Source of the DNA: an uncultured Acidobacteriota bacterium
GTDB lineage: Bacteria; Acidobacteriota; Vicinamibacteria; Vicinamibacterales; 2-12-FULL-66-21
NCBI GenBank assembly: GCA_963742265.1
Contig: CAVULC010000004.1
Span: 84,733-148,732, forward strand
DNA: 64,000 nucleotides
Direction of reading: 5' to 3'
Made by a program: the position numbers and the translations under genes. Position 1 is the first letter of the stretch. The number at the start of each line of letters is the position of its first letter. The notes below the pieces were generated by a model that saw nothing but the letters and a program-made list of their open reading frames with translations, was not told the origin of the DNA and did not search any database. Shown piece after piece: positions 1 through 64,000 of the stretch.

Positions 1-1
1 C

Positions 2-541
2 GAGGGTACGCACGCCCAGGGTTCGACTTCTCTTCACAATGCGATCTACATCGCCTTGAAGCAATTCGGGCGCGCCGCGAAATCGGACGGCGACGTGCGG
101 CGGCAGGCGATCGCGGTGCTGTCGGACGGCGAGGACACGGCCAGCGTGGTCTCGTTCGAGGATGTTCTCGCGCAGGCGCGGAAGAGCGGCGTCAACATCT
201 ACACGATCGGTTTGCAGTCCGTGGCCGCGCAGATACGGTCGGCGTACGACCGAGGGCGCTACTCGCCGAGCGACTACGCGCTCAAGTCACTCGCCCAGGA
301 GACGGGGGCCGAGGCGTTCTTCCCGAAGAACGTCACCGAGCTCAAGAGCGTCTACGACAACATCGCCAACGAGATCTCATCCCAGTATTCGATCGGCTAT
401 TCGCCGAGCAATTCGGCCGCCGACGGCCGGTTCCGCCGGATCGTTGTGCGGGTGCCGACCAATCCCGCGCTGAAGACACGGGCCCGCTCCGGATATACGG
501 CCGAAGCCCCGCGACGCGTCGGCGTTCTACAGCCGCGGTGA
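2..541 (+). CDS. VWA (von Willebrand factor A) domain protein, acidobacterial type, 5' partial
   Basis: Frame is open from the window start (EGTHAQGSTSLHNAIY...). Motifs AIAVLSDGED, LAQETG and YSIGYSPSN...DGRFRRIVV are typical of this family. Confidence 0.85.
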   Translation, partial: EGTHAQGSTSLHNAIYIALKQFGRAAKSDGDVRRQAIAVLSDGEDTASVVSFEDVLAQARKSGVNIYTIGLQSVAAQIRSAYDRGRYSPSDYALKSLAQETGAEAFFPKNVTELKSVYDNIANEISSQYSIGYSPSNSAADGRFRRIVVRVPTNPALKTRARSGYTAEAPRRVGVLQPR

Positions 542-555
542 AACACACGCCATAA

Positions 556-1035
556 TTGGACGTGTCGCGCCACCTCGCCGCAGCGCTTACTGTTGCGGCG
601 GTTTTCTGGTCCATCGTCATCCTCACTGCGCCGCTCGGCCTCCGCCACCCGGGGTGGAGCGCACCGATCGCTGTCGTTTACACAGCAGCGTCACGGGTCT
701 GTCATCAGAAGACGGAGCGGTCGTTCGCCGTCGCCGGGATCCAGATGCCGGTGTGCGCCCGCTGCGCCGGGCTCTACATATCCGGCGCCGTGGGAGCGCT
801 GATCGGCTGTATTCGACGCGTTCGCGGACCGTTCGCACCGCTTCGGACCATGCTGATCGTCGCGGCTCTGCCGACCGCCCTCACCTTTGCCCTCGAGTTC
901 ATGGGCATCATGCCGTTCTCGAACGCCGCACGTGCCGTTGCCGCATTGCCGCTCGGGGCAGTCGCCGGATGGTCGTTCGTGCAGATGCTGCGCTATGATG
1001 CTCGTTTCGATGGCAAGCAAATCTTCAACGGCTGA
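556..1035 (+). CDS. DUF2085-like membrane protein
   Basis: Hydrophobic helices with the VCHQ..RS and PVCARCAGLY motifs. Confidence 0.75.
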   Translation: MDVSRHLAAALTVAAVFWSIVILTAPLGLRHPGWSAPIAVVYTAASRVCHQKTERSFAVAGIQMPVCARCAGLYISGAVGALIGCIRRVRGPFAPLRTMLIVAALPTALTFALEFMGIMPFSNAARAVAALPLGAVAGWSFVQMLRYDARFDGKQIFNG

Positions 1036-1417
1036 TCGCGTCCGTACGGCGGAGCCTGGAGCGCTGGTGCTCCTCTGCGCCGCATCCTGGCTCGTGCCAG
1101 GCGTCGGACATCTCTGGCAAGGGCGTCGGCAGAAGGGCGTGATCTTCCTGTGCGCCATCCCGATCATGTTCGTCCTCGGCCTGGCGCTTCACGGCACGAT
1201 CTTTCCGTTCCAGTTCTCCGAGCCATTGTCGGGCCTGGCCGCGATTGCGGAGTTCGGCACCGGACTGCCATGGATCTTTGCGCGCATGACCGACAGCGGC
1301 ACCGGCACGGTCACGGCTGCAACCTGGGAATACGGCAATACCTTCATGATCGTCGCCGGTCTGCTCAACGCGCTGATCGTGCTGGACGCGTTCGACATCG
1401 GCATGGGACGGAAATGA
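1010..1417 (+). CDS. DUF6677-like membrane protein
   Basis: ATG at 1010 inside ORF 887-1417. Motifs WLVPGVGHLWQGR and EYGNTFMIVAGLLNAL..DAFD. Confidence 0.7.
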   Translation: MASKSSTADRVRTAEPGALVLLCAASWLVPGVGHLWQGRRQKGVIFLCAIPIMFVLGLALHGTIFPFQFSEPLSGLAAIAEFGTGLPWIFARMTDSGTGTVTAATWEYGNTFMIVAGLLNALIVLDAFDIGMGRK

Positions 1418-1587
1418 GCGATCACTTCCTGCTGCTCGCGCTCTTTGCCTTCTTCGTCTCGCTGGTGTTTGCCGTGTTGCTGCGCGACGAACCTCGCGAT
1501 CAGCTCAAGCTCGGAGGGATGATGTTCGGCGGATTCCTCGCCGCCGGCTTCGTTCTCGGCTGGCTGATGTATCCGCTCCCCTTGTAG
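1414..1587 (+). CDS. small two-TM membrane protein (57 aa)
   Basis: ATGA overlap with the upstream stop. Sequence MSDHFLLLALFAFFVSLVFAVLL...GWLMYPLPL. Confidence 0.7.
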   Translation: MSDHFLLLALFAFFVSLVFAVLLRDEPRDQLKLGGMMFGGFLAAGFVLGWLMYPLPL

Positions 1588-1597
1588 CAAGCGAGCA

Positions 1598-2404
1598 TTG
1601 CCGATGACTGCTGACACCCTGGACCGCCTCGAGAACCTTCTCGTCGAAACGACTGACGGGATCGCGACCGTCACCATCAACCGTCCGAAAGTCCTGAACG
1701 CGCTCAACGCGCAGACACTCGACGAGCTTCGCCGGGTCGTGCTCGCGCTGCGGCGCGACGACAGCGTCCGTTGCGTGATCATCACCGGCGCTGGGGAGAA
1801 ATCGTTCATCGCCGGCGCAGACATCAACGAGCTATCGGTCCAGACGCCGGTCGGCGGACGCGATCACGCGATGCGTGGCCAGCACATCCTCGATCTGATC
1901 GAGAACCTCGGCAAGCCGGTCATCGCTGCGATCAACGGCTTCGCGCTGGGCGGCGGGTGCGAGTTGGCGATGGCCTGCACGCTGCGCATCGCGGCCGATT
2001 CGGCGCGCCTCGGTCAGCCCGAGATCAACCTGGGCATCATCCCCGGATACGCGGGCAGTCAGCGATTGTCACGATTGATCGGACGAGGCCGTGCGATGGA
2101 GCTTCTTCTGACCGGTGACCACGTCACCGCCGCGGAAGCGCATCGTCTGGGTCTCGTCAACCGGGTAGTGCCCGCGGCCGAGTTGATGACCGAGGTGAGA
2201 AAGCTGGCGGCGTCACTTGCGTCCAAGGCGCCAGTCGCGGTTCGCTACATCATTGATGCGGTCAACAAGGGGCTCGAAATGCCGTTCCCCGATGCGCAGG
2301 TATTCGAAGCCACGCTGTTCGGCCTCGTCTCGTCGACCGAAGACATGCGCGAGGGCACGCGCGCCTTTCTCGAGAAGCGCAAACCGGAGTTCAAGGGGAA
2401 GTAG
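1598..2404 (+). CDS. enoyl-CoA hydratase / crotonase family
   Basis: Motifs FIAGADI, GFALGGGCELAMACT and GQPEINLGIIPG. Confidence 0.92.
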   Translation: MPMTADTLDRLENLLVETTDGIATVTINRPKVLNALNAQTLDELRRVVLALRRDDSVRCVIITGAGEKSFIAGADINELSVQTPVGGRDHAMRGQHILDLIENLGKPVIAAINGFALGGGCELAMACTLRIAADSARLGQPEINLGIIPGYAGSQRLSRLIGRGRAMELLLTGDHVTAAEAHRLGLVNRVVPAAELMTEVRKLAASLASKAPVAVRYIIDAVNKGLEMPFPDAQVFEATLFGLVSSTEDMREGTRAFLEKRKPEFKGK

Positions 2405-2405
2405 C

Positions 2406-2936
2406 GTGCGTTCATCCCAGGACGGACCGGCGACGCTGCACTCGGGCGCCGGGTTCCGCTTTGCCATCATCGTGTCCCGGTTCAATTCAGCCATCACTGA
2501 ATCGCTGCGCGCGGCTGCCCGCGCGGCGCTCGAAGAGGCGCAGGTCAGGACGGCGGACGTCGAGGAGTTCAGCGTTCCCGGTGCCTTCGAGTTGCCGCAG
2601 GCGGCGCGCTGCGCGGCGGAGACTGCGCGGTTCGACGCGATCATCGCGCTTGGCTGCGTGATCCGCGGAGAAACACCGCACTTCGAGTACGTCTCCTCGG
2701 CGGCGACCAACGGCATCATGGCGGCCGCGGGCGCCACCGGCGTGCCGATGGCGTTGGGCGTGTTGACGACCGACACCGAAACACAGGCGCTCGCCCGCGC
2801 CGGCGAGGGCCCGGACAACAAGGGGCGCGAGGCGGCCGCGGCAGCGATCGAGATGGCCGCGCTGTTTCGCACACTCGGCCGCCCCCCGGCGCGAACAGCG
2901 ACGCACCCCTTTGGCTTTGGACCGGTCGGGCGGTGA
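2406..2936 (+). CDS. ribH: 6,7-dimethyl-8-ribityllumazine synthase
   Basis: Motifs AIIVSRFN, VPGAFELP, LGCVIRGETPHFEYV and NKGREAA. Lies upstream of nusB. Confidence 0.93.
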   Translation: MRSSQDGPATLHSGAGFRFAIIVSRFNSAITESLRAAARAALEEAQVRTADVEEFSVPGAFELPQAARCAAETARFDAIIALGCVIRGETPHFEYVSSAATNGIMAAAGATGVPMALGVLTTDTETQALARAGEGPDNKGREAAAAAIEMAALFRTLGRPPARTATHPFGFGPVGR

Positions 2937-3370
2937 GCACGCCTGACCCACAGGGCCGCCGGCAGGCGCGGGAGGCCGCGCTGCAGATGCTCTATCAAAG
3001 CGAGATCGGCAAGGCCGGCGCGTTCGAATCGATCGCGACGTACTGGCCGGCGCGCGATGCGGAGGCGCAACTCGAGCCGCCGCTCCAGGAATTCGCCAAC
3101 ACCCTGGTTCGGGGTGCCCTCTCCAGGCGCGAGGAGATCGACGCGCTGCTCGTCGCGCATGCGAACAACTGGCGCGTCGAACGGATGGGCGTGATCGACC
3201 GGCTGGTGCTGCGATTGGGTGTCTACGAGATGCTGGCCGAGGCGGACACGCCGTCCAAGGTGATCATCAACGAGGCGCTCGAACTGGCGCGCACCTACAG
3301 CGGGGAAGAGTCGGTGGGATTCGTCAATGGCGTCCTCGACGCGATCCGGAAGGAACTGAGACGCTCGTGA
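2933..3370 (+). CDS. nusB: transcription antitermination factor NusB
   Basis: Motifs RRQAREAALQMLY, DRLVLRL, VIINEALELA and FVNGVLD. Confidence 0.95.
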   Translation: MSTPDPQGRRQAREAALQMLYQSEIGKAGAFESIATYWPARDAEAQLEPPLQEFANTLVRGALSRREEIDALLVAHANNWRVERMGVIDRLVLRLGVYEMLAEADTPSKVIINEALELARTYSGEESVGFVNGVLDAIRKELRRS

Positions 3371-4875
3371 GCGAAGAGATCAAGGAATCGGACCTCCTGC
3401 GGCAGCGGCGCGCCAATTACGAAGAGCTGCTGAAGCTTGGCGTGGAGCCGTACCCGCGGACCTTCGAACGGACTGACACCATAGACCAGCTCGTGTCCGC
3501 GCATGGCGCCAAGACGAACGAGCAGCTCGAGAACCCGCAGGTCACGACCCGTACCGCCGGCCGGATTCTCGCGATTCGCGCGTTCGGCAAGGCGAACTTC
3601 CTGGTCATCTCCGACGGCAAGGCGAAGATCCAGGTGTACATCCGGCAGGACGCGCTGTCGCCGCGCGACTTCCAGGTCTACAAGCTGCTCGATTTCGGCG
3701 ATTTCGTCGGTGTCGAAGGGCGGCTGTTCCGCACCCGCACGAACGAGTTGACGATCCATGCGTCGCAGCTCGAGTTCCTCGCCAAGTGCTTCATCCCGCT
3801 GCCCGAGAAGTGGCACGGCCTGGCGGATGTCGAGATCCGGTATCGCCAGCGCTATCTCGACCTGATCGTGAACCCGGATTCGCGGCACGTGTTCGAGGTC
3901 CGCAGCCGCACGCTCGCGGCGGTGCGCGGCTTCCTCAACGCACGCGGCTATCTCGAAGTGGAGACGCCGATGATGCAGCCGATCGCCGGCGGCGCCCTCG
4001 CGCGTCCATTTGTGACGCATCACAACACGCTCGACATGCAGCTCTATCTGCGGATTGCGCCGGAGCTGTATCTGAAGCGGCTGACCGTGGGCGGCATCGA
4101 ACGCGTCTACGAGATCAACCGTAACTTCAGGAATGAGGGGATCTCGACGCAGCACAACCCTGAGTTCACGATGCTCGAGTTCTACCAGGCCTACAGCGGA
4201 TACCAAGAGCTGATGACGATGACGGAAGAGATGTTGTCGGCCGTCGCGAAGGAGGCGATCGGCACGGACCAGATCAAGTTCGGCGAGCACGACATCTCGC
4301 TTGCGCCGCCATACCGGCGGGTCTCGCTCCGCGAAGGGGCGCGGGCGAAGGCGTCCGAGAAACTCTCGGTCGAGGTGTCGGATGCCGACTTGCGTAACGC
4401 CGAGAGCGCGGCCGCCGTCGCGAACAGGCTGGGCCTCGACCTGCAGCGCTCGTGGGGCGCAGGCAAGATTGCGACGGAGATCTTCGAGCGTTTGAACGAG
4501 CACGACCTCGTGCAACCGACCTTCGTCTATGACTTCCCGACGGAGGTCTCTCCGTTGTCGAAGCAGAAGCCCGAGGATCCCGAGACGGTCGAACGGTTCG
4601 AGTTGTATATCGGCGGCTTCGAGGTCGCCAACGCGTTCAGTGAGTTGAACGACCCGGCGGAGCAGCGGCGGCGTTTCGAGGCACAGCTCGGGGATCGCGC
4701 CGCCGGAGATCTCGAGGCGCACGCGATGGACGAGGATTACATCCGCGCGCTCGAATACGGGTTGCCGCCGACCGGCGGCGAGGGCGTCGGCATCGACCGG
4801 CTGGTGATGCTGCTGACCAACAGTCCGTCCATCCGCGATGTCATCCTGTTCCCGCTGATGCGGCCCAGACCATGA
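3367..4875 (+). CDS. lysS: lysine--tRNA ligase (class II)
   Basis: Motifs YRQRYLDL, LRIAPELYLKRL, FRNEGI..HNPEFT and GIDRLVM. Confidence 0.97.
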   Translation: MSEEIKESDLLRQRRANYEELLKLGVEPYPRTFERTDTIDQLVSAHGAKTNEQLENPQVTTRTAGRILAIRAFGKANFLVISDGKAKIQVYIRQDALSPRDFQVYKLLDFGDFVGVEGRLFRTRTNELTIHASQLEFLAKCFIPLPEKWHGLADVEIRYRQRYLDLIVNPDSRHVFEVRSRTLAAVRGFLNARGYLEVETPMMQPIAGGALARPFVTHHNTLDMQLYLRIAPELYLKRLTVGGIERVYEINRNFRNEGISTQHNPEFTMLEFYQAYSGYQELMTMTEEMLSAVAKEAIGTDQIKFGEHDISLAPPYRRVSLREGARAKASEKLSVEVSDADLRNAESAAAVANRLGLDLQRSWGAGKIATEIFERLNEHDLVQPTFVYDFPTEVSPLSKQKPEDPETVERFELYIGGFEVANAFSELNDPAEQRRRFEAQLGDRAAGDLEAHAMDEDYIRALEYGLPPTGGEGVGIDRLVMLLTNSPSIRDVILFPLMRPRP

Positions 4876-4956
4876 ACTCCAAACGTCAAACGCCAAACTC
4901 CCAAAGTACCCTGGACGTCATCTCCTTTGGAGGTTGGCGTTTGGAGTGTGGCGTTT
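4875..4956. repeat. inverted pair of heptamer arrays, (AACKCCA)x4 and its complement, forming a hairpin
   Basis: Left arm 4875-4906 is AACTCCA AACGTCA AACGCCA AACTCCC AAAG. The reverse complement of the right arm (4925-4956) is A AACGCCA CACTCCA AACGCCA ACCTCC AAAG. Confidence 0.85.
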
Positions 4957-4960
4957 AGCA

Positions 4961-6187
4961 GTGGATCTCCCCTACGAACTGTTCATTGCGGTCCGATACC
5001 TGCTGGCGCGGCGGAAGCAGGCCTTCATCTCCCTCATCTCCCTGATCTCCATCCTCGGCGTGATGGTTGGCGTCATGGCTCTCCTGATCGCGCTTGCCCT
5101 GATGACCGGCCTCCAGGGAGAACTGCGCGATCGCATTGTCGGTTCGGCCGCGCACGTCTACGTGTTCAAAGCGGGGGGCATCGACGACTACGAGTCGGAA
5201 ATCACCAAGCTCAAACAGCTGCCGCACGTGCTCGGCGCGGCGCCCGTGGCGCTCGGGCAGGCGATGGTGACTGGCCCGTCGAGCGAACAGTTCATTACCT
5301 TGAAGGGCATCGTTCCCGCTCTCGAGCCGGACGTCACGCGAATCGCGAAGTCGATGCAGAAGGGCAGCCTCTCGGCTCTCGAGACACCGGCGGGCTCGCT
5401 GCCCGGGATCGTGATCGGCGTTCAACTCGCGACCAAACTCGGCGCATTCGTTGGCGACACGATCCAGGTGATGACGCCCCAGGGCACGCTGACGCCAGGA
5501 GGCATGAGTTTCGCCCCGAAGCGCTTCAAGGTGGTTGGCCTCTTCACCCTCGGTCTGCTGGAATTCGACGAGGCTTACGGGTTCGTGACCATGGAAGTCG
5601 CTGAACGCATGCTCGGCAAGAACAAGCCGGATTACATCCAGCTCCGCGTCGACGATCTATGGAAGGCGCAGGCGGTCGCTGACTCCGTGACCGAGCGGCT
5701 CGGATCCGAATACATGCCGCAGGATTGGGCTGACATGAACAAGGCGCTGTTCTCCGCGCTGGCGCTGGAGAAGCTGGCCATCTCGGTGACGATCGGCTTG
5801 ATCGTCATGGTGGCGGCGCTCAATATCGTCGCCTCACTCGTCCTTCTCGTCATGGAGAAGAGTCGCGACATCGCGATCCTGAAGACGATGGGGAGTTCGG
5901 CGGCGAGCATTCGCAGGATCTTTGTCTTCCAGGGGCTGGTGATCGGGTTTATTGGAACCCTCGGCGGCGCCGTGTTTGGCGGGATCACCATTTTTCTCGC
6001 CGACCGTTACAAGCTCGTGCGCGTGCCGGTGGACGTCTACCAGATTTCCTACGTGCCCTTCCGCCTCGAGCCGCTGGATTTCCTCGTGGTGATCGTCTCG
6101 GCCATCCTGATCTGCTTCGTCGCAACGATCTATCCTTCACGCCAGGCATCGAAGCTCGACCCAGCGCAGGCCTTGCGGTATCAATGA
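4961..6187 (+). CDS. lolE: lipoprotein-releasing ABC permease LolC/E
   Basis: Motifs FIAVRYLLARRK..FISLISLISILGV and VAALNIVASL..LVMEK.RDIAILKTMG. Followed by lolD. Confidence 0.88.
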   Translation: MDLPYELFIAVRYLLARRKQAFISLISLISILGVMVGVMALLIALALMTGLQGELRDRIVGSAAHVYVFKAGGIDDYESEITKLKQLPHVLGAAPVALGQAMVTGPSSEQFITLKGIVPALEPDVTRIAKSMQKGSLSALETPAGSLPGIVIGVQLATKLGAFVGDTIQVMTPQGTLTPGGMSFAPKRFKVVGLFTLGLLEFDEAYGFVTMEVAERMLGKNKPDYIQLRVDDLWKAQAVADSVTERLGSEYMPQDWADMNKALFSALALEKLAISVTIGLIVMVAALNIVASLVLLVMEKSRDIAILKTMGSSAASIRRIFVFQGLVIGFIGTLGGAVFGGITIFLADRYKLVRVPVDVYQISYVPFRLEPLDFLVVIVSAILICFVATIYPSRQASKLDPAQALRYQ

Positions 6188-6861
6188 CGCCGCTGCTCGA
6201 AGCGATCGCGGTTCACAAGAGCTATGCGGTGGGCACGGCGATGCTGCCGGTGCTGAAGGGACTCGACGTGTCACTCGAGAAGGGTGAGATGGTCGCCGTC
6301 GTTGGCGCATCGGGCGTGGGCAAGAGCACGCTGCTGCACGTACTCGGTGGGCTGGACCCGGCCGACGAGGGATCGGTGCGGGTGGGAGACACGGATGTCA
6401 CGACGTTGCCGGACGCGCAGGTGGTCGCGTTCCGGAATGCGCATGTCGGGTTCGTGTTCCAGTTCCATCACCTGCTGCCGGAATTCACGGCCTTGGAAAA
6501 TGCGGAGATGCCGATGCGCATCGCCCGGCGGCCGGCGTCGGAACGACGTCAGCGCGCAATGGAATTACTCCGGCGAGTCGGCTTGGGCGAACGCCTGGAG
6601 CATCGCCCCGGGATGCTGTCTGGAGGTGAGCAGCAGCGCGTCGCGATCGCCCGCGCGCTGGTGATGGATCCGCTGATCCTGCTCGCCGACGAACCGACCG
6701 GGGACCTCGACGAACATACCGCCGAATCGCTTCACGAGCTGCTGAGAGAGATGCACCGCGAGCGCGGCCTGACGTCGCTGATCGCGACGCACAACCCGCG
6801 ACTGGCCGCTGCCTGCGATCGCGTGTTGAGGTTGGCGGATGGAAGACTGACGCCCGCCTAG
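6184..6861 (+). CDS. lolD: lipoprotein-releasing ABC ATPase
   Basis: Walker A GASGVGKS, LolD motif [18 protein letters not shown], signature LSGGEQQR. Confidence 0.92.
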
Positions 6862-6894
6862 ACCGCTCGCAGGCCGCACGCGCTGACGGCTATT

Positions 6895-7017
6895 CACAAC
6901 GACACTGCGACACACGACGCCACGACGGTCGAACAGCCTGAAGACGGTGGGTGAAGGGCTTCGCATCCTAAGCTGTTGAAAGGTTGCGTGGTGTCGTTGT
7001 GTCGTCGTGTCGTTGTG
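6895..7017. repeat. inverted pair of octamer arrays, (CACRACGA)x4, forming a ~123-nt hairpin between convergent genes
   Basis: Left arm CACAACGA CACTGCGA CACACGA CGCCACGA. Reverse complement of the right arm CACAACGA CACGACGA CACAACGA CACCACGC. Inner stem AACAGC/GCTGTT. Confidence 0.85.
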
Positions 7018-7052
7018 CTGAGCCGTCGGCCCGCTTTCCGCGAACGGCGGAG

Positions 7053-7739
7053 TTACTTGGCCACCGTAAACGGCGCAGTCGCGATCACCGTGTCCCACAT
7101 GATCGCGAGCTTCCCACCCTCGCTCTTCATGTCGACAAAATTCCAGGTGAGCTCGTCGAACGACACCGGGAGCTTGCCCATCGTCATGGCGACGCGGGCG
7201 ACGTCCTTGTCGGGCGTGTAGTTGAACGATCCCCACAGCGCGTCAGGCGTCGTGTCTCCACCGGACTTCTTTGCAGCCCACGAGGACACGATCAGCGTCC
7301 AGTCGGCAGGGGATTTCGTGTCGATGAACAGGCTGTACTCACCAGCCGGGACGGTCTTGCCGCCGATCATCAACGGCACCTCGGTGTTCAGTCGAGTCGA
7401 GACGTTGGCGCCGGCGCGCCAGACCTTGGCGCCGTTGATCAGCAACCCCTTGGCGTAATCGGCGCCAGAGCCCCAGACGTCGCGGCCACGCATGATCGGG
7501 CGGCTGTAGGTGATCTCGATCCATTTGCCGTTCTGGTAGACGTCACCACCGCGGGCGTTCTTGCCCCAGGTGCCGGCGACCTGCGTGGCGGACGTGCCCG
7601 CGGGGCTGGCCGGACGGGCCGCAGGCTGCGCCGGCGCCTGTGCCGCTCCAGCGGGCTGCGCCGGCGTCGGAGTCTGTCCGATAACTACCACAGCGCTGCA
7701 GGCGAGGGCCACGGCAGCGCTCAGGAACACATGCTTCAT
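7053..7739 (-). CDS. DUF2911 domain secreted protein
   Basis: Signal peptide MKHVFLSAAVALAC, Pro/Ala linker, then ASP.G, IEITYSRP.MRGR, VWRAGAN.ST and VPAGEYSLF. Confidence 0.85.
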   Translation of the reverse strand: MKHVFLSAAVALACSAVVVIGQTPTPAQPAGAAQAPAQPAARPASPAGTSATQVAGTWGKNARGGDVYQNGKWIEITYSRPIMRGRDVWGSGADYAKGLLINGAKVWRAGANVSTRLNTEVPLMIGGKTVPAGEYSLFIDTKSPADWTLIVSSWAAKKSGGDTTPDALWGSFNYTPDKDVARVAMTMGKLPVSFDELTWNFVDMKSEGGKLAIMWDTVIATAPFTVAK

Positions 7740-7847
7740 GGGAAACGATCCTCCTGGCCGACAGTATGCCTCAGCAAAGGGGGAAAAAGATGGGACCAGC
7801 GACACGCTGGGACCGTCTAACCCATTGGTAATGAAGATGATTTGCCG

Positions 7848-7853
7848 TATAAT
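7848..7853 (+). promoter_or_regulatory. sigma70 -10 box for clpC
   Basis: Perfect TATAAT in an AT-rich divergent intergenic region, 42 nt before the ATG. Confidence 0.55.
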
Positions 7854-7895
7854 CGGCCGAGAAAGCCCCTCCATACACACAACAGGTAACACCGG

Positions 7896-10334
<2,439 letters not shown>

Positions 10335-10365
10335 CGCGTCTAAATTCCAGTAAACTGATGGATTA

Positions 10366-10398
10366 GGAGTCAGGGGCTTCTGCCCCCTGACTCCGTTT
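10366..10398 (+). terminator. GC-rich hairpin after clpC (terminator or bamA leader stem)
   Basis: GGAGTCAGGGG-7nt-CCCCTGACTCC perfect 11-bp stem followed by GTTT. Confidence 0.55.
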
Positions 10399-10412
10399 GA
10401 CGCTTCCACACC

Positions 10413-13217
10413 ATGCGATTTTTGTTCACGTTGATCGTGGCCGCACTTGCCGCGAACAGTGGTTCCGCGGCTTATGCGGGCCAGCTTCCGGCGGCGCCGG
10501 CCGCCCCGCCACAGGCCCAGGCCGCGCCTGCCGCAGCGGCCGAACAGCCCTTGACGCTTCCGGCGAACGTCTGCGGACTCGACGTGCCGGCGCCCGCCGC
10601 AGCCCCCCCGGCAGGTACTCCGCCGGTGATGTACATCAACCTGCTCTGTTTTGAAAAGCAGGGTGGCGTGCCGGTCATCGAGGGTGAAACGTACCTCTAC
10701 TACATCGAGCTGAAGAATCACGTCAGCGTTCCGTCCGCGAACAAATGGGTGCCTTACACGGATGAAATCGAGCAGGTCGATCCTCGCCGACTTCAGGCGC
10801 CTGTGGGCGACCAACTTCCTCGACGACCTGTCGATCGACGTCCGCGACGTCGCGCTCCCCAACGGGGTGACCGGCAAGCTGGTCATCTACAACATGGAGG
10901 AGCGTCAGCGGATCAAGATCGTCGACTACATCGCCGAAGGTGATTCGAAGATCGACCAGGCGAAGATCGACGAAGAGCTGAAGAAGCGGGGGATCAACCT
11001 GCGGCTCGATTCGTTCATCGATCCGGGACTCGTTCGCCGTGTCTCAGGCGTTGTGCGCGAGGTGTATGCCGAGAAGGGATACATGTTCGCCGACGTCAAG
11101 CCGACGATCAAGGAAGTCGCCGGCGGTCCGAAGCTGGTGCACCTGACGTTCAACGTGAATGAAGGCCCGCAAGGTCCGATCCGCGAAGTCGATTTCGTCG
11201 GCAACAAGGCGATGGACGACGGGGATCTTCGCAAGCGGCTGAAGGAGAACAAGTCGAAGGGGTGGTTGTCGTTCATCAAGGGCGGCGGCACCTACAAGGA
11301 AGACAAGTTCGAAGAAGATGCCGACGCCGTGGTCGGCTTCTACCGCGACCGCGGGTTCATCACCGCGCGCGTCGGACAGCCCGAGCTGAAGGTGCTCGAG
11401 GACGAGAAGGACGGCAAGACCCGCTGGGTGCAGCTGCGCATTCCGGTCACGGAAGGCAACAAGTACAAGATCGGGAACTTCACCTTCGAAGGCAACACCA
11501 TCGTCAAGTCGGAGGCGCTCCAGACGCTGTTCAAGATGAACACGGGCGACCTCTACGAAGAGAAGAAGATCAAGAAGGGGCTGGAAAAGGCTCGCGAGGT
11601 CTACGGCGCGGGAGGCTATTACGAGTTCACCGCCTATCCCGACCTGTCGCCGCGCGACATCCCCACAGCAGACGGCGCCGGCGACGGCGCCAACGGTCCG
11701 CCTGCGCCGGCAGCCGCCCCTGAGCCAGTCCAGCAAGACGGCCGAGCCCGTCGTCGACGTGACGATGCGGGTGCAGGAGGGGAAGCAGTACTTCGTCAAT
11801 CGCATCACTTTCCTCGGCAACACTACGACGCGCGACAACGTCATTCGGCGCGAGATCCGGCTGGTCGAGTCTGGCGTGTTCAATACCGAGGCGCTGAAGC
11901 AGTCGGTCCGCCGGCTGAATCAGCTCGGCTACTTCAAACCGCTCGAGGGTAACGAAGCGATTTCCGTCGAGAAGACACCAGGCGCCGACAACAAGATCGA
12001 CGTCGAAGCTGAAGTTCGAGGAGCAGAATCGAAACCAGCTGACGTTCGGCGCCGGTGTTTCCCAGTTCGAAGGGTTCTTCGGGCAGCTGTCGTTCCAGAC
12101 GTCGAATTTCCTCGGACGTGGTGAGACGTTCACGATCTCGGCGCAGCAGGGGAGCCGCGCCAAGAACTACCAGATGGCATTCTCCGAGCCGTTCCTGTTC
12201 GACCGGCCGATGACAGCCGGCGTCGACGTCTACAGCCGCGAGTACGCAGTACGTCGGCCTCTACACGCAGGACTCGATCGGCGGGAACCTGGTCTACGGG
12301 TTCCAGGTCCAGGACTTCGCGCGGATGTTCATCAACTACAGCCTCGAGCGGACGCAGGTGAAGGACCTGAATCCGGCGTTCCTGAGCCCGCAGGTGCTCG
12401 CCGGCAACCCGTTCCTGCGCGATTCGCTCGTGCTCGGCGAAGGTAACCGGCGGATCATCAGCAAGATCGGTCCGAGCTACGTCTACAACACGGTCGACCA
12501 CCCGATCTTCCCGAACACCGGCGCGCGCTACACGCTGTCGTTCGACGTCGCGGGTCTCGGTGGCAACACGAAGTTCGTCAATCCCCGCGCCGAAGCGATC
12601 CGCTACTTCCAGCACACGCAAGCGCACGTCGCTCGGGCTCCGCGCCCAGGCCGAATACATCCGTCAGTACGGCAACACGCATCGCCCTGCCGATCTTCGA
12701 GAAGCTGTTCCTCGGCGGCGAGTACAGCATCCGCGGCTTCGATCTGCGAACCATCGGTCCTCGCGACTCTGTTTCCGGCGTCGTGCTCGGCGGCAACAAG
12801 AGCCTGCTGTTCAACGCTGAATACCTGATCTCGATCGCCGGTCCGGTCCGGCTCGTGCTCTTCGCCGATACCGGCCAGGTCCGCGATGCGGGCGACAAGT
12901 TCGGCTTGAAGCAGAACGTCTACGAGACTCAGTTCGCCCCAGCCGACAGTCCGTACACCATCACCGATCCGTTCGGGTCCGGGCGTGCTGAGAGACCCGA
13001 GTGTCGATCCGGCCGATCTCCGCAGCGGGTCAAGGTCGGTGAGCTGAGCGCGTTCAAGTCGTCGATCGGCGCCGAAATCCGCTTCTTCATGCCGGTGCTG
13101 AACGTGCCGTTCCGCCTGATTTTCGCGGCCAATCCGAGCCGCGGTGGCGTGCTCGATAACAATCTGCAGCCCGAGAAGAAGTGGAAGTTCCGGTTTGCGG
13201 TAGGCTCGACGTTCTAG
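10413..13217 (+). CDS. bamA: outer membrane protein assembly factor BamA (several apparent indel frameshifts)
   Basis: Signal peptide, POTRA repeats (FLGNTTTRDNVIRRE, RRLNQLGYF), barrel IRGF motif and C-terminal FAVGSTF, spread over ORFs 10413, 10762, 11759, 12325 and 12783. Confidence 0.92.
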
Positions 13218-13230
13218 TACTTAGAGCTTC

Positions 13231-13263
13231 GCTGTCAGCGGGGGAGCTGACAGCTGATAGCTG
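13231..13263. repeat. AGCTG-family heptamer repeat / hairpin
   Basis: GCTGTCAGC-6nt-GCTGACAGC TGATAGCTG, just after the bamA stop. Confidence 0.65.
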
Positions 13264-13284
13264 TTTTTGAAAGGGACTAGTTTC

Positions 13285-13959
13285 ATGAAGGTGTTTCAGA
13301 AGACGTTTTCCGTGGCAGTGATCGGGATGTTGTTCGGTGCTCCGGCGTTCGCGCAGACCACTCCACCGCAGACGCCGCCGGCGACCCCACCGGCAGCCCA
13401 GACGCCGCCCGCGCAGACGCCTGCGGCCCCGGCCGGTCAGAAACCAGCGCCCGCCGACGATGCCGGCGCAGCCGCCGAAGCCGTTCCCGGAGGGTGCCAA
13501 GATCGCGTACGTCGACATCCAGATGATCGCCAGCAACTCGGCCGAGGGGAAGGCCGCGTCGGCCAAGATCCAGGAATGGGAGAAGAAGAAGACCGCGGAA
13601 CTGGCCGAGAAGAACAAGGCAGGCGCAGGCGCTTCAGACCAAGCTTCAGCAGGGTGGCAACGTGCTGAGCGAGTCGGCCCGGGCGCAGAGCGAAAAGGAG
13701 CTGCAGAAGCTGCAGCGCGAGCTGCAGGCCCTGCAGGAGGACGCCCAGCAGGAGCGCCAGGAGCTGACCGCGCAGCTCCAGGGTGAGTTCCAGGAGAAGC
13801 TGAACCCGATCATCGAGCAGGTCGCCACCGAGAAGAACCTGCAGGTGGTCTTCAGCGTTCGCGATCTCCGGCATCGTCTGGGCCTACAGCGGCATCGACC
13901 TCTCGGCCGAAGTCATCAAGCGCTTCGACGCGGCTTCGAAGGCTGCGCCGAAGAAGTAG
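13285..13959 (+). CDS. skp: Skp/OmpH periplasmic chaperone (frameshifted)
   Basis: Signal peptide, [16 protein letters not shown], Gln/Glu coiled coil, [15 protein letters not shown] and [11 protein letters not shown]. Downstream of bamA. Confidence 0.88.
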
Positions 13960-15237
13960 TGTCGATCAACAGCGCTGCCCGCGCGGGCGATCAAATCCCC
14001 GAGACGCTCGAGCGTCTCTGCTACCGGTATCCGTCACCGCTGGTCGATGCGGTGACGGAACACGAGCCGGGCCGGCGCATGGTGGCGGTCAAGAACGTCA
14101 CCGTCAACGAAGACTTTTTCCAGGGACATTTTCCTGGCTCGCCGGTCATGCCGGGCGTGCTGATGATCGAGACGCTGGCCCAGGTCGCGACCGTGCTGCT
14201 GATGCACGACAGCGAAGGCCGCACGGCGACCGCGTCTTCCTGCGCGGCGTGGACAACGCCAAGTTCCGCCGCCAGGTCACGCCCGGCGACCGGCTGCGCC
14301 TCGAGGTGACGCTCGGTCCGAGCCGCGCGCAAGCTTGCCCGCGCCAAGGCGCAGGCCTTCGTCGACGACTACCTCGTGGCCGAGGCGGAACTGGTCATGG
14401 GGCTCGTCAGCCGGCCGGGCGGCGGCAATCGATCGTCCGCTGATCGATCCCACTGCGGTCGTTCATCCTGCAGCGCGCATCGGCCTCGGAACGAGAGTCG
14501 GGCCGCATGTCGTCGTCGGCGAGCACGTGAAGATCGGCCGCAACTGCCGCATCGGTGCGTCGACGGTGATCGACGGCTGGACCGAGATCGGCGACGACAA
14601 CGAGATCTTCCCGCTCGCGTCGATCGGGCTGATCCCGCAGGATCTCAAGTACAGGCGGGAACTGACGCGGCTGTCGATCGGCCACCGGAACGTGATCCGC
14701 GAGTTCGTGACGATCCACCGCGGCACCGGCGGCGGCGGGTGGCGTGACCGAGATCGGCGACAACAACGTGTTCATGGCCTACGCGCACGTCGCCCACGAC
14801 TGCCATGTCGGCAACTCGATCGATCTTCGGCAACGGTGCGACGCTTGGCGGTCACGTGACGGTCGAGGATTTCGCGACGATCAGCGCCTTCTCCGGCGTC
14901 CACCAGTTCTGCCGCGTCGGGCCAGCACGCGTTCATCGGCGGTTATTCGGTCGTCACCAAGGACGCGCTGCCGTACGCGAAGACGGTCGGTAACCGCGCC
15001 CGGATCTACGGGCTGAACACCATCGGCCTGGTGCGGCGGAAGTTCTCGCCGGATTCGATCGACCAAGCTGCGCCGTGCCTATCGCGATCCTGCTGCACTC
15101 GAATACCAGCCGCGCGATCGCCCAGATCGAGACCGACCCGACGCTGCAGTGCGCGGAGGTTCAGTACGTGCGTCGAACTTCATCAAGTCGTCGAACGCGA
15201 GGCGTGGCGGTTGCGCGGTGGCCGAGCCGGCGCTTGA
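13959..15237 (+). CDS. lpxA: FabZ-LpxA: 3-hydroxyacyl-ACP dehydratase domain followed by UDP-GlcNAc acyltransferase, apparently fused (frameshifted, end approximate)
   Basis: FabZ motifs [25 protein letters not shown] and [13 protein letters not shown]. LpxA hexapeptides [31 protein letters not shown] and VHQFCR. Confidence 0.85.
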
Positions 15238-15317
15238 AGAAGTGCCGACGGAAAGTGATCAACCTTCAGAATCACGCTACTGGAAGATCTGACACTGATT
15301 ACTGACTATCGATTACG

Positions 15318-15739
15318 TCACGGGTGTACGACCGTCAGTCGGTAGTCGAGCGACGCGGTTAGCTTGCCGACGTCGTAGATCCGCGCGCAGAGCGGCCCGC
15401 GCCGGAGACGCTGCCGATACCGCGTTGCCCTGGACCGCGTCGTCCTTGGCGATCACGGTCTGACAGCTCGGTCCCGTTCCACGTTCCGAGGCTGAATCCG
15501 GCCACGACGGTGCTGTCAGGAGTGACCTCTGCGAGCGTCACCGTGACCGTGCCCGATCGCGCTCACCGCGAAGGTGTGCGTCGCGGCGCCGTTGATGTTG
15601 ATGTTTCCGGTGAACGTATCGGTAACGCGTCGGAGTCGGCGGCGCCGTCGGCGGCGTCGCGTTCTCGACCTCGTTGTCGCAGCCGCCGCGAGCGAACATC
15701 GCCGCCAGCTACCAGGATTCCCCTAAGCGTTCGTCGCAT
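15318..15739 (-). CDS. putative small lipoprotein, beta-sandwich-like (frameshifted)
   Basis: Rebuilt across frames: MRRTLRGIL..GCDNE lipobox, FTGNININGAATHTF, VTLAEVTPDS..GFSLGTWNG, CARIYDVG..YRLTVVHP*. Confidence 0.55.
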
Positions 15740-15829
15740 TCCTTCTGACCTCACTGTCTGATAAACTCTCAATCGCTGACGCTTCGGTGGACAGGTCCGC
15801 CGACCTTTAGACGCCGCACGATAGCCTAC

Positions 15830-16671
15830 TTGGCCCGCATAGGCATCATCGCCGGCAACGGCAGGTTTCCGTTTCTCGCGCTCCAGGGGGCGCGCAGCCT
15901 CGGCCACGACGTCACCGTCGTCGCCGTCAAGGAAGAAGCGTTTCCTGAACTGGAGCAGGCGGCCCGTGATGCGAACGCGAGCTACCACTCGGTCTCGCTC
16001 GGCCACCTCGGCAAGTGTATCAAGATTCTCAAGGACGACGGCGTGTCGCAGGCCGTGATGGCCGGGCAGGTCAAGCACGCGAAGATCTTTTCGGGAATCG
16101 TCCCGGACATGACCCTGTTCGCTGTCCTCACCCGCCTCAAGTCGCGGAACACCGACGCGCTGATCTCGCGCGGTCGCCGACGTCATGCGCGATCACGGCA
16201 TCGAGCTGCTCGATTCGACCGCATTTCTCGGCACCGCTCCTTGCCGGCGCGGGGCTCGCTGACCACGGCGGTCGCCGACGGAAGCCGAGCAGACGGATTT
16301 CGAATTCGGTTACGGCGTTGCCGACGCGATCGCCGGGCTCGACGTCGGCCAGACGATCGTCGTGAAGGACAAGGCGGTTGTGGCGGTGGAGGCGATGGAA
16401 GGTACCGACGAGGTGATTGCGCGAGCGGGCAGGCTCGCCGGTGCGAGGCGTCCGGGTCGTGAAGGTGGCCAAGCCGAAGCAGGACATGCGGTTCGACGTG
16501 CCGGTGATCGGCGTCGCCACTATCGAGCGATGACGAGCCGCCGGGGCGACGGCGATGTCGATCGATGCGGAACGGACGCTGGTGATCGACGGCGAGCACG
16601 TCTTCGCGCGCCGCCGACGACGGCGGGCATCGCCATTATCGGACGTGCCACGGAGCGCGCAGCGTGGCTGA
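15830..16671 (+). CDS. lpxI: UDP-2,3-diacylglucosamine diphosphatase LpxI (frameshifted)
   Basis: Motifs [41 protein letters not shown] and [14 protein letters not shown]. Confidence 0.9.
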
Positions 16672-17596
16672 GGCGATCAGGGTCGGCCGTGATCGGCGTC
16701 GGCCATCTTGGCACGCCACCATGCCCGGATCCTCGGATCGCTCGACGGCGCGACTCTCGCCGCCGTGGTCGATACATCAACGCGACCGCGCGCCGCAGAC
16801 GCTGGCGGCACGGCCGGCGCGGCCGTGTTGAGCGACTATCGCGAGCTGCTTGCGGGCGACGGTCGACGCGGTCAGTCGTCGCCGTCCCGACCGAGCTGCA
16901 CCACGACGTGGCGCTGCCGTTTCTCGAGCGCGGGAATGCGGTCCTCGTCGAGAAGCCGATGGCGCGGACGCTCGCAGAGGCGGACGAGTCTGATCGCGGC
17001 CGCGACGAGCGTCCGGCGCGACCCTCGCGGTTGGCCAGACCGAGCGCTACAACCCCGCGGTCGCCGCCGTGATGCCGCTGGTCACCTCGCCGCGGTTCAT
17101 CGAAGTCCATCGGCTCGGAGTCTTTCCCGGACCGCAGCCTCGATATCGACGTCGTGTTCGACCTGATGATCCACGACCTCGATATCGATCGCGCTCGCTG
17201 GTCCGTTCACCGTGACATCGATCGAGGCGGTCGGCGTGCCGGTGCTGACGCCGAAGTTCGATATTGCGAACGCGCGGCTCCGTTTCGAGTCCGGGTGCAT
17301 TGCCAACCTGACCGCGAGTCGGATCAGCCGCGACCGGGTCCGCAAGATCCGCTTCTTCCAGCCCGATGCGTACATTTCGATCGACTACGCGGCGCAGGAA
17401 GTCGAAGGCTGGCGGCTGGTCCGCCGCGACGGCGCGCGCCCGTCGATCGAAGGGGGCGCGCTGCCGGTCGAGAAGGACGAACCGCTGCGCCGCGAGCTCG
17501 CGGACTTCGTGCGGCGCAGTGCGCGACGAAGTCGAGGCCGCTGGTGACGGACAAGCCGGACGCGCGGCATTCGAGCTCGCGACCCGGATTGCGTGA
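16664..17596 (+). CDS. Gfo/Idh/MocA oxidoreductase, GnnA-like (frameshifted, end approximate)
   Basis: Motifs [41 protein letters not shown] and ANLTASRIS. Confidence 0.85.
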
Positions 17597-17633
17597 GAAG
17601 ATGGAAAGCGTTCCGTCGCAGCTGCATTCTACG

Positions 17634-19089
17634 ATGTTCAAAGACCTGAACGAATTCATCGCCGCACTGGACCGCGAGCGTCAGCTCGCCCGGATCACCG
17701 AGCCGGTCAACCCGGATCTCGAGATTGCGGCCGTCACCGACCGCGTGTCCAAATCGCCCGGCGGTGGACCCGCACTGCTGTTCGAAAATCCCACGGGCTA
17801 CGACATGCCGGTCGCAATCAACCTGTTCGGCTCGATGCGGCGGATGTGCATGGCGCTCGGCGTCGAGACACTCGACGACCTGGCCCGAGATGTCGAGGAG
17901 CTCACGTCACCCAGGTTGCCATCGGGCATCTTCGACGCCATGAAGATGCTGCCCACGGTGAGCCGGCTCAAGGACGCGTTGCCGAAAACCGTGAAGGACG
18001 GCCCGTGTCAGGAAGTGGTCCGCAAGGACGGCTCACTCGATGACATCCCGATCCTGAAGTGCTGGCCTGGCGATGGCGGTCGATACATTACGCTGCCACT
18101 CGTGTTCACGCGATGATCCCGAGACCGGCATGCGCAACATCGGCACCTATCGCATGCAGGTGTTCGATGGCCGCAGCACCGGCATGCACTGGCAGCGACA
18201 CAAAGGTGGGGCGCAGCATTACCGCGTGGCGGAACGGCTGAACAAACGCATGCCGGTCGCCGTGGCGCTTGGACCGGATCCGGCCCTCGCGTACGCGGCC
18301 ACGGCGCCCATGCCCGAAGGCCTCGACGAACTGATGCTCGCAGGCTTTCTCCGCCGTGACCGCGTCGAGATGGTGAAGTGCGTGACCCAGGACATGGAAG
18401 TTCCGGCAAACGCACAGATCGTCCTCGAGGGCTATGTCGATCCGGGCGAGCGCCGACGCGAAGGGCCGTTCGGCGATCACACCGGGTTCTACTCGCATCC
18501 GGACGATTACCCGGTGTTCCACCTCACCTGCATCACGCATCGCAAAAATCCCGTGTACCTGACCACCGTCGTCGGGATCCCGCCGATGGAAGATTTCTAT
18601 CTGGGGAAGGCGAGCGAGCGCGTGTTCCTCCCGCTGATCAGGAAGACATTGCCCGAGATCGTCGACATGAGTTTTCCGGCGGCCGGGATCTTCCACAATA
18701 TCGTCATCATCTCGATCGACAAGCGGTACCCGGGCCACGCCCGCAAGATCATGAATGCGTGCTGGGGTCTTGGGCAGTTGATGTTCTCGAAGACGGTGAT
18801 CGTGGTCGACAAGGACGTCGACGTCCAGAATCACGACGAAGTCGCGTGGATCGTCGGCACCCACTACGACCCCGAGCGCGACATCCAGTTCACGCGCGGA
18901 CCGGTTGACGATCTCGAAGACGCGAGCGACCTGCCGGCCTATGGCAGCAAAATGGGCATAGACGCCACGCGCAAGTGGCCGTCGGAGGGGTTCACGCGCA
19001 ACTGGCCGAAGAAGATTTCGACCACGCAGGCGGCCACCGTGAAGGCCGACGAGATGTGGCAGAAGATCAGCAAGGGATGGAAGGTATGA
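17634..19089 (+). CDS. UbiD-family menaquinone biosynthesis decarboxylase (MqnL-like, one frameshift near 18110)
   Basis: Motifs PALLFENP, WPGDGGRYIT, EGPFGDHTGFY and GSKMGIDATRK. Confidence 0.9.
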
Positions 19090-19908
19090 CGCCGGAGCAG
19101 CTCCTCGACACGCCGGACCTGATCGCCGCCGGTGCCGTCGGGAGACGATATGCGCCGGCACATGCACGGGCTGCGGACGACGTTTGTCCGCGTGTTCGAA
19201 ATCCACGTCGATGCGCCGCCACAGGTGTTGCCGCCGAGGACGCATGCCGGTGAGTTCCGCCTCGTTGGACGGCCGGCGAACCTCGACGCGCTGATCACGT
19301 CGGCGCGTGCCGCGGTGGCGCTGGCGGGCGACGTCCCGGTAACCATCGGCTCGATGAAGGATCTCGTCGGCCTGCCCGTCCCGATTAGAACTGTGTGTGA
19401 CGCTCTGAAGGCCGCCGGTGTCGCCGCGATCGCCCAGTTGCCCTTCGACGCGATCGATGACGTCGAGCTGGTCGCAAGTGACGCACTGGCTTCCGGCCTC
19501 CGGATCCTGACCCTCTCGATCGAAACGCTGGAGGACCGCCGGCTCGAGACATGTCATCGTGCATTCGACCTCCAGATGGCGTTAGGTGGATTCCACGCAT
19601 TCGCGCCGCTGCCGAGGACCACGTCGGTGAGCAGGCCGTCGACCGGGTATGACGACGTCAAGCAGGTGGCACTCGCACGCCTGGTCGTCACCAACATTCC
19701 GTCGATCCAGGTCGATTGGTCACTGCATGGGCCCAAGCTCGCGCAGGTCGCTCTCACCGTCGGTGCCGACGATGTCGACAACGTTGCTGCGGCGGACCCC
19801 GGGATCCTCGGTACGCGGCGTAGCCCGCTCGAAGAAATCAAGGGCAACATCAAGGCGGCGGCGCTCGAGCCGTCCGAGCGCGACGGGTTGTTCCGCGAAC
19901 GTTCATGA
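19086..19908 (+). CDS. MqnE/CofH-like protein lacking the CxxxCxxC radical-SAM motif (one frameshift near the start)
   Basis: C-terminal TGYDDVKQVALARLVVTNIPSIQVDW...GPKLAQVAL..GADD...ERDG matches the MqnE/CofH C-terminal domain. Confidence 0.7.
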
Positions 19909-20693
19909 GACCGATACGACTTGGTGCGGTCGCGTATCTGAATGCGCGTCCGCTTGTGTACGGGCTCGAGCAGCGTTCGGACCTCTTCACCGTTGAATTC
20001 GATCCACCGTCGCGATGCGCGGCAAGGCTCCATGAGCATTCGATCGACGTCGGGATGATCCCAACGATCGAGTATTGCCGCGGACCGGAATACCGCATCG
20101 TTCCCGGAATGGGCATCGTTTCCGACGGACCGGTTGCATCCGTCGCGTTGTTCACGCGGAAGCCGCTGGAGGCGATTGCAACGGTTGCGGCAGACACGAG
20201 CTCGCGGACGTCCAACGCGCTCCTGCGGATCCTGTGTGCCGAACGATTCGGCATCTCACCCGAGTTTCGTCCAATGGCGCCCGACGCAGAACGCATGCTG
20301 ACCGAGTGCGATGCCGCCTTGATCATCGGCGACCCCGCACTGTTCTTCGATCTGGTGGACGTCCAGAAGATCGACCTCGGCGAGCACTGGACCGCGATGA
20401 CCGGCCTCCCGTTCGTCTGGGCATTCTGGGCCGGCCGTTCGGACGCGTTGGACGTTGGCGCGGTGCAGGCATTGGTCCAGGCACGCGACCAGGGCGTCGA
20501 CGCATCGGACCAGCTGGCGGCGGAGTATTGTGGCCCGGCGCGAGCCTCGGTGGGACAGGCCTATCTGAGGCAGAATATTCAGTATCAGTTAGGCGAGCGT
20601 GAGGAGGCCGGGTTGCGACGCTATTACGCGCTCGCAGCGACGCACGGCCTGATCGACGCGCCGCGGGAGCCGCTCTTTTACCCGGCACAATGA
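19905..20693 (+). CDS. mqnA: chorismate dehydratase (futalosine pathway)
   Basis: Motifs GAVAYLNARPL, SDGPVASV, SSRTS..LL, ALIIGDPAL and DLGEHW..MTGLPFVWA.W. Confidence 0.92.
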   Translation: MRPIRLGAVAYLNARPLVYGLEQRSDLFTVEFDPPSRCAARLHEHSIDVGMIPTIEYCRGPEYRIVPGMGIVSDGPVASVALFTRKPLEAIATVAADTSSRTSNALLRILCAERFGISPEFRPMAPDAERMLTECDAALIIGDPALFFDLVDVQKIDLGEHWTAMTGLPFVWAFWAGRSDALDVGAVQALVQARDQGVDASDQLAAEYCGPARASVGQAYLRQNIQYQLGEREEAGLRRYYALAATHGLIDAPREPLFYPAQ

Positions 20694-21944
20694 CGAATAT
20701 CGACCAGATTGCGGCGAAAGTGCAGGGCGGCGGACGCATCGATCGCGACGAGGCGATCGAGCTGTACCGCAACGCCCCGACGGCACTGCTCGGTGAGCTG
20801 GCCGACGGCATTCGGGCCCGCATGCATCCCGGCCGGGTCGTCACCTACATCATCGATCGCAACGTCAACTACACCAACGTGTGCGTAGCGCGGTGCAACT
20901 TCTGCGCGTTCTACCGCGTGGTCGGCTCGAGCGACGGATACGTGCTCGGCTTCGAGGAGATCTTCCGGAAGATCGACGAAACCATCGCGCTCGGCGGCGG
21001 GCAGCTGTTGCTGCAGGGCGGTCACAATCCGGACCTTGCCGATCGAGTGGTACGAGGACCTGTTCACGGCGGTGAAGACGCGCTATCCCGAGTTTCCGCT
21101 TGCATGCGCTCTCGCCGCCGGAGGTGATTCACCTGACGCGGATGTCCCGGCTTGACAGTGCCGCAGGTCATCGATCGTCTTGTCGCGGCCGGCCTCGACA
21201 GCATTCCCGGCGGCGGAGCGGAGATCCTCGTCGATCGCGTCCGCAAGCTGCTCAATTGCTACGGCAAAGCGACCGCTGACGAATGGCTCGACGTCATGCG
21301 TGAGGCGCATCGTGCCGGGCTGCGCACGACCGCGACGATGATGTACGGGCACGTCGAGACGCCGCAGGAGCGGCTCGAGCACATGTTCCGTCTGCGCGAT
21401 CTGCAGGACGAGTCTCGGAGGCTCCCTGCCGCTGCGTCAGCGAAGGCCGGCTTCACGGCATTCATCACCTGGAGCTATCAGCCGGAACACACCGAGCTCG
21501 GGGGCTTCGAAGCGACCGGCGTGGAGTACCTCCGGACGCTGGCGATTGCCCGGATCGTTCTCGATAACTTCGACAACCTGCAGGCGTCCTGGGTGACGCA
21601 AGGCGGCAAGGTGGGTCAGCTCAGTCTCGCGTACGGCGCCAATGACATGGGCAGCGTCATGATCGAAGAGAATGTCGTCCGCGCCGCCGGAGCCGCCTAT
21701 TGCATGGACGAGATCGAGATCGTGCGCAACATCGAGAACGCCGGCTTCACCGCGCAAGCGGCGCAACATGCACTACGAGATCCTTGGGGATCCGGTGTTC
21801 CGAGCGCGCCACGTCCCCCGTATGCTGGAACTCGCCGTCGCGCGGACCGGCGGCGACACGAGCCGCCCGCCGGAGATCGCCAACTACTCGGCACGCAGCG
21901 CTTCGGAGAAGCGCCTGCGACGCAATGGCGCAACCGAGCACTGA
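20690..21944 (+). CDS. mqnC: cyclic dehypoxanthinyl futalosine synthase (frameshifted)
   Basis: Motifs DRNVNYTNVCVARCNFCAF (CX3CX2C), LLQGGHNP, SIPGGGAEIL and GANDMGSVMIEENVV. Confidence 0.92.
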
Positions 21945-21962
21945 GCACTTCGCACCGAGCAC
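21935..21962 (+). repeat. heptamer array (YGAGCAC)x4 spanning the mqnC stop
   Basis: CGAGCAC TGAGCAC TTCGCAC CGAGCAC, with the TGA stop inside copy 2. Confidence 0.65.
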
Positions 21963-21973
21963 TTGACGAAGCG

Positions 21974-23164
21974 ATGACGTTTCGAGCGCGCTGGGTCCTG
22001 CCCATCGCCCAGCCGCCGATTGCCGACGGGTGGGTCGCGGTCGCGAGCGGGCACGATCATCTGCGGTCGGCGGACCTGGATCGTACCGCGCGAGTGCCGA
22101 GCGACGGACCGGTGCTGCCGCCGCCATCCTTCCCGGACTGGTCAACGCGCACACGCACCTCGAGCTCTCGTGGATGCGCGACCAGGTGCCGCCGGCGCCC
22201 AGCATGCCGCAATGGGTAGACCGGCTGATGGCGCTGCGCCGTACGGTCGGTCATGAACCGGCCGCACCAATCCTGAATGCGATCATCGAAGCGCGCGCCG
22301 CCGGCACCGCGCTGGTCGGGGATATTACGAATACGCTCGCCGCGTACCGAGCCGCTTGCCGACAGCCAGATGTCCGCGGCGATCTTCCGTGAGCTTCTTG
22401 GTTTCAGTGTTCCGGACGCGAAGCGGCTGGTCGCTGACGTTCGCGCTCAACTCGAGCAGCTGAGCCCGATCGAATGGCTGCGGCCGTCGATCGTCCCGCA
22501 CGCGCCCTATTCAGTCTCGCCGGAGTTGCTGCGCGCGATCGCCGCTGCCCGACAGGGGCGCCGGTCAGCATCCATCTCGGCGAATCGGAGGAAGAAGTCC
22601 AGTTTCTCCGCGACGGGACCGGCGCATGGTGCGCACTGCTCGCCCGGTTGGGTGTATGGAACGACGCATGGATACCGCCGGCATGTTCGCCGGTCGACTA
22701 CATCGAGCGGCACGGGCTTGCTGAACGACCAACTGGTCGCCGTCCATTGCGTGCAGCTCTCCGACGCGGATCTGCACAAGCTCGCTGACGCGAACGCGAC
22801 CGTCGTCACCTGTCCGCGCAGCAATCGGTGGACGGGCGCCGGGCTGCCGCCGATCGAGCGGTTCTATGCGTCCGGCGTCCGAGTCGCGGTTGGGACCGAC
22901 AGCCTTGCGAGCGTCGAGGACCTGAACGTGTTCGGCGAGCTCGCATTGATGCGGGAGCTCGCGCCGTCGGTTCCGGCCGGATCGCTGCTGGAAAGCGCCA
23001 CCCGGCATGGTGCGTCGGCTCTCGGCTTCGGTCATGAACTCGGAACGATCGAGCCTGGCAAGCGCGCCCAGCTCATTGCCGTCTCCACGCCGGTCGACGT
23101 GGCCGATGTGGAACAATACCTGGTGAGCGGGATCACACCCGATCGCATCCAATGGCTCGCATAA
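21974..23164 (+). CDS. amidohydrolase, probable aminodeoxyfutalosine deaminase (frameshifted)
   Basis: Motifs PGLVNAHTHLELS, PHAPYS, IHLGES.EE, CPRSN and GTDSLAS. Context is the mqn operon. Confidence 0.8.
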
Positions 23165-24018
23165 CCACTTACGCGTCCTTCGTTCGGTTCAGCCACTCGG
23201 TGTTCGCGCTGCCGTTTGCGCTGACCGGTGCGCTGCTCGCATTACAACGGACGGGTGACTGGTCGCTTGCGAATGCGGGCTGGCGCCTGCTCTGGATCGT
23301 CGTTGCAATGGTCGCGGCCCGCAGTGCCGCGATGGGCTTCAACCGGCTGGCCGACGCGCATCACGACGCACTCAATCCGCGAACCGCCGGACGCGAAATT
23401 CCGCGCGGCGTGCTCTCACGAGCCGAGGCGGCGATATTCGTCATCGTGTCATCGATCGCGTTCCTGTTCGCCGCATGGAAACTGGGCCCGGTGTGTTTCG
23501 TGCTCTCACCGGTGGCCCTTGGCATCGTGTTCTGGTATTCGCTCGCCAAGAGGTTCACCTCGTACACGCAGTTGTTCCTCGGGCTGGCGATGGCAGTGGC
23601 GCCGGTGGGTGGGTGGCTGGCAGCCGGCGGACGAGGGGGGCCTGAACCCTGGCTGCTTGGCCTCGCCATCGGCACCTGGGTCGGAGGATTCGACGTGCTC
23701 TATGCCTGCCAGGATCTCGAGTTTGATCGCGCACACGGGCTGAAATCGATTCCCGTGCGGTTCGGCGTGGCCGGATCGCTGCTGATTTCCCGCAGCATGC
23801 ATGTCATCACCGTGGCATGCCTCGCGGGCCTGGCGGCGGTCGCACCTCTCGGCCCGGTCTACCTCGCCGGGGTGGCTGGTGTGGCGTTGCTCCTCATTTA
23901 CGAGCAATCGCTGGTCAGCGAGAACGACCTGACGCAGGTCAAACGCGCATTCGATCTGAATGGCTACGTCGGCATCCTCTATCTCCTGTCCACCGCGACG
24001 GCCATCTATGTCCGATAG
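23152..24018 (+). CDS. mqnP: UbiA-like prenyltransferase (MqnP)
   Basis: Motifs FSHSVFALPFA, ARSAAMGFNRLAD..HD..NPRT..REIP and GFDVLYACQD. Confidence 0.88.
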   Translation: MARITTYASFVRFSHSVFALPFALTGALLALQRTGDWSLANAGWRLLWIVVAMVAARSAAMGFNRLADAHHDALNPRTAGREIPRGVLSRAEAAIFVIVSSIAFLFAAWKLGPVCFVLSPVALGIVFWYSLAKRFTSYTQLFLGLAMAVAPVGGWLAAGGRGGPEPWLLGLAIGTWVGGFDVLYACQDLEFDRAHGLKSIPVRFGVAGSLLISRSMHVITVACLAGLAAVAPLGPVYLAGVAGVALLLIYEQSLVSENDLTQVKRAFDLNGYVGILYLLSTATAIYVR

Positions 24019-24664
24019 CGACGTTCCGATCGACCGCGGTGACGCACCGTCGCCGACCTCAAAACAGCGCCGCGTAGCGATTGCCATCACCGGCGCCAGT
24101 GGCGCGATCTACGCGACGCGCACGATGGCGGCGCTCCTTGAACGCGGATGTCACCTGGAACTGGTCATCTCTGATTACGGGAGGCGACTGCTGCGGGACG
24201 AACTGGGCGAGACCGCCTCGGTCGACAAGCTGACGGACTACCTCGTGTCGCAGTATGGGTCTGCGGTTCGAAACGGCAGCTACACGCTCTACAGCAACAA
24301 GGATCTCGGTGCCAGGATCGCGAGCGGCAGCCAGAACTGCGAAGGGATGGTCGTCGTCCCGTGTTCGATGAAGACGCTCGCCGGGATAGCGCACGGATTG
24401 TCGCGCAACCTCGTCGAACGCGCCGCTGACGTGATGCTGAAGGAGCGGCGCACGCTCATCATCGTTCCGCGCGAGACGCCGATGAGCCTGCCACAGCTGC
24501 GGAACATGACCCTGTGCGCTGAAGCGGGCGCGATGATCATGCCGGCGATGCCCGCGTTTTACCAGATGCCGAAAACACTCGATGACCTTGCCGACTTCAT
24601 GGCAGGCAAAATCCTTTCAGCCCTCGGCTTCTCCCACACGCTGTATCCCAGCTGGGAAGGCTGA
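24008..24664 (+). CDS. ubiX: flavin prenyltransferase UbiX family
   Basis: Motifs AITGASGA.Y, IASGS, PCSMKTL, RAADV.LKERR, PRETP and PAFY. Confidence 0.93.
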   Translation: MSDSDVPIDRGDAPSPTSKQRRVAIAITGASGAIYATRTMAALLERGCHLELVISDYGRRLLRDELGETASVDKLTDYLVSQYGSAVRNGSYTLYSNKDLGARIASGSQNCEGMVVVPCSMKTLAGIAHGLSRNLVERAADVMLKERRTLIIVPRETPMSLPQLRNMTLCAEAGAMIMPAMPAFYQMPKTLDDLADFMAGKILSALGFSHTLYPSWEG

Positions 24665-24666
24665 TC

Positions 24667-25380
24667 GTGCCTTCGGCGCCAGATAAGACCCCCACTCGCA
24701 TCGCGCAGATGTTCGATGCGATTGCGCCACGCTACGACCTCCTCAATCGCGTTCTGAGTGCCGGGCTCGATCAACGTTGGCGTCAGCTCGCGGTCGATGC
24801 GCTCGGCCTCGAGCCGACCGCCCATGTACTCGATCTCTGCACGGGTACCGCCGATCTCGCCATCGCGATCGCCGGGCGTCACCCCGGCGCGAGCGTGACC
24901 GGAGTGGACTTCTCCGGTGCGATGCTGCAGCGGGGGCTCGGAAAAGTTCGAGCCGGCTCGCTGGTCAAGCGGGTCCGGCTCGTCCGAGGTGATGCGGCCT
25001 TGATCCCGGTCGCCGGCAGCACGTGTGACGCAGCGACGATCGCGTTTGGAATCCGCAATGTGGCTCAGCCCGAGCGCGCGCTCGCCGAACTCTCGCGTGT
25101 GCTGCGTCCGGGCGCGCGATTGGCTATTCTCGAGTTCGGCCAGCCGAAAATTCCTGGCATCCGCACGCTCTACGCCTGGTACTTTCGTTACGTGCTTCCG
25201 GCCGTTGGGAGGATGGTCTCGCATCATCAGAGCGCGTACTTGTACCTTCCGGCATCCGTCGGTACCTTTCCCCCTCCTGCAGAGTTCGCCCGCACGATTG
25301 AAAGTCACGGATTTGTCTCAGTTCGAGCCGTCCCGCTGACGTTCGGCATCGTCTATCTCTACATCGCGACGAGAAGGTAG
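24667..25380 (+). CDS. menG: demethylmenaquinone methyltransferase
   Basis: Motifs MFDAIAPRYDLLN..LS.G.D..WR, VLDLCTGTAD, FGIRNV and YLPASV..FP. Confidence 0.92.
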   Translation: MPSAPDKTPTRIAQMFDAIAPRYDLLNRVLSAGLDQRWRQLAVDALGLEPTAHVLDLCTGTADLAIAIAGRHPGASVTGVDFSGAMLQRGLGKVRAGSLVKRVRLVRGDAALIPVAGSTCDAATIAFGIRNVAQPERALAELSRVLRPGARLAILEFGQPKIPGIRTLYAWYFRYVLPAVGRMVSHHQSAYLYLPASVGTFPPPAEFARTIESHGFVSVRAVPLTFGIVYLYIATRR

Positions 25381-25419
25381 AACGAGTTCGCCTTCTCGGT
25401 TTATACTTGTAAGTCCTTC

Positions 25420-26370
25420 ATGTACTTCAACTTCGAGGATAATCATCCGGATACTCCCCGGATGGCCAACTCGCTGTCCGTGCTCGAGCGAGTACTTGCG
25501 ACGGCAGTTGTCTACCTGCTCGCGATCATCATCACGCTCGTGGTGCCGAAGACCGAGTGGTACCAGGCACGACTGGTCGCTCAACAGAAGGAACTCGAAG
25601 ACGCGCAGCAGAAGGCGCTCGAGAAGCAGCGCGAAAATGCGCGCTTCGTGTTCATGGCGCCGAAGGTGGAGATGCAGAAGGTTCCACCACCGCGTCGCGC
25701 CGAGCTGTCCGATCTGGATCGCCGCGCCAACTCTGTCGAGAAGCCACCTCGCCCCACCAATCCCTTGCCGTTCTCTCGTGGTAACAGTGCCGAGCGAGTG
25801 GATTCGGCGACCGTCGGGCCCCGTGAAGCGAAGCCCGAGCCGGCTCCGACGCAGCCGGCCGGCGAGCCGGAGGCGAACCGTCCGCCCGTGAAACTTCCCG
25901 ATTCGCCGAACGCCGCACCGGTGAGCGAATCGGTGAAGGCTCGAGGCACACCGACGGGCATTCTCGCCGACGCGATCCGAAACGTACAAAAGTACGCCGG
26001 GGGTGAGACGTTCAACAATCCCCAGGGGGGTGCGCCCAATCAGAACTTTCCATCGATCCAGTTCGACGCCAAGGGTGTGGAGTTCGGTCCGTGGCTGCGG
26101 CGGTTCGTCGCGCAGATCAAGCGGAACTGGTTCATCCCCGACGCCGCGATGTTCATGCGGGGGCACGTGGTGATCACCTTCTTCGTGCACAAGGACGGCC
26201 GCATCACCGATCTCCAGGTCGTGCAGGGCGCCAGTTCGGACGCTCTCAACAACTCCGCTTTCAATGCGCTGGCTGCGTCGAACCCGACGCTCGAGTTGCC
26301 GCCCGAATACCCCGACGACAGGGCGTTCTTCACCGTCACGTTCTACTTCAACGAATCTCCTCCGCGATGA
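25420..26370 (+). CDS. TonB family protein
   Basis: N-terminal TM helix, Pro-rich linker and TonB C-terminal domain (IKRNW.IP, VVITFFVHKDG, LPPEYP). Confidence 0.85.
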   Translation: MYFNFEDNHPDTPRMANSLSVLERVLATAVVYLLAIIITLVVPKTEWYQARLVAQQKELEDAQQKALEKQRENARFVFMAPKVEMQKVPPPRRAELSDLDRRANSVEKPPRPTNPLPFSRGNSAERVDSATVGPREAKPEPAPTQPAGEPEANRPPVKLPDSPNAAPVSESVKARGTPTGILADAIRNVQKYAGGETFNNPQGGAPNQNFPSIQFDAKGVEFGPWLRRFVAQIKRNWFIPDAAMFMRGHVVITFFVHKDGRITDLQVVQGASSDALNNSAFNALAASNPTLELPPEYPDDRAFFTVTFYFNESPPR

Positions 26371-26453
26371 TCCTGCCGACACGAGTGCAGCAAATCGGCC
26401 TCCTGATGTTGCTCGCGGTCCTGTCGGCGCTCGCGGTCTACCGGGCGCTCTGA
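26367..26453 (+). CDS. putative 28-aa single-pass membrane peptide
   Basis: ATGA overlap with the TonB stop. Sequence MILPTRVQQIGLLMLLAVLSALAVYRAL. Fills the gap to the miaA GTG. Confidence 0.5.
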   Translation: MILPTRVQQIGLLMLLAVLSALAVYRAL

Positions 26454-26455
26454 CC

Positions 26456-27430
26456 GTGGTGGATCGGGAAGCCGGCACGGCGCGGCCGCTTCTGGTCGCC
26501 GTCCTCGGTCCCACGGCAACAGGCAAGAGCACGCTCGCAATCCGGCTTGCCAGAATGTTCGACGGCGAGGTCGTCAGCTGCGACTCGACCGCCGTCTATC
26601 GTGGATTCGATATCGGGACCGACAAGGTGCCGGCGGCAGAGCAGCAGGGCGTGCGGCACCACATGGTGGATGTCGCGGATCCAGACGAGGAGTATTCCGC
26701 CGCACGGTATGCACGCGAGGCGGCGACGGTGATTCGGGACATCACGTCGCGGGGTCAGCTTCCGATCCTCGCCGGCGGGACGGGGCTGTATTACCGGGCG
26801 CTGACGAGGGGGTTCTTCCCCGGCCCGAGTCGTGATGCGGCTCTCCGGGCACGATTAGAGGCGATCGCGGCAAGGCGCGGATCCGAACGATTGCATCGTC
26901 TGCTCGCGCGAGTAGATCCCGCCTCGGCCGAGCGCATTCAACCGCGTGACCTCAAGCGAATCGTGCGGGCGGTCGAGGTCTATGTGCTCACTGGACGTCC
27001 GCTGACGGCTCACTTCGCGGACACACAATCCCCGCTCCCTGAGTACGAGATCCTGTCGGTTGCGCTTCAGATCCCGCCGGAAGCCACCCTGGAGCGGGTC
27101 ACCAAACGGGTGCATGCGCAGTTCGAGCAGGGTGTCGTCGATGAGGTTCGCGGCTTGATTGCCTCCGGCCTGGCACTCACCGCACATCCATTCACCGGGC
27201 TCGTCTACAGGCAGGTGCTGGAGCACTTGCAAGGCGTGCGGGATGAGCCGGCGACCCGCGAGTTGATCGTCCGTGAGAACAGGAAATACTCGCGACGGCA
27301 GTTGCTTTGGTTCAGGAAAGAGCCTAACCTACATTGGATTCACGCCGCAGGTGAGCGCGACGAAACGTTGACTGATGTCGCCCGCGTTGTCGCGTCCCTG
27401 GAGAGCCGCCGCGATGTCTCAGCCCGCTAA
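26456..27430 (+). CDS. miaA: tRNA dimethylallyltransferase
   Basis: Motifs GPTATGKS, DSTAVYRGFDIGTDK, GGTGLY and YSRRQLLWFR. Confidence 0.95.
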   Translation: MVDREAGTARPLLVAVLGPTATGKSTLAIRLARMFDGEVVSCDSTAVYRGFDIGTDKVPAAEQQGVRHHMVDVADPDEEYSAARYAREAATVIRDITSRGQLPILAGGTGLYYRALTRGFFPGPSRDAALRARLEAIAARRGSERLHRLLARVDPASAERIQPRDLKRIVRAVEVYVLTGRPLTAHFADTQSPLPEYEILSVALQIPPEATLERVTKRVHAQFEQGVVDEVRGLIASGLALTAHPFTGLVYRQVLEHLQGVRDEPATRELIVRENRKYSRRQLLWFRKEPNLHWIHAAGERDETLTDVARVVASLESRRDVSAR

Positions 27431-27677
27431 CGTCCGTCACGCACCGACACAACCCAACATCCAGGACATGTTCCTCAACCTCGCCCGCCGCGAGAAGTTC
27501 TCGCTGCAGGTGCGCTTGATGGATGGCACCGGGTTCGAAGGGCGGGTGAAGAACTTCGACAAGTTCGCGGTGATCATCGAACACTCCGGCGCCGACCACC
27601 TCGTCTTCAAACATGCGATCGCGAGCATTCGTTCGCCGAAGGCGATCGGCAATTACTTTTCATCCCACGAAGGCTGA
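27414..27677 (+). CDS. hfq: RNA chaperone Hfq
   Basis: Motifs NIQDMFLN, G...EGRVKNFDKF and LVFKHAI. Conserved miaA-hfq linkage. Confidence 0.9.
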   Translation: MSQPANVRHAPTQPNIQDMFLNLARREKFSLQVRLMDGTGFEGRVKNFDKFAVIIEHSGADHLVFKHAIASIRSPKAIGNYFSSHEG

Positions 27678-28862
27678 TTGAGCACTGCGCGTCCGGGCCG
27701 CGTGATCCTGATCGTGATGGACAGCGCCGGAGTCGGCGAACTGCCGGACGCGGGCACGTACGGCGACATCGGCAGCAACACCATCGGCAATATCGCCCGT
27801 GTCGCGCCCCTCAAGGTGCCGACGCTCCGATCCCTCGGCCTCGATCGCATCGTCGACATCGGCAAGATATCCGACGAGACTCCGCTCGGGGCCTTTGGTC
27901 GCATGGCGGAGCGCTCGCCAGGAAAAGATTCCGTGACCGGCCACTGGGAAATCGCAGGCCTGGTGCTCGATCGTCCGTTCCCGACATTCCCGAACGGCTT
28001 TCCCGCCGAGATCCTGGGCGAGTTCGAGCGGCGCATCGGGCGTCGCGCGCTGGCCAACAAGACCGCATCGGGAACCGCAATCCTGGACGAACTCGGCGAC
28101 GAGCACATGCGCACCGGCCGTCCGATCGTCTACACGTCGGCTGACAGCGTCTTCCAGATTGCCGCGCACGAGGAGGTCGTCTCGGTCGAAGAGCTCTATC
28201 GATGGTGCTCGATTGCCTACGAGATCGCCGGCGAAGGCGCAGGTGTCGGCCGGGTCATCGCGCGTCCGTTCGTCGGCAAGCCCGGAGCGTTCCAGCGCAC
28301 GGCCAATCGTCGCGACTTCGCCCTGACGCCGTTCGCGCCGACACTCCTCGACGCTCTGAAGGGCCACGATCTTCCGGTGATCGGGATTGGCAAGATCGAG
28401 GATCTCTTCGCCGGGCGCGGAATCACGAAGGCCGTGCACACCGCAGACGATGACGAAGGTATGGATGCGGTGGCCGAAGCAATGGAGTCGACGGAGCGCG
28501 GGTTGATCTTCGCCAACCTGGTCGACTTCGATACGCAGTTCGGGCATCGCAACGACGTCGCCGGATACGCGGCCAATCTCGAACGCTTCGACCTGCGGCT
28601 GTCTGTTCTCGTGCCGGCGCTCCTGCCGACCGACATGCTGGTTGTCACTGCAGACCACGGTAACGATCCGACCACACCGAGCACGGATCACTCGCGGGAA
28701 CATGTGCCCGTGATGATCACCGGGGCATCGATCACGCGCGGCGTCCACATCGGCACACGCGAGACGTTCGCCGACCTTGGCGCTACGATCGCGGACCTGT
28801 TCGGCGTCGAACCGCTCGCGAACGGCACGAGTTTCCTCGACACCATCCTGACGACCGCATGA
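27678..28862 (+). CDS. deoB: phosphopentomutase
   Basis: Motifs [35 protein letters not shown] and [14 protein letters not shown]. Confidence 0.95.
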
Positions 28863-29905
28863 CCATTCGAGAGCAGCTGGAGCAACGAGAGCGGGAGATC
28901 CTGGCGCCTGAAGCGGCAAAGAGTGCGGATTCCAGGGGGCGGCTGCGGCAGGAGGAAGAAGATCCGATCCGGCCGGCCTTTCAGCGCGACCGGGACCGCA
29001 TCATTCATTGCAAGGCGTTCCGCCGCCTGAAACACAAAACGCAGGTGTTCTTTGCGCCCACCGGCGATCATTACCGCACCCGCCTGACGCACACCCTCGA
29101 GGTCTCGCAGATCGCGCGCAGCATCGCCAAGGTCCTGCGTGTGAATGAGGAGCTGACCGAGGCGATCGCGCTCGGTCACGATCTGGGGCACACCCCATTC
29201 GGCCACGCCGGCGAGCGCGTGCTCAGCGACCTGATCCCGGGTGGATTCAATCACTACGAGCAAAGCCTGCGCATCGTCGACGTGCTCGAGCATGACGGAG
29301 CGGGGTTGAATCTCACATGGGAAGTGCGCGACGGCATCGCCCGGCACTCGAAGGGCAAGAGCGGCATGCCGGTCGGCGCGGATCCGGAACATCGTGCCAG
29401 CACGATCGAAGGACAGATCGCCCGGGTCGCCGACATCATCGCCTACGTCAATCACGATATCGACGATGCGGTCCGCGCCGGGTTGTTGCGTGAAGAGGAT
29501 CTGCCGCGTGAGCGCGTCACCGTTCTGGGCCGCAGTTCATCGGAGCGTATCGGCCGCATGGTCACCGACGTCGTACACCAGACGCTCGATGGCGGAATGG
29601 CCGAGATCAGGATGAGCGATCAGATCCTCGACGCCACTGTCGGTCTCCGCAGCTTTTTGTTCGAAGCGGTTTACGAGAACGAGGTGGCGACCGCCGAGTT
29701 CAAGAAGGCGGGAGGGATCCTCGGCGGTCTCTGGGAGAAGGTCCGCGAACAGCCCACGGAGTACCTGGACGCAAAGACGATCGCGTCGGAAGGCCTGGAC
29801 GTGGCAGCCAAGGACTTTCTCGCCGGCATGACGGACCGTTACGCGGTCAACCTCTACGAGCAGCTCTTCGTGCCGAAGCCGTGGGTCGCCATCCGGCGCG
29901 AATAG
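28859..29905 (+). CDS. dgt: deoxyguanosinetriphosphate triphosphohydrolase-like HD protein
   Basis: Motifs [31 protein letters not shown] and [13 protein letters not shown]. Confidence 0.93.
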
Positions 29906-29941
29906 CTAACAGCTAACAGCTCTCAGCTTTCAGTTGTCAGC
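29904..29941. repeat. AGCT-family heptamer array
   Basis: AGCTAAC AGCTAAC AGCTCTC AGCTTTC AGTTGTC AGC, starting in the dgt TAG. Confidence 0.75.
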
Positions 29942-29985
29942 CTCCAGTCTCAACTGGCGCAGATCGGTTTGCATCGCAAACCGCG

Positions 29986-30609
29986 GTGTGCTCCAATCGT
30001 CTCGTGGACCCCGGATCTGTATCGACTGCGGGCGGTAACGATAGTCGCCTGACGCTCATCAGCCTCCGATTCAGGAGCCTGCAGGGTCTCACCAGGGTGA
30101 TCATCGGCGTGTTCATGTTGTTCCTGGCGCTGGGTCCAGGCTGGGAGCACCGGAGTTGGCGCTGGATGCTGCCAGGCACTGTGTCCCTTGGGATCGCGCT
30201 GACGGAGCGGTACTACCGTCGTCGATTCGGGAGGACCGAAGGTGGCCTTTCTGCAGTTGCGGAATACATCGTCCTCGCCTTGCTCCTCGTGCTCGCCGCC
30301 GCGGTGGACCAGGCCGGCGTGGTCCGCGGAATGCCGTCGTTAGTGTTCCTTGCCATAGCCCTCTACAGTTTTTGGATCGCTTACCGCGATCGTCCCTTCC
30401 GTCCCTGGTTTCTGACAATGGCGATCGCCGCGATGGCGTCGAGTCTTGCTGGCCTGGGCACGGCGGGAGAGCCTCGACTCACCCTGTGGCTTCGCCAATC
30501 GTTTCTGTGGATGGCGGGTCCGATGATCCTGACTGGGTGGCTCGATCACCGCTTTTTGGAGCGCAACATGTTCCTTAGAGGCGGATCCGGCGAGACCGAG
30601 CAGTCTTGA
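29986..30609 (+). CDS. hypothetical multi-pass membrane protein (start uncertain, GTG 30004 possible)
   Basis: About 6 hydrophobic segments. Motifs F.SLQGL, YYRRRFG and GWLDH. Confidence 0.65.
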   Translation: MCSNRLVDPGSVSTAGGNDSRLTLISLRFRSLQGLTRVIIGVFMLFLALGPGWEHRSWRWMLPGTVSLGIALTERYYRRRFGRTEGGLSAVAEYIVLALLLVLAAAVDQAGVVRGMPSLVFLAIALYSFWIAYRDRPFRPWFLTMAIAAMASSLAGLGTAGEPRLTLWLRQSFLWMAGPMILTGWLDHRFLERNMFLRGGSGETEQS

Positions 30610-30624
30610 TGGAAGGATGCGTCG

Positions 30625-30958
30625 ATGCCGACCCCGTTTGAACATCTGGCGGCGCTCAACCGCGTCGTCCACGAACCTTCGCGCCTCGCGATCCTGACCG
30701 CACTGTCGGCGTGCGATAAGGCGGATTTCCTGTTTCTCCTGAACATCACCGGGTTGACCAAGGGAAACCTGTCGAGCCATCTCGCGCAAGCTCGAGCAGG
30801 CCGAACTCGTGCGAATCGACAAGAAGTTCGAGGGGAAGCAGCCGATTACTTCCGTGATGTTGACTCGGGAGGGCCGGCTCGCGCTAAGAGAGCACTGGAA
30901 GCGGCTCCAGGGCATTCGGGAAGGAGCGAAAACCCTTCGCGTGCTCAAGGCAACCTAA
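30625..30958 (+). CDS. winged-helix transcriptional regulator (MarR/ArsR-like, one frameshift near 30787)
   Basis: LNRVVHEPSRLAIL..L...DF..L...GLTKGNLSSHL, then shifted KLEQAELVRI.KKF.GKQP.T...LTREGR. Confidence 0.8.
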
Positions 30959-30964
30959 CGCTGC

Positions 30965-31138
30965 GATGAGCCGATGAGCCGATGAGCCGATGAGCCGATG
31001 AGCCGATGAGCCGATGAGCCGATGAGCCGATGAGCCGATGAGCCGATGAGCCGATGAGCCGATGAGCCGATCGGCCGATGGCTCGATCCCGATCATCCGA
31101 TGGGCGATGATCCGATGTGGATAGCCGATTGCCCGATT
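30965..31138. repeat. octamer tandem array (GATGAGCC)x13 perfect, plus a degenerate tail
   Basis: 13 exact copies at 30965-31068, then GATCGGCC GATGGCTC GATCCC GATCATCC and further decay. Confidence 0.95.
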
Positions 31139-31154
31139 TTCAGCTGGCCCGATG

Positions 31155-31160
31155 TATAAT
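31155..31160 (+). promoter_or_regulatory. sigma70 -10 box for the yceD-rpmF-plsX-fab operon
   Basis: Perfect TATAAT 39 nt upstream of the yceD ATG. Confidence 0.6.
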
Positions 31161-31199
31161 GACGGGTTCCTATATGGGCCCTGATGGCCCCTGTGAGTC

Positions 31200-31730
31200 A
31201 TGCTTCTCGAACTGAACCAGCTGCGCGGGGCGCGCGAGCATTTTGAACGGCGATTCGACCCGGCGGATTTCGATCCGCAGGACGAAGATTATCGGATCGC
31301 GGCACCGGTCGAGCTCTCGATGGACATCGAGAAAGTCGGCAGCGACGCCTTCCGCGTCAAAGGGCATGCGGTTACGAGGGTGGAGCTGCAGTGCGGCAGA
31401 TGCCTCGAGAATTTCGAGATGCCCGTGGACGCAGCGTTCGAGCTCCGGTACGTGCCGGCGATCGACGAAACCGAACCGGAACGGGAAATAGCCGAAGACG
31501 ACCTGACCACCGCCTTCTATCGCGAGGGTGCGCTGGACGTCATAGACATGCTGCGCGAACAATTCCAGCTCGCGCTGCCGATGAAGCCGCTGTGCAGCCA
31601 GGCTTGCCGCGGTCTGTGTGCCCACTGCGGGGCGAATCTGAACAGCGCCGACTGCGGGTGCCGGCCGACCTGGGACGATCCCAGGCTGGCGGTCCTCAAG
31701 GGGTTGCTGAATACCGACAAGGAGAACTGA
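31200..31730 (+). CDS. yceD: YceD/DUF177 family protein
   Basis: Motifs C.RCL, LALPMKPLC...CRGLC..CG.NLN..C.C and DPRLA.L. Precedes rpmF. Confidence 0.92.
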   Translation: MLLELNQLRGAREHFERRFDPADFDPQDEDYRIAAPVELSMDIEKVGSDAFRVKGHAVTRVELQCGRCLENFEMPVDAAFELRYVPAIDETEPEREIAEDDLTTAFYREGALDVIDMLREQFQLALPMKPLCSQACRGLCAHCGANLNSADCGCRPTWDDPRLAVLKGLLNTDKEN

Positions 31731-31733
31731 CTC

Positions 31734-31916
31734 GTGCCTAATCCTAAACGCCGGCATTCCAAGAGCCGGACGGCCAAGCGCCGCACCCACGACACGCTGA
31801 AGCCGGTGCCCGTCGGCACCTGTCCCCAGTGCCAGGAAGCCAAGCAGCCCCACCAGGTCTGCAGCAACTGCGGCTACTACAACGGGCGGCAGGTCAAGGC
31901 TGTCGAAGAAGCATAG
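31734..31916 (+). CDS. rpmF: 50S ribosomal protein L32
   Basis: Motifs MPNPKRRHSKSR and CPQC...PHQVC..CGYY.GR. Confidence 0.97.
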   Translation: MPNPKRRHSKSRTAKRRTHDTLKPVPVGTCPQCQEAKQPHQVCSNCGYYNGRQVKAVEEA

Positions 31917-31955
31917 CTGTAGCCGGTAGCTGAAAGCTGGCAGCTGAAAGCTGGA
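31915..31955. repeat. AGCTG-family heptamer array
   Basis: AGCTGT AGCCGGT AGCTGAA AGCTGGC AGCTGAA AGCTGGA, starting in the rpmF TAG. Confidence 0.75.
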
Positions 31956-31961
31956 CGCTCT

Positions 31962-32939
31962 TTGCGCATAGCCATCGACGCCATGGGTGGCGATGACGGC
32001 CCCGGAACGATCATCGACGGAGCACTCGTCGCCGCCAGGCATCTCCAGATCGGCCTCCTGCTGGCCGGGGACCGGCACCTGATCGAGCGGGAGCTCTCGC
32101 GGCATCCAGCCGCCGGCACCCTCGACCTCGAGATCCTCGACACCCCCGAACACGTCGACATGGCGGAGCCAGCCTCCGCCGCGCTGCGCCGAAAACCGCG
32201 TGCGTCGATCAAGCTTGCCTGTGAAGCGGTCCGTGACGGACGCGCCGCGGCTCTGTTCAGCGCCGGCCACACCGGCGCGTCGGTAATGGCCGCCATCGCC
32301 GCGTTCGGCCGGCTCTCCGGCATCGAACGTCCTGCGCTCGCCACGATCATTCCCACCCGCCAGGAACCGGCCGTGCTGCTCGACTCTGGAGCGATGGTCG
32401 AATGCCGCCCGCAGCATCTCGTCCAGTTCGCCGAGATGGGATCGGCGTACGCGCGCCTTGCGTTCGGACGCCCCACGCCGCGGGTTGGGCTGTTGTCTGT
32501 GGGAGAAGAAGAGGGCAAGGGGAACGAGCTCACGCGCGAGGCCCACCAGCTCCTCAAGTCCGCACCGATCAATTTCATCGGCAACATCGAAGGGCGTGAC
32601 GTCTACGCGGGCGAGACCGACGTGATCGTGTGTGACGGATTCACCGGCAACGTGACGCTGAAGATCAGTGAAGGGCTGGTGGAAGCAATCGAATCGCTGC
32701 TGCACGCGGAACTGCAGTCCACCTTCGGCTCGCAGATCGGCTACCTGCTCTCGGCCCAGGCCTTCCGCCGCTTCCGCAAGCGCCTCGACTATTCCGAGTA
32801 TGGCGGGGCGCCGCTCCTCGGCATCAACGGCATCTGCATCATCGGGCACGGCCGGTCGTCGGCAAAGGCGGTGCGTAACGCGGTGACGATGGCGTTTCGT
32901 GCCGTCAATGAAGGACTGCTGGAGAAATTGTCATCATGA
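31962..32939 (+). CDS. plsX: phosphate acyltransferase PlsX
   Basis: Motifs IAIDAMGGD, ERPAL, GEEEGKG, VCDGFTGN..LK and YGGAPLLG..HG.S. Confidence 0.96.
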   Translation: MRIAIDAMGGDDGPGTIIDGALVAARHLQIGLLLAGDRHLIERELSRHPAAGTLDLEILDTPEHVDMAEPASAALRRKPRASIKLACEAVRDGRAAALFSAGHTGASVMAAIAAFGRLSGIERPALATIIPTRQEPAVLLDSGAMVECRPQHLVQFAEMGSAYARLAFGRPTPRVGLLSVGEEEGKGNELTREAHQLLKSAPINFIGNIEGRDVYAGETDVIVCDGFTGNVTLKISEGLVEAIESLLHAELQSTFGSQIGYLLSAQAFRRFRKRLDYSEYGGAPLLGINGICIIGHGRSSAKAVRNAVTMAFRAVNEGLLEKLSS

Positions 32940-33880
32940 TCGCGTTCGTGTTTCCAGGTCAGGGCGCACAGAAGGTCGGCATGGGACAGTCGCTGGCGGC
33001 GGAGTTCCCGGTCTGCCGCGACACCTTTGCCGAGGCCGATGCGGCGCTCGGCGAGGCGCTGAGTACGCTCTGTTTCGACGGTCCGGTAGAGCGCCTCCTG
33101 CTGACCGAGAATACGCAGCCGGCAATCCTGGCGATGAGCATTGCCGTCGAACGGCTGGTGCGGGCGCAGGGAGTCGACGCCGTCTTTGCGGCAGGCCACA
33201 GCCTCGGTGAGTACTCGGCGCACGTCGCGGCCGGTACGCTATCCTTCGGGGATGCCCTTCGCACGGTACGCCGCAGAGGGCAATACATGCAGGAGGCCGT
33301 GCCCGTAGGCACCGGGGCGATGGCGGCGCTGCTCGGGCTCGACGCGGATGCGGTCTCGGCGGCGTGTGCCGAAGCAGCGGCCGAATCGGGGCAGGTGGTT
33401 TCGGCGGCGAACCTGAACGCACCAGGGCAGGTGGTGATCGCCGGTCACACGGCGGCGGTGACGCTGGCCGGAGAAAAGGCAAGGGCGCTGGGCGCCAAGC
33501 GCGTCATTCCATTGGCCGTGAGCGCGCCGTTCCATTGCGCGCTGATGAAACCTGCGGAACTGAGGCTGGCGCCCGAACTGCGGGCGCTGTCGACAGAAGC
33601 GCCGAGGATTCCGGTGGTGGCCAACGTGGACGCGCAGCCGAAGCGTGGCGCGCACGAGTCGATCGAGGCACTCGTGCAGCAGGTATCGGCGCCGGTGCGA
33701 TGGGAAGAGGTGGTCAAACGACTGGTCGCGGAAGGGGTGACGACGTTCGTCGAACTCGGTCCGGGATCGGTGTTGTCGGGCTTGATTCGCAAGATCGATC
33801 GCAGCGTTCGCACGATGAACGTGGAAGACGGGAAGACCCTGTCGGCTGCGATGTCTGAGCTGAAAGCTGGCGGCTCTTAG
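32936..33880 (+). CDS. fabD: malonyl-CoA:ACP transacylase
   Basis: Motifs FPGQGAQ, GHSLGEY, VSAPFH and ELGPG. Confidence 0.96.
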   Translation: MIAFVFPGQGAQKVGMGQSLAAEFPVCRDTFAEADAALGEALSTLCFDGPVERLLLTENTQPAILAMSIAVERLVRAQGVDAVFAAGHSLGEYSAHVAAGTLSFGDALRTVRRRGQYMQEAVPVGTGAMAALLGLDADAVSAACAEAAAESGQVVSAANLNAPGQVVIAGHTAAVTLAGEKARALGAKRVIPLAVSAPFHCALMKPAELRLAPELRALSTEAPRIPVVANVDAQPKRGAHESIEALVQQVSAPVRWEEVVKRLVAEGVTTFVELGPGSVLSGLIRKIDRSVRTMNVEDGKTLSAAMSELKAGGS

Positions 33881-33917
33881 CGGATGGCTGGAAGCTGGTA
33901 GCTGGCAGCCGGTAGCT
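33858..33917. repeat. AGCTG-family heptamer array overlapping the fabD 3' end
   Basis: AGCTGAA AGCTGGC GGCTCTT AGCGGAT GGCTGGA AGCTGGT AGCTGGC AGCCGGT AGCT, in exact 7-nt register. Confidence 0.75.
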
Positions 33918-33922
33918 TTTAT

Positions 33923-34663
33923 ATGATTGATCTTTCAGGCCGCGTCGCGCTGGTGACAGGCGCGTCCCGCGGCATCGGACGGGCGATCGCCGAGAAGCTC
34001 GCAGCGCGCGGCGCCCACGTGGTCGCTGCTGCGCGCGGCGACAATGCAGCCGCCACCGTCGATGCCATCCTGACGGCTGGCGGCAAAGCAGACGCCCTGG
34101 CGCTCGACGTGACGCAAGCGGGCGCGGCGGAGGCGGCCATCGCCGCGACCGCCGGGAAACACGGGCGGCTGGACATCCTGGTGAACAACGCCGGCATCAC
34201 GAAAGATCAGTTGATGCTGCGGATGAAGCGCGACGACTGGGACACGGTGCTGGGCACGAACCTGACGGCGGCGTTTACGCTGACTCAGGCGGCACTCAAG
34301 CCGATGCTGAAGCAGCGCGGCGGCCGGATCGTCTGTATTTCGTCGGTGGTCGGGCAGAGTGGTAATGCGGGGCAGGCGAACTACGCCGCCTCGAAGGCAG
34401 GGCTGATCGGGTTCGCGAAATCCGTGGCCATGGAAGTGGCGTCGCGCGGCATCACGGTGAACGTGGTGGCGCCCGGCTTGATCGATACAGACATGACACG
34501 CGCCATCACCGGGAGCGCGCATGAGGAGTGGGCAGCGAAGATCCCGCTCAAACGGCTGGGCACGCCGGAGGACATTGCGTCCGCCGTCTGCTTCCTCGCA
34601 TCGGACGAGGCGTCGTATATTACCGGGCAGGTCCTGGCCGTCAATGGCGGGATGTACATGTAG
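33923..34663 (+). CDS. fabG: 3-oxoacyl-ACP reductase
   Basis: Motifs TGASRGIG, NNAGIT.D and NYAASKAG. Fab operon context. Confidence 0.95.
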   Translation: MIDLSGRVALVTGASRGIGRAIAEKLAARGAHVVAAARGDNAAATVDAILTAGGKADALALDVTQAGAAEAAIAATAGKHGRLDILVNNAGITKDQLMLRMKRDDWDTVLGTNLTAAFTLTQAALKPMLKQRGGRIVCISSVVGQSGNAGQANYAASKAGLIGFAKSVAMEVASRGITVNVVAPGLIDTDMTRAITGSAHEEWAAKIPLKRLGTPEDIASAVCFLASDEASYITGQVLAVNGGMYM

Positions 34664-34672
34664 GAGGGCTGA

Positions 34673-34912
34673 ATGGCCGTCGCGGACAAGGTTAAGAGCA
34701 TCATCGTTGAGCAGCTGGGCGTGGATGAAGAAGAAGTGACACCGGATGCGTCGTTCGTCGACGACCTGGGCGCCGATTCGCTCGACACGGTCGAACTCGT
34801 CATGGCCTTCGAAGAAGAGTTCGGGATCGAGATCCCGGACGACGACGCGGAGAAGATCACGCGCGTGAAGGAAGCGATCGAGTACATCGAATCCCACAGC
34901 AAGAAAAAGTAG
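34673..34912 (+). CDS. acpP: acyl carrier protein
   Basis: Motif [26 protein letters not shown] Shine-Dalgarno. Confidence 0.97.
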
Positions 34913-34914
34913 CC

Positions 34915-34937
34915 GTAGCCCAGCCCTTCAGGGCTGG
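34915..34937 (+). repeat. GTAG-type REP palindrome
   Basis: GTAG-C-CCAGCCC-TTCA-GGGCTGG, the same architecture as the copies at 56296-56397. Confidence 0.7.
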
Positions 34938-34957
34938 CCGGCAGGTCAGGAGGCTCT

Positions 34958-36199
34958 TTGAGCAGGCGAGTGGTCGTGACGGGCGTCGGCATCGTGTCGC
35001 CGCTCGGCATCGGCACCGAGGCGAACTGGGAAGCACTCTGCGCGGGTCGCAGTGGGATCGGCTTGATCACCCACTTCGACGCCTCGCAGTTTTCCGCGCG
35101 TATCGCGGGTCAAGTCAAGGACTTCGATCCGCTGCGCTTCGTCGATAAAAAAGACGTCAAGAAGATGGACGTCTTCATCCAGCTCGCGATCGCCGCGTCG
35201 CAGTTCGCGGTCGAGGACGCCGGCTTTGCCGTGACGCCAGAGAATGCGACGCGGGTCGGCGTGTTCATTGCGTCCGGCATCGGCGGTTTCGGCACGATCG
35301 AACGCGAGCACAAGGCCTTTCTCGAAGGCGGTCCCCGTCGCATCTCTCCCTTTTTCATTCCGGCGACCATCATCAACCTCGCCGCGGGGCAGGTGTCTAT
35401 TCGCCTCGGCGCGAAGGGGCCGAACTCGGCGACCTGCACGGCGTGCTCGGCGTCAGCGCATGCCATCGGTGATGCCTTCGAGATCATCCGCCGCGACGAT
35501 GCGGACGTGATGATCGCGGGAGGATCCGAAGCCGCGATCACCCCGCTCGCAGTGGGCGGGTTCGCCGCGATGCGCGCCCTGTCGACCCGTAACGATGATC
35601 CCGAGCGCGCGAGCCGTCCATTCGAGAAGGACCGTGAGGGCTTCGTCATGGGGGAGGGATCCGGCATCCTCGTGCTCGAAGAGCTGGAGTTCGCGAAACG
35701 TCGCGGCGCGCCGATCTACGCGGAAGTGGTCGGCTACGGCATGACCGCGGACGCGTTCCATATCACCGCCCCGTCCGAGGATGGAGACGGCGGCATGCGC
35801 GTCATGGAGATGGCCATCCGCCGCGCGGGCATCAAGCCGGCAGACGTCGATTACATCAACGCCCACGGCACCTCGACACCCTTCAACGACAAGCTCGAAA
35901 CGCTCGCGATCAAGCGGCTGTTCGGCGAGCACGCGCACAAGCTGCAGATCTCATCGACCAAGTCGATGACCGGTCACCTGCTGGGGGCCGCCGGAGGGCT
36001 CGAGGCCGGCATCACCGCGCTGGCGATCAAGCACCAGCTGATCCCACCCACGATCAACTACGAGACGCCCGATCCGGACTGCGACCTCGATTACGTGCCC
36101 AACACCAAGCGCGAGGCGAAGATCGAGTACGCACTGTCGAACTCGTTCGGCTTCGGCGGCACCAACGGGGCGTTGCTGTTCAAGCGCTTCCATGAGTAG
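34958..36199 (+). CDS. fabF: beta-ketoacyl-ACP synthase II
   Basis: Motifs [31 protein letters not shown] and SNSFGFGG.N. Confidence 0.96.
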
Positions 36200-36234
36200 C
36201 TGACAGCTGATCGCTGACAGCTCACAGCTGAAAG
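36198..36234. repeat. AGCTG-family heptamer array
   Basis: AGCTGAC AGCTGAT CGCTGAC AGCTCAC AGCTGAA AG. Starts in the fabF TAG and fills the spacer to etfB. Confidence 0.8.
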
Positions 36235-36236
36235 TC

Positions 36237-37001
36237 ATGAAAATAGCCGTCTGCATCAAACAGGTCGTCACCCGCGAGTGGCAGTTGCGCGTGAACGACA
36301 GTAAGAGCTGGATCCGCGATCAGGACGCGAGCTTCGAGCTCAATGAGCCTGACGCCTACGCCCTCGAAGAGGCGCTGCGGCTGAAAGAGAAGCACGGCGG
36401 CGAGGTGGTCGTCTGTTCCGCCGGTCCGGCCCGTGCAACGCAGGTGCTTCGCGAGGCGCTCGCACGCGGTGCCGATCGCGCCATCCACGTCGAGTCCGAC
36501 GCGCTCGCCTCTGCCGATGCCTTCGTGATCGCCGACGCGCTTGCCGCCGCGGTACGTGACGAGAAGTTCGATCTCGTGCTGACAGGGCTGCAGTCTGACG
36601 ACCAGGGCTTCGGGCAGGTGGGCGTCGTGCTCGCGGAGACGCTCGGCATGCCGCACGCGACGATCATCATGGAAGTCCAGGTGACCGGCTCGACGATGAG
36701 GGTGAAGCGGGAGCTCGAAGGCGGCTGGTTCCAGTGGATGACGCTGCCGCTGCCGGCACTGCTCACCATCCAGAGCGGTATCAACCAGCTTCGCTACGCG
36801 ACGCTGAAGGGCATCATGGCGGCAAAGAAGAAGGAGATCCGCAAGGTGGCGCCGTCCGGTTCCACCGCCGCCGCGCAAAAGATCCTGAGCGTGTATTTTC
36901 CGGAGAAGGGCAAGAAGACGCACATGCTGCCAGGTTCTCCCGTGGAAGCGGCCCGGGCGCTCGTCCAGAAGCTGCGCGATGAAGTGCGGGTGATCTCATG
37001 A
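36237..37001 (+). CDS. etfB: electron transfer flavoprotein beta subunit
   Basis: Motifs MKIAVCIKQV, NEPD.YALEEALRL and RYATLKGIMAAKKK. Confidence 0.94.
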   Translation: MKIAVCIKQVVTREWQLRVNDSKSWIRDQDASFELNEPDAYALEEALRLKEKHGGEVVVCSAGPARATQVLREALARGADRAIHVESDALASADAFVIADALAAAVRDEKFDLVLTGLQSDDQGFGQVGVVLAETLGMPHATIIMEVQVTGSTMRVKRELEGGWFQWMTLPLPALLTIQSGINQLRYATLKGIMAAKKKEIRKVAPSGSTAAAQKILSVYFPEKGKKTHMLPGSPVEAARALVQKLRDEVRVIS

Positions 37002-37957
37002 TTCTCGTCATCGCCGAGCAACGTGAAGGGAAATTGAATCGCGCGTCCTGGGAAACGATCGCGGCGGCGCAGCAGGCTGGCGGTCCGGTCAAGATCGCGG
37101 TGCCCGGCGCCGGCGTGGATGCGCTCGCAACCGAGCTGGCCGGTGCCGATGCTGCGGAGGTGATCACGGTGGACGCGCCCGCCCTTGCGGACTATACGGC
37201 TGACGGTTACGTCCAGGCCCTGTCATCGTTGATTGCCGCCGAGTCGCCGACCCACGTCTTCCTGCCGCACACGTACCAGACGCGCGATTTCGCTCCGGCA
37301 CTCGCAGCCCGTCTGCAGCGGGCGCTGATCACCGATGTGACCGCGATCAAGAAGCAGGGAGACGGGATCATCTACGTGCGTCCGGTGTTCCAGGGAAAGC
37401 TGAACGCCGACGTCTCCGCAGAAGGCCCGGCACCGCATCTCGTCACCTGTCAGATCGGTGCATTTCGGGCGGACGCGGCTGTGCGCGGGGCGTCGCCAGC
37501 TGCGGTCCGCAAGGCGGCGATCGAGGTCGACGCCTCGGCCATCCGCCAGAAGCCGGAAGCGCCGTTCAAGGAAGCCAAGCAGGCGGTCGACCTGTCGCAG
37601 GCTGAACGGATCGTCGCCGTTGGTCGCGGGATCAAGGGGCAGGAGCATCTTCAGCTGGTCGAAAAACTGGCGCAGGCCATGGGTGCGGAGATCGCGGCGT
37701 CGCGACCGATCTGCGATTCCGGGTGGCTGCCGATGGATCGCCAGATCGGGAGCTCAGGGCAGACCGTTGCACCCAAGCTTTACGTCGCGCTCGGCATCTC
37801 CGGAGCGATTCAGCATCTCGTCGGCATGAAGGGTTCGCGCACCATCGTCGCCATCAACAAGGATCCGGAAGCACCGATCTTCGAGATCGCGGACTTCGGT
37901 ATCGCGGGAGACCTGTTCGAAGTGGTGCCGGCGTTGATTGCGGAATTGAGTAAGTAG
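36998..37957 (+). CDS. etfA: electron transfer flavoprotein alpha subunit
   Basis: Motif QIGSSGQTVAPKLYVALGISGAIQHLVGM..INKD.EAPIF. Confidence 0.95.
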   Translation: MILVIAEQREGKLNRASWETIAAAQQAGGPVKIAVPGAGVDALATELAGADAAEVITVDAPALADYTADGYVQALSSLIAAESPTHVFLPHTYQTRDFAPALAARLQRALITDVTAIKKQGDGIIYVRPVFQGKLNADVSAEGPAPHLVTCQIGAFRADAAVRGASPAAVRKAAIEVDASAIRQKPEAPFKEAKQAVDLSQAERIVAVGRGIKGQEHLQLVEKLAQAMGAEIAASRPICDSGWLPMDRQIGSSGQTVAPKLYVALGISGAIQHLVGMKGSRTIVAINKDPEAPIFEIADFGIAGDLFEVVPALIAELSK

Positions 37958-37987
37958 CTGTCAGCCGTGAGCTGACAGCTGAGAGCT
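37956..37987. repeat. AGCTG-family heptamer repeat / 10-bp hairpin
   Basis: AGCTGTCAGC-CGTGA-GCTGACAGCT GAGAGCT. Starts in the etfA TAG and ends at the next ATG. Confidence 0.75.
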
Positions 37988-39649
37988 ATGGCACGCGAAG
38001 AATTAGAAGTCGACGTTCTCGTCGTCGGCGGCGGGCCCGCCGGCATGTCTGCCGCGCTCAGGCTGGCGCAGTTGCAGAAGAAGGACGGCGGCGAGCCGCT
38101 GAGCATCGCGGTGCTCGAGAAGGCGCGGGAAGCGGGCGCGCACATGTTGTCGGGTGCGATGCTCGATCCGTCGGCCCTCAAGGAGCTGGTGCCGGACTTC
38201 AAGGAAAAGGGGGCGCCGCTCGCCTCGGAGGTCCACCACGAGCAGGTCTACTTCCTCACCAGGACCTCGAAGATTCCGTTCCCGGTTACGCCGCCCCCCC
38301 TCCAGAACCACGGCAACTACATCATCTCGCTGAACCGCTTCGTGAAGTGGATGGCCGGATTGGTCGAAGCGGAGGGGGTCGACATGTTTGCCGGCTTTCC
38401 CGCAGCAGAGATCCTCTACGACGAGGATCGCGTGATCGGCGTGCGAACGCGCGACCAGGGGATCGACAAGCACGGCACGAAGAAGTCGACCTTCGAGCCG
38501 GGCGTCGACATCAAGGCGAAGGTCACCATCCTGTGCGACGGGGTGCGCGGGAATCTCACCAAGGCGCTCGTACGGCGCTTCGCGCTCGATGCAGGCAAGC
38601 AGCCCCAGTTGTATGCAATCGGTATCAAGGAATTGTGGGAGGTCCCGAAGGATCGGATCAAGCCCGGCACGGTCATCCACTCGCTTGGCTACCCACTGCG
38701 ATCCGAGGAGTTCGGCGGAGGATTCCTTTACGCGATGCCGGACGGTCTCGTGTCGGTCGGTTTTGTCAGCGGCCTCGACTACCGGGATCCGATGTTCGAT
38801 CCGCACCAGACGTTCCAGCACTTCAAGCAGCATCCGGCATTCGCCTCCATTCTCAAGGGAGGCCAGATGGTCCGCTACGGTGCGAAGGCGCTTCCGGAAG
38901 GCGGCTGGCACACCATCCCACGCGTCTACGCGGACGGCGTGCTGATAGCCGGCGATGCAGGCGGCTTCGTCAACTCCATGCGCCTGAAGGGCATACACCT
39001 GGCGATGCGCACCGGGATGCAGGCCGCGGAGACAGCCTTCGAAGCGGTGCGCGCCAACGACGTATCGGCGGCGCGCCTCCGCAAGTACGAAGACCTGATC
39101 AACGCGAGCGACGTGCGGCGGGAACTCTATCCCGTGCGCAACGTGCATCAGAGTTTCAGTTACGGCCTGCTGCCCGCCTTGATGTATTCGGGGCTTTCGC
39201 TGGTGACCGGCGGATGGTGGTTCAAGGACCTGCCGGCACATGCCGGCTACGAACGGATCAAGAAACTCGGCGAGTATTACGGCGCGAATAAACCGGACAT
39301 CGATGTCCCGGTTCGACCGGCGAAGATCGACCGGCAGCTCACGTTCGACAAGCTGACCAACGTCCATTACTCCGGCACCAGGCATGCTGAAGACCAGCCG
39401 TCACACCTGATCGTCCACGATGCCAGCATCTGCGCCACCCGTTGTCGCGAGGAATACGGAAATCCCTGTCTGCGGTTCTGCCCGGCCAACGTCTACGAGA
39501 TGGTCGATGCCGGAGACGGGCGCAAGAAGTTGCAGATCAACGCGTCCAACTGCGTGCACTGCAAGACGTGCGACATCATGGATCCGTACCAGGTGATCGA
39601 CTGGGTGCCGCCCGAAGGTGGCGGCGGTCCGCAATACGAGGGTATGTAG
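37988..39649 (+). CDS. ETF:quinone oxidoreductase
   Basis: Motifs VVGGGPAG, GAH.LSGA, GDAGG and C-terminal RFCPA.VYE / NCVHCKTCDI.DP 4Fe-4S site. Confidence 0.94.
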   Translation: MAREELEVDVLVVGGGPAGMSAALRLAQLQKKDGGEPLSIAVLEKAREAGAHMLSGAMLDPSALKELVPDFKEKGAPLASEVHHEQVYFLTRTSKIPFPVTPPPLQNHGNYIISLNRFVKWMAGLVEAEGVDMFAGFPAAEILYDEDRVIGVRTRDQGIDKHGTKKSTFEPGVDIKAKVTILCDGVRGNLTKALVRRFALDAGKQPQLYAIGIKELWEVPKDRIKPGTVIHSLGYPLRSEEFGGGFLYAMPDGLVSVGFVSGLDYRDPMFDPHQTFQHFKQHPAFASILKGGQMVRYGAKALPEGGWHTIPRVYADGVLIAGDAGGFVNSMRLKGIHLAMRTGMQAAETAFEAVRANDVSAARLRKYEDLINASDVRRELYPVRNVHQSFSYGLLPALMYSGLSLVTGGWWFKDLPAHAGYERIKKLGEYYGANKPDIDVPVRPAKIDRQLTFDKLTNVHYSGTRHAEDQPSHLIVHDASICATRCREEYGNPCLRFCPANVYEMVDAGDGRKKLQINASNCVHCKTCDIMDPYQVIDWVPPEGGGGPQYEGM

Positions 39650-39677
39650 GCGCACGTCACTGGTAGATACTGACGAC

Positions 39678-40379
39678 GTGCGGCTCTCTGCCTGGCAGCG
39701 CTTCAAGGCGACATTGATCGCGGGGATCGCCTTTCCGCTGATCGCCGTCCTCTGCCGCACCTACCGCTGGAGAGTGGACGGCGCGTCGCGCTTCGATGCG
39801 ATCATCTCCTCTGGACGGCAACCGATCCTCGCACTCTGGCATGGCCGCATCCTCGCCGGCCTGCATCACTTCCGCAACCGGCACATCGTCGTCATCACGA
39901 GCCAGAACTTCGATGGTGAGTGGATCGCACAGATCCTGGAGAAGTTCGGGTTCAGCACGGCGCGGGGGTCAACGTCGAGAGGGGGCGCCCGCGCGCTGGT
40001 GCAGTTGCGCCGCGATCTGCTGGCGGGGAAGCCGGCCGCCTTCACCGTAGACGGACCGCGCGGTCCGGCGCGAGTCGTTCAGCCGGGGGTGGTGTTTCTG
40101 GCCGGGGCCACCGGACAGCCGATTCTTCCGTATCACATCGAATCAGATCGCCACTGGACGCTCGGCAGCTGGGATCGCACGCAGATTCCAAAGCCGTTTG
40201 CGAATGTGGCGCTGGCGATTGGCGAGCCACTCACGGTCCCGGGCACGGAGGAGCGAATTCTCGAGGAGCACAGGGCCACGGTGGACGCGGCGCTTCGAGG
40301 GTTGGAGGTCCGGGCTCTGGAGATGTTGAGGGAGACACCGAGAGCCGGTAGCCACAGAGGCACAGAGGCACAGAGTTAA
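39678..40379 (+). CDS. DUF374 / lysophospholipid acyltransferase family protein (start uncertain)
   Basis: Motifs LALWHGR, SQNFDGE, RGSTSRGG, TVDGPRGP and SWDR..IPKPF. Confidence 0.85.
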   Translation: MRLSAWQRFKATLIAGIAFPLIAVLCRTYRWRVDGASRFDAIISSGRQPILALWHGRILAGLHHFRNRHIVVITSQNFDGEWIAQILEKFGFSTARGSTSRGGARALVQLRRDLLAGKPAAFTVDGPRGPARVVQPGVVFLAGATGQPILPYHIESDRHWTLGSWDRTQIPKPFANVALAIGEPLTVPGTEERILEEHRATVDAALRGLEVRALEMLRETPRAGSHRGTEAQS

Positions 40380-40420
40380 CAGGTTACACAAGGCCACAGA
40401 GACACAGAGGCACAGAGGCA
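40351..40420 (+). repeat. octamer arrays (CACAGAGR)x3 in two direct blocks
   Basis: GCCACAGAGGCACAGAGGCACAGAG (40351-40375) and GCCACAGAGACACAGAGGCACAGAG (40393-40417). Confidence 0.85.
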
Positions 40421-40422
40421 GC

Positions 40423-41442
40423 ATGCTGTTGTTTACATCGCCGCGGTTTGGCGAGCACGTTACGCCGCCGGGGCACCCGGAGAGGCCGGAGCGGGCCCGC
40501 GTGTTCGACGAGGTGGCGTCAGGCTGGCGCGAACAGGGGGGACGGACGGCAGAACCGCGGCCGGCTTCGCGCGAGGAGCTCGCGCGCGTGCACGACGCGG
40601 TGCATCTCGCTCGCATCGAGTCGGTTGCGGGCAAACCGTCGATGCTCGACCCGGACACGTTTACATCGCCGGAGTCGTACGAGGTCGCGCTCCTCGCGGC
40701 AGGCGCCACGGTGCAGGCGGCCGAACATGCGTTGAGAACGCGCGAAACTGCATTCGCGCTGGTGCGCCCGCCGGGTCACCATGCCGAGCGGGAAAAGGCG
40801 ATGGGATTCTGTCTCTTCAACAGCGTCGCCGTCGCGGCAGCGGCGGCGATCGCTTCCGGCATCGAGCGGGTCGCGGTGGTTGACATCGATGTCCATCACG
40901 GCAACGGCACGCAATCGATTTTCTATGACGATCCGCGGGTGCTGTACGTGTCGAGCCATCAGTTCCCGTTTTATCCGGGCACCGGCGCCGCCGAGGAAAG
41001 CGGCGCCGGGAAGGGCAAGGGCTTCACCGTCAACATACCGATGGAAGCGGGATCGACCGACGCCGACTACGACCTGGTTTACCGCGCCATAGTGGTCCCG
41101 GTCCTCGAGCAGTTCGAGCCGCAGCTGACGTTGGTATCCGCCGGCTATGACGCACACGAAGCAGACCCGCTCGCGTCGATGCGCATGAGCGCGGGCGGCT
41201 ACGCTCGAATCGTCGCGCAGATCAAGGCCGCCGCAGCGAAGTCTGGAGTGCTGGCGCTCGTCACCGAGGGAGGCTACGACCTGCCCGCCTTGCGCGATTG
41301 TTTAGAGGTCACTCTCTCGATTCTCAGCACGGACGCCGTCGCGGGGAACGCGAAGGAATTCACAGCTTCTCCGGCTCCGCGCGGTGAGCGTGGTGTCGCC
41401 GCCGCCCGCGCCGCCAACGCCCGCTATTGGCCCGGTCTATAG
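40423..41442 (+). CDS. histone deacetylase family (Zn-dependent deacylase)
   Basis: Motifs HPERPER, RPPGHHA, GFCLFN, DIDVHHGNGTQ, SAGYDAH and EGGY. Confidence 0.94.
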   Translation: MLLFTSPRFGEHVTPPGHPERPERARVFDEVASGWREQGGRTAEPRPASREELARVHDAVHLARIESVAGKPSMLDPDTFTSPESYEVALLAAGATVQAAEHALRTRETAFALVRPPGHHAEREKAMGFCLFNSVAVAAAAAIASGIERVAVVDIDVHHGNGTQSIFYDDPRVLYVSSHQFPFYPGTGAAEESGAGKGKGFTVNIPMEAGSTDADYDLVYRAIVVPVLEQFEPQLTLVSAGYDAHEADPLASMRMSAGGYARIVAQIKAAAAKSGVLALVTEGGYDLPALRDCLEVTLSILSTDAVAGNAKEFTASPAPRGERGVAAARAANARYWPGL

Positions 41443-41508
41443 CACGTCCGCAGGCGGCACGTCCCGCCGTCCGCATATAAGCACGTCGCACCTGCCACCT
41501 CCCACGTG
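41442..41508 (+). repeat. degenerate heptamer array (GCACGTC-like)
   Basis: GCACGTC..GCACGTC..GCACGTC GCACCTG CCACCTC CCACGTG, starting at the HDAC TAG. Confidence 0.55.
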
Positions 41509-41521
41509 GTGAGCGGAGCCC

Positions 41522-41550
41522 TTGACACGCTGCCCGCCTCGCGGGACGAT
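41522..41550 (+). promoter_or_regulatory. sigma70 promoter (leaderless-type) for the kinase
   Basis: TTGACA-17nt-GACGAT, ending 8 nt before GTG 41559. Confidence 0.6.
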
Positions 41551-41558
41551 TGCCGCCC

Positions 41559-43913
41559 GTGCTGGGGCGCACCCTGTCGCACTACCGGATTGAGGCCCGC
41601 CTCGGTGAAGGTGGAATGGGAGCGGTCTACCTTGCGAACGACCTGGCGCTCGGACGCCAGGCGGCGCTGAAACTCGTCGCCAACGACGTCGACCCAGAAC
41701 TTCGCGAGCGGCTACTGATGGAGGCCGAAGCCGGAGCCAGGCTCCAGCATCCCGCTATCGCCACTTTTTACGAATCGAGCGAGGGCGCCGACGGCGCATT
41801 CATCGCCATGGAGTACGTGCGTGGCCGCACGCTCCGCGACGTCCTGGGCAGCGGGCCCGTGGCGCCGGCCTCAGCCATTTCGATTGCGTCGGCATTGCTG
41901 GAAGCGCTGCATCACGCACACGCAGCCGGCATTCTGCACCGCGACATCAAACCTGAAAACGTCATCCTCACCGACGACGGCGCGCCGAAGCTGCTCGATT
42001 TTGGTCTCGCCAAGGCATTGAGGGCGAACCGGGCGGATGACACGACCGTGGCCAACCTGACCGGCGGACGAATTCTCGGCACGGTGGGCTACATGTCGCC
42101 CGAGCAGTTGCGCGGCGAAGAACTCCGTCCCGCATCCGACCTGTTCGCGCTCGCGGCAGTTCTCTACGAACTGATAAGCGGCCGGCCGGCCTTTCCGGGA
42201 TCTCACGCCACCGAGCGGATCGCTGCGATCCTCAGTTACGACCCGCCGCCTCTCACCGGGGGATCCATTCCGCCGGCGCTCTGGCCGATCGTCCACCGTG
42301 CACTGGCGAAGGATCCAGCCGCGCGCTACGAATCCGCCTCTGCGATGCTGTCCGACCTGCGCGCGGTGACCGAGGGCGCGACGGTCGCGTCGGCATTGCC
42401 GCAGAGCCTCGTCGTGCTGGACTTTCGCAATCTGTCCGGGGCGTCGGACGACGACTGGATCGGGAGCGGCGTGGCGGAAAGCGTGAGCGCCGACCTGGCA
42501 CGTGTTCCGGGGCTCACCCTGGTCGGGCGCCAGAAGATGCTCGCGACGTTGCGGTCCACGAATCCGACGGGCGTCGATCACACCCAGGATGCGCTGACGC
42601 TCGGCAGCATCCTCGGCTGCCGGTGGATCCTGCTCGGAAGCTTTCAGCGCCTCGGCCCGGCGCTGCGGCTGACCAGCCAGCTCACCGATGTCGCTACAGG
42701 AGAAGTGATCGCCGGCGAAAAGCTCGACGGTCCGGTGGACACGCTGTTCGAGATGCAGGATCGCCTCGCTCGCGCTGTTCTTCAGAGCCTGCACCTGAAA
42801 CTGCCGACGCCTGCGCAAGGCGTCCTGCAGCGGCGTGACCTGCAGGCGTTCGAATGCTATGCGCGAGGCCGGCGTTTGTTTCAACGGCTGCAGAAAGGCA
42901 CGTTCGAACAGGCGCGGGAGCTCTACGAACAAGCGATCCGCGAGGAGCCGAACCATGCCAAGGCGCTGGCCGGACTCGCCGCGCTGCATGCCATGCGGTT
43001 CACGTTTACGACCGACAATGCGGAACTCGACAAGGCATCCGAGTACGCCAGGCGCTCCATTGCGGCCGATCCGCTGCTTGCCGATCCGCACGTGTGGCTT
43101 GGCTATGCGTTGATGCGATACGGCCGCATGGACGAGGCATTCGCAGCGGAGCTCCGCGCCGCCGAACTCGATCCGGTCGATGGCTACCCCCCGTACTTCT
43201 GTGGATGTGTTCTGCAATTCCGGGGACGCTCGGCAGAGGCCCTGCCGTTCTATCAGCGCGCGGTCGAAACAGGCGCGATGCACGGCTTCGCCTGGGTCGG
43301 TCTCGCCGCCGTCCATCAATCCCTCGGGAATCTGAAGGAGTGCCAGTGGTGCATGGAGCGGGCGATCTCGATGGAGCATCAGCCGGGCGCGACTCCGACA
43401 TCCGGCGCCAGCGGCTTTCTGGGTGAGTGCTTCCGCCTGCAGGGCCGGTTGCCGGAAGCGCGCGAGGCCTGCCTGGCCGGTATCGACGCGGCCGAAAAAT
43501 CGGACCACATGTATCGCGACACCTTCCGTGCGATATCCCTCTGCTGCCTGGCGCGGACCGCGCTCGACCAGGGTGATACCGCGGCCGCGCACGCCGCACT
43601 CACACAGGTCCTGGCCCACATCCATGGCCGCGAACGGACCCTTGGTGGCGGCTTCCTCGCCGTCCAGGCACTTGCGGGCCTTTCGCGGTGTGGAGACGGA
43701 GAAGAGTCACTGGTGAAGGCGATGCGGCTCTTTCGCGAGCGGGATCGCTACAACTTCTCGCTGCTGTGGATCTGCAACGAAGAGACGACACTGGTTGAAC
43801 TTGCACGCGCCGCGATTGCGCTCGGTCTTCCGGAGCAAGGCATGCTGGCGCGCGCGCAGGAACTCGGTTCGTACGAAGCGGGCGTTCTCCTCTCGAAAGG
43901 ATTGACAGCATGA
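41559..43913 (+). CDS. Hanks-type Ser/Thr kinase with TolB-N-like and TPR domains
   Basis: LGEGGMG.VY, HRDIKPEN, DFG and GTVGYMSPE, then VLDFRNLSG..DDW and helical TPR repeats. Confidence 0.9.
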   Translation: MLGRTLSHYRIEARLGEGGMGAVYLANDLALGRQAALKLVANDVDPELRERLLMEAEAGARLQHPAIATFYESSEGADGAFIAMEYVRGRTLRDVLGSGPVAPASAISIASALLEALHHAHAAGILHRDIKPENVILTDDGAPKLLDFGLAKALRANRADDTTVANLTGGRILGTVGYMSPEQLRGEELRPASDLFALAAVLYELISGRPAFPGSHATERIAAILSYDPPPLTGGSIPPALWPIVHRALAKDPAARYESASAMLSDLRAVTEGATVASALPQSLVVLDFRNLSGASDDDWIGSGVAESVSADLARVPGLTLVGRQKMLATLRSTNPTGVDHTQDALTLGSILGCRWILLGSFQRLGPALRLTSQLTDVATGEVIAGEKLDGPVDTLFEMQDRLARAVLQSLHLKLPTPAQGVLQRRDLQAFECYARGRRLFQRLQKGTFEQARELYEQAIREEPNHAKALAGLAALHAMRFTFTTDNAELDKASEYARRSIAADPLLADPHVWLGYALMRYGRMDEAFAAELRAAELDPVDGYPPYFCGCVLQFRGRSAEALPFYQRAVETGAMHGFAWVGLAAVHQSLGNLKECQWCMERAISMEHQPGATPTSGASGFLGECFRLQGRLPEAREACLAGIDAAEKSDHMYRDTFRAISLCCLARTALDQGDTAAAHAALTQVLAHIHGRERTLGGGFLAVQALAGLSRCGDGEESLVKAMRLFRERDRYNFSLLWICNEETTLVELARAAIALGLPEQGMLARAQELGSYEAGVLLSKGLTA

Positions 43914-44792
43914 TTCTCGTCGTTGGAGCCACTGGTGTGGTCGGGCAGGCGGTCACCCGTCGACTGCAGGAGAAAGGCAAGAGTGTGCGGGCGTTGGCCA
44001 GGGCACAGTCAGACGCGACAAAGACCGCCACGCATCGAGCAGACTGGTGCGACCCTTTTCCACGGGGATCTCAAGGACGCGGCATCCCTCCGGGCGGCCT
44101 GCGAAGGGATCGATACTGTCGTCTCGACCGCCTCTGCAACGATCTCGCGTGGCGCCGGTGACAACATCTTCTCCGTCGATCGGGATGGACAGCTGGCGCT
44201 GGTTGATGCGGCACGGACGGCGGGCGTGCGCCACTTCATCTACGTCTCCTTCAGCGGCAACATGAACGCGCCGTTTCCGCTCTCCGACGCGAAGCGTGCC
44301 GTCGAGCGGCGGCTGCGCGAGAGCGGGATGACCTACACCATCGTCCGTCCGTCGTTCTTCATGGACGTGTGGCTGAGCCCCCATGCGGGATTCGATCCGG
44401 TTGGCGGGCAGGTCAGGATCTACGGGAGCGGAGACGCGCCGGTCAGCCTGGTCTCGGCGTCGGACGTTGCGGCGTACGTGGCCGAATGCGTGGACAATCC
44501 TGCGGTTCACAACCAGGTGATCGAATTCGGCGGACCGGAGCCGGTCAGCCCGAATGCCGTCGTGGCTCTCTTTGAAGCGGCGCTCGGCAAGTCGATCGCG
44601 AAAACGAACATCCCGGAGGCGGCACTCGAACAGCAGCTCGCGACCTCCGAGGATCCGCTCCAGAAGACGCTTGCCGGTCTGGCCCTGGGCATGGCCCGCG
44701 GTGATGCGATCGACAACGGCCCGGCGCTTCGCATGGCCAGCGTGCCGCTGACGGACGTGCGTACCTTCGTCGATCGCCGCGTCCGAATATAA
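43910..44792 (+). CDS. NmrA/atypical SDR NAD(P)-binding protein (one frameshift near 44030)
   Basis: [12 protein letters not shown], then GDL.D..SL..AC.G.D.V, K...[20 protein letters not shown]. Confidence 0.85.
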
Positions 44793-44802
44793 TTCAAGGA
44801 TA

Positions 44803-47331
44803 GTGGCGGATTACAAACCCCAGACAATAGAGCAGAAGTGGCAGGATCGCTGGCGCGAGACGCGCGCATTCGAGGTCACCGAGGATCCCGGAAAGCAGAA
44901 GTTCTACTGCCTCGAGATGTTCGCGTACCCGTCAGGGCACGCGCATGTCGGTCACGTTCGCAACTACATGATCGGCGACGTCGTCGCGCGCATGAAGCGG
45001 ATGCGCGGCTTCAACGTCCTGCATCCGTTCGGCTGGGACGCATTCGGCCTCCCGGCCGAGAACGCTGCGATCAAGAACGGCACCCACCCGGAAACCTGGA
45101 CGCTCGAGAACATTGCCCACATGAAAGGGCAGCTCCAGCGCCTGGGCATCAGCTACGCCTGGGAGCGCGAGATCGCCACCTGCATGCCGGACTACTACCA
45201 CTGGAACCAGTGGGTATTCCTCAAGATGCTCGAGCGGGACCTCGCCTACAAGCGCAAGTCCAACGTCAACTGGTGTCCGAGTTGTAAGACGGTGCTCGCG
45301 AACGAGCAGGTGATCAATGGCGCGTGCTGGCGCTGTGGCACGACGGTCACGACTCGCGAACTCGAGCAGTGGTTCTTCCGCATCACCAAGTACGCCGACG
45401 AACTGCTCGCCGCCGCCGATTCGTCGCTCCAGGGCTGGCCCGAAAAAGTTCTGACGATGCAGCGGAACTGGATCGGACGGTCTGAGGGCGCGCGCGTGAA
45501 GTTCGAGAACATCGAGGTGTTCACGACGCGCATCGACACGATCTTCGGCGCGAACTTCATCCTGCTGGCGCCTGAACATCCGCTGGTGCAGTCATGGTCG
45601 AAGGAGCAGCCCGATCGTTTCGCGGACGGATTGAAGAAGTTCCAGGGGCAGGACCGCAACGCCCGGATGACGGGTGAGGTGGAGAAGGAGGGCTTTGACA
45701 CCGGCCGGACGGTGAAGAATCCGTTCACCGGGCAGCCTGTGCCCGTGTGGGTCGCCAACTTCGTGCTCGGCGAGTACGGTACCGGCGCGGTGATGGGCGT
45801 GCCCGGACACGATCAGCGCGACTTCGAGTTCGCGCGCAAGTACAGCCTGCCCATCACGGTGGTCGTCCGTCCTGCTGATGGAGCGGCACCGGATTCAGCG
45901 GCACTGACCGAGGCAGCTGAAAGCGACGGCGTGCTGGTGCATTCGGGTTCGTACGACGGACTCGCCTCCGACGCGGCGCGTCAGCGGCTGACCGATGAGG
46001 CGCGCGCGCGCGGGATCGGGGAAGGGACCGTCCAGTACCGGCTGAAGGACTGGGGCATTTCGCGCCAGCGGTACTGGGGAACGCCCATTCCGGTGATCTA
46101 TTGCGATCGCGATGGCATGGTCCCCGAGAAATACGAGAACCTGCCCGTCCGTCTGCCCAAGGTCGCGGAGTTCAGTGGCCGCGGCGATTCGCCACTCGGA
46201 CAGATCCCGGAGTTCGTCAACACGATCTGCCCGAAGTGTGGTGGGCCGGCCCGGCGCGACACCGACACGATGGACACGTTCGTCGACTCATCGTGGTATT
46301 TCCTTCGGTTCTGCGACCCGGCCAATGGTGATCTGCCTTTCGATCCGGCCAAGGTCGGTTACTGGGGGCCGGTTGATTTCTACAGCGGCGGTGTCGAGCA
46401 CGCGATCCTTCACTTGATCTACTCGCGCTTCTTCACGCGCGTGTTTCGCGATCTCGGGATGACGACGATCGACGAGCCGTTTGCGCGGCTGCTGACGCAG
46501 GGCATGGTCCTCAAGGACGGCCAGGTCATGTCGAAGTCGAAGGGCAACGTGGTCGATCCCGACGACATGATCCAGCAGTTCGGTGCGGACGCGCTGCGGC
46601 TCTACGTCATGTTCGTCGCGCCGCCTGAGAAAGAGATCGAGTGGACGGACGCCGGCCTCGAAGGGAGCTGGCGCTTCCTCGCGCGCGTGTGGCGACTGGT
46701 TGATCAACTGTGCGAGACGATCGGCGGCGCGGGGATTCCTGGCCCGTCCGGTCTCGAACTCGACGACTCGGAGCGCGCGCTGCGGCGGAAGACGCACGAG
46801 ACGATCCGCCGGGTGACATTCGATCTCGATCCGCGCGTGCATCTGAACACGGCCGTCTCTGCGCTCATGGAACTGGTCAACGAGCTGTATGCCTTCTGCA
46901 GCCGCAGCTCGTGCCTGCGCATGGGCAAGGAGGGTGAGGCTGCTGAGAGTGTCGGCACGATCGAACGCCCAGGAACTGTGGCAGTTCTGAAGGAAGCGAT
47001 CGAGTCGCTCGTGTTGATGGTCTCGCCGTTCGCACCTCACATGGCGGAGGAGCTCTGGGAGATGCTGGGGCATACCGGCGGCGTGGTGGCGGCCGGCTGG
47101 CCTGCGTTCGACGCGGAAGTCGCGAAGGCGTCGGAGATCACGGTTCCCGTCCAGGTGAACGGCAAGCTCCGCGCCCGCCTGACGGCAGCGGCAGATATCA
47201 CCGAAGAGGAACTGCGCGAGATGGCGCTGCGGGATCCGCAGGTCGCGAAGCACACCGACGGACGTACGGTGCGGAAAGTGGTTGTCGCCGGCGGCGCGGG
47301 CAATCGTCTCGTGAGCATCGTGGTTGGCTGA
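44803..47331 (+). CDS. leuS: leucine--tRNA ligase
   Basis: Motifs [42 protein letters not shown] and MSKSKGN. Confidence 0.97.
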
Positions 47332-47335
47332 TCGA

Positions 47336-47878
47336 ATGACATACCGACGCGCCGTTCACGTGCTGGTGGCAGTGATTCTGCTGCTGCCGTTATCCGGGTG
47401 TGGTTATTCGCTGTCGGGGCGAGGATCGTTCCTTCCGTCCTGGATCAAGGTGATCGGCGTTCCGTTGTTCAGGAACAACACCAACGTCTTCGATCTCGAG
47501 CGCCGCGTCACCGACAAGGTGCGCGCCGAGCTCGCGGGGCGCGGCAAGTACCGCGTCGAGCCGGGCGACGCCGGCGTCGACGCAGTGCTCTCGGGTGAGA
47601 TCACATCGGTGATGATCGGACCGGCCGCGGTGAACGAGCGGAACCAGGCGACTCGCTACGTCCTCACGCTTACCGCCAACATCGAGTTCAAGACCGTCAG
47701 GGACAACAAGGTCCTCTGGTCCAATCCGTCGCTGCAGTTCCGCGAGGAATACGACGTATCGAGCACCGCTACGGCGACCGATCCCGCGGCCTTCCTCGGT
47801 AACGACGTCAACGCGCTCGAGCGGCTCGCCAGTGCGTTCGCGCGCACGATCGTGTCGTCGATCCTCGAGGCGTTCTGA
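47336..47878 (+). CDS. lptE: LptE family lipoprotein
   Basis: Lipobox LSGCGY. Conserved leuS-lptE-holA order. Confidence 0.85.
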   Translation: MTYRRAVHVLVAVILLLPLSGCGYSLSGRGSFLPSWIKVIGVPLFRNNTNVFDLERRVTDKVRAELAGRGKYRVEPGDAGVDAVLSGEITSVMIGPAAVNERNQATRYVLTLTANIEFKTVRDNKVLWSNPSLQFREEYDVSSTATATDPAAFLGNDVNALERLASAFARTIVSSILEAF

Positions 47879-48882
47879 TGCCCGCTGCCACGCCGGCGGC
47901 CGTCCGCAAGCAGATTGCGCAGGGAAAACCCGATCCTCTCTACCTGATCCTGGGTGACGACGAGACGGAGATGTCGCGTCTCGCCAACGACCTGTCGACG
48001 GTGGTGGAGGACGAACTCCGTCCGTTCAATCTCGAACGGCTGCATGCGAACGACAAGGGCGTCTCCGCCACCTCGATCGTCGAGTCCGCGCGCACGCTGC
48101 CGATGCTCGGCGATCGTCGCGTCGTGCTCGTTCTCCGGGCCGAGCGGCTGCTCAAACCGAAACGGCGGGCGAAGGCCGGCGAAGACGAAGAGTCCGTCGA
48201 CCCCGAGGATGAGCCCGCGAGCGACCTGGATGCGCTCGGTGACTACGCGTCACGGCCGGAGCCGCTCACCACGCTCGTCCTGGTCGCTACCGATATCGAT
48301 CGAGGGCGCAAGGCGAACAAGAGCCTGCTGAAGCACGCCACGATCGTCGAGTGCTGGGGGCTGAAGGCCGGCAAGGATGCGAAAGTGGATCTGCGGCAGG
48401 TGGCCAGGGTCGCCGAACAGCAGGTCCGGATGGCGGTGGTCGACGCCGGTCAGCAGATCGACCCGGCAGCCGTTCGCCTGGTGGCCGAGCGCGCCGGAAC
48501 CGATATCGGCCGCCTTCGCGCGGATGTCGAACGGGTGCTGCTCTACACGACGGGTAAGCCGAAGATCTCCCTGCAGGACGTCCGCGAGGTCGTCAGCAGC
48601 GAGTCATCGCACGACGACTGGGCAGTGACGAACGCGATCAGCAGAGGCGACACGGCCGAAGCGCTGCGTCAGCTCGGCCTCGCGATGGATGGCGGGGGAG
48701 TGCCGTACCAGATCGTCGGGCAGCTTGCGTGGTTTGTGAGAGACAGGTTGGCAGCCGCCGAACCCCGGAGGGTTCGTACGGCCGTCGAAGCGTTGTTCAG
48801 GACCGACCTGGAGCTGAAGAGTTCCGGCGGAGATCCGCGGGTGCTGCTCGAGCGCCTGGTGGTCGACTTATGCCGTCGCTGA
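47878..48882 (+). CDS. holA: DNA polymerase III delta subunit
   Basis: Motifs PLYLILGDD, FNLERL, TLPMLGDRRVV and DLELKSSG..LLERLVV.LC. Confidence 0.9.
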   Translation: MPAATPAAVRKQIAQGKPDPLYLILGDDETEMSRLANDLSTVVEDELRPFNLERLHANDKGVSATSIVESARTLPMLGDRRVVLVLRAERLLKPKRRAKAGEDEESVDPEDEPASDLDALGDYASRPEPLTTLVLVATDIDRGRKANKSLLKHATIVECWGLKAGKDAKVDLRQVARVAEQQVRMAVVDAGQQIDPAAVRLVAERAGTDIGRLRADVERVLLYTTGKPKISLQDVREVVSSESSHDDWAVTNAISRGDTAEALRQLGLAMDGGGVPYQIVGQLAWFVRDRLAAAEPRRVRTAVEALFRTDLELKSSGGDPRVLLERLVVDLCRR

Positions 48883-49140
48883 CTTGGCGCTGACGCGGGT
48901 CGCCAGGCGCGACTTGTAGCGGCCGGCGGCGTTCTTGTGGATCACGCCCTTCGCCGCCATCTTGTCGACCAGCGAAACCGTGTCACGTACGGCCTCTTTC
49001 AGCTGGGCGGGGTCGCCGGCATCGACCGCAGCGCGGATGGTGCGGAGCGCCCCACGAAGGCGGGTGCGCATAGCGCGGTTCCGTTCGCGGTGGACGAGGT
49101 TCTGACGATGCGCCTTGAGCGCGGAAGCGTGGCTGGCCAA
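48868..49140 (-). CDS. rpsT: 30S ribosomal protein S20
   Basis: Motifs SALKAHRQ...R.RN and KGVIHKNAAGRYKSRL. Confidence 0.96.
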   Translation of the reverse strand: MASHASALKAHRQNLVHRERNRAMRTRLRGALRTIRAAVDAGDPAQLKEAVRDTVSLVDKMAAKGVIHKNAAGRYKSRLATRVSAKSATA

Positions 49141-49188
49141 GTTATCTATCCTTCTGGAAACGCTGTGTTCAGGGCTTACAAACCGTTG

Positions 49189-49197
49189 ATTGTAGCA
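49189..49197 (-). promoter_or_regulatory. extended -10 promoter for rpsT
   Basis: TGcTACAAT on the minus strand. Confidence 0.55.
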
Positions 49198-49201
49198 CGG
49201 G

Positions 49202-49588
49202 TTAGCGGCTTCGGCCTTCCTTCATCTTTCGCAGCTCCCGGCGTTCTCGCTTGTCCGGCGAACCGGCGTTCGCGGCCCTGAAGAACGGACGAGCCAGACG
49301 GGTCATCCGCATCATCTCGAGTTCTTCGGGCGAAGGCGGAGGCGTGACGTCTTCGTAGAGTTTTCGCGCCTCGGCCTTGGCGACGTGCTGTTCCGCGAAG
49401 CCCCGCACGATCAGCTTCTGCTGTCGTCCATGCGGGCGCGAAATCTCTATGACATCCTCCAACTTGAGGATGCGGTGCGGGCGGCCGGTCGCGCCGTTGA
49501 CGTCGACCTTCCCGCCGTTGCAGGCCTTTTGAGCTTCCGAGCGCGTGCGATACAGGCAGGCGATGTCGAGCCACACATCGAGTCGCAT
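49202..49588 (-). CDS. hslR: S4-domain RNA-binding protein (Hsp15/HslR-like)
   Basis: Motifs MRLDVWL..ACLYRTRS.A..AC.GGKV and G.PDKRERR.L. Confidence 0.88.
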   Translation of the reverse strand: MRLDVWLDIACLYRTRSEAQKACNGGKVDVNGATGRPHRILKLEDVIEISRPHGRQQKLIVRGFAEQHVAKAEARKLYEDVTPPPSPEELEMMRMTRLARPFFRAANAGSPDKRERRELRKMKEGRSR

Positions 49589-49613
49589 TCCCATCGATTG
49601 TAAACGTCAGGAC

Positions 49614-52286
49614 CTACTCGGTGCGAAGCGCGCTGACCGGCTCGACGCGCGCGGCGCGCCGTGCCGGCAGGTACGTGGCGGCCGCCGCGATCGTCGCCAT
49701 CAGCAGCGTCACTGCGGCGAACGTCACCGGGTCGAGGGGGCCAACGCCCAGCAGGAACGCCCGGAGGAATCGCGCCGACGCGAGCGCGACCGCCAGGCCG
49801 GCGATGATTCCGACCGCGACCGGGCGAGCTCCCTCCGCCAGTACCATCATCGTGATCCCGCGGCGCGTCGCCCCCAACGCGATCCGAACGCCGATCTCGC
49901 GAGTTCGCGTCGTGGCGATGTACCTCGCGACGCCGTAGATCCCCACCACCGCGAGTGTGAGCGCGAGCGAACTGGCGAACAGGAAGAGGGTGACCCCGAG
50001 CCTCTGGGGCATCAGGAGTCCGCGGACGCGCTCTGCGAATGGTCGCACGTCATAGAGCGGGAGCTGAGGGTCGATGGCGCGCAGGCGGTCGCGCACCAGT
50101 GACGGGCCGTCGTCGCCGCCCTGCTTGAATCTGACGAAAAGATGGGCGGGATCGATTGCGACAGTCTCCCGCACCTGGAGCCACTGCTGGAAGGCAAGAT
50201 AGACGAACGGCTGGTTCTTCTCGCCAATCTCCCTCACAACCGTGTCACCGGTCACGCCGATGACAGTGACGCCGGTGCCGCCAAACAGTTTGATCCTGCC
50301 GCCGATCGGGCTCTTCCCCGGCCAGTATTTATCGGCCATGGTCTTGTTCACGACGGCCACGAGCGGCGCCCCGTTCACATCCGTCGTGGAGAAATTCCGT
50401 CCATCGGTTACGTGCATTCCAGCTGTCCGGAAATACTGCGGGGTGACATGGGCCATCGCCACTGTGACGTCCTCGTTCGGCGAGGGCCGGTAGCCTTCGA
50501 TCGACGCCTCCGACCAGCGGCCGCCGAGCGTAGGAACGACGGTGCTCCATGCCGCTGATTCCACTTGTGGCAGCGCGAGTAGAGAGTCGAGTGCTGACGT
50601 GTAGAACGCTTCAGCGCGTGGCGGGTCGTAGCGAGCGAGCCCGAGGTTGACGGACGCCGTGGTGACGCCGGTCACATCGAAACCGAGAGGCAGGTCGAGC
50701 GCAGCAACGAGGCTGCGGCTGAAGAGTCCGGCGCCCGTGAGCAGGACCAGGCTCATGGCCACTTGTGCCGCAAGCAGCACGCTGCGCAGGCGACCACGCG
50801 GCGTGGCGCTTCTGGACTGCGCGGAGAGCGAGGCAAGGATGTCGATTCTCGAGGCACGCCAAGCGGGTGCCGCGCCGAACAAGAGTCCAGTCGCGAGTGA
50901 AAGGATCGTCGTGACCGCGAGCGAGGTGACGCTCACGTGCAGCGGGATCTTCGAGAGATCGAGGTCGCCTGGCAGCTGGTACGAGGAGAACGCCTGGAGA
51001 CACATTGCGGCGACTGCAAGGCCGGCAGCTCCGCCGAGGGTCGCGAGCAGGACGCTCTCGACCAGCATCTGAAGGAGGATGCGGCTCCTCGTCGCGCCAA
51101 GCGCGAGGCGGATGCCGATTTCTGCACGGCGAGCAGCCGCGCGCGCCAGGAGAAGGTTGGCGAGATTCGCGCAGCCGATCAACAGCGTCATGCCGACGAC
51201 GCCAAACAGGAGCGTGACGAACTTGCGGGTGAGCGCCGCCCCGCGCCCGAGCGCCCGACTGGGGAGCGGCTCGAAGGTGAGGTGCTCGACCGGTTCACCG
51301 GATGCGGGCGGATGCTGGCGCCGGTACATGGCGTCCATCTCCGCCTCCGCCTGTACCCACGGCACGTCTTCACGCAGGCGGGCGATTGCCGTCAGCCAGA
51401 CGAATCCGCGTGACGTGCGGAAGGGCACCTTGCTGAGAAACCCGGTCTGCAATCGTTGAACGGACGACAGCGGCACGAACACGGCGGGATTTGACGAGAG
51501 CCTCGTGCCGCGGAAGCCTTTCTCCGCGACGCCGACGATCGTGACTGGCTGCGCATTGATGCGGATCGTGCGGCCAACGACACCCGGCGCTGCAGCGAAC
51601 CGCGATCTCCAGTAGTCGTGTGCGAGCACAGCGACGTCGGGGCCGTTGAGTACATCATCAGCCGGCACCAGTGTGCGCCCCAGCGCGGCGCGCACACCGA
51701 GCACGTTGAACGTGTTGCCGCTCACGAACTCCATCTCGGCGAGATCGCTGGTGTCATCCTTCGTGATGTTTGCCCTGCCGGCGCCGGCGACGGCGGCGAC
51801 GCCGGCAAAAATGTCGGTCCGGGCCGCATACTCGGTGTAGTCAGGGTAGGAGCTGCTCCATGGCACGGTGACCAGTTGTTCAGGACGATCAACCTGCACC
51901 GGGCGCAGCACGGTCGCATAGGCGAGTGTGAAGATCGCCGTATTCGCGCCGATGCCGAGGGCCAGGGTCAGTACAGCGGCCGTCGTGAATCCTGGACTCT
52001 GCCCCAGCATCCTGGCGCCGTGAGCCATGTCTTTCGTCACATGTCGCATCAGTCCTCCTCGGCTGGATGGAACAATGGCGGGACGCCGCCCCGGAGATAC
52101 GGTCGAGAGCCACTCGACCACTGCACCACGCAGCGTGTCGAGCGAAAGCGCGACCGGCCCGATCTGGCGGCGGTCAAGGACAGTGCGGACGAACTGGCGC
52201 ATCGCCGGACCGTGCGCCCGGCGGAAACCGGGCGGGTAGAGCCAGAGGAGCAGCGCACACACGCGCTCAGCGACGCGCTCCCTCAC
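49614..52286 (-). CDS. ADOP-family duplicated ABC permease (MacB/FtsX-like, no ATPase)
   Basis: PGFT..AVLTLALGIGANTAIF, LLIGCANLANLLLAR and two REIG.R.ALGA repeats. Confidence 0.92.
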   Translation of the reverse strand: MRERVAERVCALLLWLYPPGFRRAHGPAMRQFVRTVLDRRQIGPVALSLDTLRGAVVEWLSTVSPGRRPAIVPSSRGGLMRHVTKDMAHGARMLGQSPGFTTAAVLTLALGIGANTAIFTLAYATVLRPVQVDRPEQLVTVPWSSSYPDYTEYAARTDIFAGVAAVAGAGRANITKDDTSDLAEMEFVSGNTFNVLGVRAALGRTLVPADDVLNGPDVAVLAHDYWRSRFAAAPGVVGRTIRINAQPVTIVGVAEKGFRGTRLSSNPAVFVPLSSVQRLQTGFLSKVPFRTSRGFVWLTAIARLREDVPWVQAEAEMDAMYRRQHPPASGEPVEHLTFEPLPSRALGRGAALTRKFVTLLFGVVGMTLLIGCANLANLLLARAAARRAEIGIRLALGATRSRILLQMLVESVLLATLGGAAGLAVAAMCLQAFSSYQLPGDLDLSKIPLHVSVTSLAVTTILSLATGLLFGAAPAWRASRIDILASLSAQSRSATPRGRLRSVLLAAQVAMSLVLLTGAGLFSRSLVAALDLPLGFDVTGVTTASVNLGLARYDPPRAEAFYTSALDSLLALPQVESAAWSTVVPTLGGRWSEASIEGYRPSPNEDVTVAMAHVTPQYFRTAGMHVTDGRNFSTTDVNGAPLVAVVNKTMADKYWPGKSPIGGRIKLFGGTGVTVIGVTGDTVVREIGEKNQPFVYLAFQQWLQVRETVAIDPAHLFVRFKQGGDDGPSLVRDRLRAIDPQLPLYDVRPFAERVRGLLMPQRLGVTLFLFASSLALTLAVVGIYGVARYIATTRTREIGVRIALGATRRGITMMVLAEGARPVAVGIIAGLAVALASARFLRAFLLGVGPLDPVTFAAVTLLMATIAAAATYLPARRAARVEPVSALRTE

Positions 52287-52648
52287 GGGCGAACCTTCTT
52301 CGCGCGGGCGGCGTTGATCAACAGCCGCATCCTCGACGTCTCGGCCTGGAGCACCCTACGCCCGAGCGGCGTGATGCGGTAATACCGACGGCGTTCGTCG
52401 TCCAGTGCAGGATCGGGTCGTTCATCCGCCTCTTCGGTCAGTTCCGAGGCGAGCAGGCGCTTCAGCGTTCCGTACAACGTTCCGGGTCCCATCCGGGTGG
52501 CGCCGCCGGTGAGATTCGCCACCTCCAGCATGATTCCGTAGCCGTGCCGCTCCTCATCCGCGAGTGCCAGAAGAATGTGGTGGATGGCGGCCGTCAGCGG
52601 GATGAACTCCGCTGGGTCAGGCGATGCGGATCGTTTGGGCTTATGCAT
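52283..52648 (-). CDS. PadR-family transcriptional regulator
   Basis: Motifs HILLAL...RHGYGI, GPGTLYG.L.RL and RRRYYRIT..G. Confidence 0.93.
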   Translation of the reverse strand: MHKPKRSASPDPAEFIPLTAAIHHILLALADEERHGYGIMLEVANLTGGATRMGPGTLYGTLKRLLASELTEEADERPDPALDDERRRYYRITPLGRRVLQAETSRMRLLINAARAKKVRP

Positions 52649-52676
52649 CCGTTACGGATGTATCACATCCGGATGC
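52644..52676. promoter_or_regulatory. tandem palindromes over the padR start (probable PadR operator)
   Basis: TGCATCCG-TTA-CGGATGTA and CATCCGGATG. Confidence 0.55.
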
Positions 52677-52712
52677 ATGTTCGACGGGAGTGTGACGAAA
52701 AAGGTTGTGAGC

Positions 52713-53414
52713 TTAGTTGATGCCGGCGCGGAGGGCGACGGACCTGGTCGAGGGAACGTTGGAGAGACGCGTAATCTCGCGTCCGTTCACGAATTCGACC
52801 TGGCGGTAGACGATGGTGGTGACGGGTGGACCCGAGCCGGCGGTACCCTGGATCCGTGCAATGTAGTTGCGAGTCTCGCGGTATGGGGGCACGGCGCCGT
52901 ATTTCTTCACCGCGCCGGGTCCGGCGTTGTATGCGGCGAGCGCGAGCTCTTCGTTGTTGCCGTACTTGGTGAGCAGGCTCTTGAGGTACGCGACCCCCGC
53001 GCGAATATTCTGCGCTGCGTCGTATGGGTTGCGCACGTTGTAATCGGCCGCGGTCGCTGGCATCAACTGCATCAGCCCCATGGCTCCCTTATTCGAGAGA
53101 GCGAGAGGATTGAAAGCAGATTCCGCCTGGATCACGCCGCGAACCAGCTCGGGCCGCACTCCGTTTGCGGCCGCATGCTCGATCACCAGGGGATCGTATT
53201 CGGCCGCACGCCGGCTCAGGGCCTTGCGCGTGGTTCGAATACCGGTCGGGGCCCCGGCCACCGCAAATGTCACGGCAGACGCGTCCTTTGGGGAATTCGA
53301 GAGCACGAGCGTGCCCGAGGTGTCGCGCCACGCATAAATCTGCGCATCGGCCGCTCGAGGCGCAGCCGTGCACACCAGTGCGATCAAGACGATACGGAAG
53401 AGCGAGAAACTCAT
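52713..53414 (-). CDS. lytic transglycosylase (SLT) with N-terminal DUF4124-like segment
   Basis: Signal peptide, IYAWRD..G...LS, I.AES.FNP.A.S.KGAMGLMQLMP, ALAAYNAG and PPYRET. Confidence 0.92.
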   Translation of the reverse strand: MSFSLFRIVLIALVCTAAPRAADAQIYAWRDTSGTLVLSNSPKDASAVTFAVAGAPTGIRTTRKALSRRAAEYDPLVIEHAAANGVRPELVRGVIQAESAFNPLALSNKGAMGLMQLMPATAADYNVRNPYDAAQNIRAGVAYLKSLLTKYGNNEELALAAYNAGPGAVKKYGAVPPYRETRNYIARIQGTAGSGPPVTTIVYRQVEFVNGREITRLSNVPSTRSVALRAGIN

Positions 53415-53463
53415 CTGGAAAGCCGGATTCAGCAGTTTAGCTGGCTCCGACGACCCAGACAAG

Positions 53464-53496
53464 GCAAAGGCCAGGCCTCGCAGAATCAACTACTTA
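53464..53496 (-). promoter_or_regulatory. putative sigma54 promoter with adjacent IHF site
   Basis: Minus strand aGGcctggcctTTGC (GG-N10-GC, 53477-53464). AATCAACTACTTA at 53484-53496 matches WATCAANNNNTTR. Confidence 0.55.
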
Positions 53497-53542
53497 CAGC
53501 GATTCTTCGAGACTCCATGTTCCAGTTTGGGACGGTGGCCCC

Positions 53543-56263
<2,721 letters not shown>

Positions 56264-56295
56264 CCGTCTATCTTACGGTCGACCGGTAGACGGTC

Positions 56296-56397
56296 GTAGT
56301 GCAGCCCTTTAGGGCTGCCATGTCAGTCGTAGTGCAGCCCTTCAGGGCTGCTGATGGTCTTTTCGTCTGATGATGCAGCCCTGAAGGGCTGCACTAC
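56296..56397. repeat. cluster of three GTAG-type REP palindromes (BIME-like)
   Basis: GTAGTGCAGCCCTT(T/C)AGGGCTGC at 56296-56318 and 56329-56351, with an inverted copy at 56375-56397. Confidence 0.88.
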
Positions 56398-56861
56398 GTC
56401 TCGCTGGACGATGACCCGATGCGTCGTATCGCCGTCGAAACGGCCGCCGGTGTGAAGCCCTGGCGCATCAGGAACTGGTAGAGACGCGCCCGCTCCTGCA
56501 TCGTGACCAGCTTCTTGCCGCCACGGAGCTTCTTCTGAATGGCGCGGTCGATCAGCGCTCGTTCGTCCAGATCGGCGAACACGTCCGCGATCGCTTCGCC
56601 GCGATCTCCCGGGCGATGCCGACGTCTGCAGCTCGCGCGTGACGCGCAGCCGTCCGCGTCCTTTGATCTTCAGCGCGGTGCGCGCGTAGGCACGGGCGAC
56701 GCGGCGGTCATCGAGCGCGCCCGTTCTCGAGCAGCTCGTTCAACGGCGTCGTCGATCTCTTCGGGGGTGTGTTCCCGATCGATCAGGCGCGATCGGAGCT
56801 GCTGCACCGACGAGCTCCCGCCGCGCGAGCAGTCTCGAGTGCGTCGATATAGGCACGTCAC
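56394..56861 (-). CDS. recX: regulatory protein RecX (frameshifted)
   Basis: Rebuilt: LLARRE.S..QLRSRL, LDDRR.A..Y, KGRG..R and RLYQFLMRQGF. Upstream of alaS. Confidence 0.8.
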
Positions 56862-58007
56862 TATCCACCGAACCTGGTGATCTCCGGCGCGGCCCTGCCG
56901 ACGCTCTTCGCCATGGTGTCGCGAGCGAGATCGGCAGTGGTGGAGATGCCCTGGACCTTCAGCTTGAATTCGTCGACGTTCGACGCCCACCGCATCGCTT
57001 CGTCGAGCGTGACCTGCCCCTGCTGATAGAGACCGAAGATCGACTGATCGAACGTCTGCATCCCGTACTGCGATGTACCGGCGGCAATCGCCCCGTGGAT
57101 CTGGGACGTCTTGTCCTTGTCGACGATGCAGTCACGGATGAAGGCGGTGGTGACCATGACTTCGACCGCCGGGACGCGTCCGACGCCGTTGGCGCGCGGC
57201 ATCAGCCGCTGTGAGATCGCCGCCTTGAGGACGCTGGCGAGCTGGATGCTGACCTGCCGCTGCTGGTGCGGCGGGAACACCGCGATGATGCGATTGATCG
57301 TCTCGGTCGCGTCGAGTGTGTGCAGCGTCGAGACGACCAGGTGGCCCGTCTCGGCGGCGAGCAGCGCCGTCTCAACCGTTTCGTGATCGCGCATTTCGCC
57401 GACCAGGATCACATCCGGATCCTGGCGCAGCGCGCTGCGCAGCGCATGCGAGAACGATTGGTGTCGACGTTGATTTCGCGCTGGTTGACGATCGAGTGGT
57501 GGTCCCGATGCAGATACTCGATCGGGTCCTCGATCGTCATGATGTGCGCGGAACGGGTCGAGTTGATGTGGTCGATCAGCGCCGCGAGGGTCGTGCTCTT
57601 GCCGCTCCCTGTCGTCCCGGTCACCAGGACGAGCCTCGTTCCTCGGTGGCGATGTGCTTGAGGACGCCGGGCAGTCCGAGCTCGTCGATCGAGGCGATCC
57701 GGGTCGGGATGACGCGCATGACGATCCCGACGGTGCCGCGCTGCTGAAAGGCGTTGCAACGGAACCGGCCGAGACCGGGGACGCTGTACGCGAGGTCCAC
57801 TTCCTGCGAGGTCTTGAACTTCTGGGCCAGGTCGGGCGTGAAGAGTGCCTGCGCGAACGCCTCGGTGTCGGCCCGCTCCAGCCGCTTCTCTTCGCTGGCG
57901 ACCACGAGCGTGCCGCTGACCCGCATCATCGGGTAGCTCCCGACCTTGATATGCAGGTCGGAGGCGCCGGCCGTGACAGCAGTTTGTAGAAGCTCGTTGA
58001 TATGCAT
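56861..58007 (-). CDS. pilT: type IV pilus retraction ATPase PilT/PilU family (frameshifted)
   Basis: Motifs [45 protein letters not shown] and AETGHLV.STLHT. Confidence 0.92.
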
Positions 58008-58054
58008 CTGTGCCAGCCCTGGCTGCCTTGTGCCAGCTCTCGGCCCAGCGCGCG

Positions 58055-59036
58055 CTAGCTTCGCGCCGCGGGCCTTTGGCTGATCCGGCGCCTACCGGCT
58101 GCAGCGGCTCGCCCGGGTAGACATACGTCAGCCAGTTGTGGCGATCGGGCACTTCGCCCTTGATGATGTCGAAGAACTCCTGCTGGATCGCCGCCGTGAT
58201 CGGACCGCGTGCGCCGGCGCCGATCTGGACCTTGTCGACCGAGCGGATCGGCGTGATCTCGACCGCGGTGCCGGCAAAGAACGCCTCGTCGCAGATGTAC
58301 AGCAGCTCGCGCGGGAGCATCTCTTCGCGGACCTTGTAACCGAGTTCGCGCGCGATGGTGATCACGCTGTTGCGGGTGATCCCCGGCAGGATCGACGCGG
58401 TCAGCGGCGGCGTGTAGATGCAGTCGTCGCGGACGACGAACAGGTTCTGGCCGCTGCCCTCGCTCAGATAGCCGAACGTGTCGAGCGCGATGCCTTCGCT
58501 GTAGCCCTCGACGATCGCTTCCATCTTGATCAACTGCGAGTTGGCGTAGTTGGCAGATGTCTTGGCGAGCGTCGGGAAGGTGTTCGGCGCTGATCGCGAC
58601 CACGAGGCGATCCGGACGTCCACGCCGTTGGTCAGGGCTTCGTTGCCGAGGTAAGCGCCCCATTCCCACGTCAGCACCGCTGCGTCGACGGGGCAGGGGA
58701 ACGGGTTGACGCCGAGTGCGTTGTAGCCGCGATAGATGATCGGGCGGATGTAGCAGGCCTTCTGCTCGTTGGCCCGGATCGTTTCCAGGACCGCGTCGTC
58801 ATCGCCGGCTGATCCAGTGCCGGCTCCATCCGGTAGATGCGCGCCGAATCGAACAGGCGCTTCATGTGCGTGTCGAGCCGGAAAATCGCCGAGCCCTTCG
58901 GCGTGTCGTAGCAGCGGATGCCTTCGAAGACACCGCTGCCGTAGTGGATGACGTGCGACGCGATGTGAATCTTCGCGTCTGCCCACTCCACGAGGGAGCC
59001 GTTCATCCAGATTTTTCCGGTCCCGCTGAAGGCCAT
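58055..59036 (-). CDS. ilvE: branched-chain amino acid aminotransferase (frameshifted)
   Basis: Motifs [35 protein letters not shown] and GTAVEITP. Confidence 0.94.
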
Positions 59037-59071
59037 TCTTTGCTCCGTTCTTTCGATCTACAACCGGGCTG

Positions 59072-59080
59072 ATTCTAACA
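59072..59080 (-). promoter_or_regulatory. extended -10 promoter for ilvE
   Basis: TGtTAGAAT on the minus strand. Confidence 0.5.
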
Positions 59081-59135
59081 TGCCTCGAGCTGGCAGGCGG
59101 TCCAATCCGCGGTGCACGCGCCGGCGATCGAAAAA

Positions 59136-60122
59136 CTACTGTTTTTCGTTACAGAACGGGCATCGATCGGTGCGCGCGTGGAGCGGCTTCCGGCACTGCC
59201 AGCAGAATCGAGCCGCCGGTGCTTCGCGGGCGCGCAATCGGTTCTGGATGCCCTGCGAATCATCGGACCGACGCGGGGCTCCGCGGCGTCGACCGTTGCT
59301 GCAGCGGCCGGATTGAGGCGTGCGCCGCGTTCGGGCCGACAGCACATCTTCCATGAGGTCGGTGGCCCGCTGATAGCGGTTCGTGACATCCGGTGACAGC
59401 GCCTTCATCACGATGTCGCTGATCACTTTCGGGATCGCGGAATTCTTCAGCCGCGGCGGCGACACCAGCTCGCCGGACATCAGCTTGCCCAGGTCGGCCG
59501 GCGCGGGCGCATCGTAGGGCAGCATGCCGGTGAGCATCTGGTACATCGTGATGCCGACCGAGTAGATGTCGGATGCAAACACGGCTTTGCCGGAGAACTG
59601 TTCCGGCGCCATGTAGGGTGGACTGCCGATGACGGTCGTGCCGTGGGCCGCGATCTCGAGAAAGCGCGACGTCCCGAAGTCGGCGACCTTGCACATGTCG
59701 TTGTCGGTCACCAGCACGTTGGCCGGGCGAAGATCGCGATGGATCACGCCTTGCCGATGGGCATGATCGACGGCGTTGCAGATCTGGCAGGTGAAGTCGA
59801 GCGACCGGTTGACGTCCAGCGCGCCGGCGGCCGCGATGATGTTCTCGAGCGTCTCGCCAGGGACGTACTCCATCACGATGAAGAAGACGTTGTCCTCTTT
59901 CTCCGCCGTGATGATCGACACGATGTTGGGATGACTGACGCTGGCGAGCAGGCGCGGCTCGTGGAGGAGCTCGCCGAAGTCCATGTTCTGGCGGTGCGGG
60001 ACCTTGATCGCGACGCGCTTGTCGATCCAGGTGTCTTGCGCGAGGTACACGGCGCCGAAGCCACCGCTGCCCAGGGGCGCGATGATCTTGTACTTGCCGA
60101 GGTTCTGGCCCTTGAAAAGCAA
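59136..60122 (-). CDS. Hanks-type protein kinase with C-terminal zinc ribbon
   Basis: [25 protein letters not shown] and [10 protein letters not shown]-terminal CWQC-x10-CPFC. Confidence 0.9.
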
Positions 60123-60148
60123 TGTCCGGCTGCAGGATAATCAGGCGC

Positions 60149-60883
60149 ATGCTGCCGCGCTTTTACGCGCCCGACCTCGACCCGGATCTCGCGTCGGTGA
60201 TGTTGCCGCCCGACGAAGCGCGCCACCTGACGCGCGTCCTGCGACTCGGCGCCGGAGACGAGGTCGTCGTGTTCGACGGCCGCGGCGCCGAGTACCGCGC
60301 GGTCGTTGAAGCCGCCGTGCGCGAGACCGCATCGTTGCGGGTGGTCGAGCGCATACCGGCGATCGCCCGGCCCCCTCGCCATCGTCGTTGCCCGTCGGTG
60401 CTCAAGGGCGACAGCATGGACGCCGCGGTCCGCGACGCGACGATGATGGGGGCCGAAGCATCCAGCCGGTGCTGACCGCGCACACTGATGTGAAGCCGTC
60501 ATTCGCCCGTCGCGGAGAGACCCTGGCGCGGTGGCGGCGGGTCGCGATGGCGTCGGTGAAGCAATGCCGTCGCGCGACGTTGCCGGTCATTTCAGAGCCG
60601 CGCAGCCTTGAGTCGTGGCTGCTGGCCGGCTGGTTGATCTGACGCTGCTATTCGTGGAGCCGTCCGCAGGGATGAATGTACAGCCCATGCACTCGTTGCT
60701 GAGCCTGGAGAAACCGAGACGACTGGCGGTGCTGCTTGGCCCTGAAGGGGGCTGGCAGTCGGGAGTGTCGACGCCGCGATCCGGGGTGGCTGTGTCCCGG
60801 TGACGTTCGGGCCGTTCACGCTCCGTGCCGAATCGATGGCGGTCGCTGCACTGGCTGCGATCGCAGCGATCTGGGGGCTCTAA
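60149..60883 (+). CDS. rsmE: 16S rRNA m3U1498 methyltransferase (frameshifted)
   Basis: Motifs EARHLTRVLRL..GD.V.VFDG.G, QCRR, LGPEGG and LRAE. Confidence 0.9.
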
Positions 60884-60885
60884 GG

Positions 60886-60955
60886 GGTGCCACGGTGCCA
60901 GGGTGCCACGGTGCCAGGGTGCCAGGGTGCCAAGGTGCCAAGGTGCCAAGGTGCC
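60886..60955. repeat. octamer array (GGTGCCAV), ~9 copies
   Basis: GGTGCCA+C,G,C,G,G,A,A,A then GGTGCC. Begins 2 nt after the rsmE stop. Confidence 0.92.
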
Positions 60956-60958
60956 GTT

Positions 60959-61042
60959 AGCTGATGGCTGAAAGCTGATGGCTGTCAGCTGATAGCTGTC
61001 AGCTGATAGCTGTTAGCTGAGACCTGTTAGCTGAACGCTGTC
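60959..61042. repeat. AGCTG-family heptamer array, 12 copies
   Basis: AGCTGAT GGCTGAA AGCTGAT GGCTGTC AGCTGAT AGCTGTC AGCTGAT AGCTGTT AGCTGAG ACCTGTT AGCTGAA CGCTGTC, abutting the prmA stop. Confidence 0.9.
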
Positions 61043-61898
61043 TACTTCGTCAACACGAACGCGAACCAGTCATCTTCTTCGGCCATCTCTTCAGGGTGAA
61101 ATGCGCCGACAAGGCTTCAGTCACTCGGGCCTTCTCATCGATGTTGAAGCCGGAGACGATCAGCGATCCGCCGGGCGAAATAGGCGCGCAAGGTCGGCGG
61201 CGTGCAGCGACAGCAACGTTCCGGTGAGATTGGCGGTGACCAGGTCGGCCGGATCGAGCGTCGTCGTCGTCAGGTCGTCGACGTGCGCTTCGACGATCTG
61301 CGTCGCGTCGTTCGCCACGATGTTCTCGCGGGCATTCTCAACGGCATCGGGATCGCTGTCGATCGCCGCGACGAACGCGGCGCCGAGCCTTGCGGCCGTA
61401 ATGGCGAGCACGCCGGATCCGGTCCCGACGTCGATCACGCGCAGACCCGCAAGATTGCGACCTTGCAGAAGGACGAGGCACAGCCTGGTCGATTGATGGT
61501 GGCCGGTGCCGAAACCGCGCGAGGGCTCGATGATCACCGTGATATTTGGATCCGGCACCTGCAGGGACGGCTTCGGCACGTCCCAGGGCGGCGCGATGAT
61601 CACCGTTCCGATACGGACGGCCGGCAGCTCCGCCTGCGTTCGCCGCGCCCAGTCCTCGTCCTCCACGTCGGTCGCGCGAAGGCGCAGCGCATTGAAGTCC
61701 GGTTCGCCCGCGACAGCGGCCGACGCAGCATCGCGCTTCTCGGCGGTGGGGAAGTGCGCGATCCACGTCCGCGGATTGGTGATGTCGTCTTCCTGGACAC
61801 CGAACGAGACCGAAATCCGCGAGTAGCGCGACCAGGCGATCGCGGGTGGAAAGATCGATCCCGTTGAGATCGATCACGAGTGCGGGAGAGGCATCCAT
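61042..61898 (-). CDS. prmA: ribosomal protein L11 methyltransferase (frameshifted)
   Basis: Motifs DEDW, IAPPW, IEPSRGFGTGHH.STRLCL, VIDVGTGSGVLAI, ANL and LIVSGF. Confidence 0.9.
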
Positions 61899-62592
61899 AA
61901 GGGTGCCCGATGCGGCGACCCGTCCCCGGTCGAGGATGACCACCCGGTCGCACACCCGCTCGACCTCGCCGATCAGGTGCGAGTTGAGCAGCACCGCGAC
62001 GCCCCGTGCCCTCAGGGTCGAGCACGATGTCGCGCACGTCGACGCGACCGAGCGGGTCGAGCGCGCTGGTCGGTTCGTCGAGGACCACGAGCTCCGGCCG
62101 AGCCACCAGGGCGACGGCCAGCCCGAGCCGCTGCTGCATGCCCTTGGAGAATCCGCCGACGCGATCGTCTGCGCGTTCGGCAAGGCCGACGAGCGCCAGG
62201 CAGTCGCGCTGTTCCTGTGCGGACACCGCGATTCCGGCGAGCCGGACGTGGAGGGTCAGCACCTCGGCCGCGTTGAGCCACGGCTGATAGCGGAAGAGCT
62301 CAGGCAGGTAGCCGACGCGAGCGCGTGCAGACCGGATCCGCCGCCGGTCGCCCGAGAGCATCACATCGCCTGCGTCAGGGTGGACCAGGCCGAGGAGCAT
62401 CTTGATCACGGTCGTCTTGCCGGCGCCGTTCGGACCGAGCAGCCCGCACCACCTCGCCGCGGCCCACCTCCAGGGACACGTCCTCGACAGCCGGGCGCTG
62501 GCCGTACTGCTTGCGCAGCCCGGCGCACCAGACGGCAGGCGCCGGTGGCAGGTCGGCGAGCAGCTCCGCCGCCGCGCGAGGAGCTGCGTCAT
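61899..62592 (-). CDS. ABC transporter ATPase, C-terminally truncated at the junction with prmA (frameshifted)
   Basis: GPNGAGKTT, FSKGMQQRLGLA, LDEPTSALDP and LLNSHL..EVERVCDRV. No stop codon; it runs in frame into the prmA ATG. Confidence 0.85.
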
Positions 62593-62622
62593 TCGCGACG
62601 GCGGTCGGTCCCGCTCCCCCCG

Positions 62623-63718
62623 TCAGCGCAGGTCCCTGGCGATCGACAGGAGCTCGTCGGCATCCAGCGAGCCGGCCACGGCGGTCACCACACCATCGTC
62701 CACCCACACGACGGCCGCCAGCGACCGGTCGCGGGTGGCCAGCACGGTGGCCGGCGCCCCGTTGACGTCCGCGGAGGAGGTGGTGACCTGATCGGCGGGG
62801 ACGGGCAGCGGCAGGGTCGAGCCGTCGCCGGTGAACGTTCGCAGCTGCGCTGCGACGTCCTCGGGTAGACCGGGCAGTGACAGCAGATAGTCGCGTACGG
62901 TCTCGAACGGAACGCCGGAGGAGAATGCCGTCGGCGCGACGGCGCGACCTACGACGAGGGCGGGCACGCCCGCTGAGGACGACCCACACCTGCGCCACCC
63001 CGGGACCGGCGGCCAGACGCACCGTGCTGCCGTCCAAACCGGGCGGCCGGGAGGCACCGGCTCCCCGGTCTCGGCGGCGGCGGCGGCCGCGCGGTCCGCG
63101 CGAGAAGGTGAACGTGGCACTGACCTCGTCGCCCACCTGGTAGACCGGCGCGCCGGTGACCCCGCGCGGCAGATCGGTCACCTCTGGCACGTCGAGGCCG
63201 GTCTGCGTCCGCCGCGGCCGCTGCGTCGGCGACCTCGTGCACGTCGGCCTCGCGGGTGACCGGAGATCGCCGTACGCGCTCAGGTCGGGCAGGGCGATCA
63301 GGTCGGCGGAGCTGAGGCTGACCGGGGCGATCTGCTCGGTCCGGAAGATCTGCAGCCAGTCGTTGGCGGCCGCTGCACCGGCACCGGTCAGCACGACCAC
63401 GGCGACGGCCAGCGCGCCGCGAAACGGGACGGCGGAGGAACGCGCGGGACGAACCGGGGCGCGGCGGGGCGCCCGACGAAGATTCGGCTCCGGCAGCAGC
63501 CGATGCAGCAGTGAGGCGACGCCACGCGGCGGTGACGTCAAGCGTCCTCGCCGCCGTCGGTCGCGAGCGCGGCGTCGACGAGGTCGGCGTCCTCGCGCAT
63601 GGCGGCCAGCTCCCCGAGGCACTGCGGGCAGCCGGCGACATGCTCGCGGTCCGGCGTCGGCCACCCCGGCCGGCTCGTCGAGCAGCCGGCGCAGCACGCC
63701 TTCAGTCGGATGACGCAT
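62623..63718 (-). CDS. putative membrane-anchored anti-sigma factor-like protein (frameshifted)
   Basis: N-terminal HVAGCPQC (HxxxCxxC ZAS-like), a TM helix and an extracytoplasmic domain. Overlaps the sigma factor stop. Confidence 0.65.
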
Positions 63719-64000
63719 GACGGTTCAACTCCTTGCGCAGGGCGGATTCGGCGCGTCGCACGGTGGTGCCGACGCTGCCGGGGGACAGGTCGAGGGCTGC
63801 GGCGACGTCGGCGTAGCTCAGGCCGCTGTGCCGCAGCACGAGGGCCACGGCCTGCTTGCGGGGCAGCCGGGCGAGCGCGGCGCGCACGCGGCCGCGCTCC
63901 TCGCGCGTCACCACCGTCGTCGGCGACGTCGGACACGACGGTGTCGGTCGCGCGGCGGCGATCTCCTCGCGCGACGGCGCGACGGCGGCCCGAACGGAGC
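63702..64000 (-). CDS. ECF RNA polymerase sigma factor, 5' partial
   Basis: Region 4: VRAALARLPRKQAVALVLRHSGLSYADVAAALDLSPGSVGTTVRRA. Confidence 0.88.
   Translation of the reverse strand, partial: SVRAAVAPSREEIAAARPTPSCPTSPTTVVTREERGRVRAALARLPRKQAVALVLRHSGLSYADVAAALDLSPGSVGTTVRRAESALRKELNRHASSD

Follow-up and report, generated by a model that had tools for sequence, protein, structure and literature searches.

Heptamer repeats of the STRR type are known from filamentous cyanobacteria. Among long simple repeats, heptanucleotide units are the commonest, with polymerase slippage as a proposed mechanism (Mrazek 2007, summarised in PMC4679880). In Xanthomonas and Nostoc, intergenic regions are enriched in G-rich heptamers of the GGGNATC type, few of which occur between divergent genes; the repeats lie at most 50 bp from the nearest ORF, and some overlap the stop codon. 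Where they follow a stop they are on the coding strand, and where they precede a start they are on the non-coding one (Rehm et al. 2015, PMC4692102). The genome paper of Geobacter metallireducens describes 'putative global regulator binding sites' of classes 1-3, which are opposite-strand pairs of sites, each made up of four or five octamer or heptamer repeats in tandem, set at variable distances and present in dozens per genome (Aklujkar et al. 2009, PMC2700814). Finally, TAACTGA direct repeats occur in marine Beggiatoaceae, some Cyanobacteria and Bacteroidetes (MacGregor 2015, PMC4679880), as a single motif in 169 direct versus 1 indirect arrangements, mostly just 5' of start codons.

We studied a 64,000-nt window (the whole stretch of DNA analysed) and the genome it belongs to, the 3.17 Mb Vicinamibacterales MAG of a soil acidobacterium (G000 in congener comparisons). 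Its arrays match this class, which is already known in other phyla but unexplained; the initial annotation rightly remarked that no function is described for such a set, although the class itself was in print for those phyla. As in the long heptanucleotide simple repeats (Mrazek, Guo & Shah 2007, via PMC4679880), the units are tandem, direct and 7 nt long, within the 5-11 nt class, and far above chance. With those repeats and the cyanobacterial STRRs they also share a sporadic distribution over phyla, a mostly non-coding location and a varying copy number. They differ from them in that periods 7 and 8 occur together, many families coexist and inverted pairs make up a large share, and Vicinamibacterales is not among the lineages named for such repeats in that summary. 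With the Xanthomonas and Nostoc heptamers, as described in PMC4692102, they share the rule of position and orientation, the overlap with stops and a modal copy number of four (about four copies in 92 of 310 arrays). Unlike those, most families here (AACTCC, AGCTG, CACAGAG) are not G-rich, and since they too have the mode of four, that mode is not quadruplex-specific; tracts of three G spaced by 4-5 nt are found in the GGGTGCC and AGGGTTCC families. The Geobacter classes share the opposite-strand pairing of tandem octa- and heptanucleotide arrays but have other motifs, and the passages describing them (PMC2700814) do not mention stop anchoring or turnover between species. TAACTGA (PMC4679880) is likewise a heptamer found between genes and contains two stop triplets (cf. 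TAGCTGA in our arrays); our arrays differ from it by their many motifs, frequent inverted pairs and anchoring at stops. REP/REPIN elements with their RAYT transposases resemble the arrays in being intergenic, hairpin-forming, biased to gene 3' ends and present in hundreds per genome; REPs, however, are conserved 20-40-nt palindromes flanking a RAYT gene, whereas nothing longer than the 7-8 nt unit is conserved in the arrays, which also have unique centres. The genome has a separate REP family of 133 copies of 33-35 nt, with a RAYT-type Y1 transposase.

Within the window, TRF and sequence inspection bore out 13 of the 14 sites named in the initial annotation as tandem arrays of period 7 or 8. 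The GCACGTC copies at 41442..41500 were rejected as a member of the class, being dispersed at a spacing of 20-28 nt and giving no TRF row. Two sites are arms of inverted pairs (4875/4926 and 6895/6987), which the annotation had not remarked. The first pair (4875..4956) lies between lysS, with its stop at 4873-4875, and a gene for a lolE-like permease (Pfam); its left arm AACKCCA (4875-4898; AACGCCA x3.4 in TRF) is followed by a unique centre and closed by a right arm TTTGGAG/GGTGGCG (4926-4956). Its RNA fold energy of -34.6 kcal/mol, compared with shuffles and expressed as z as for all 12 window elements, gives z -4.0 and was equalled by none of 200 shuffles. The second, an inverted octamer pair (6895..7017) 3' of a lolD-like ABC ATPase gene, joins a degenerate CACRACGA left arm (about 6895-6927), seen in the sequence below the TRF score, to CGTTGTGT x3.9 (6987-7017, TRF), and the two arms pair in the fold (z -6.0). 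After fragments of a BamA-like gene, a short AGCTG-type foldback (13231..13263, z -4.2; TRF AGCTGAC x2.7 at 13245-13263) forms a hairpin with five T next to it (UUUUU in the RNA). YGAGCAC x4 (21936..21964; TRF GAGCACT x4 at 21936-21963) lies 9 nt upstream of the ATG that opens an amidohydrolase reading frame. Judging from Pfam domain ends and the reading of the frames, it probably marks where a radical SAM gene of the MqnC/CofH type ends, with a frameshift likely further upstream.

Further arrays lie in a run of operon junctions. An AGCTAAC/AGCTYTC array (29904..29941, z -3.0; TRF AGCTAAC x2.6 at 29904-29921) begins within the TAG stop of an HD-domain gene, and the longest array, CGATGAGC x19.6 (30964..31117, TRF score 222), in which 13 perfect copies are followed by decaying ones, borders a variable insertion of two genes on its right side in the junction comparison. 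By translation, an AGCTGNN array (31914..31954; TRF AGCTGAA x3.7 at 31928-31953) opens within the TAG that ends rpmF (L32), ahead of plsX, a junction that is empty in congeners G009 and G007 and carries AGCT-type foldbacks in G008, G004 and G012. The fabD-fabG spacer holds GCTGGNA x4.4 (33887..33917, TRF, z -3.2), with a like motif type in different copy numbers in G009 and G012. Between fabF and etfB, AGCTGAC x4.9 (36198..36231, TRF) fills the spacer, beginning at the TAG stop and ending 5 nt short of the ATG, and its fold does not differ significantly from shuffles (z -1.4). An AGCTGNN foldback (37956..37987, z -3.95; 14-nt double unit x2.3 in TRF) takes up the gap that separates etfA from the ETF-QO gene. 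Upstream of a deacetylase-family gene lies the direct array CACAGAGG x8.2 (40353..40420, TRF), which has no foldback (z +0.2) and is missing from this junction in G009, G004 and G012. Two abutting arrays fill 60886..61042 between convergent rsmE-like and prmA-like genes (Pfam), both broken in the assembly: GGTGCCAA x8.8 (60886-60955, z -2.1) and a TAGCTGA/14-nt double unit x11 (60958-61042, z -7.6), both found by TRF. In all, 8 of the 12 elements in the window reach a fold z <= -2.9, and the other 4 fold no better than shuffles at that threshold.

Genome-wide counts were taken by TRF on 554,822 nt of intergenic DNA and on 10 dinucleotide shuffles of it. This DNA and the gene boundaries come from a crude gene call of our own, and the boundaries are approximate because conserved genes are split and the MAG is 63.8% complete; it is rich in frameshifts, and Pfam shows many conserved window genes broken up. 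Period 7 gave 254 rows, where shuffles averaged 19.6 (150 against 0.1 at score >=40), and period 8 gave 145 against 27.3 (79 against 0.2). This confirms against shuffles the period-7/8 enrichment that the initial annotation had asked about. The enrichment is limited to these two periods, with none at 5 (2 rows against 3.5), 6, 9 or 10 (34 against 34.4). Rows that are mostly non-coding amount to 71% at period 7 and 58% at period 8, compared with 17-21% at periods 6, 9 and 12. The vocabulary comprises 76 canonical units of period 7 and 60 of period 8; a few motif families dominate the genome and recur across the genus at differing junctions, and GGTGCC-type arrays use both periods (core-to-core distance 7, n=66; 8, n=140), a mixture that the annotation had not noted. 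Neighbouring arrays share a family in 18 of 55 cases, compared with 19.6% on permutation (27 of 2000 permutations reach 18/55). So sharp a preference for 7 and 8 across many motifs fits one generating process, as the annotation had supposed.

The proposed placement at gene 3' ends appeared as a preference. Arrays occupy 232 intergenic regions, with convergent spacers (62/353) filled more often than co-directional ones (148/1451) and these more often than divergent ones (22/395). The stop-to-array distance is at most 3 nt in 83 of 272 cases and the array-to-start distance in 10 of 192. Stops within 6 nt of an array are TGA 24, TAG 49 and TAA 30, compared with 771, 314 and 197 in array-free spacers of at least 30 nt, a shift to TAG and TAA (chi-square 52.9, p 3e-12), and the array register often continues into the stop codon. 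Arrays near stops are also strongly oriented, since about 35 of the GGTGCC-type arrays listed within 6 nt of a stop run in one sense and 1 in the opposite.

An inverted partner array was found for 84 of 378 arrays, and a further 45 are accompanied by tandem copies of the reverse complement. The order of left and right arms is fixed within families (63 of 74 for AACTCC-type, 42 of 55 for GGTGCC-type). At variable positions the arms are complementary in 63% of cases in the best register and in 54% when shifted by one unit, so that compensatory selection for a precise hairpin is not visible. Terminator-like sites were not in excess over shuffles (15 vs 12.4, 21 vs 11.6, 3 vs 8.3). The units point to growth in place: the distance between them at lags 1-4 is 1.44, 1.49, 1.90 and 2.07 (60 arrays; lag 1 vs 3, p ~1e-6), so that adjacent units are more alike than far ones, and a double period fits better in 83 of 310 arrays.

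Gain and loss between sister species are rapid. Of 61 junctions compared in up to six congeners, 19 are polymorphic, bearing out the annotation's expectation of filled and empty states at orthologous junctions, and the presence of an array in a relative is independent of one in G000 (2/17 vs 26/184). The fabF-etfB junction was compared in 25 loci; among 11 congeners it is empty in 2 (ATGA overlap), holds arrays of at least five motifs in 8 and a non-repeat hairpin in 1. AGCT-type arrays recur at fab/etf operon junctions in four congeners, dominant families differ between sister species, and some arrays sit between genes that overlap in a sister species and are there unlikely to have started from a local seed of their motif.

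We tentatively read the arrays as simple-repeat foldbacks that have grown in place at gene 3' ends, perhaps serving as generic 3'-end structures. Slippage alone leaves unexplained why periods 5, 6, 9 and 10 are unenriched and why a few dominant families recur genus-wide at other junctions. That the arrays are neutral or selfish by-products, weeds that mutation raises in unconstrained DNA without any effect on expression, placed and oriented by insertion tolerance and family ancestry, we regard as somewhat unlikely. It would suit their quick turnover, the lack of conserved positions between congeners and of compensatory covariation in the arms, the very broad vocabulary, an occupancy that tracks gene 3' ends per spacer, in promoter-free places, and the patchiness in the order, with no arrays within 20 kb in 7 of 12 genomes of other families. 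Against it stand the orientation to the gene near stops, the TAG/TAA shift, the AGCT-type recurrence at fab/etf junctions and the family sharing of neighbours. A protein-binding lattice on the DNA is conceivable, for the ribbon-helix-helix proteins omega repressor, MetJ and ParG bind cooperatively to arrays of heptads or 8-bp boxes, and the arrays might seat such proteins every 7-8 bp as putative roadblocks or nucleoid organisers at gene ends. A period held at 7-8 while the motif varies, the use of one unit in direct and inverted arrangement, and mismatches concentrated in two columns within arrays (140 of 167, against 63% expected) are compatible with this, as is the reading of the paired Geobacter arrays as 'global regulator binding sites' in their genome paper (PMC2700814). 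We nonetheless think it improbable, because dozens of unrelated cores per genome would require many proteins, the clustering of mismatches in columns is confounded by the copying of a small number of founder units, the sites are not conserved between sister species and our analysis yielded no candidate protein.

A dedicated installing activity, such as small non-autonomous mobile elements, target-site duplications from repeated insertion and excision, or a break-repair enzyme laying one and the same repeat outward from both DNA ends, could account for arrays arising de novo between overlapping genes, for genus-wide families at shifting loci with different dominant families in sister species, for the fixed arm order around a unique centre and for the favoured TA-containing stops. 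TA also occurs within 10 nt of free array ends in 27% of cases against a background of 16.8%, although this excess may stem from array composition. We consider such an activity distinctly improbable, as the 42 pair centres have nothing in common beyond a few 9-mers, termini are not conserved, three-unit word order is shared between loci at the null level (AGCT 0 vs 0.1; GGTGCC 23 vs 19.2+-5.4), the genome's Y1 transposase is tied to the classical REP rather than to the arrays, and Rehm et al. (PMC4692102), in what they report of their heptamers, found no mobile-element link. The option that the annotation named first, that the arrays are scars or attachment sites left by a system of small gene cassettes, deserves hardly any credence. 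The junction of the HD-domain gene and yceD does hold a variable cassette of a membrane protein and a winged-helix protein edged by arrays (single in G000, in several copies more in G004 and G007, lacking from G008 and G012). However, the edging motifs differ between genomes and within G000 (AGCTAAC vs CGATGAGC), the other 60 of 61 junctions differ by array DNA or short spacer and not by a gene, no recombinase lies beside the arrays in the window (Pfam), and the unique pair centres and absence of a common word order also speak against cassettes. The earlier interpretation is supported for the genome-wide class and the filled/empty polymorphism, and is not supported for cassette scars.

Under the preferred reading of foldbacks grown in place, the arrays would be long simple-sequence repeats of 7- or 8-nt units, of the bacterial 'heptamer repeat' class, changing size in situ as one to three adjacent units are duplicated or lost by slipped-strand events or unequal exchange. 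They would expand into any DNA free of constraint and so accumulate at stop codons, sometimes providing the TAG or TAA stop themselves, and would be tolerated mainly at gene 3' ends. Two opposite-orientation arrays of one motif around a unique centre, an arrangement that many of them have, could fold back imperfectly with arms of about 30 nt. Any function, and the route by which motif families reach new junctions, we infer from these patterns: in a lineage without enriched hairpin-plus-U terminators, foldbacks and G-rich runs would, if functional, most likely be generic 3'-end structures, with putative roles as pause or termination sites, in 3'-end protection or in insulating adjacent genes. 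GGAG-type arms within operons may in addition mask or unmask the next ribosome binding site; such arms end 4-33 nt upstream of 14 of the 15 starts listed, and the fifteenth overlaps its predicted start.

Across the 554,822 nt of intergenic DNA left in the Vicinamibacterales MAG that carries the window (G000) after calling 2771 genes, or 83% of the genome, with our own crude codon-usage score, Tandem Repeats Finder (TRF) detected tandem arrays of 7- and 8-nt units far above the level in ten dinucleotide shuffles. Period 7 gave 254 rows against a shuffle mean of 19.6 (150 against 0.1 at a score of at least 40), and period 8 gave 145 against 27.3 (79 against 0.2); the corresponding values were 2 against 3.5 for period 5 and 34 against 34.4 for period 10. 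The period bias noted by the initial annotation in the window thus extends to the whole genome. According to our crude gene model, rows of these two periods were mostly non-coding (71% for period 7 and 58% for period 8, against 17-21% for periods 6, 9 and 12), with a non-coding share of 58-72% for periods 7, 8, 14 and 16 and of 13-21% for periods 3, 6, 9 and 12. Merging overlapping TRF rows with a score of at least 34 yielded 378 arrays, of which 310 were non-coding, 66 lay inside called genes and two were at contig edges. The canonical units numbered 76 for period 7 and 60 for period 8. The named families included AACTCC/GGAGTT (56 non-coding arrays), an AGCT type (47), GGTGCC (44) and GGTTCC (18), while 111 arrays belonged to none of the named families.

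Within the window, the observation as a whole proved real. TRF rows of period 7 or 8 were found at 12 of the 14 sites that had been named as arrays. At 6895 the array was too degenerate for TRF, yet it was visible in the sequence and pairs with an inverted partner at 6987, and at 41442 inspection of the sequence revealed dispersed copies rather than tandem ones, so this site does not count as an array. The neighbouring genes were identified as guessed, with Pfam names corresponding to lysS, lolE/lolD-like, plsX-fabD-fabG-acpP-fabF, etfB-etfA, ETF-QO, rsmE-like and prmA-like genes; rpmF was identified through translation. The assembly comprises 3.17 Mb in 18 contigs at ~64% G+C, with a completeness of 63.8%; the window spans C4:84733-148732, and the nearest relatives of its lysS are from MAGs of Vicinamibacterales (Acidobacteriota). 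Conserved genes of the window are split over two or three reading frames, namely those for BamA (10762-13217), UbiD (17154-19089), a radical SAM MqnC/E-like protein (20690-22219), AlaRS (54012-56199), a PilT/T2SSE-like ATPase (56861-58986), RsmE (60122-60883) and PrmA (61043-61666), which suggests assembly frameshift errors (or pseudogenes). Because of these splits, gene ends in the window are approximate and unreliable to the base. An Hfq gene, a possible RNA-binding partner, is located at 27468-27677 in a miaA-hfq arrangement.

Arrays occupied 232 spacers: 62 of the 353 between convergent genes, 148 of the 1451 between co-directional genes and 22 of the 395 between divergent genes. Measured from the stop codon to the array start, 83 of 272 distances were at most 3 nt and 129 at most 10 nt; from the array end to the start codon, 10 of 192 were at most 3 nt. 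Its register often continues into the stop itself, as in TAG-CTGAC, TAG-GTGCC and TAA-CTCC. Stops adjoining arrays were TGA in 24 cases, TAG in 49 and TAA in 30, compared with 771, 314 and 197, respectively, at array-free spacers of at least 30 nt (p = 3e-12 for the difference). Many arrays formed inverted pairs, in which two same-motif arms of opposite orientation surround a unique centre: 84 had an inverted partner within 200 nt, and 45 more had tandem reverse-complement copies nearby. The order of the arms was fixed for each family, AACTCC forming the left arm and GGAGTT the right arm in 63 of 74 arrays, and GGTGCC the left and GGCACC the right arm in 42 of 55. The motif right after a stop is therefore almost always of one sense. 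Solo arrays no more than 11 nt from a stop obeyed this rule 14 to 2 (our own count from the listing), and the "antisense" solo arrays sit 20-60 nt from the stop, where right arms would lie after decay of their left partner. The idea of a TA target site was set aside: TA was found within 10 nt of 27% of free array ends against a background of 16.8%, but in a test window that extends into the arrays themselves.

Eight of the 12 window elements folded better than their shuffles (z at or below -2.9), the GGTGCCAA array reached z = -2.1, and for three of the 12 folding was no different from shuffles; the CACAGAGG array was without structure in this test. In 42 inverted pairs, complementarity between the arms was 84.5% over a median length of 30 nt, and the centres, of 1-80 nt (median 24 nt, 57% G+C), are unique sequences with few 9-mers in common. 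Variable unit positions matched between the arms in 63% of cases in the best register and in 54% when shifted by one unit; the match comes from use of the same word in both arms, not from co-variation. Intrinsic (Rho-independent) terminators have a U tract directly behind a G+C-rich stem-loop; the elements at 13231 and 33887 finish in a T run, most others in the window do not, and consensus terminator-like sites in the window showed no excess over shuffles.

The internal structure of the arrays carries a record of their growth. In 60 arrays, units one and two steps apart differed at 1.44 and 1.49 positions, and those three and four steps apart at 1.90 and 2.07 (p about 1e-6), while a double period fitted better in 83 of 310 arrays and a triple period in 34. 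Together, the similarity gradient and the double and triple periods are the signature of duplication in place, one to three units at a time. No three-unit word order was common to different loci beyond a null that deals the units of a family at random, and thus no recent copying between loci was seen. Further signals in the units were set aside. Conservation of core versus linker does not serve as evidence of selection, since the logos are circular, the core having defined the units; a column test for selection is confounded by duplicated founder units; and the four-copy mode is not a quadruplex signature, as the same mode occurs in non-G-rich families, near the detection limit.

A comparison among congeners, up to six per junction, covered 61 junctions of the window and used a strict array detector that made 0 false calls in shuffled spacers. 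The filled/empty polymorphism anticipated at orthologous junctions was indeed present at 19 of them, with 40 never occupied and two known from G000 alone. At junctions with an array in G000, a relative carried one as well in 2 of 17 comparisons; at junctions without one in G000, the figure was 26 of 184. The fabF-etfB junction was readable in 25 of 29 loci, the window's own among them; in 11 congeners it consisted of overlapping genes (ATGA) in two, arrays of at least five motifs in eight and a non-repeat hairpin in one. At fabD-fabG, the copy number of the array varies among G000 and two congeners (G009 and G012). In a more sensitive TRF table, arrays of the AGCT type turned up repeatedly along the fab/etf junctions in G000, G004, G008 and G012, and neighbouring arrays belonged to one family in 18 of 55 instances, compared with 19.6% after permutation. 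Each sister species has a bloom of a different repeat family. Very long ACGTGCG arrays (11-20 copies) were observed in sister genomes where G000 genes overlap or have short spacers, at the nusB-lysS junction of G004 (283-nt spacer) and, in G009 and G004, near the equivalents of window 56199-57412. Twenty public sequencing runs, available as short contigs, contained no more than a quarter of the words sampled; four of them gave pieces of 91-480 nt, none shown bridging an array.

Our best reading, which we hold tentatively, is that these arrays are microsatellite foldbacks growing in place and stacking up against stop codons. If they have any activity, it would probably be that of generic 3'-end structures, in a lineage without enrichment of consensus terminators. 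Scars of a small-cassette insertion/excision system, the first of the options put forward initially, fit poorly, as a single junction, between an HD-domain gene and yceD, varies by genes, and the arrays at its edges differ in motif. This junction (window 29905-31200) holds a variable cassette encoding a ~200-aa membrane protein, for which no Pfam match was found, and a ~115-aa winged-helix-like protein; G000 has one set, the junctions of G004 (4.7 kb) and G007 (2.1 kb) contain repeated sets, and those of G008 (408 nt) and G012 (105 nt) lack the cassette. A MITE or other small mobile element is rejected on the basis of unique pair centres, unconserved flanks and the lack of a word order common to loci. 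A CRISPR array would have repeats of 23-50 nt with unique spacers, whereas the units here are 7-8 nt, head to tail and spacerless, and no Rfam family matched the 64-kb window at gathering score. Loss of mismatch repair is not the cause either, with MutS domain V present in 31 of 31 genomes.

A bolder alternative, which we consider unlikely, is that a dedicated, lineage-restricted activity lays the arrays down, rather than generic slippage. One candidate maker would be an enzyme of break repair or nicking that adds the same 7-8-nt repeat to both DNA ends, extending them outward. Such an activity would explain why two arms of one motif stand in opposite polarity on either side of a unique centre and in a fixed order per family, as well as the de novo filling of overlapping gene junctions, the differing families of sister species and the patchy distribution in the order. 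Three features keep it in view: the restriction to periods 7 and 8, the dominance of a few families that reappear at new junctions, and the fixed arm order of each family. A transposase of the Y1/RAYT type, linked with REP palindromes, was rejected as the maker, being loosely linked with the arrays and having its own REP, a different element. Y1_Tnp was found in 25 of 31 genomes, and in 20-kb samples Y1 and arrays co-occurred in 14 genomes, with Y1 only in four, arrays only in two and neither in four, these genomes being kin and not independent.

The arrays belong to the heptamer/octamer long simple sequence repeats (LSSR/STRR), a known class of unexplained role, and share its tandem direct units of ~7 nt beyond chance, its excess in non-coding DNA and its copy number differences between close relatives. 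According to the summary of Mrazek 2007 in PMC4679880, long simple repeats most commonly have heptanucleotide units, and slippage tied to a 7-nt polymerase contact has been proposed; the summarising article itself (MacGregor 2015) describes TAACTGA repeats. For G-rich heptamers, Rehm 2015 (PMC4692102) reports the rule of position and orientation seen here, together with overlap of stops and a four-unit mode. Those heptamers lie near an ORF and read away from it, and GGTGCC-type arrays here point off the nearer gene in 42 of 55; they are rare between divergent genes, a class of spacer in which 22 of 395 are occupied here. G3 tracts at 4-5 nt spacing occur in the GGGTGCC and AGGGTTCC arrays, which are thus candidates for quadruplex formation. 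Paired octa- and heptamer arrays on opposite strands at variable distance, as in our 42 inverted pairs, are found in Geobacter, according to the relevant part of Aklujkar 2009 (PMC2700814). The shift towards TAG/TAA, the finding that paired arms do not covary unit by unit, and the within-array similarity gradient are absent from the parts of published heptamer-repeat accounts that we compared, without a dedicated search. Our literature search returned no article describing such repeats in Acidobacteriota, nor one that settles their function.

The window contributes no element of a new kind; the question of what makes heptamer repeats build up in scattered lineages of bacteria, and with what role, dates from at least 2007. 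The genus offers a good natural experiment, with a dozen sequenced congeners that differ at a third of compared junctions, and array-rich and array-poor families side by side within one order. This makes feasible a phylogenetically corrected search for the responsible gene or genes, as well as direct tests in cultured relatives of transcription termination, 3'-end protection and translation coupling. Array density in six sampled genomes of the genus, G000 included, was 1.0-2.5 per 10 kb; in a small sample of the order's other families, 7 of 12 genomes had no array in 20 kb. Period-7/8 arrays around lysS were also found in loci labelled Desulfuromonadales, Thermoanaerobaculia, Syntrophaceae and others.

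The arrays are also distinct from the REP/REPIN elements of the genome's own RAYT, whose gene on contig C5 is flanked by GTAG-type palindromes, not by 7/8-nt arrays. A second, single-copy Y1_Tnp gene of ~200 aa (C7:120220-120822) is kept across the genus (G004, G007, G008 and G012) and adjoins neither REP nor array, just a G+C-rich palindrome downstream. The REP family consists of GTAG followed by a ~22-nt palindrome, GCAGCCCT-N2-4-AGGGCTGC, and flanks the RAYT-type gene (C5:31110-31616) as tandem units of 33-35 nt (region C5:30980-31700). G000 contains 133 such palindromes, three of which lie in the window (56301, 56334 and 56375), between the AlaRS and RecX-like genes.
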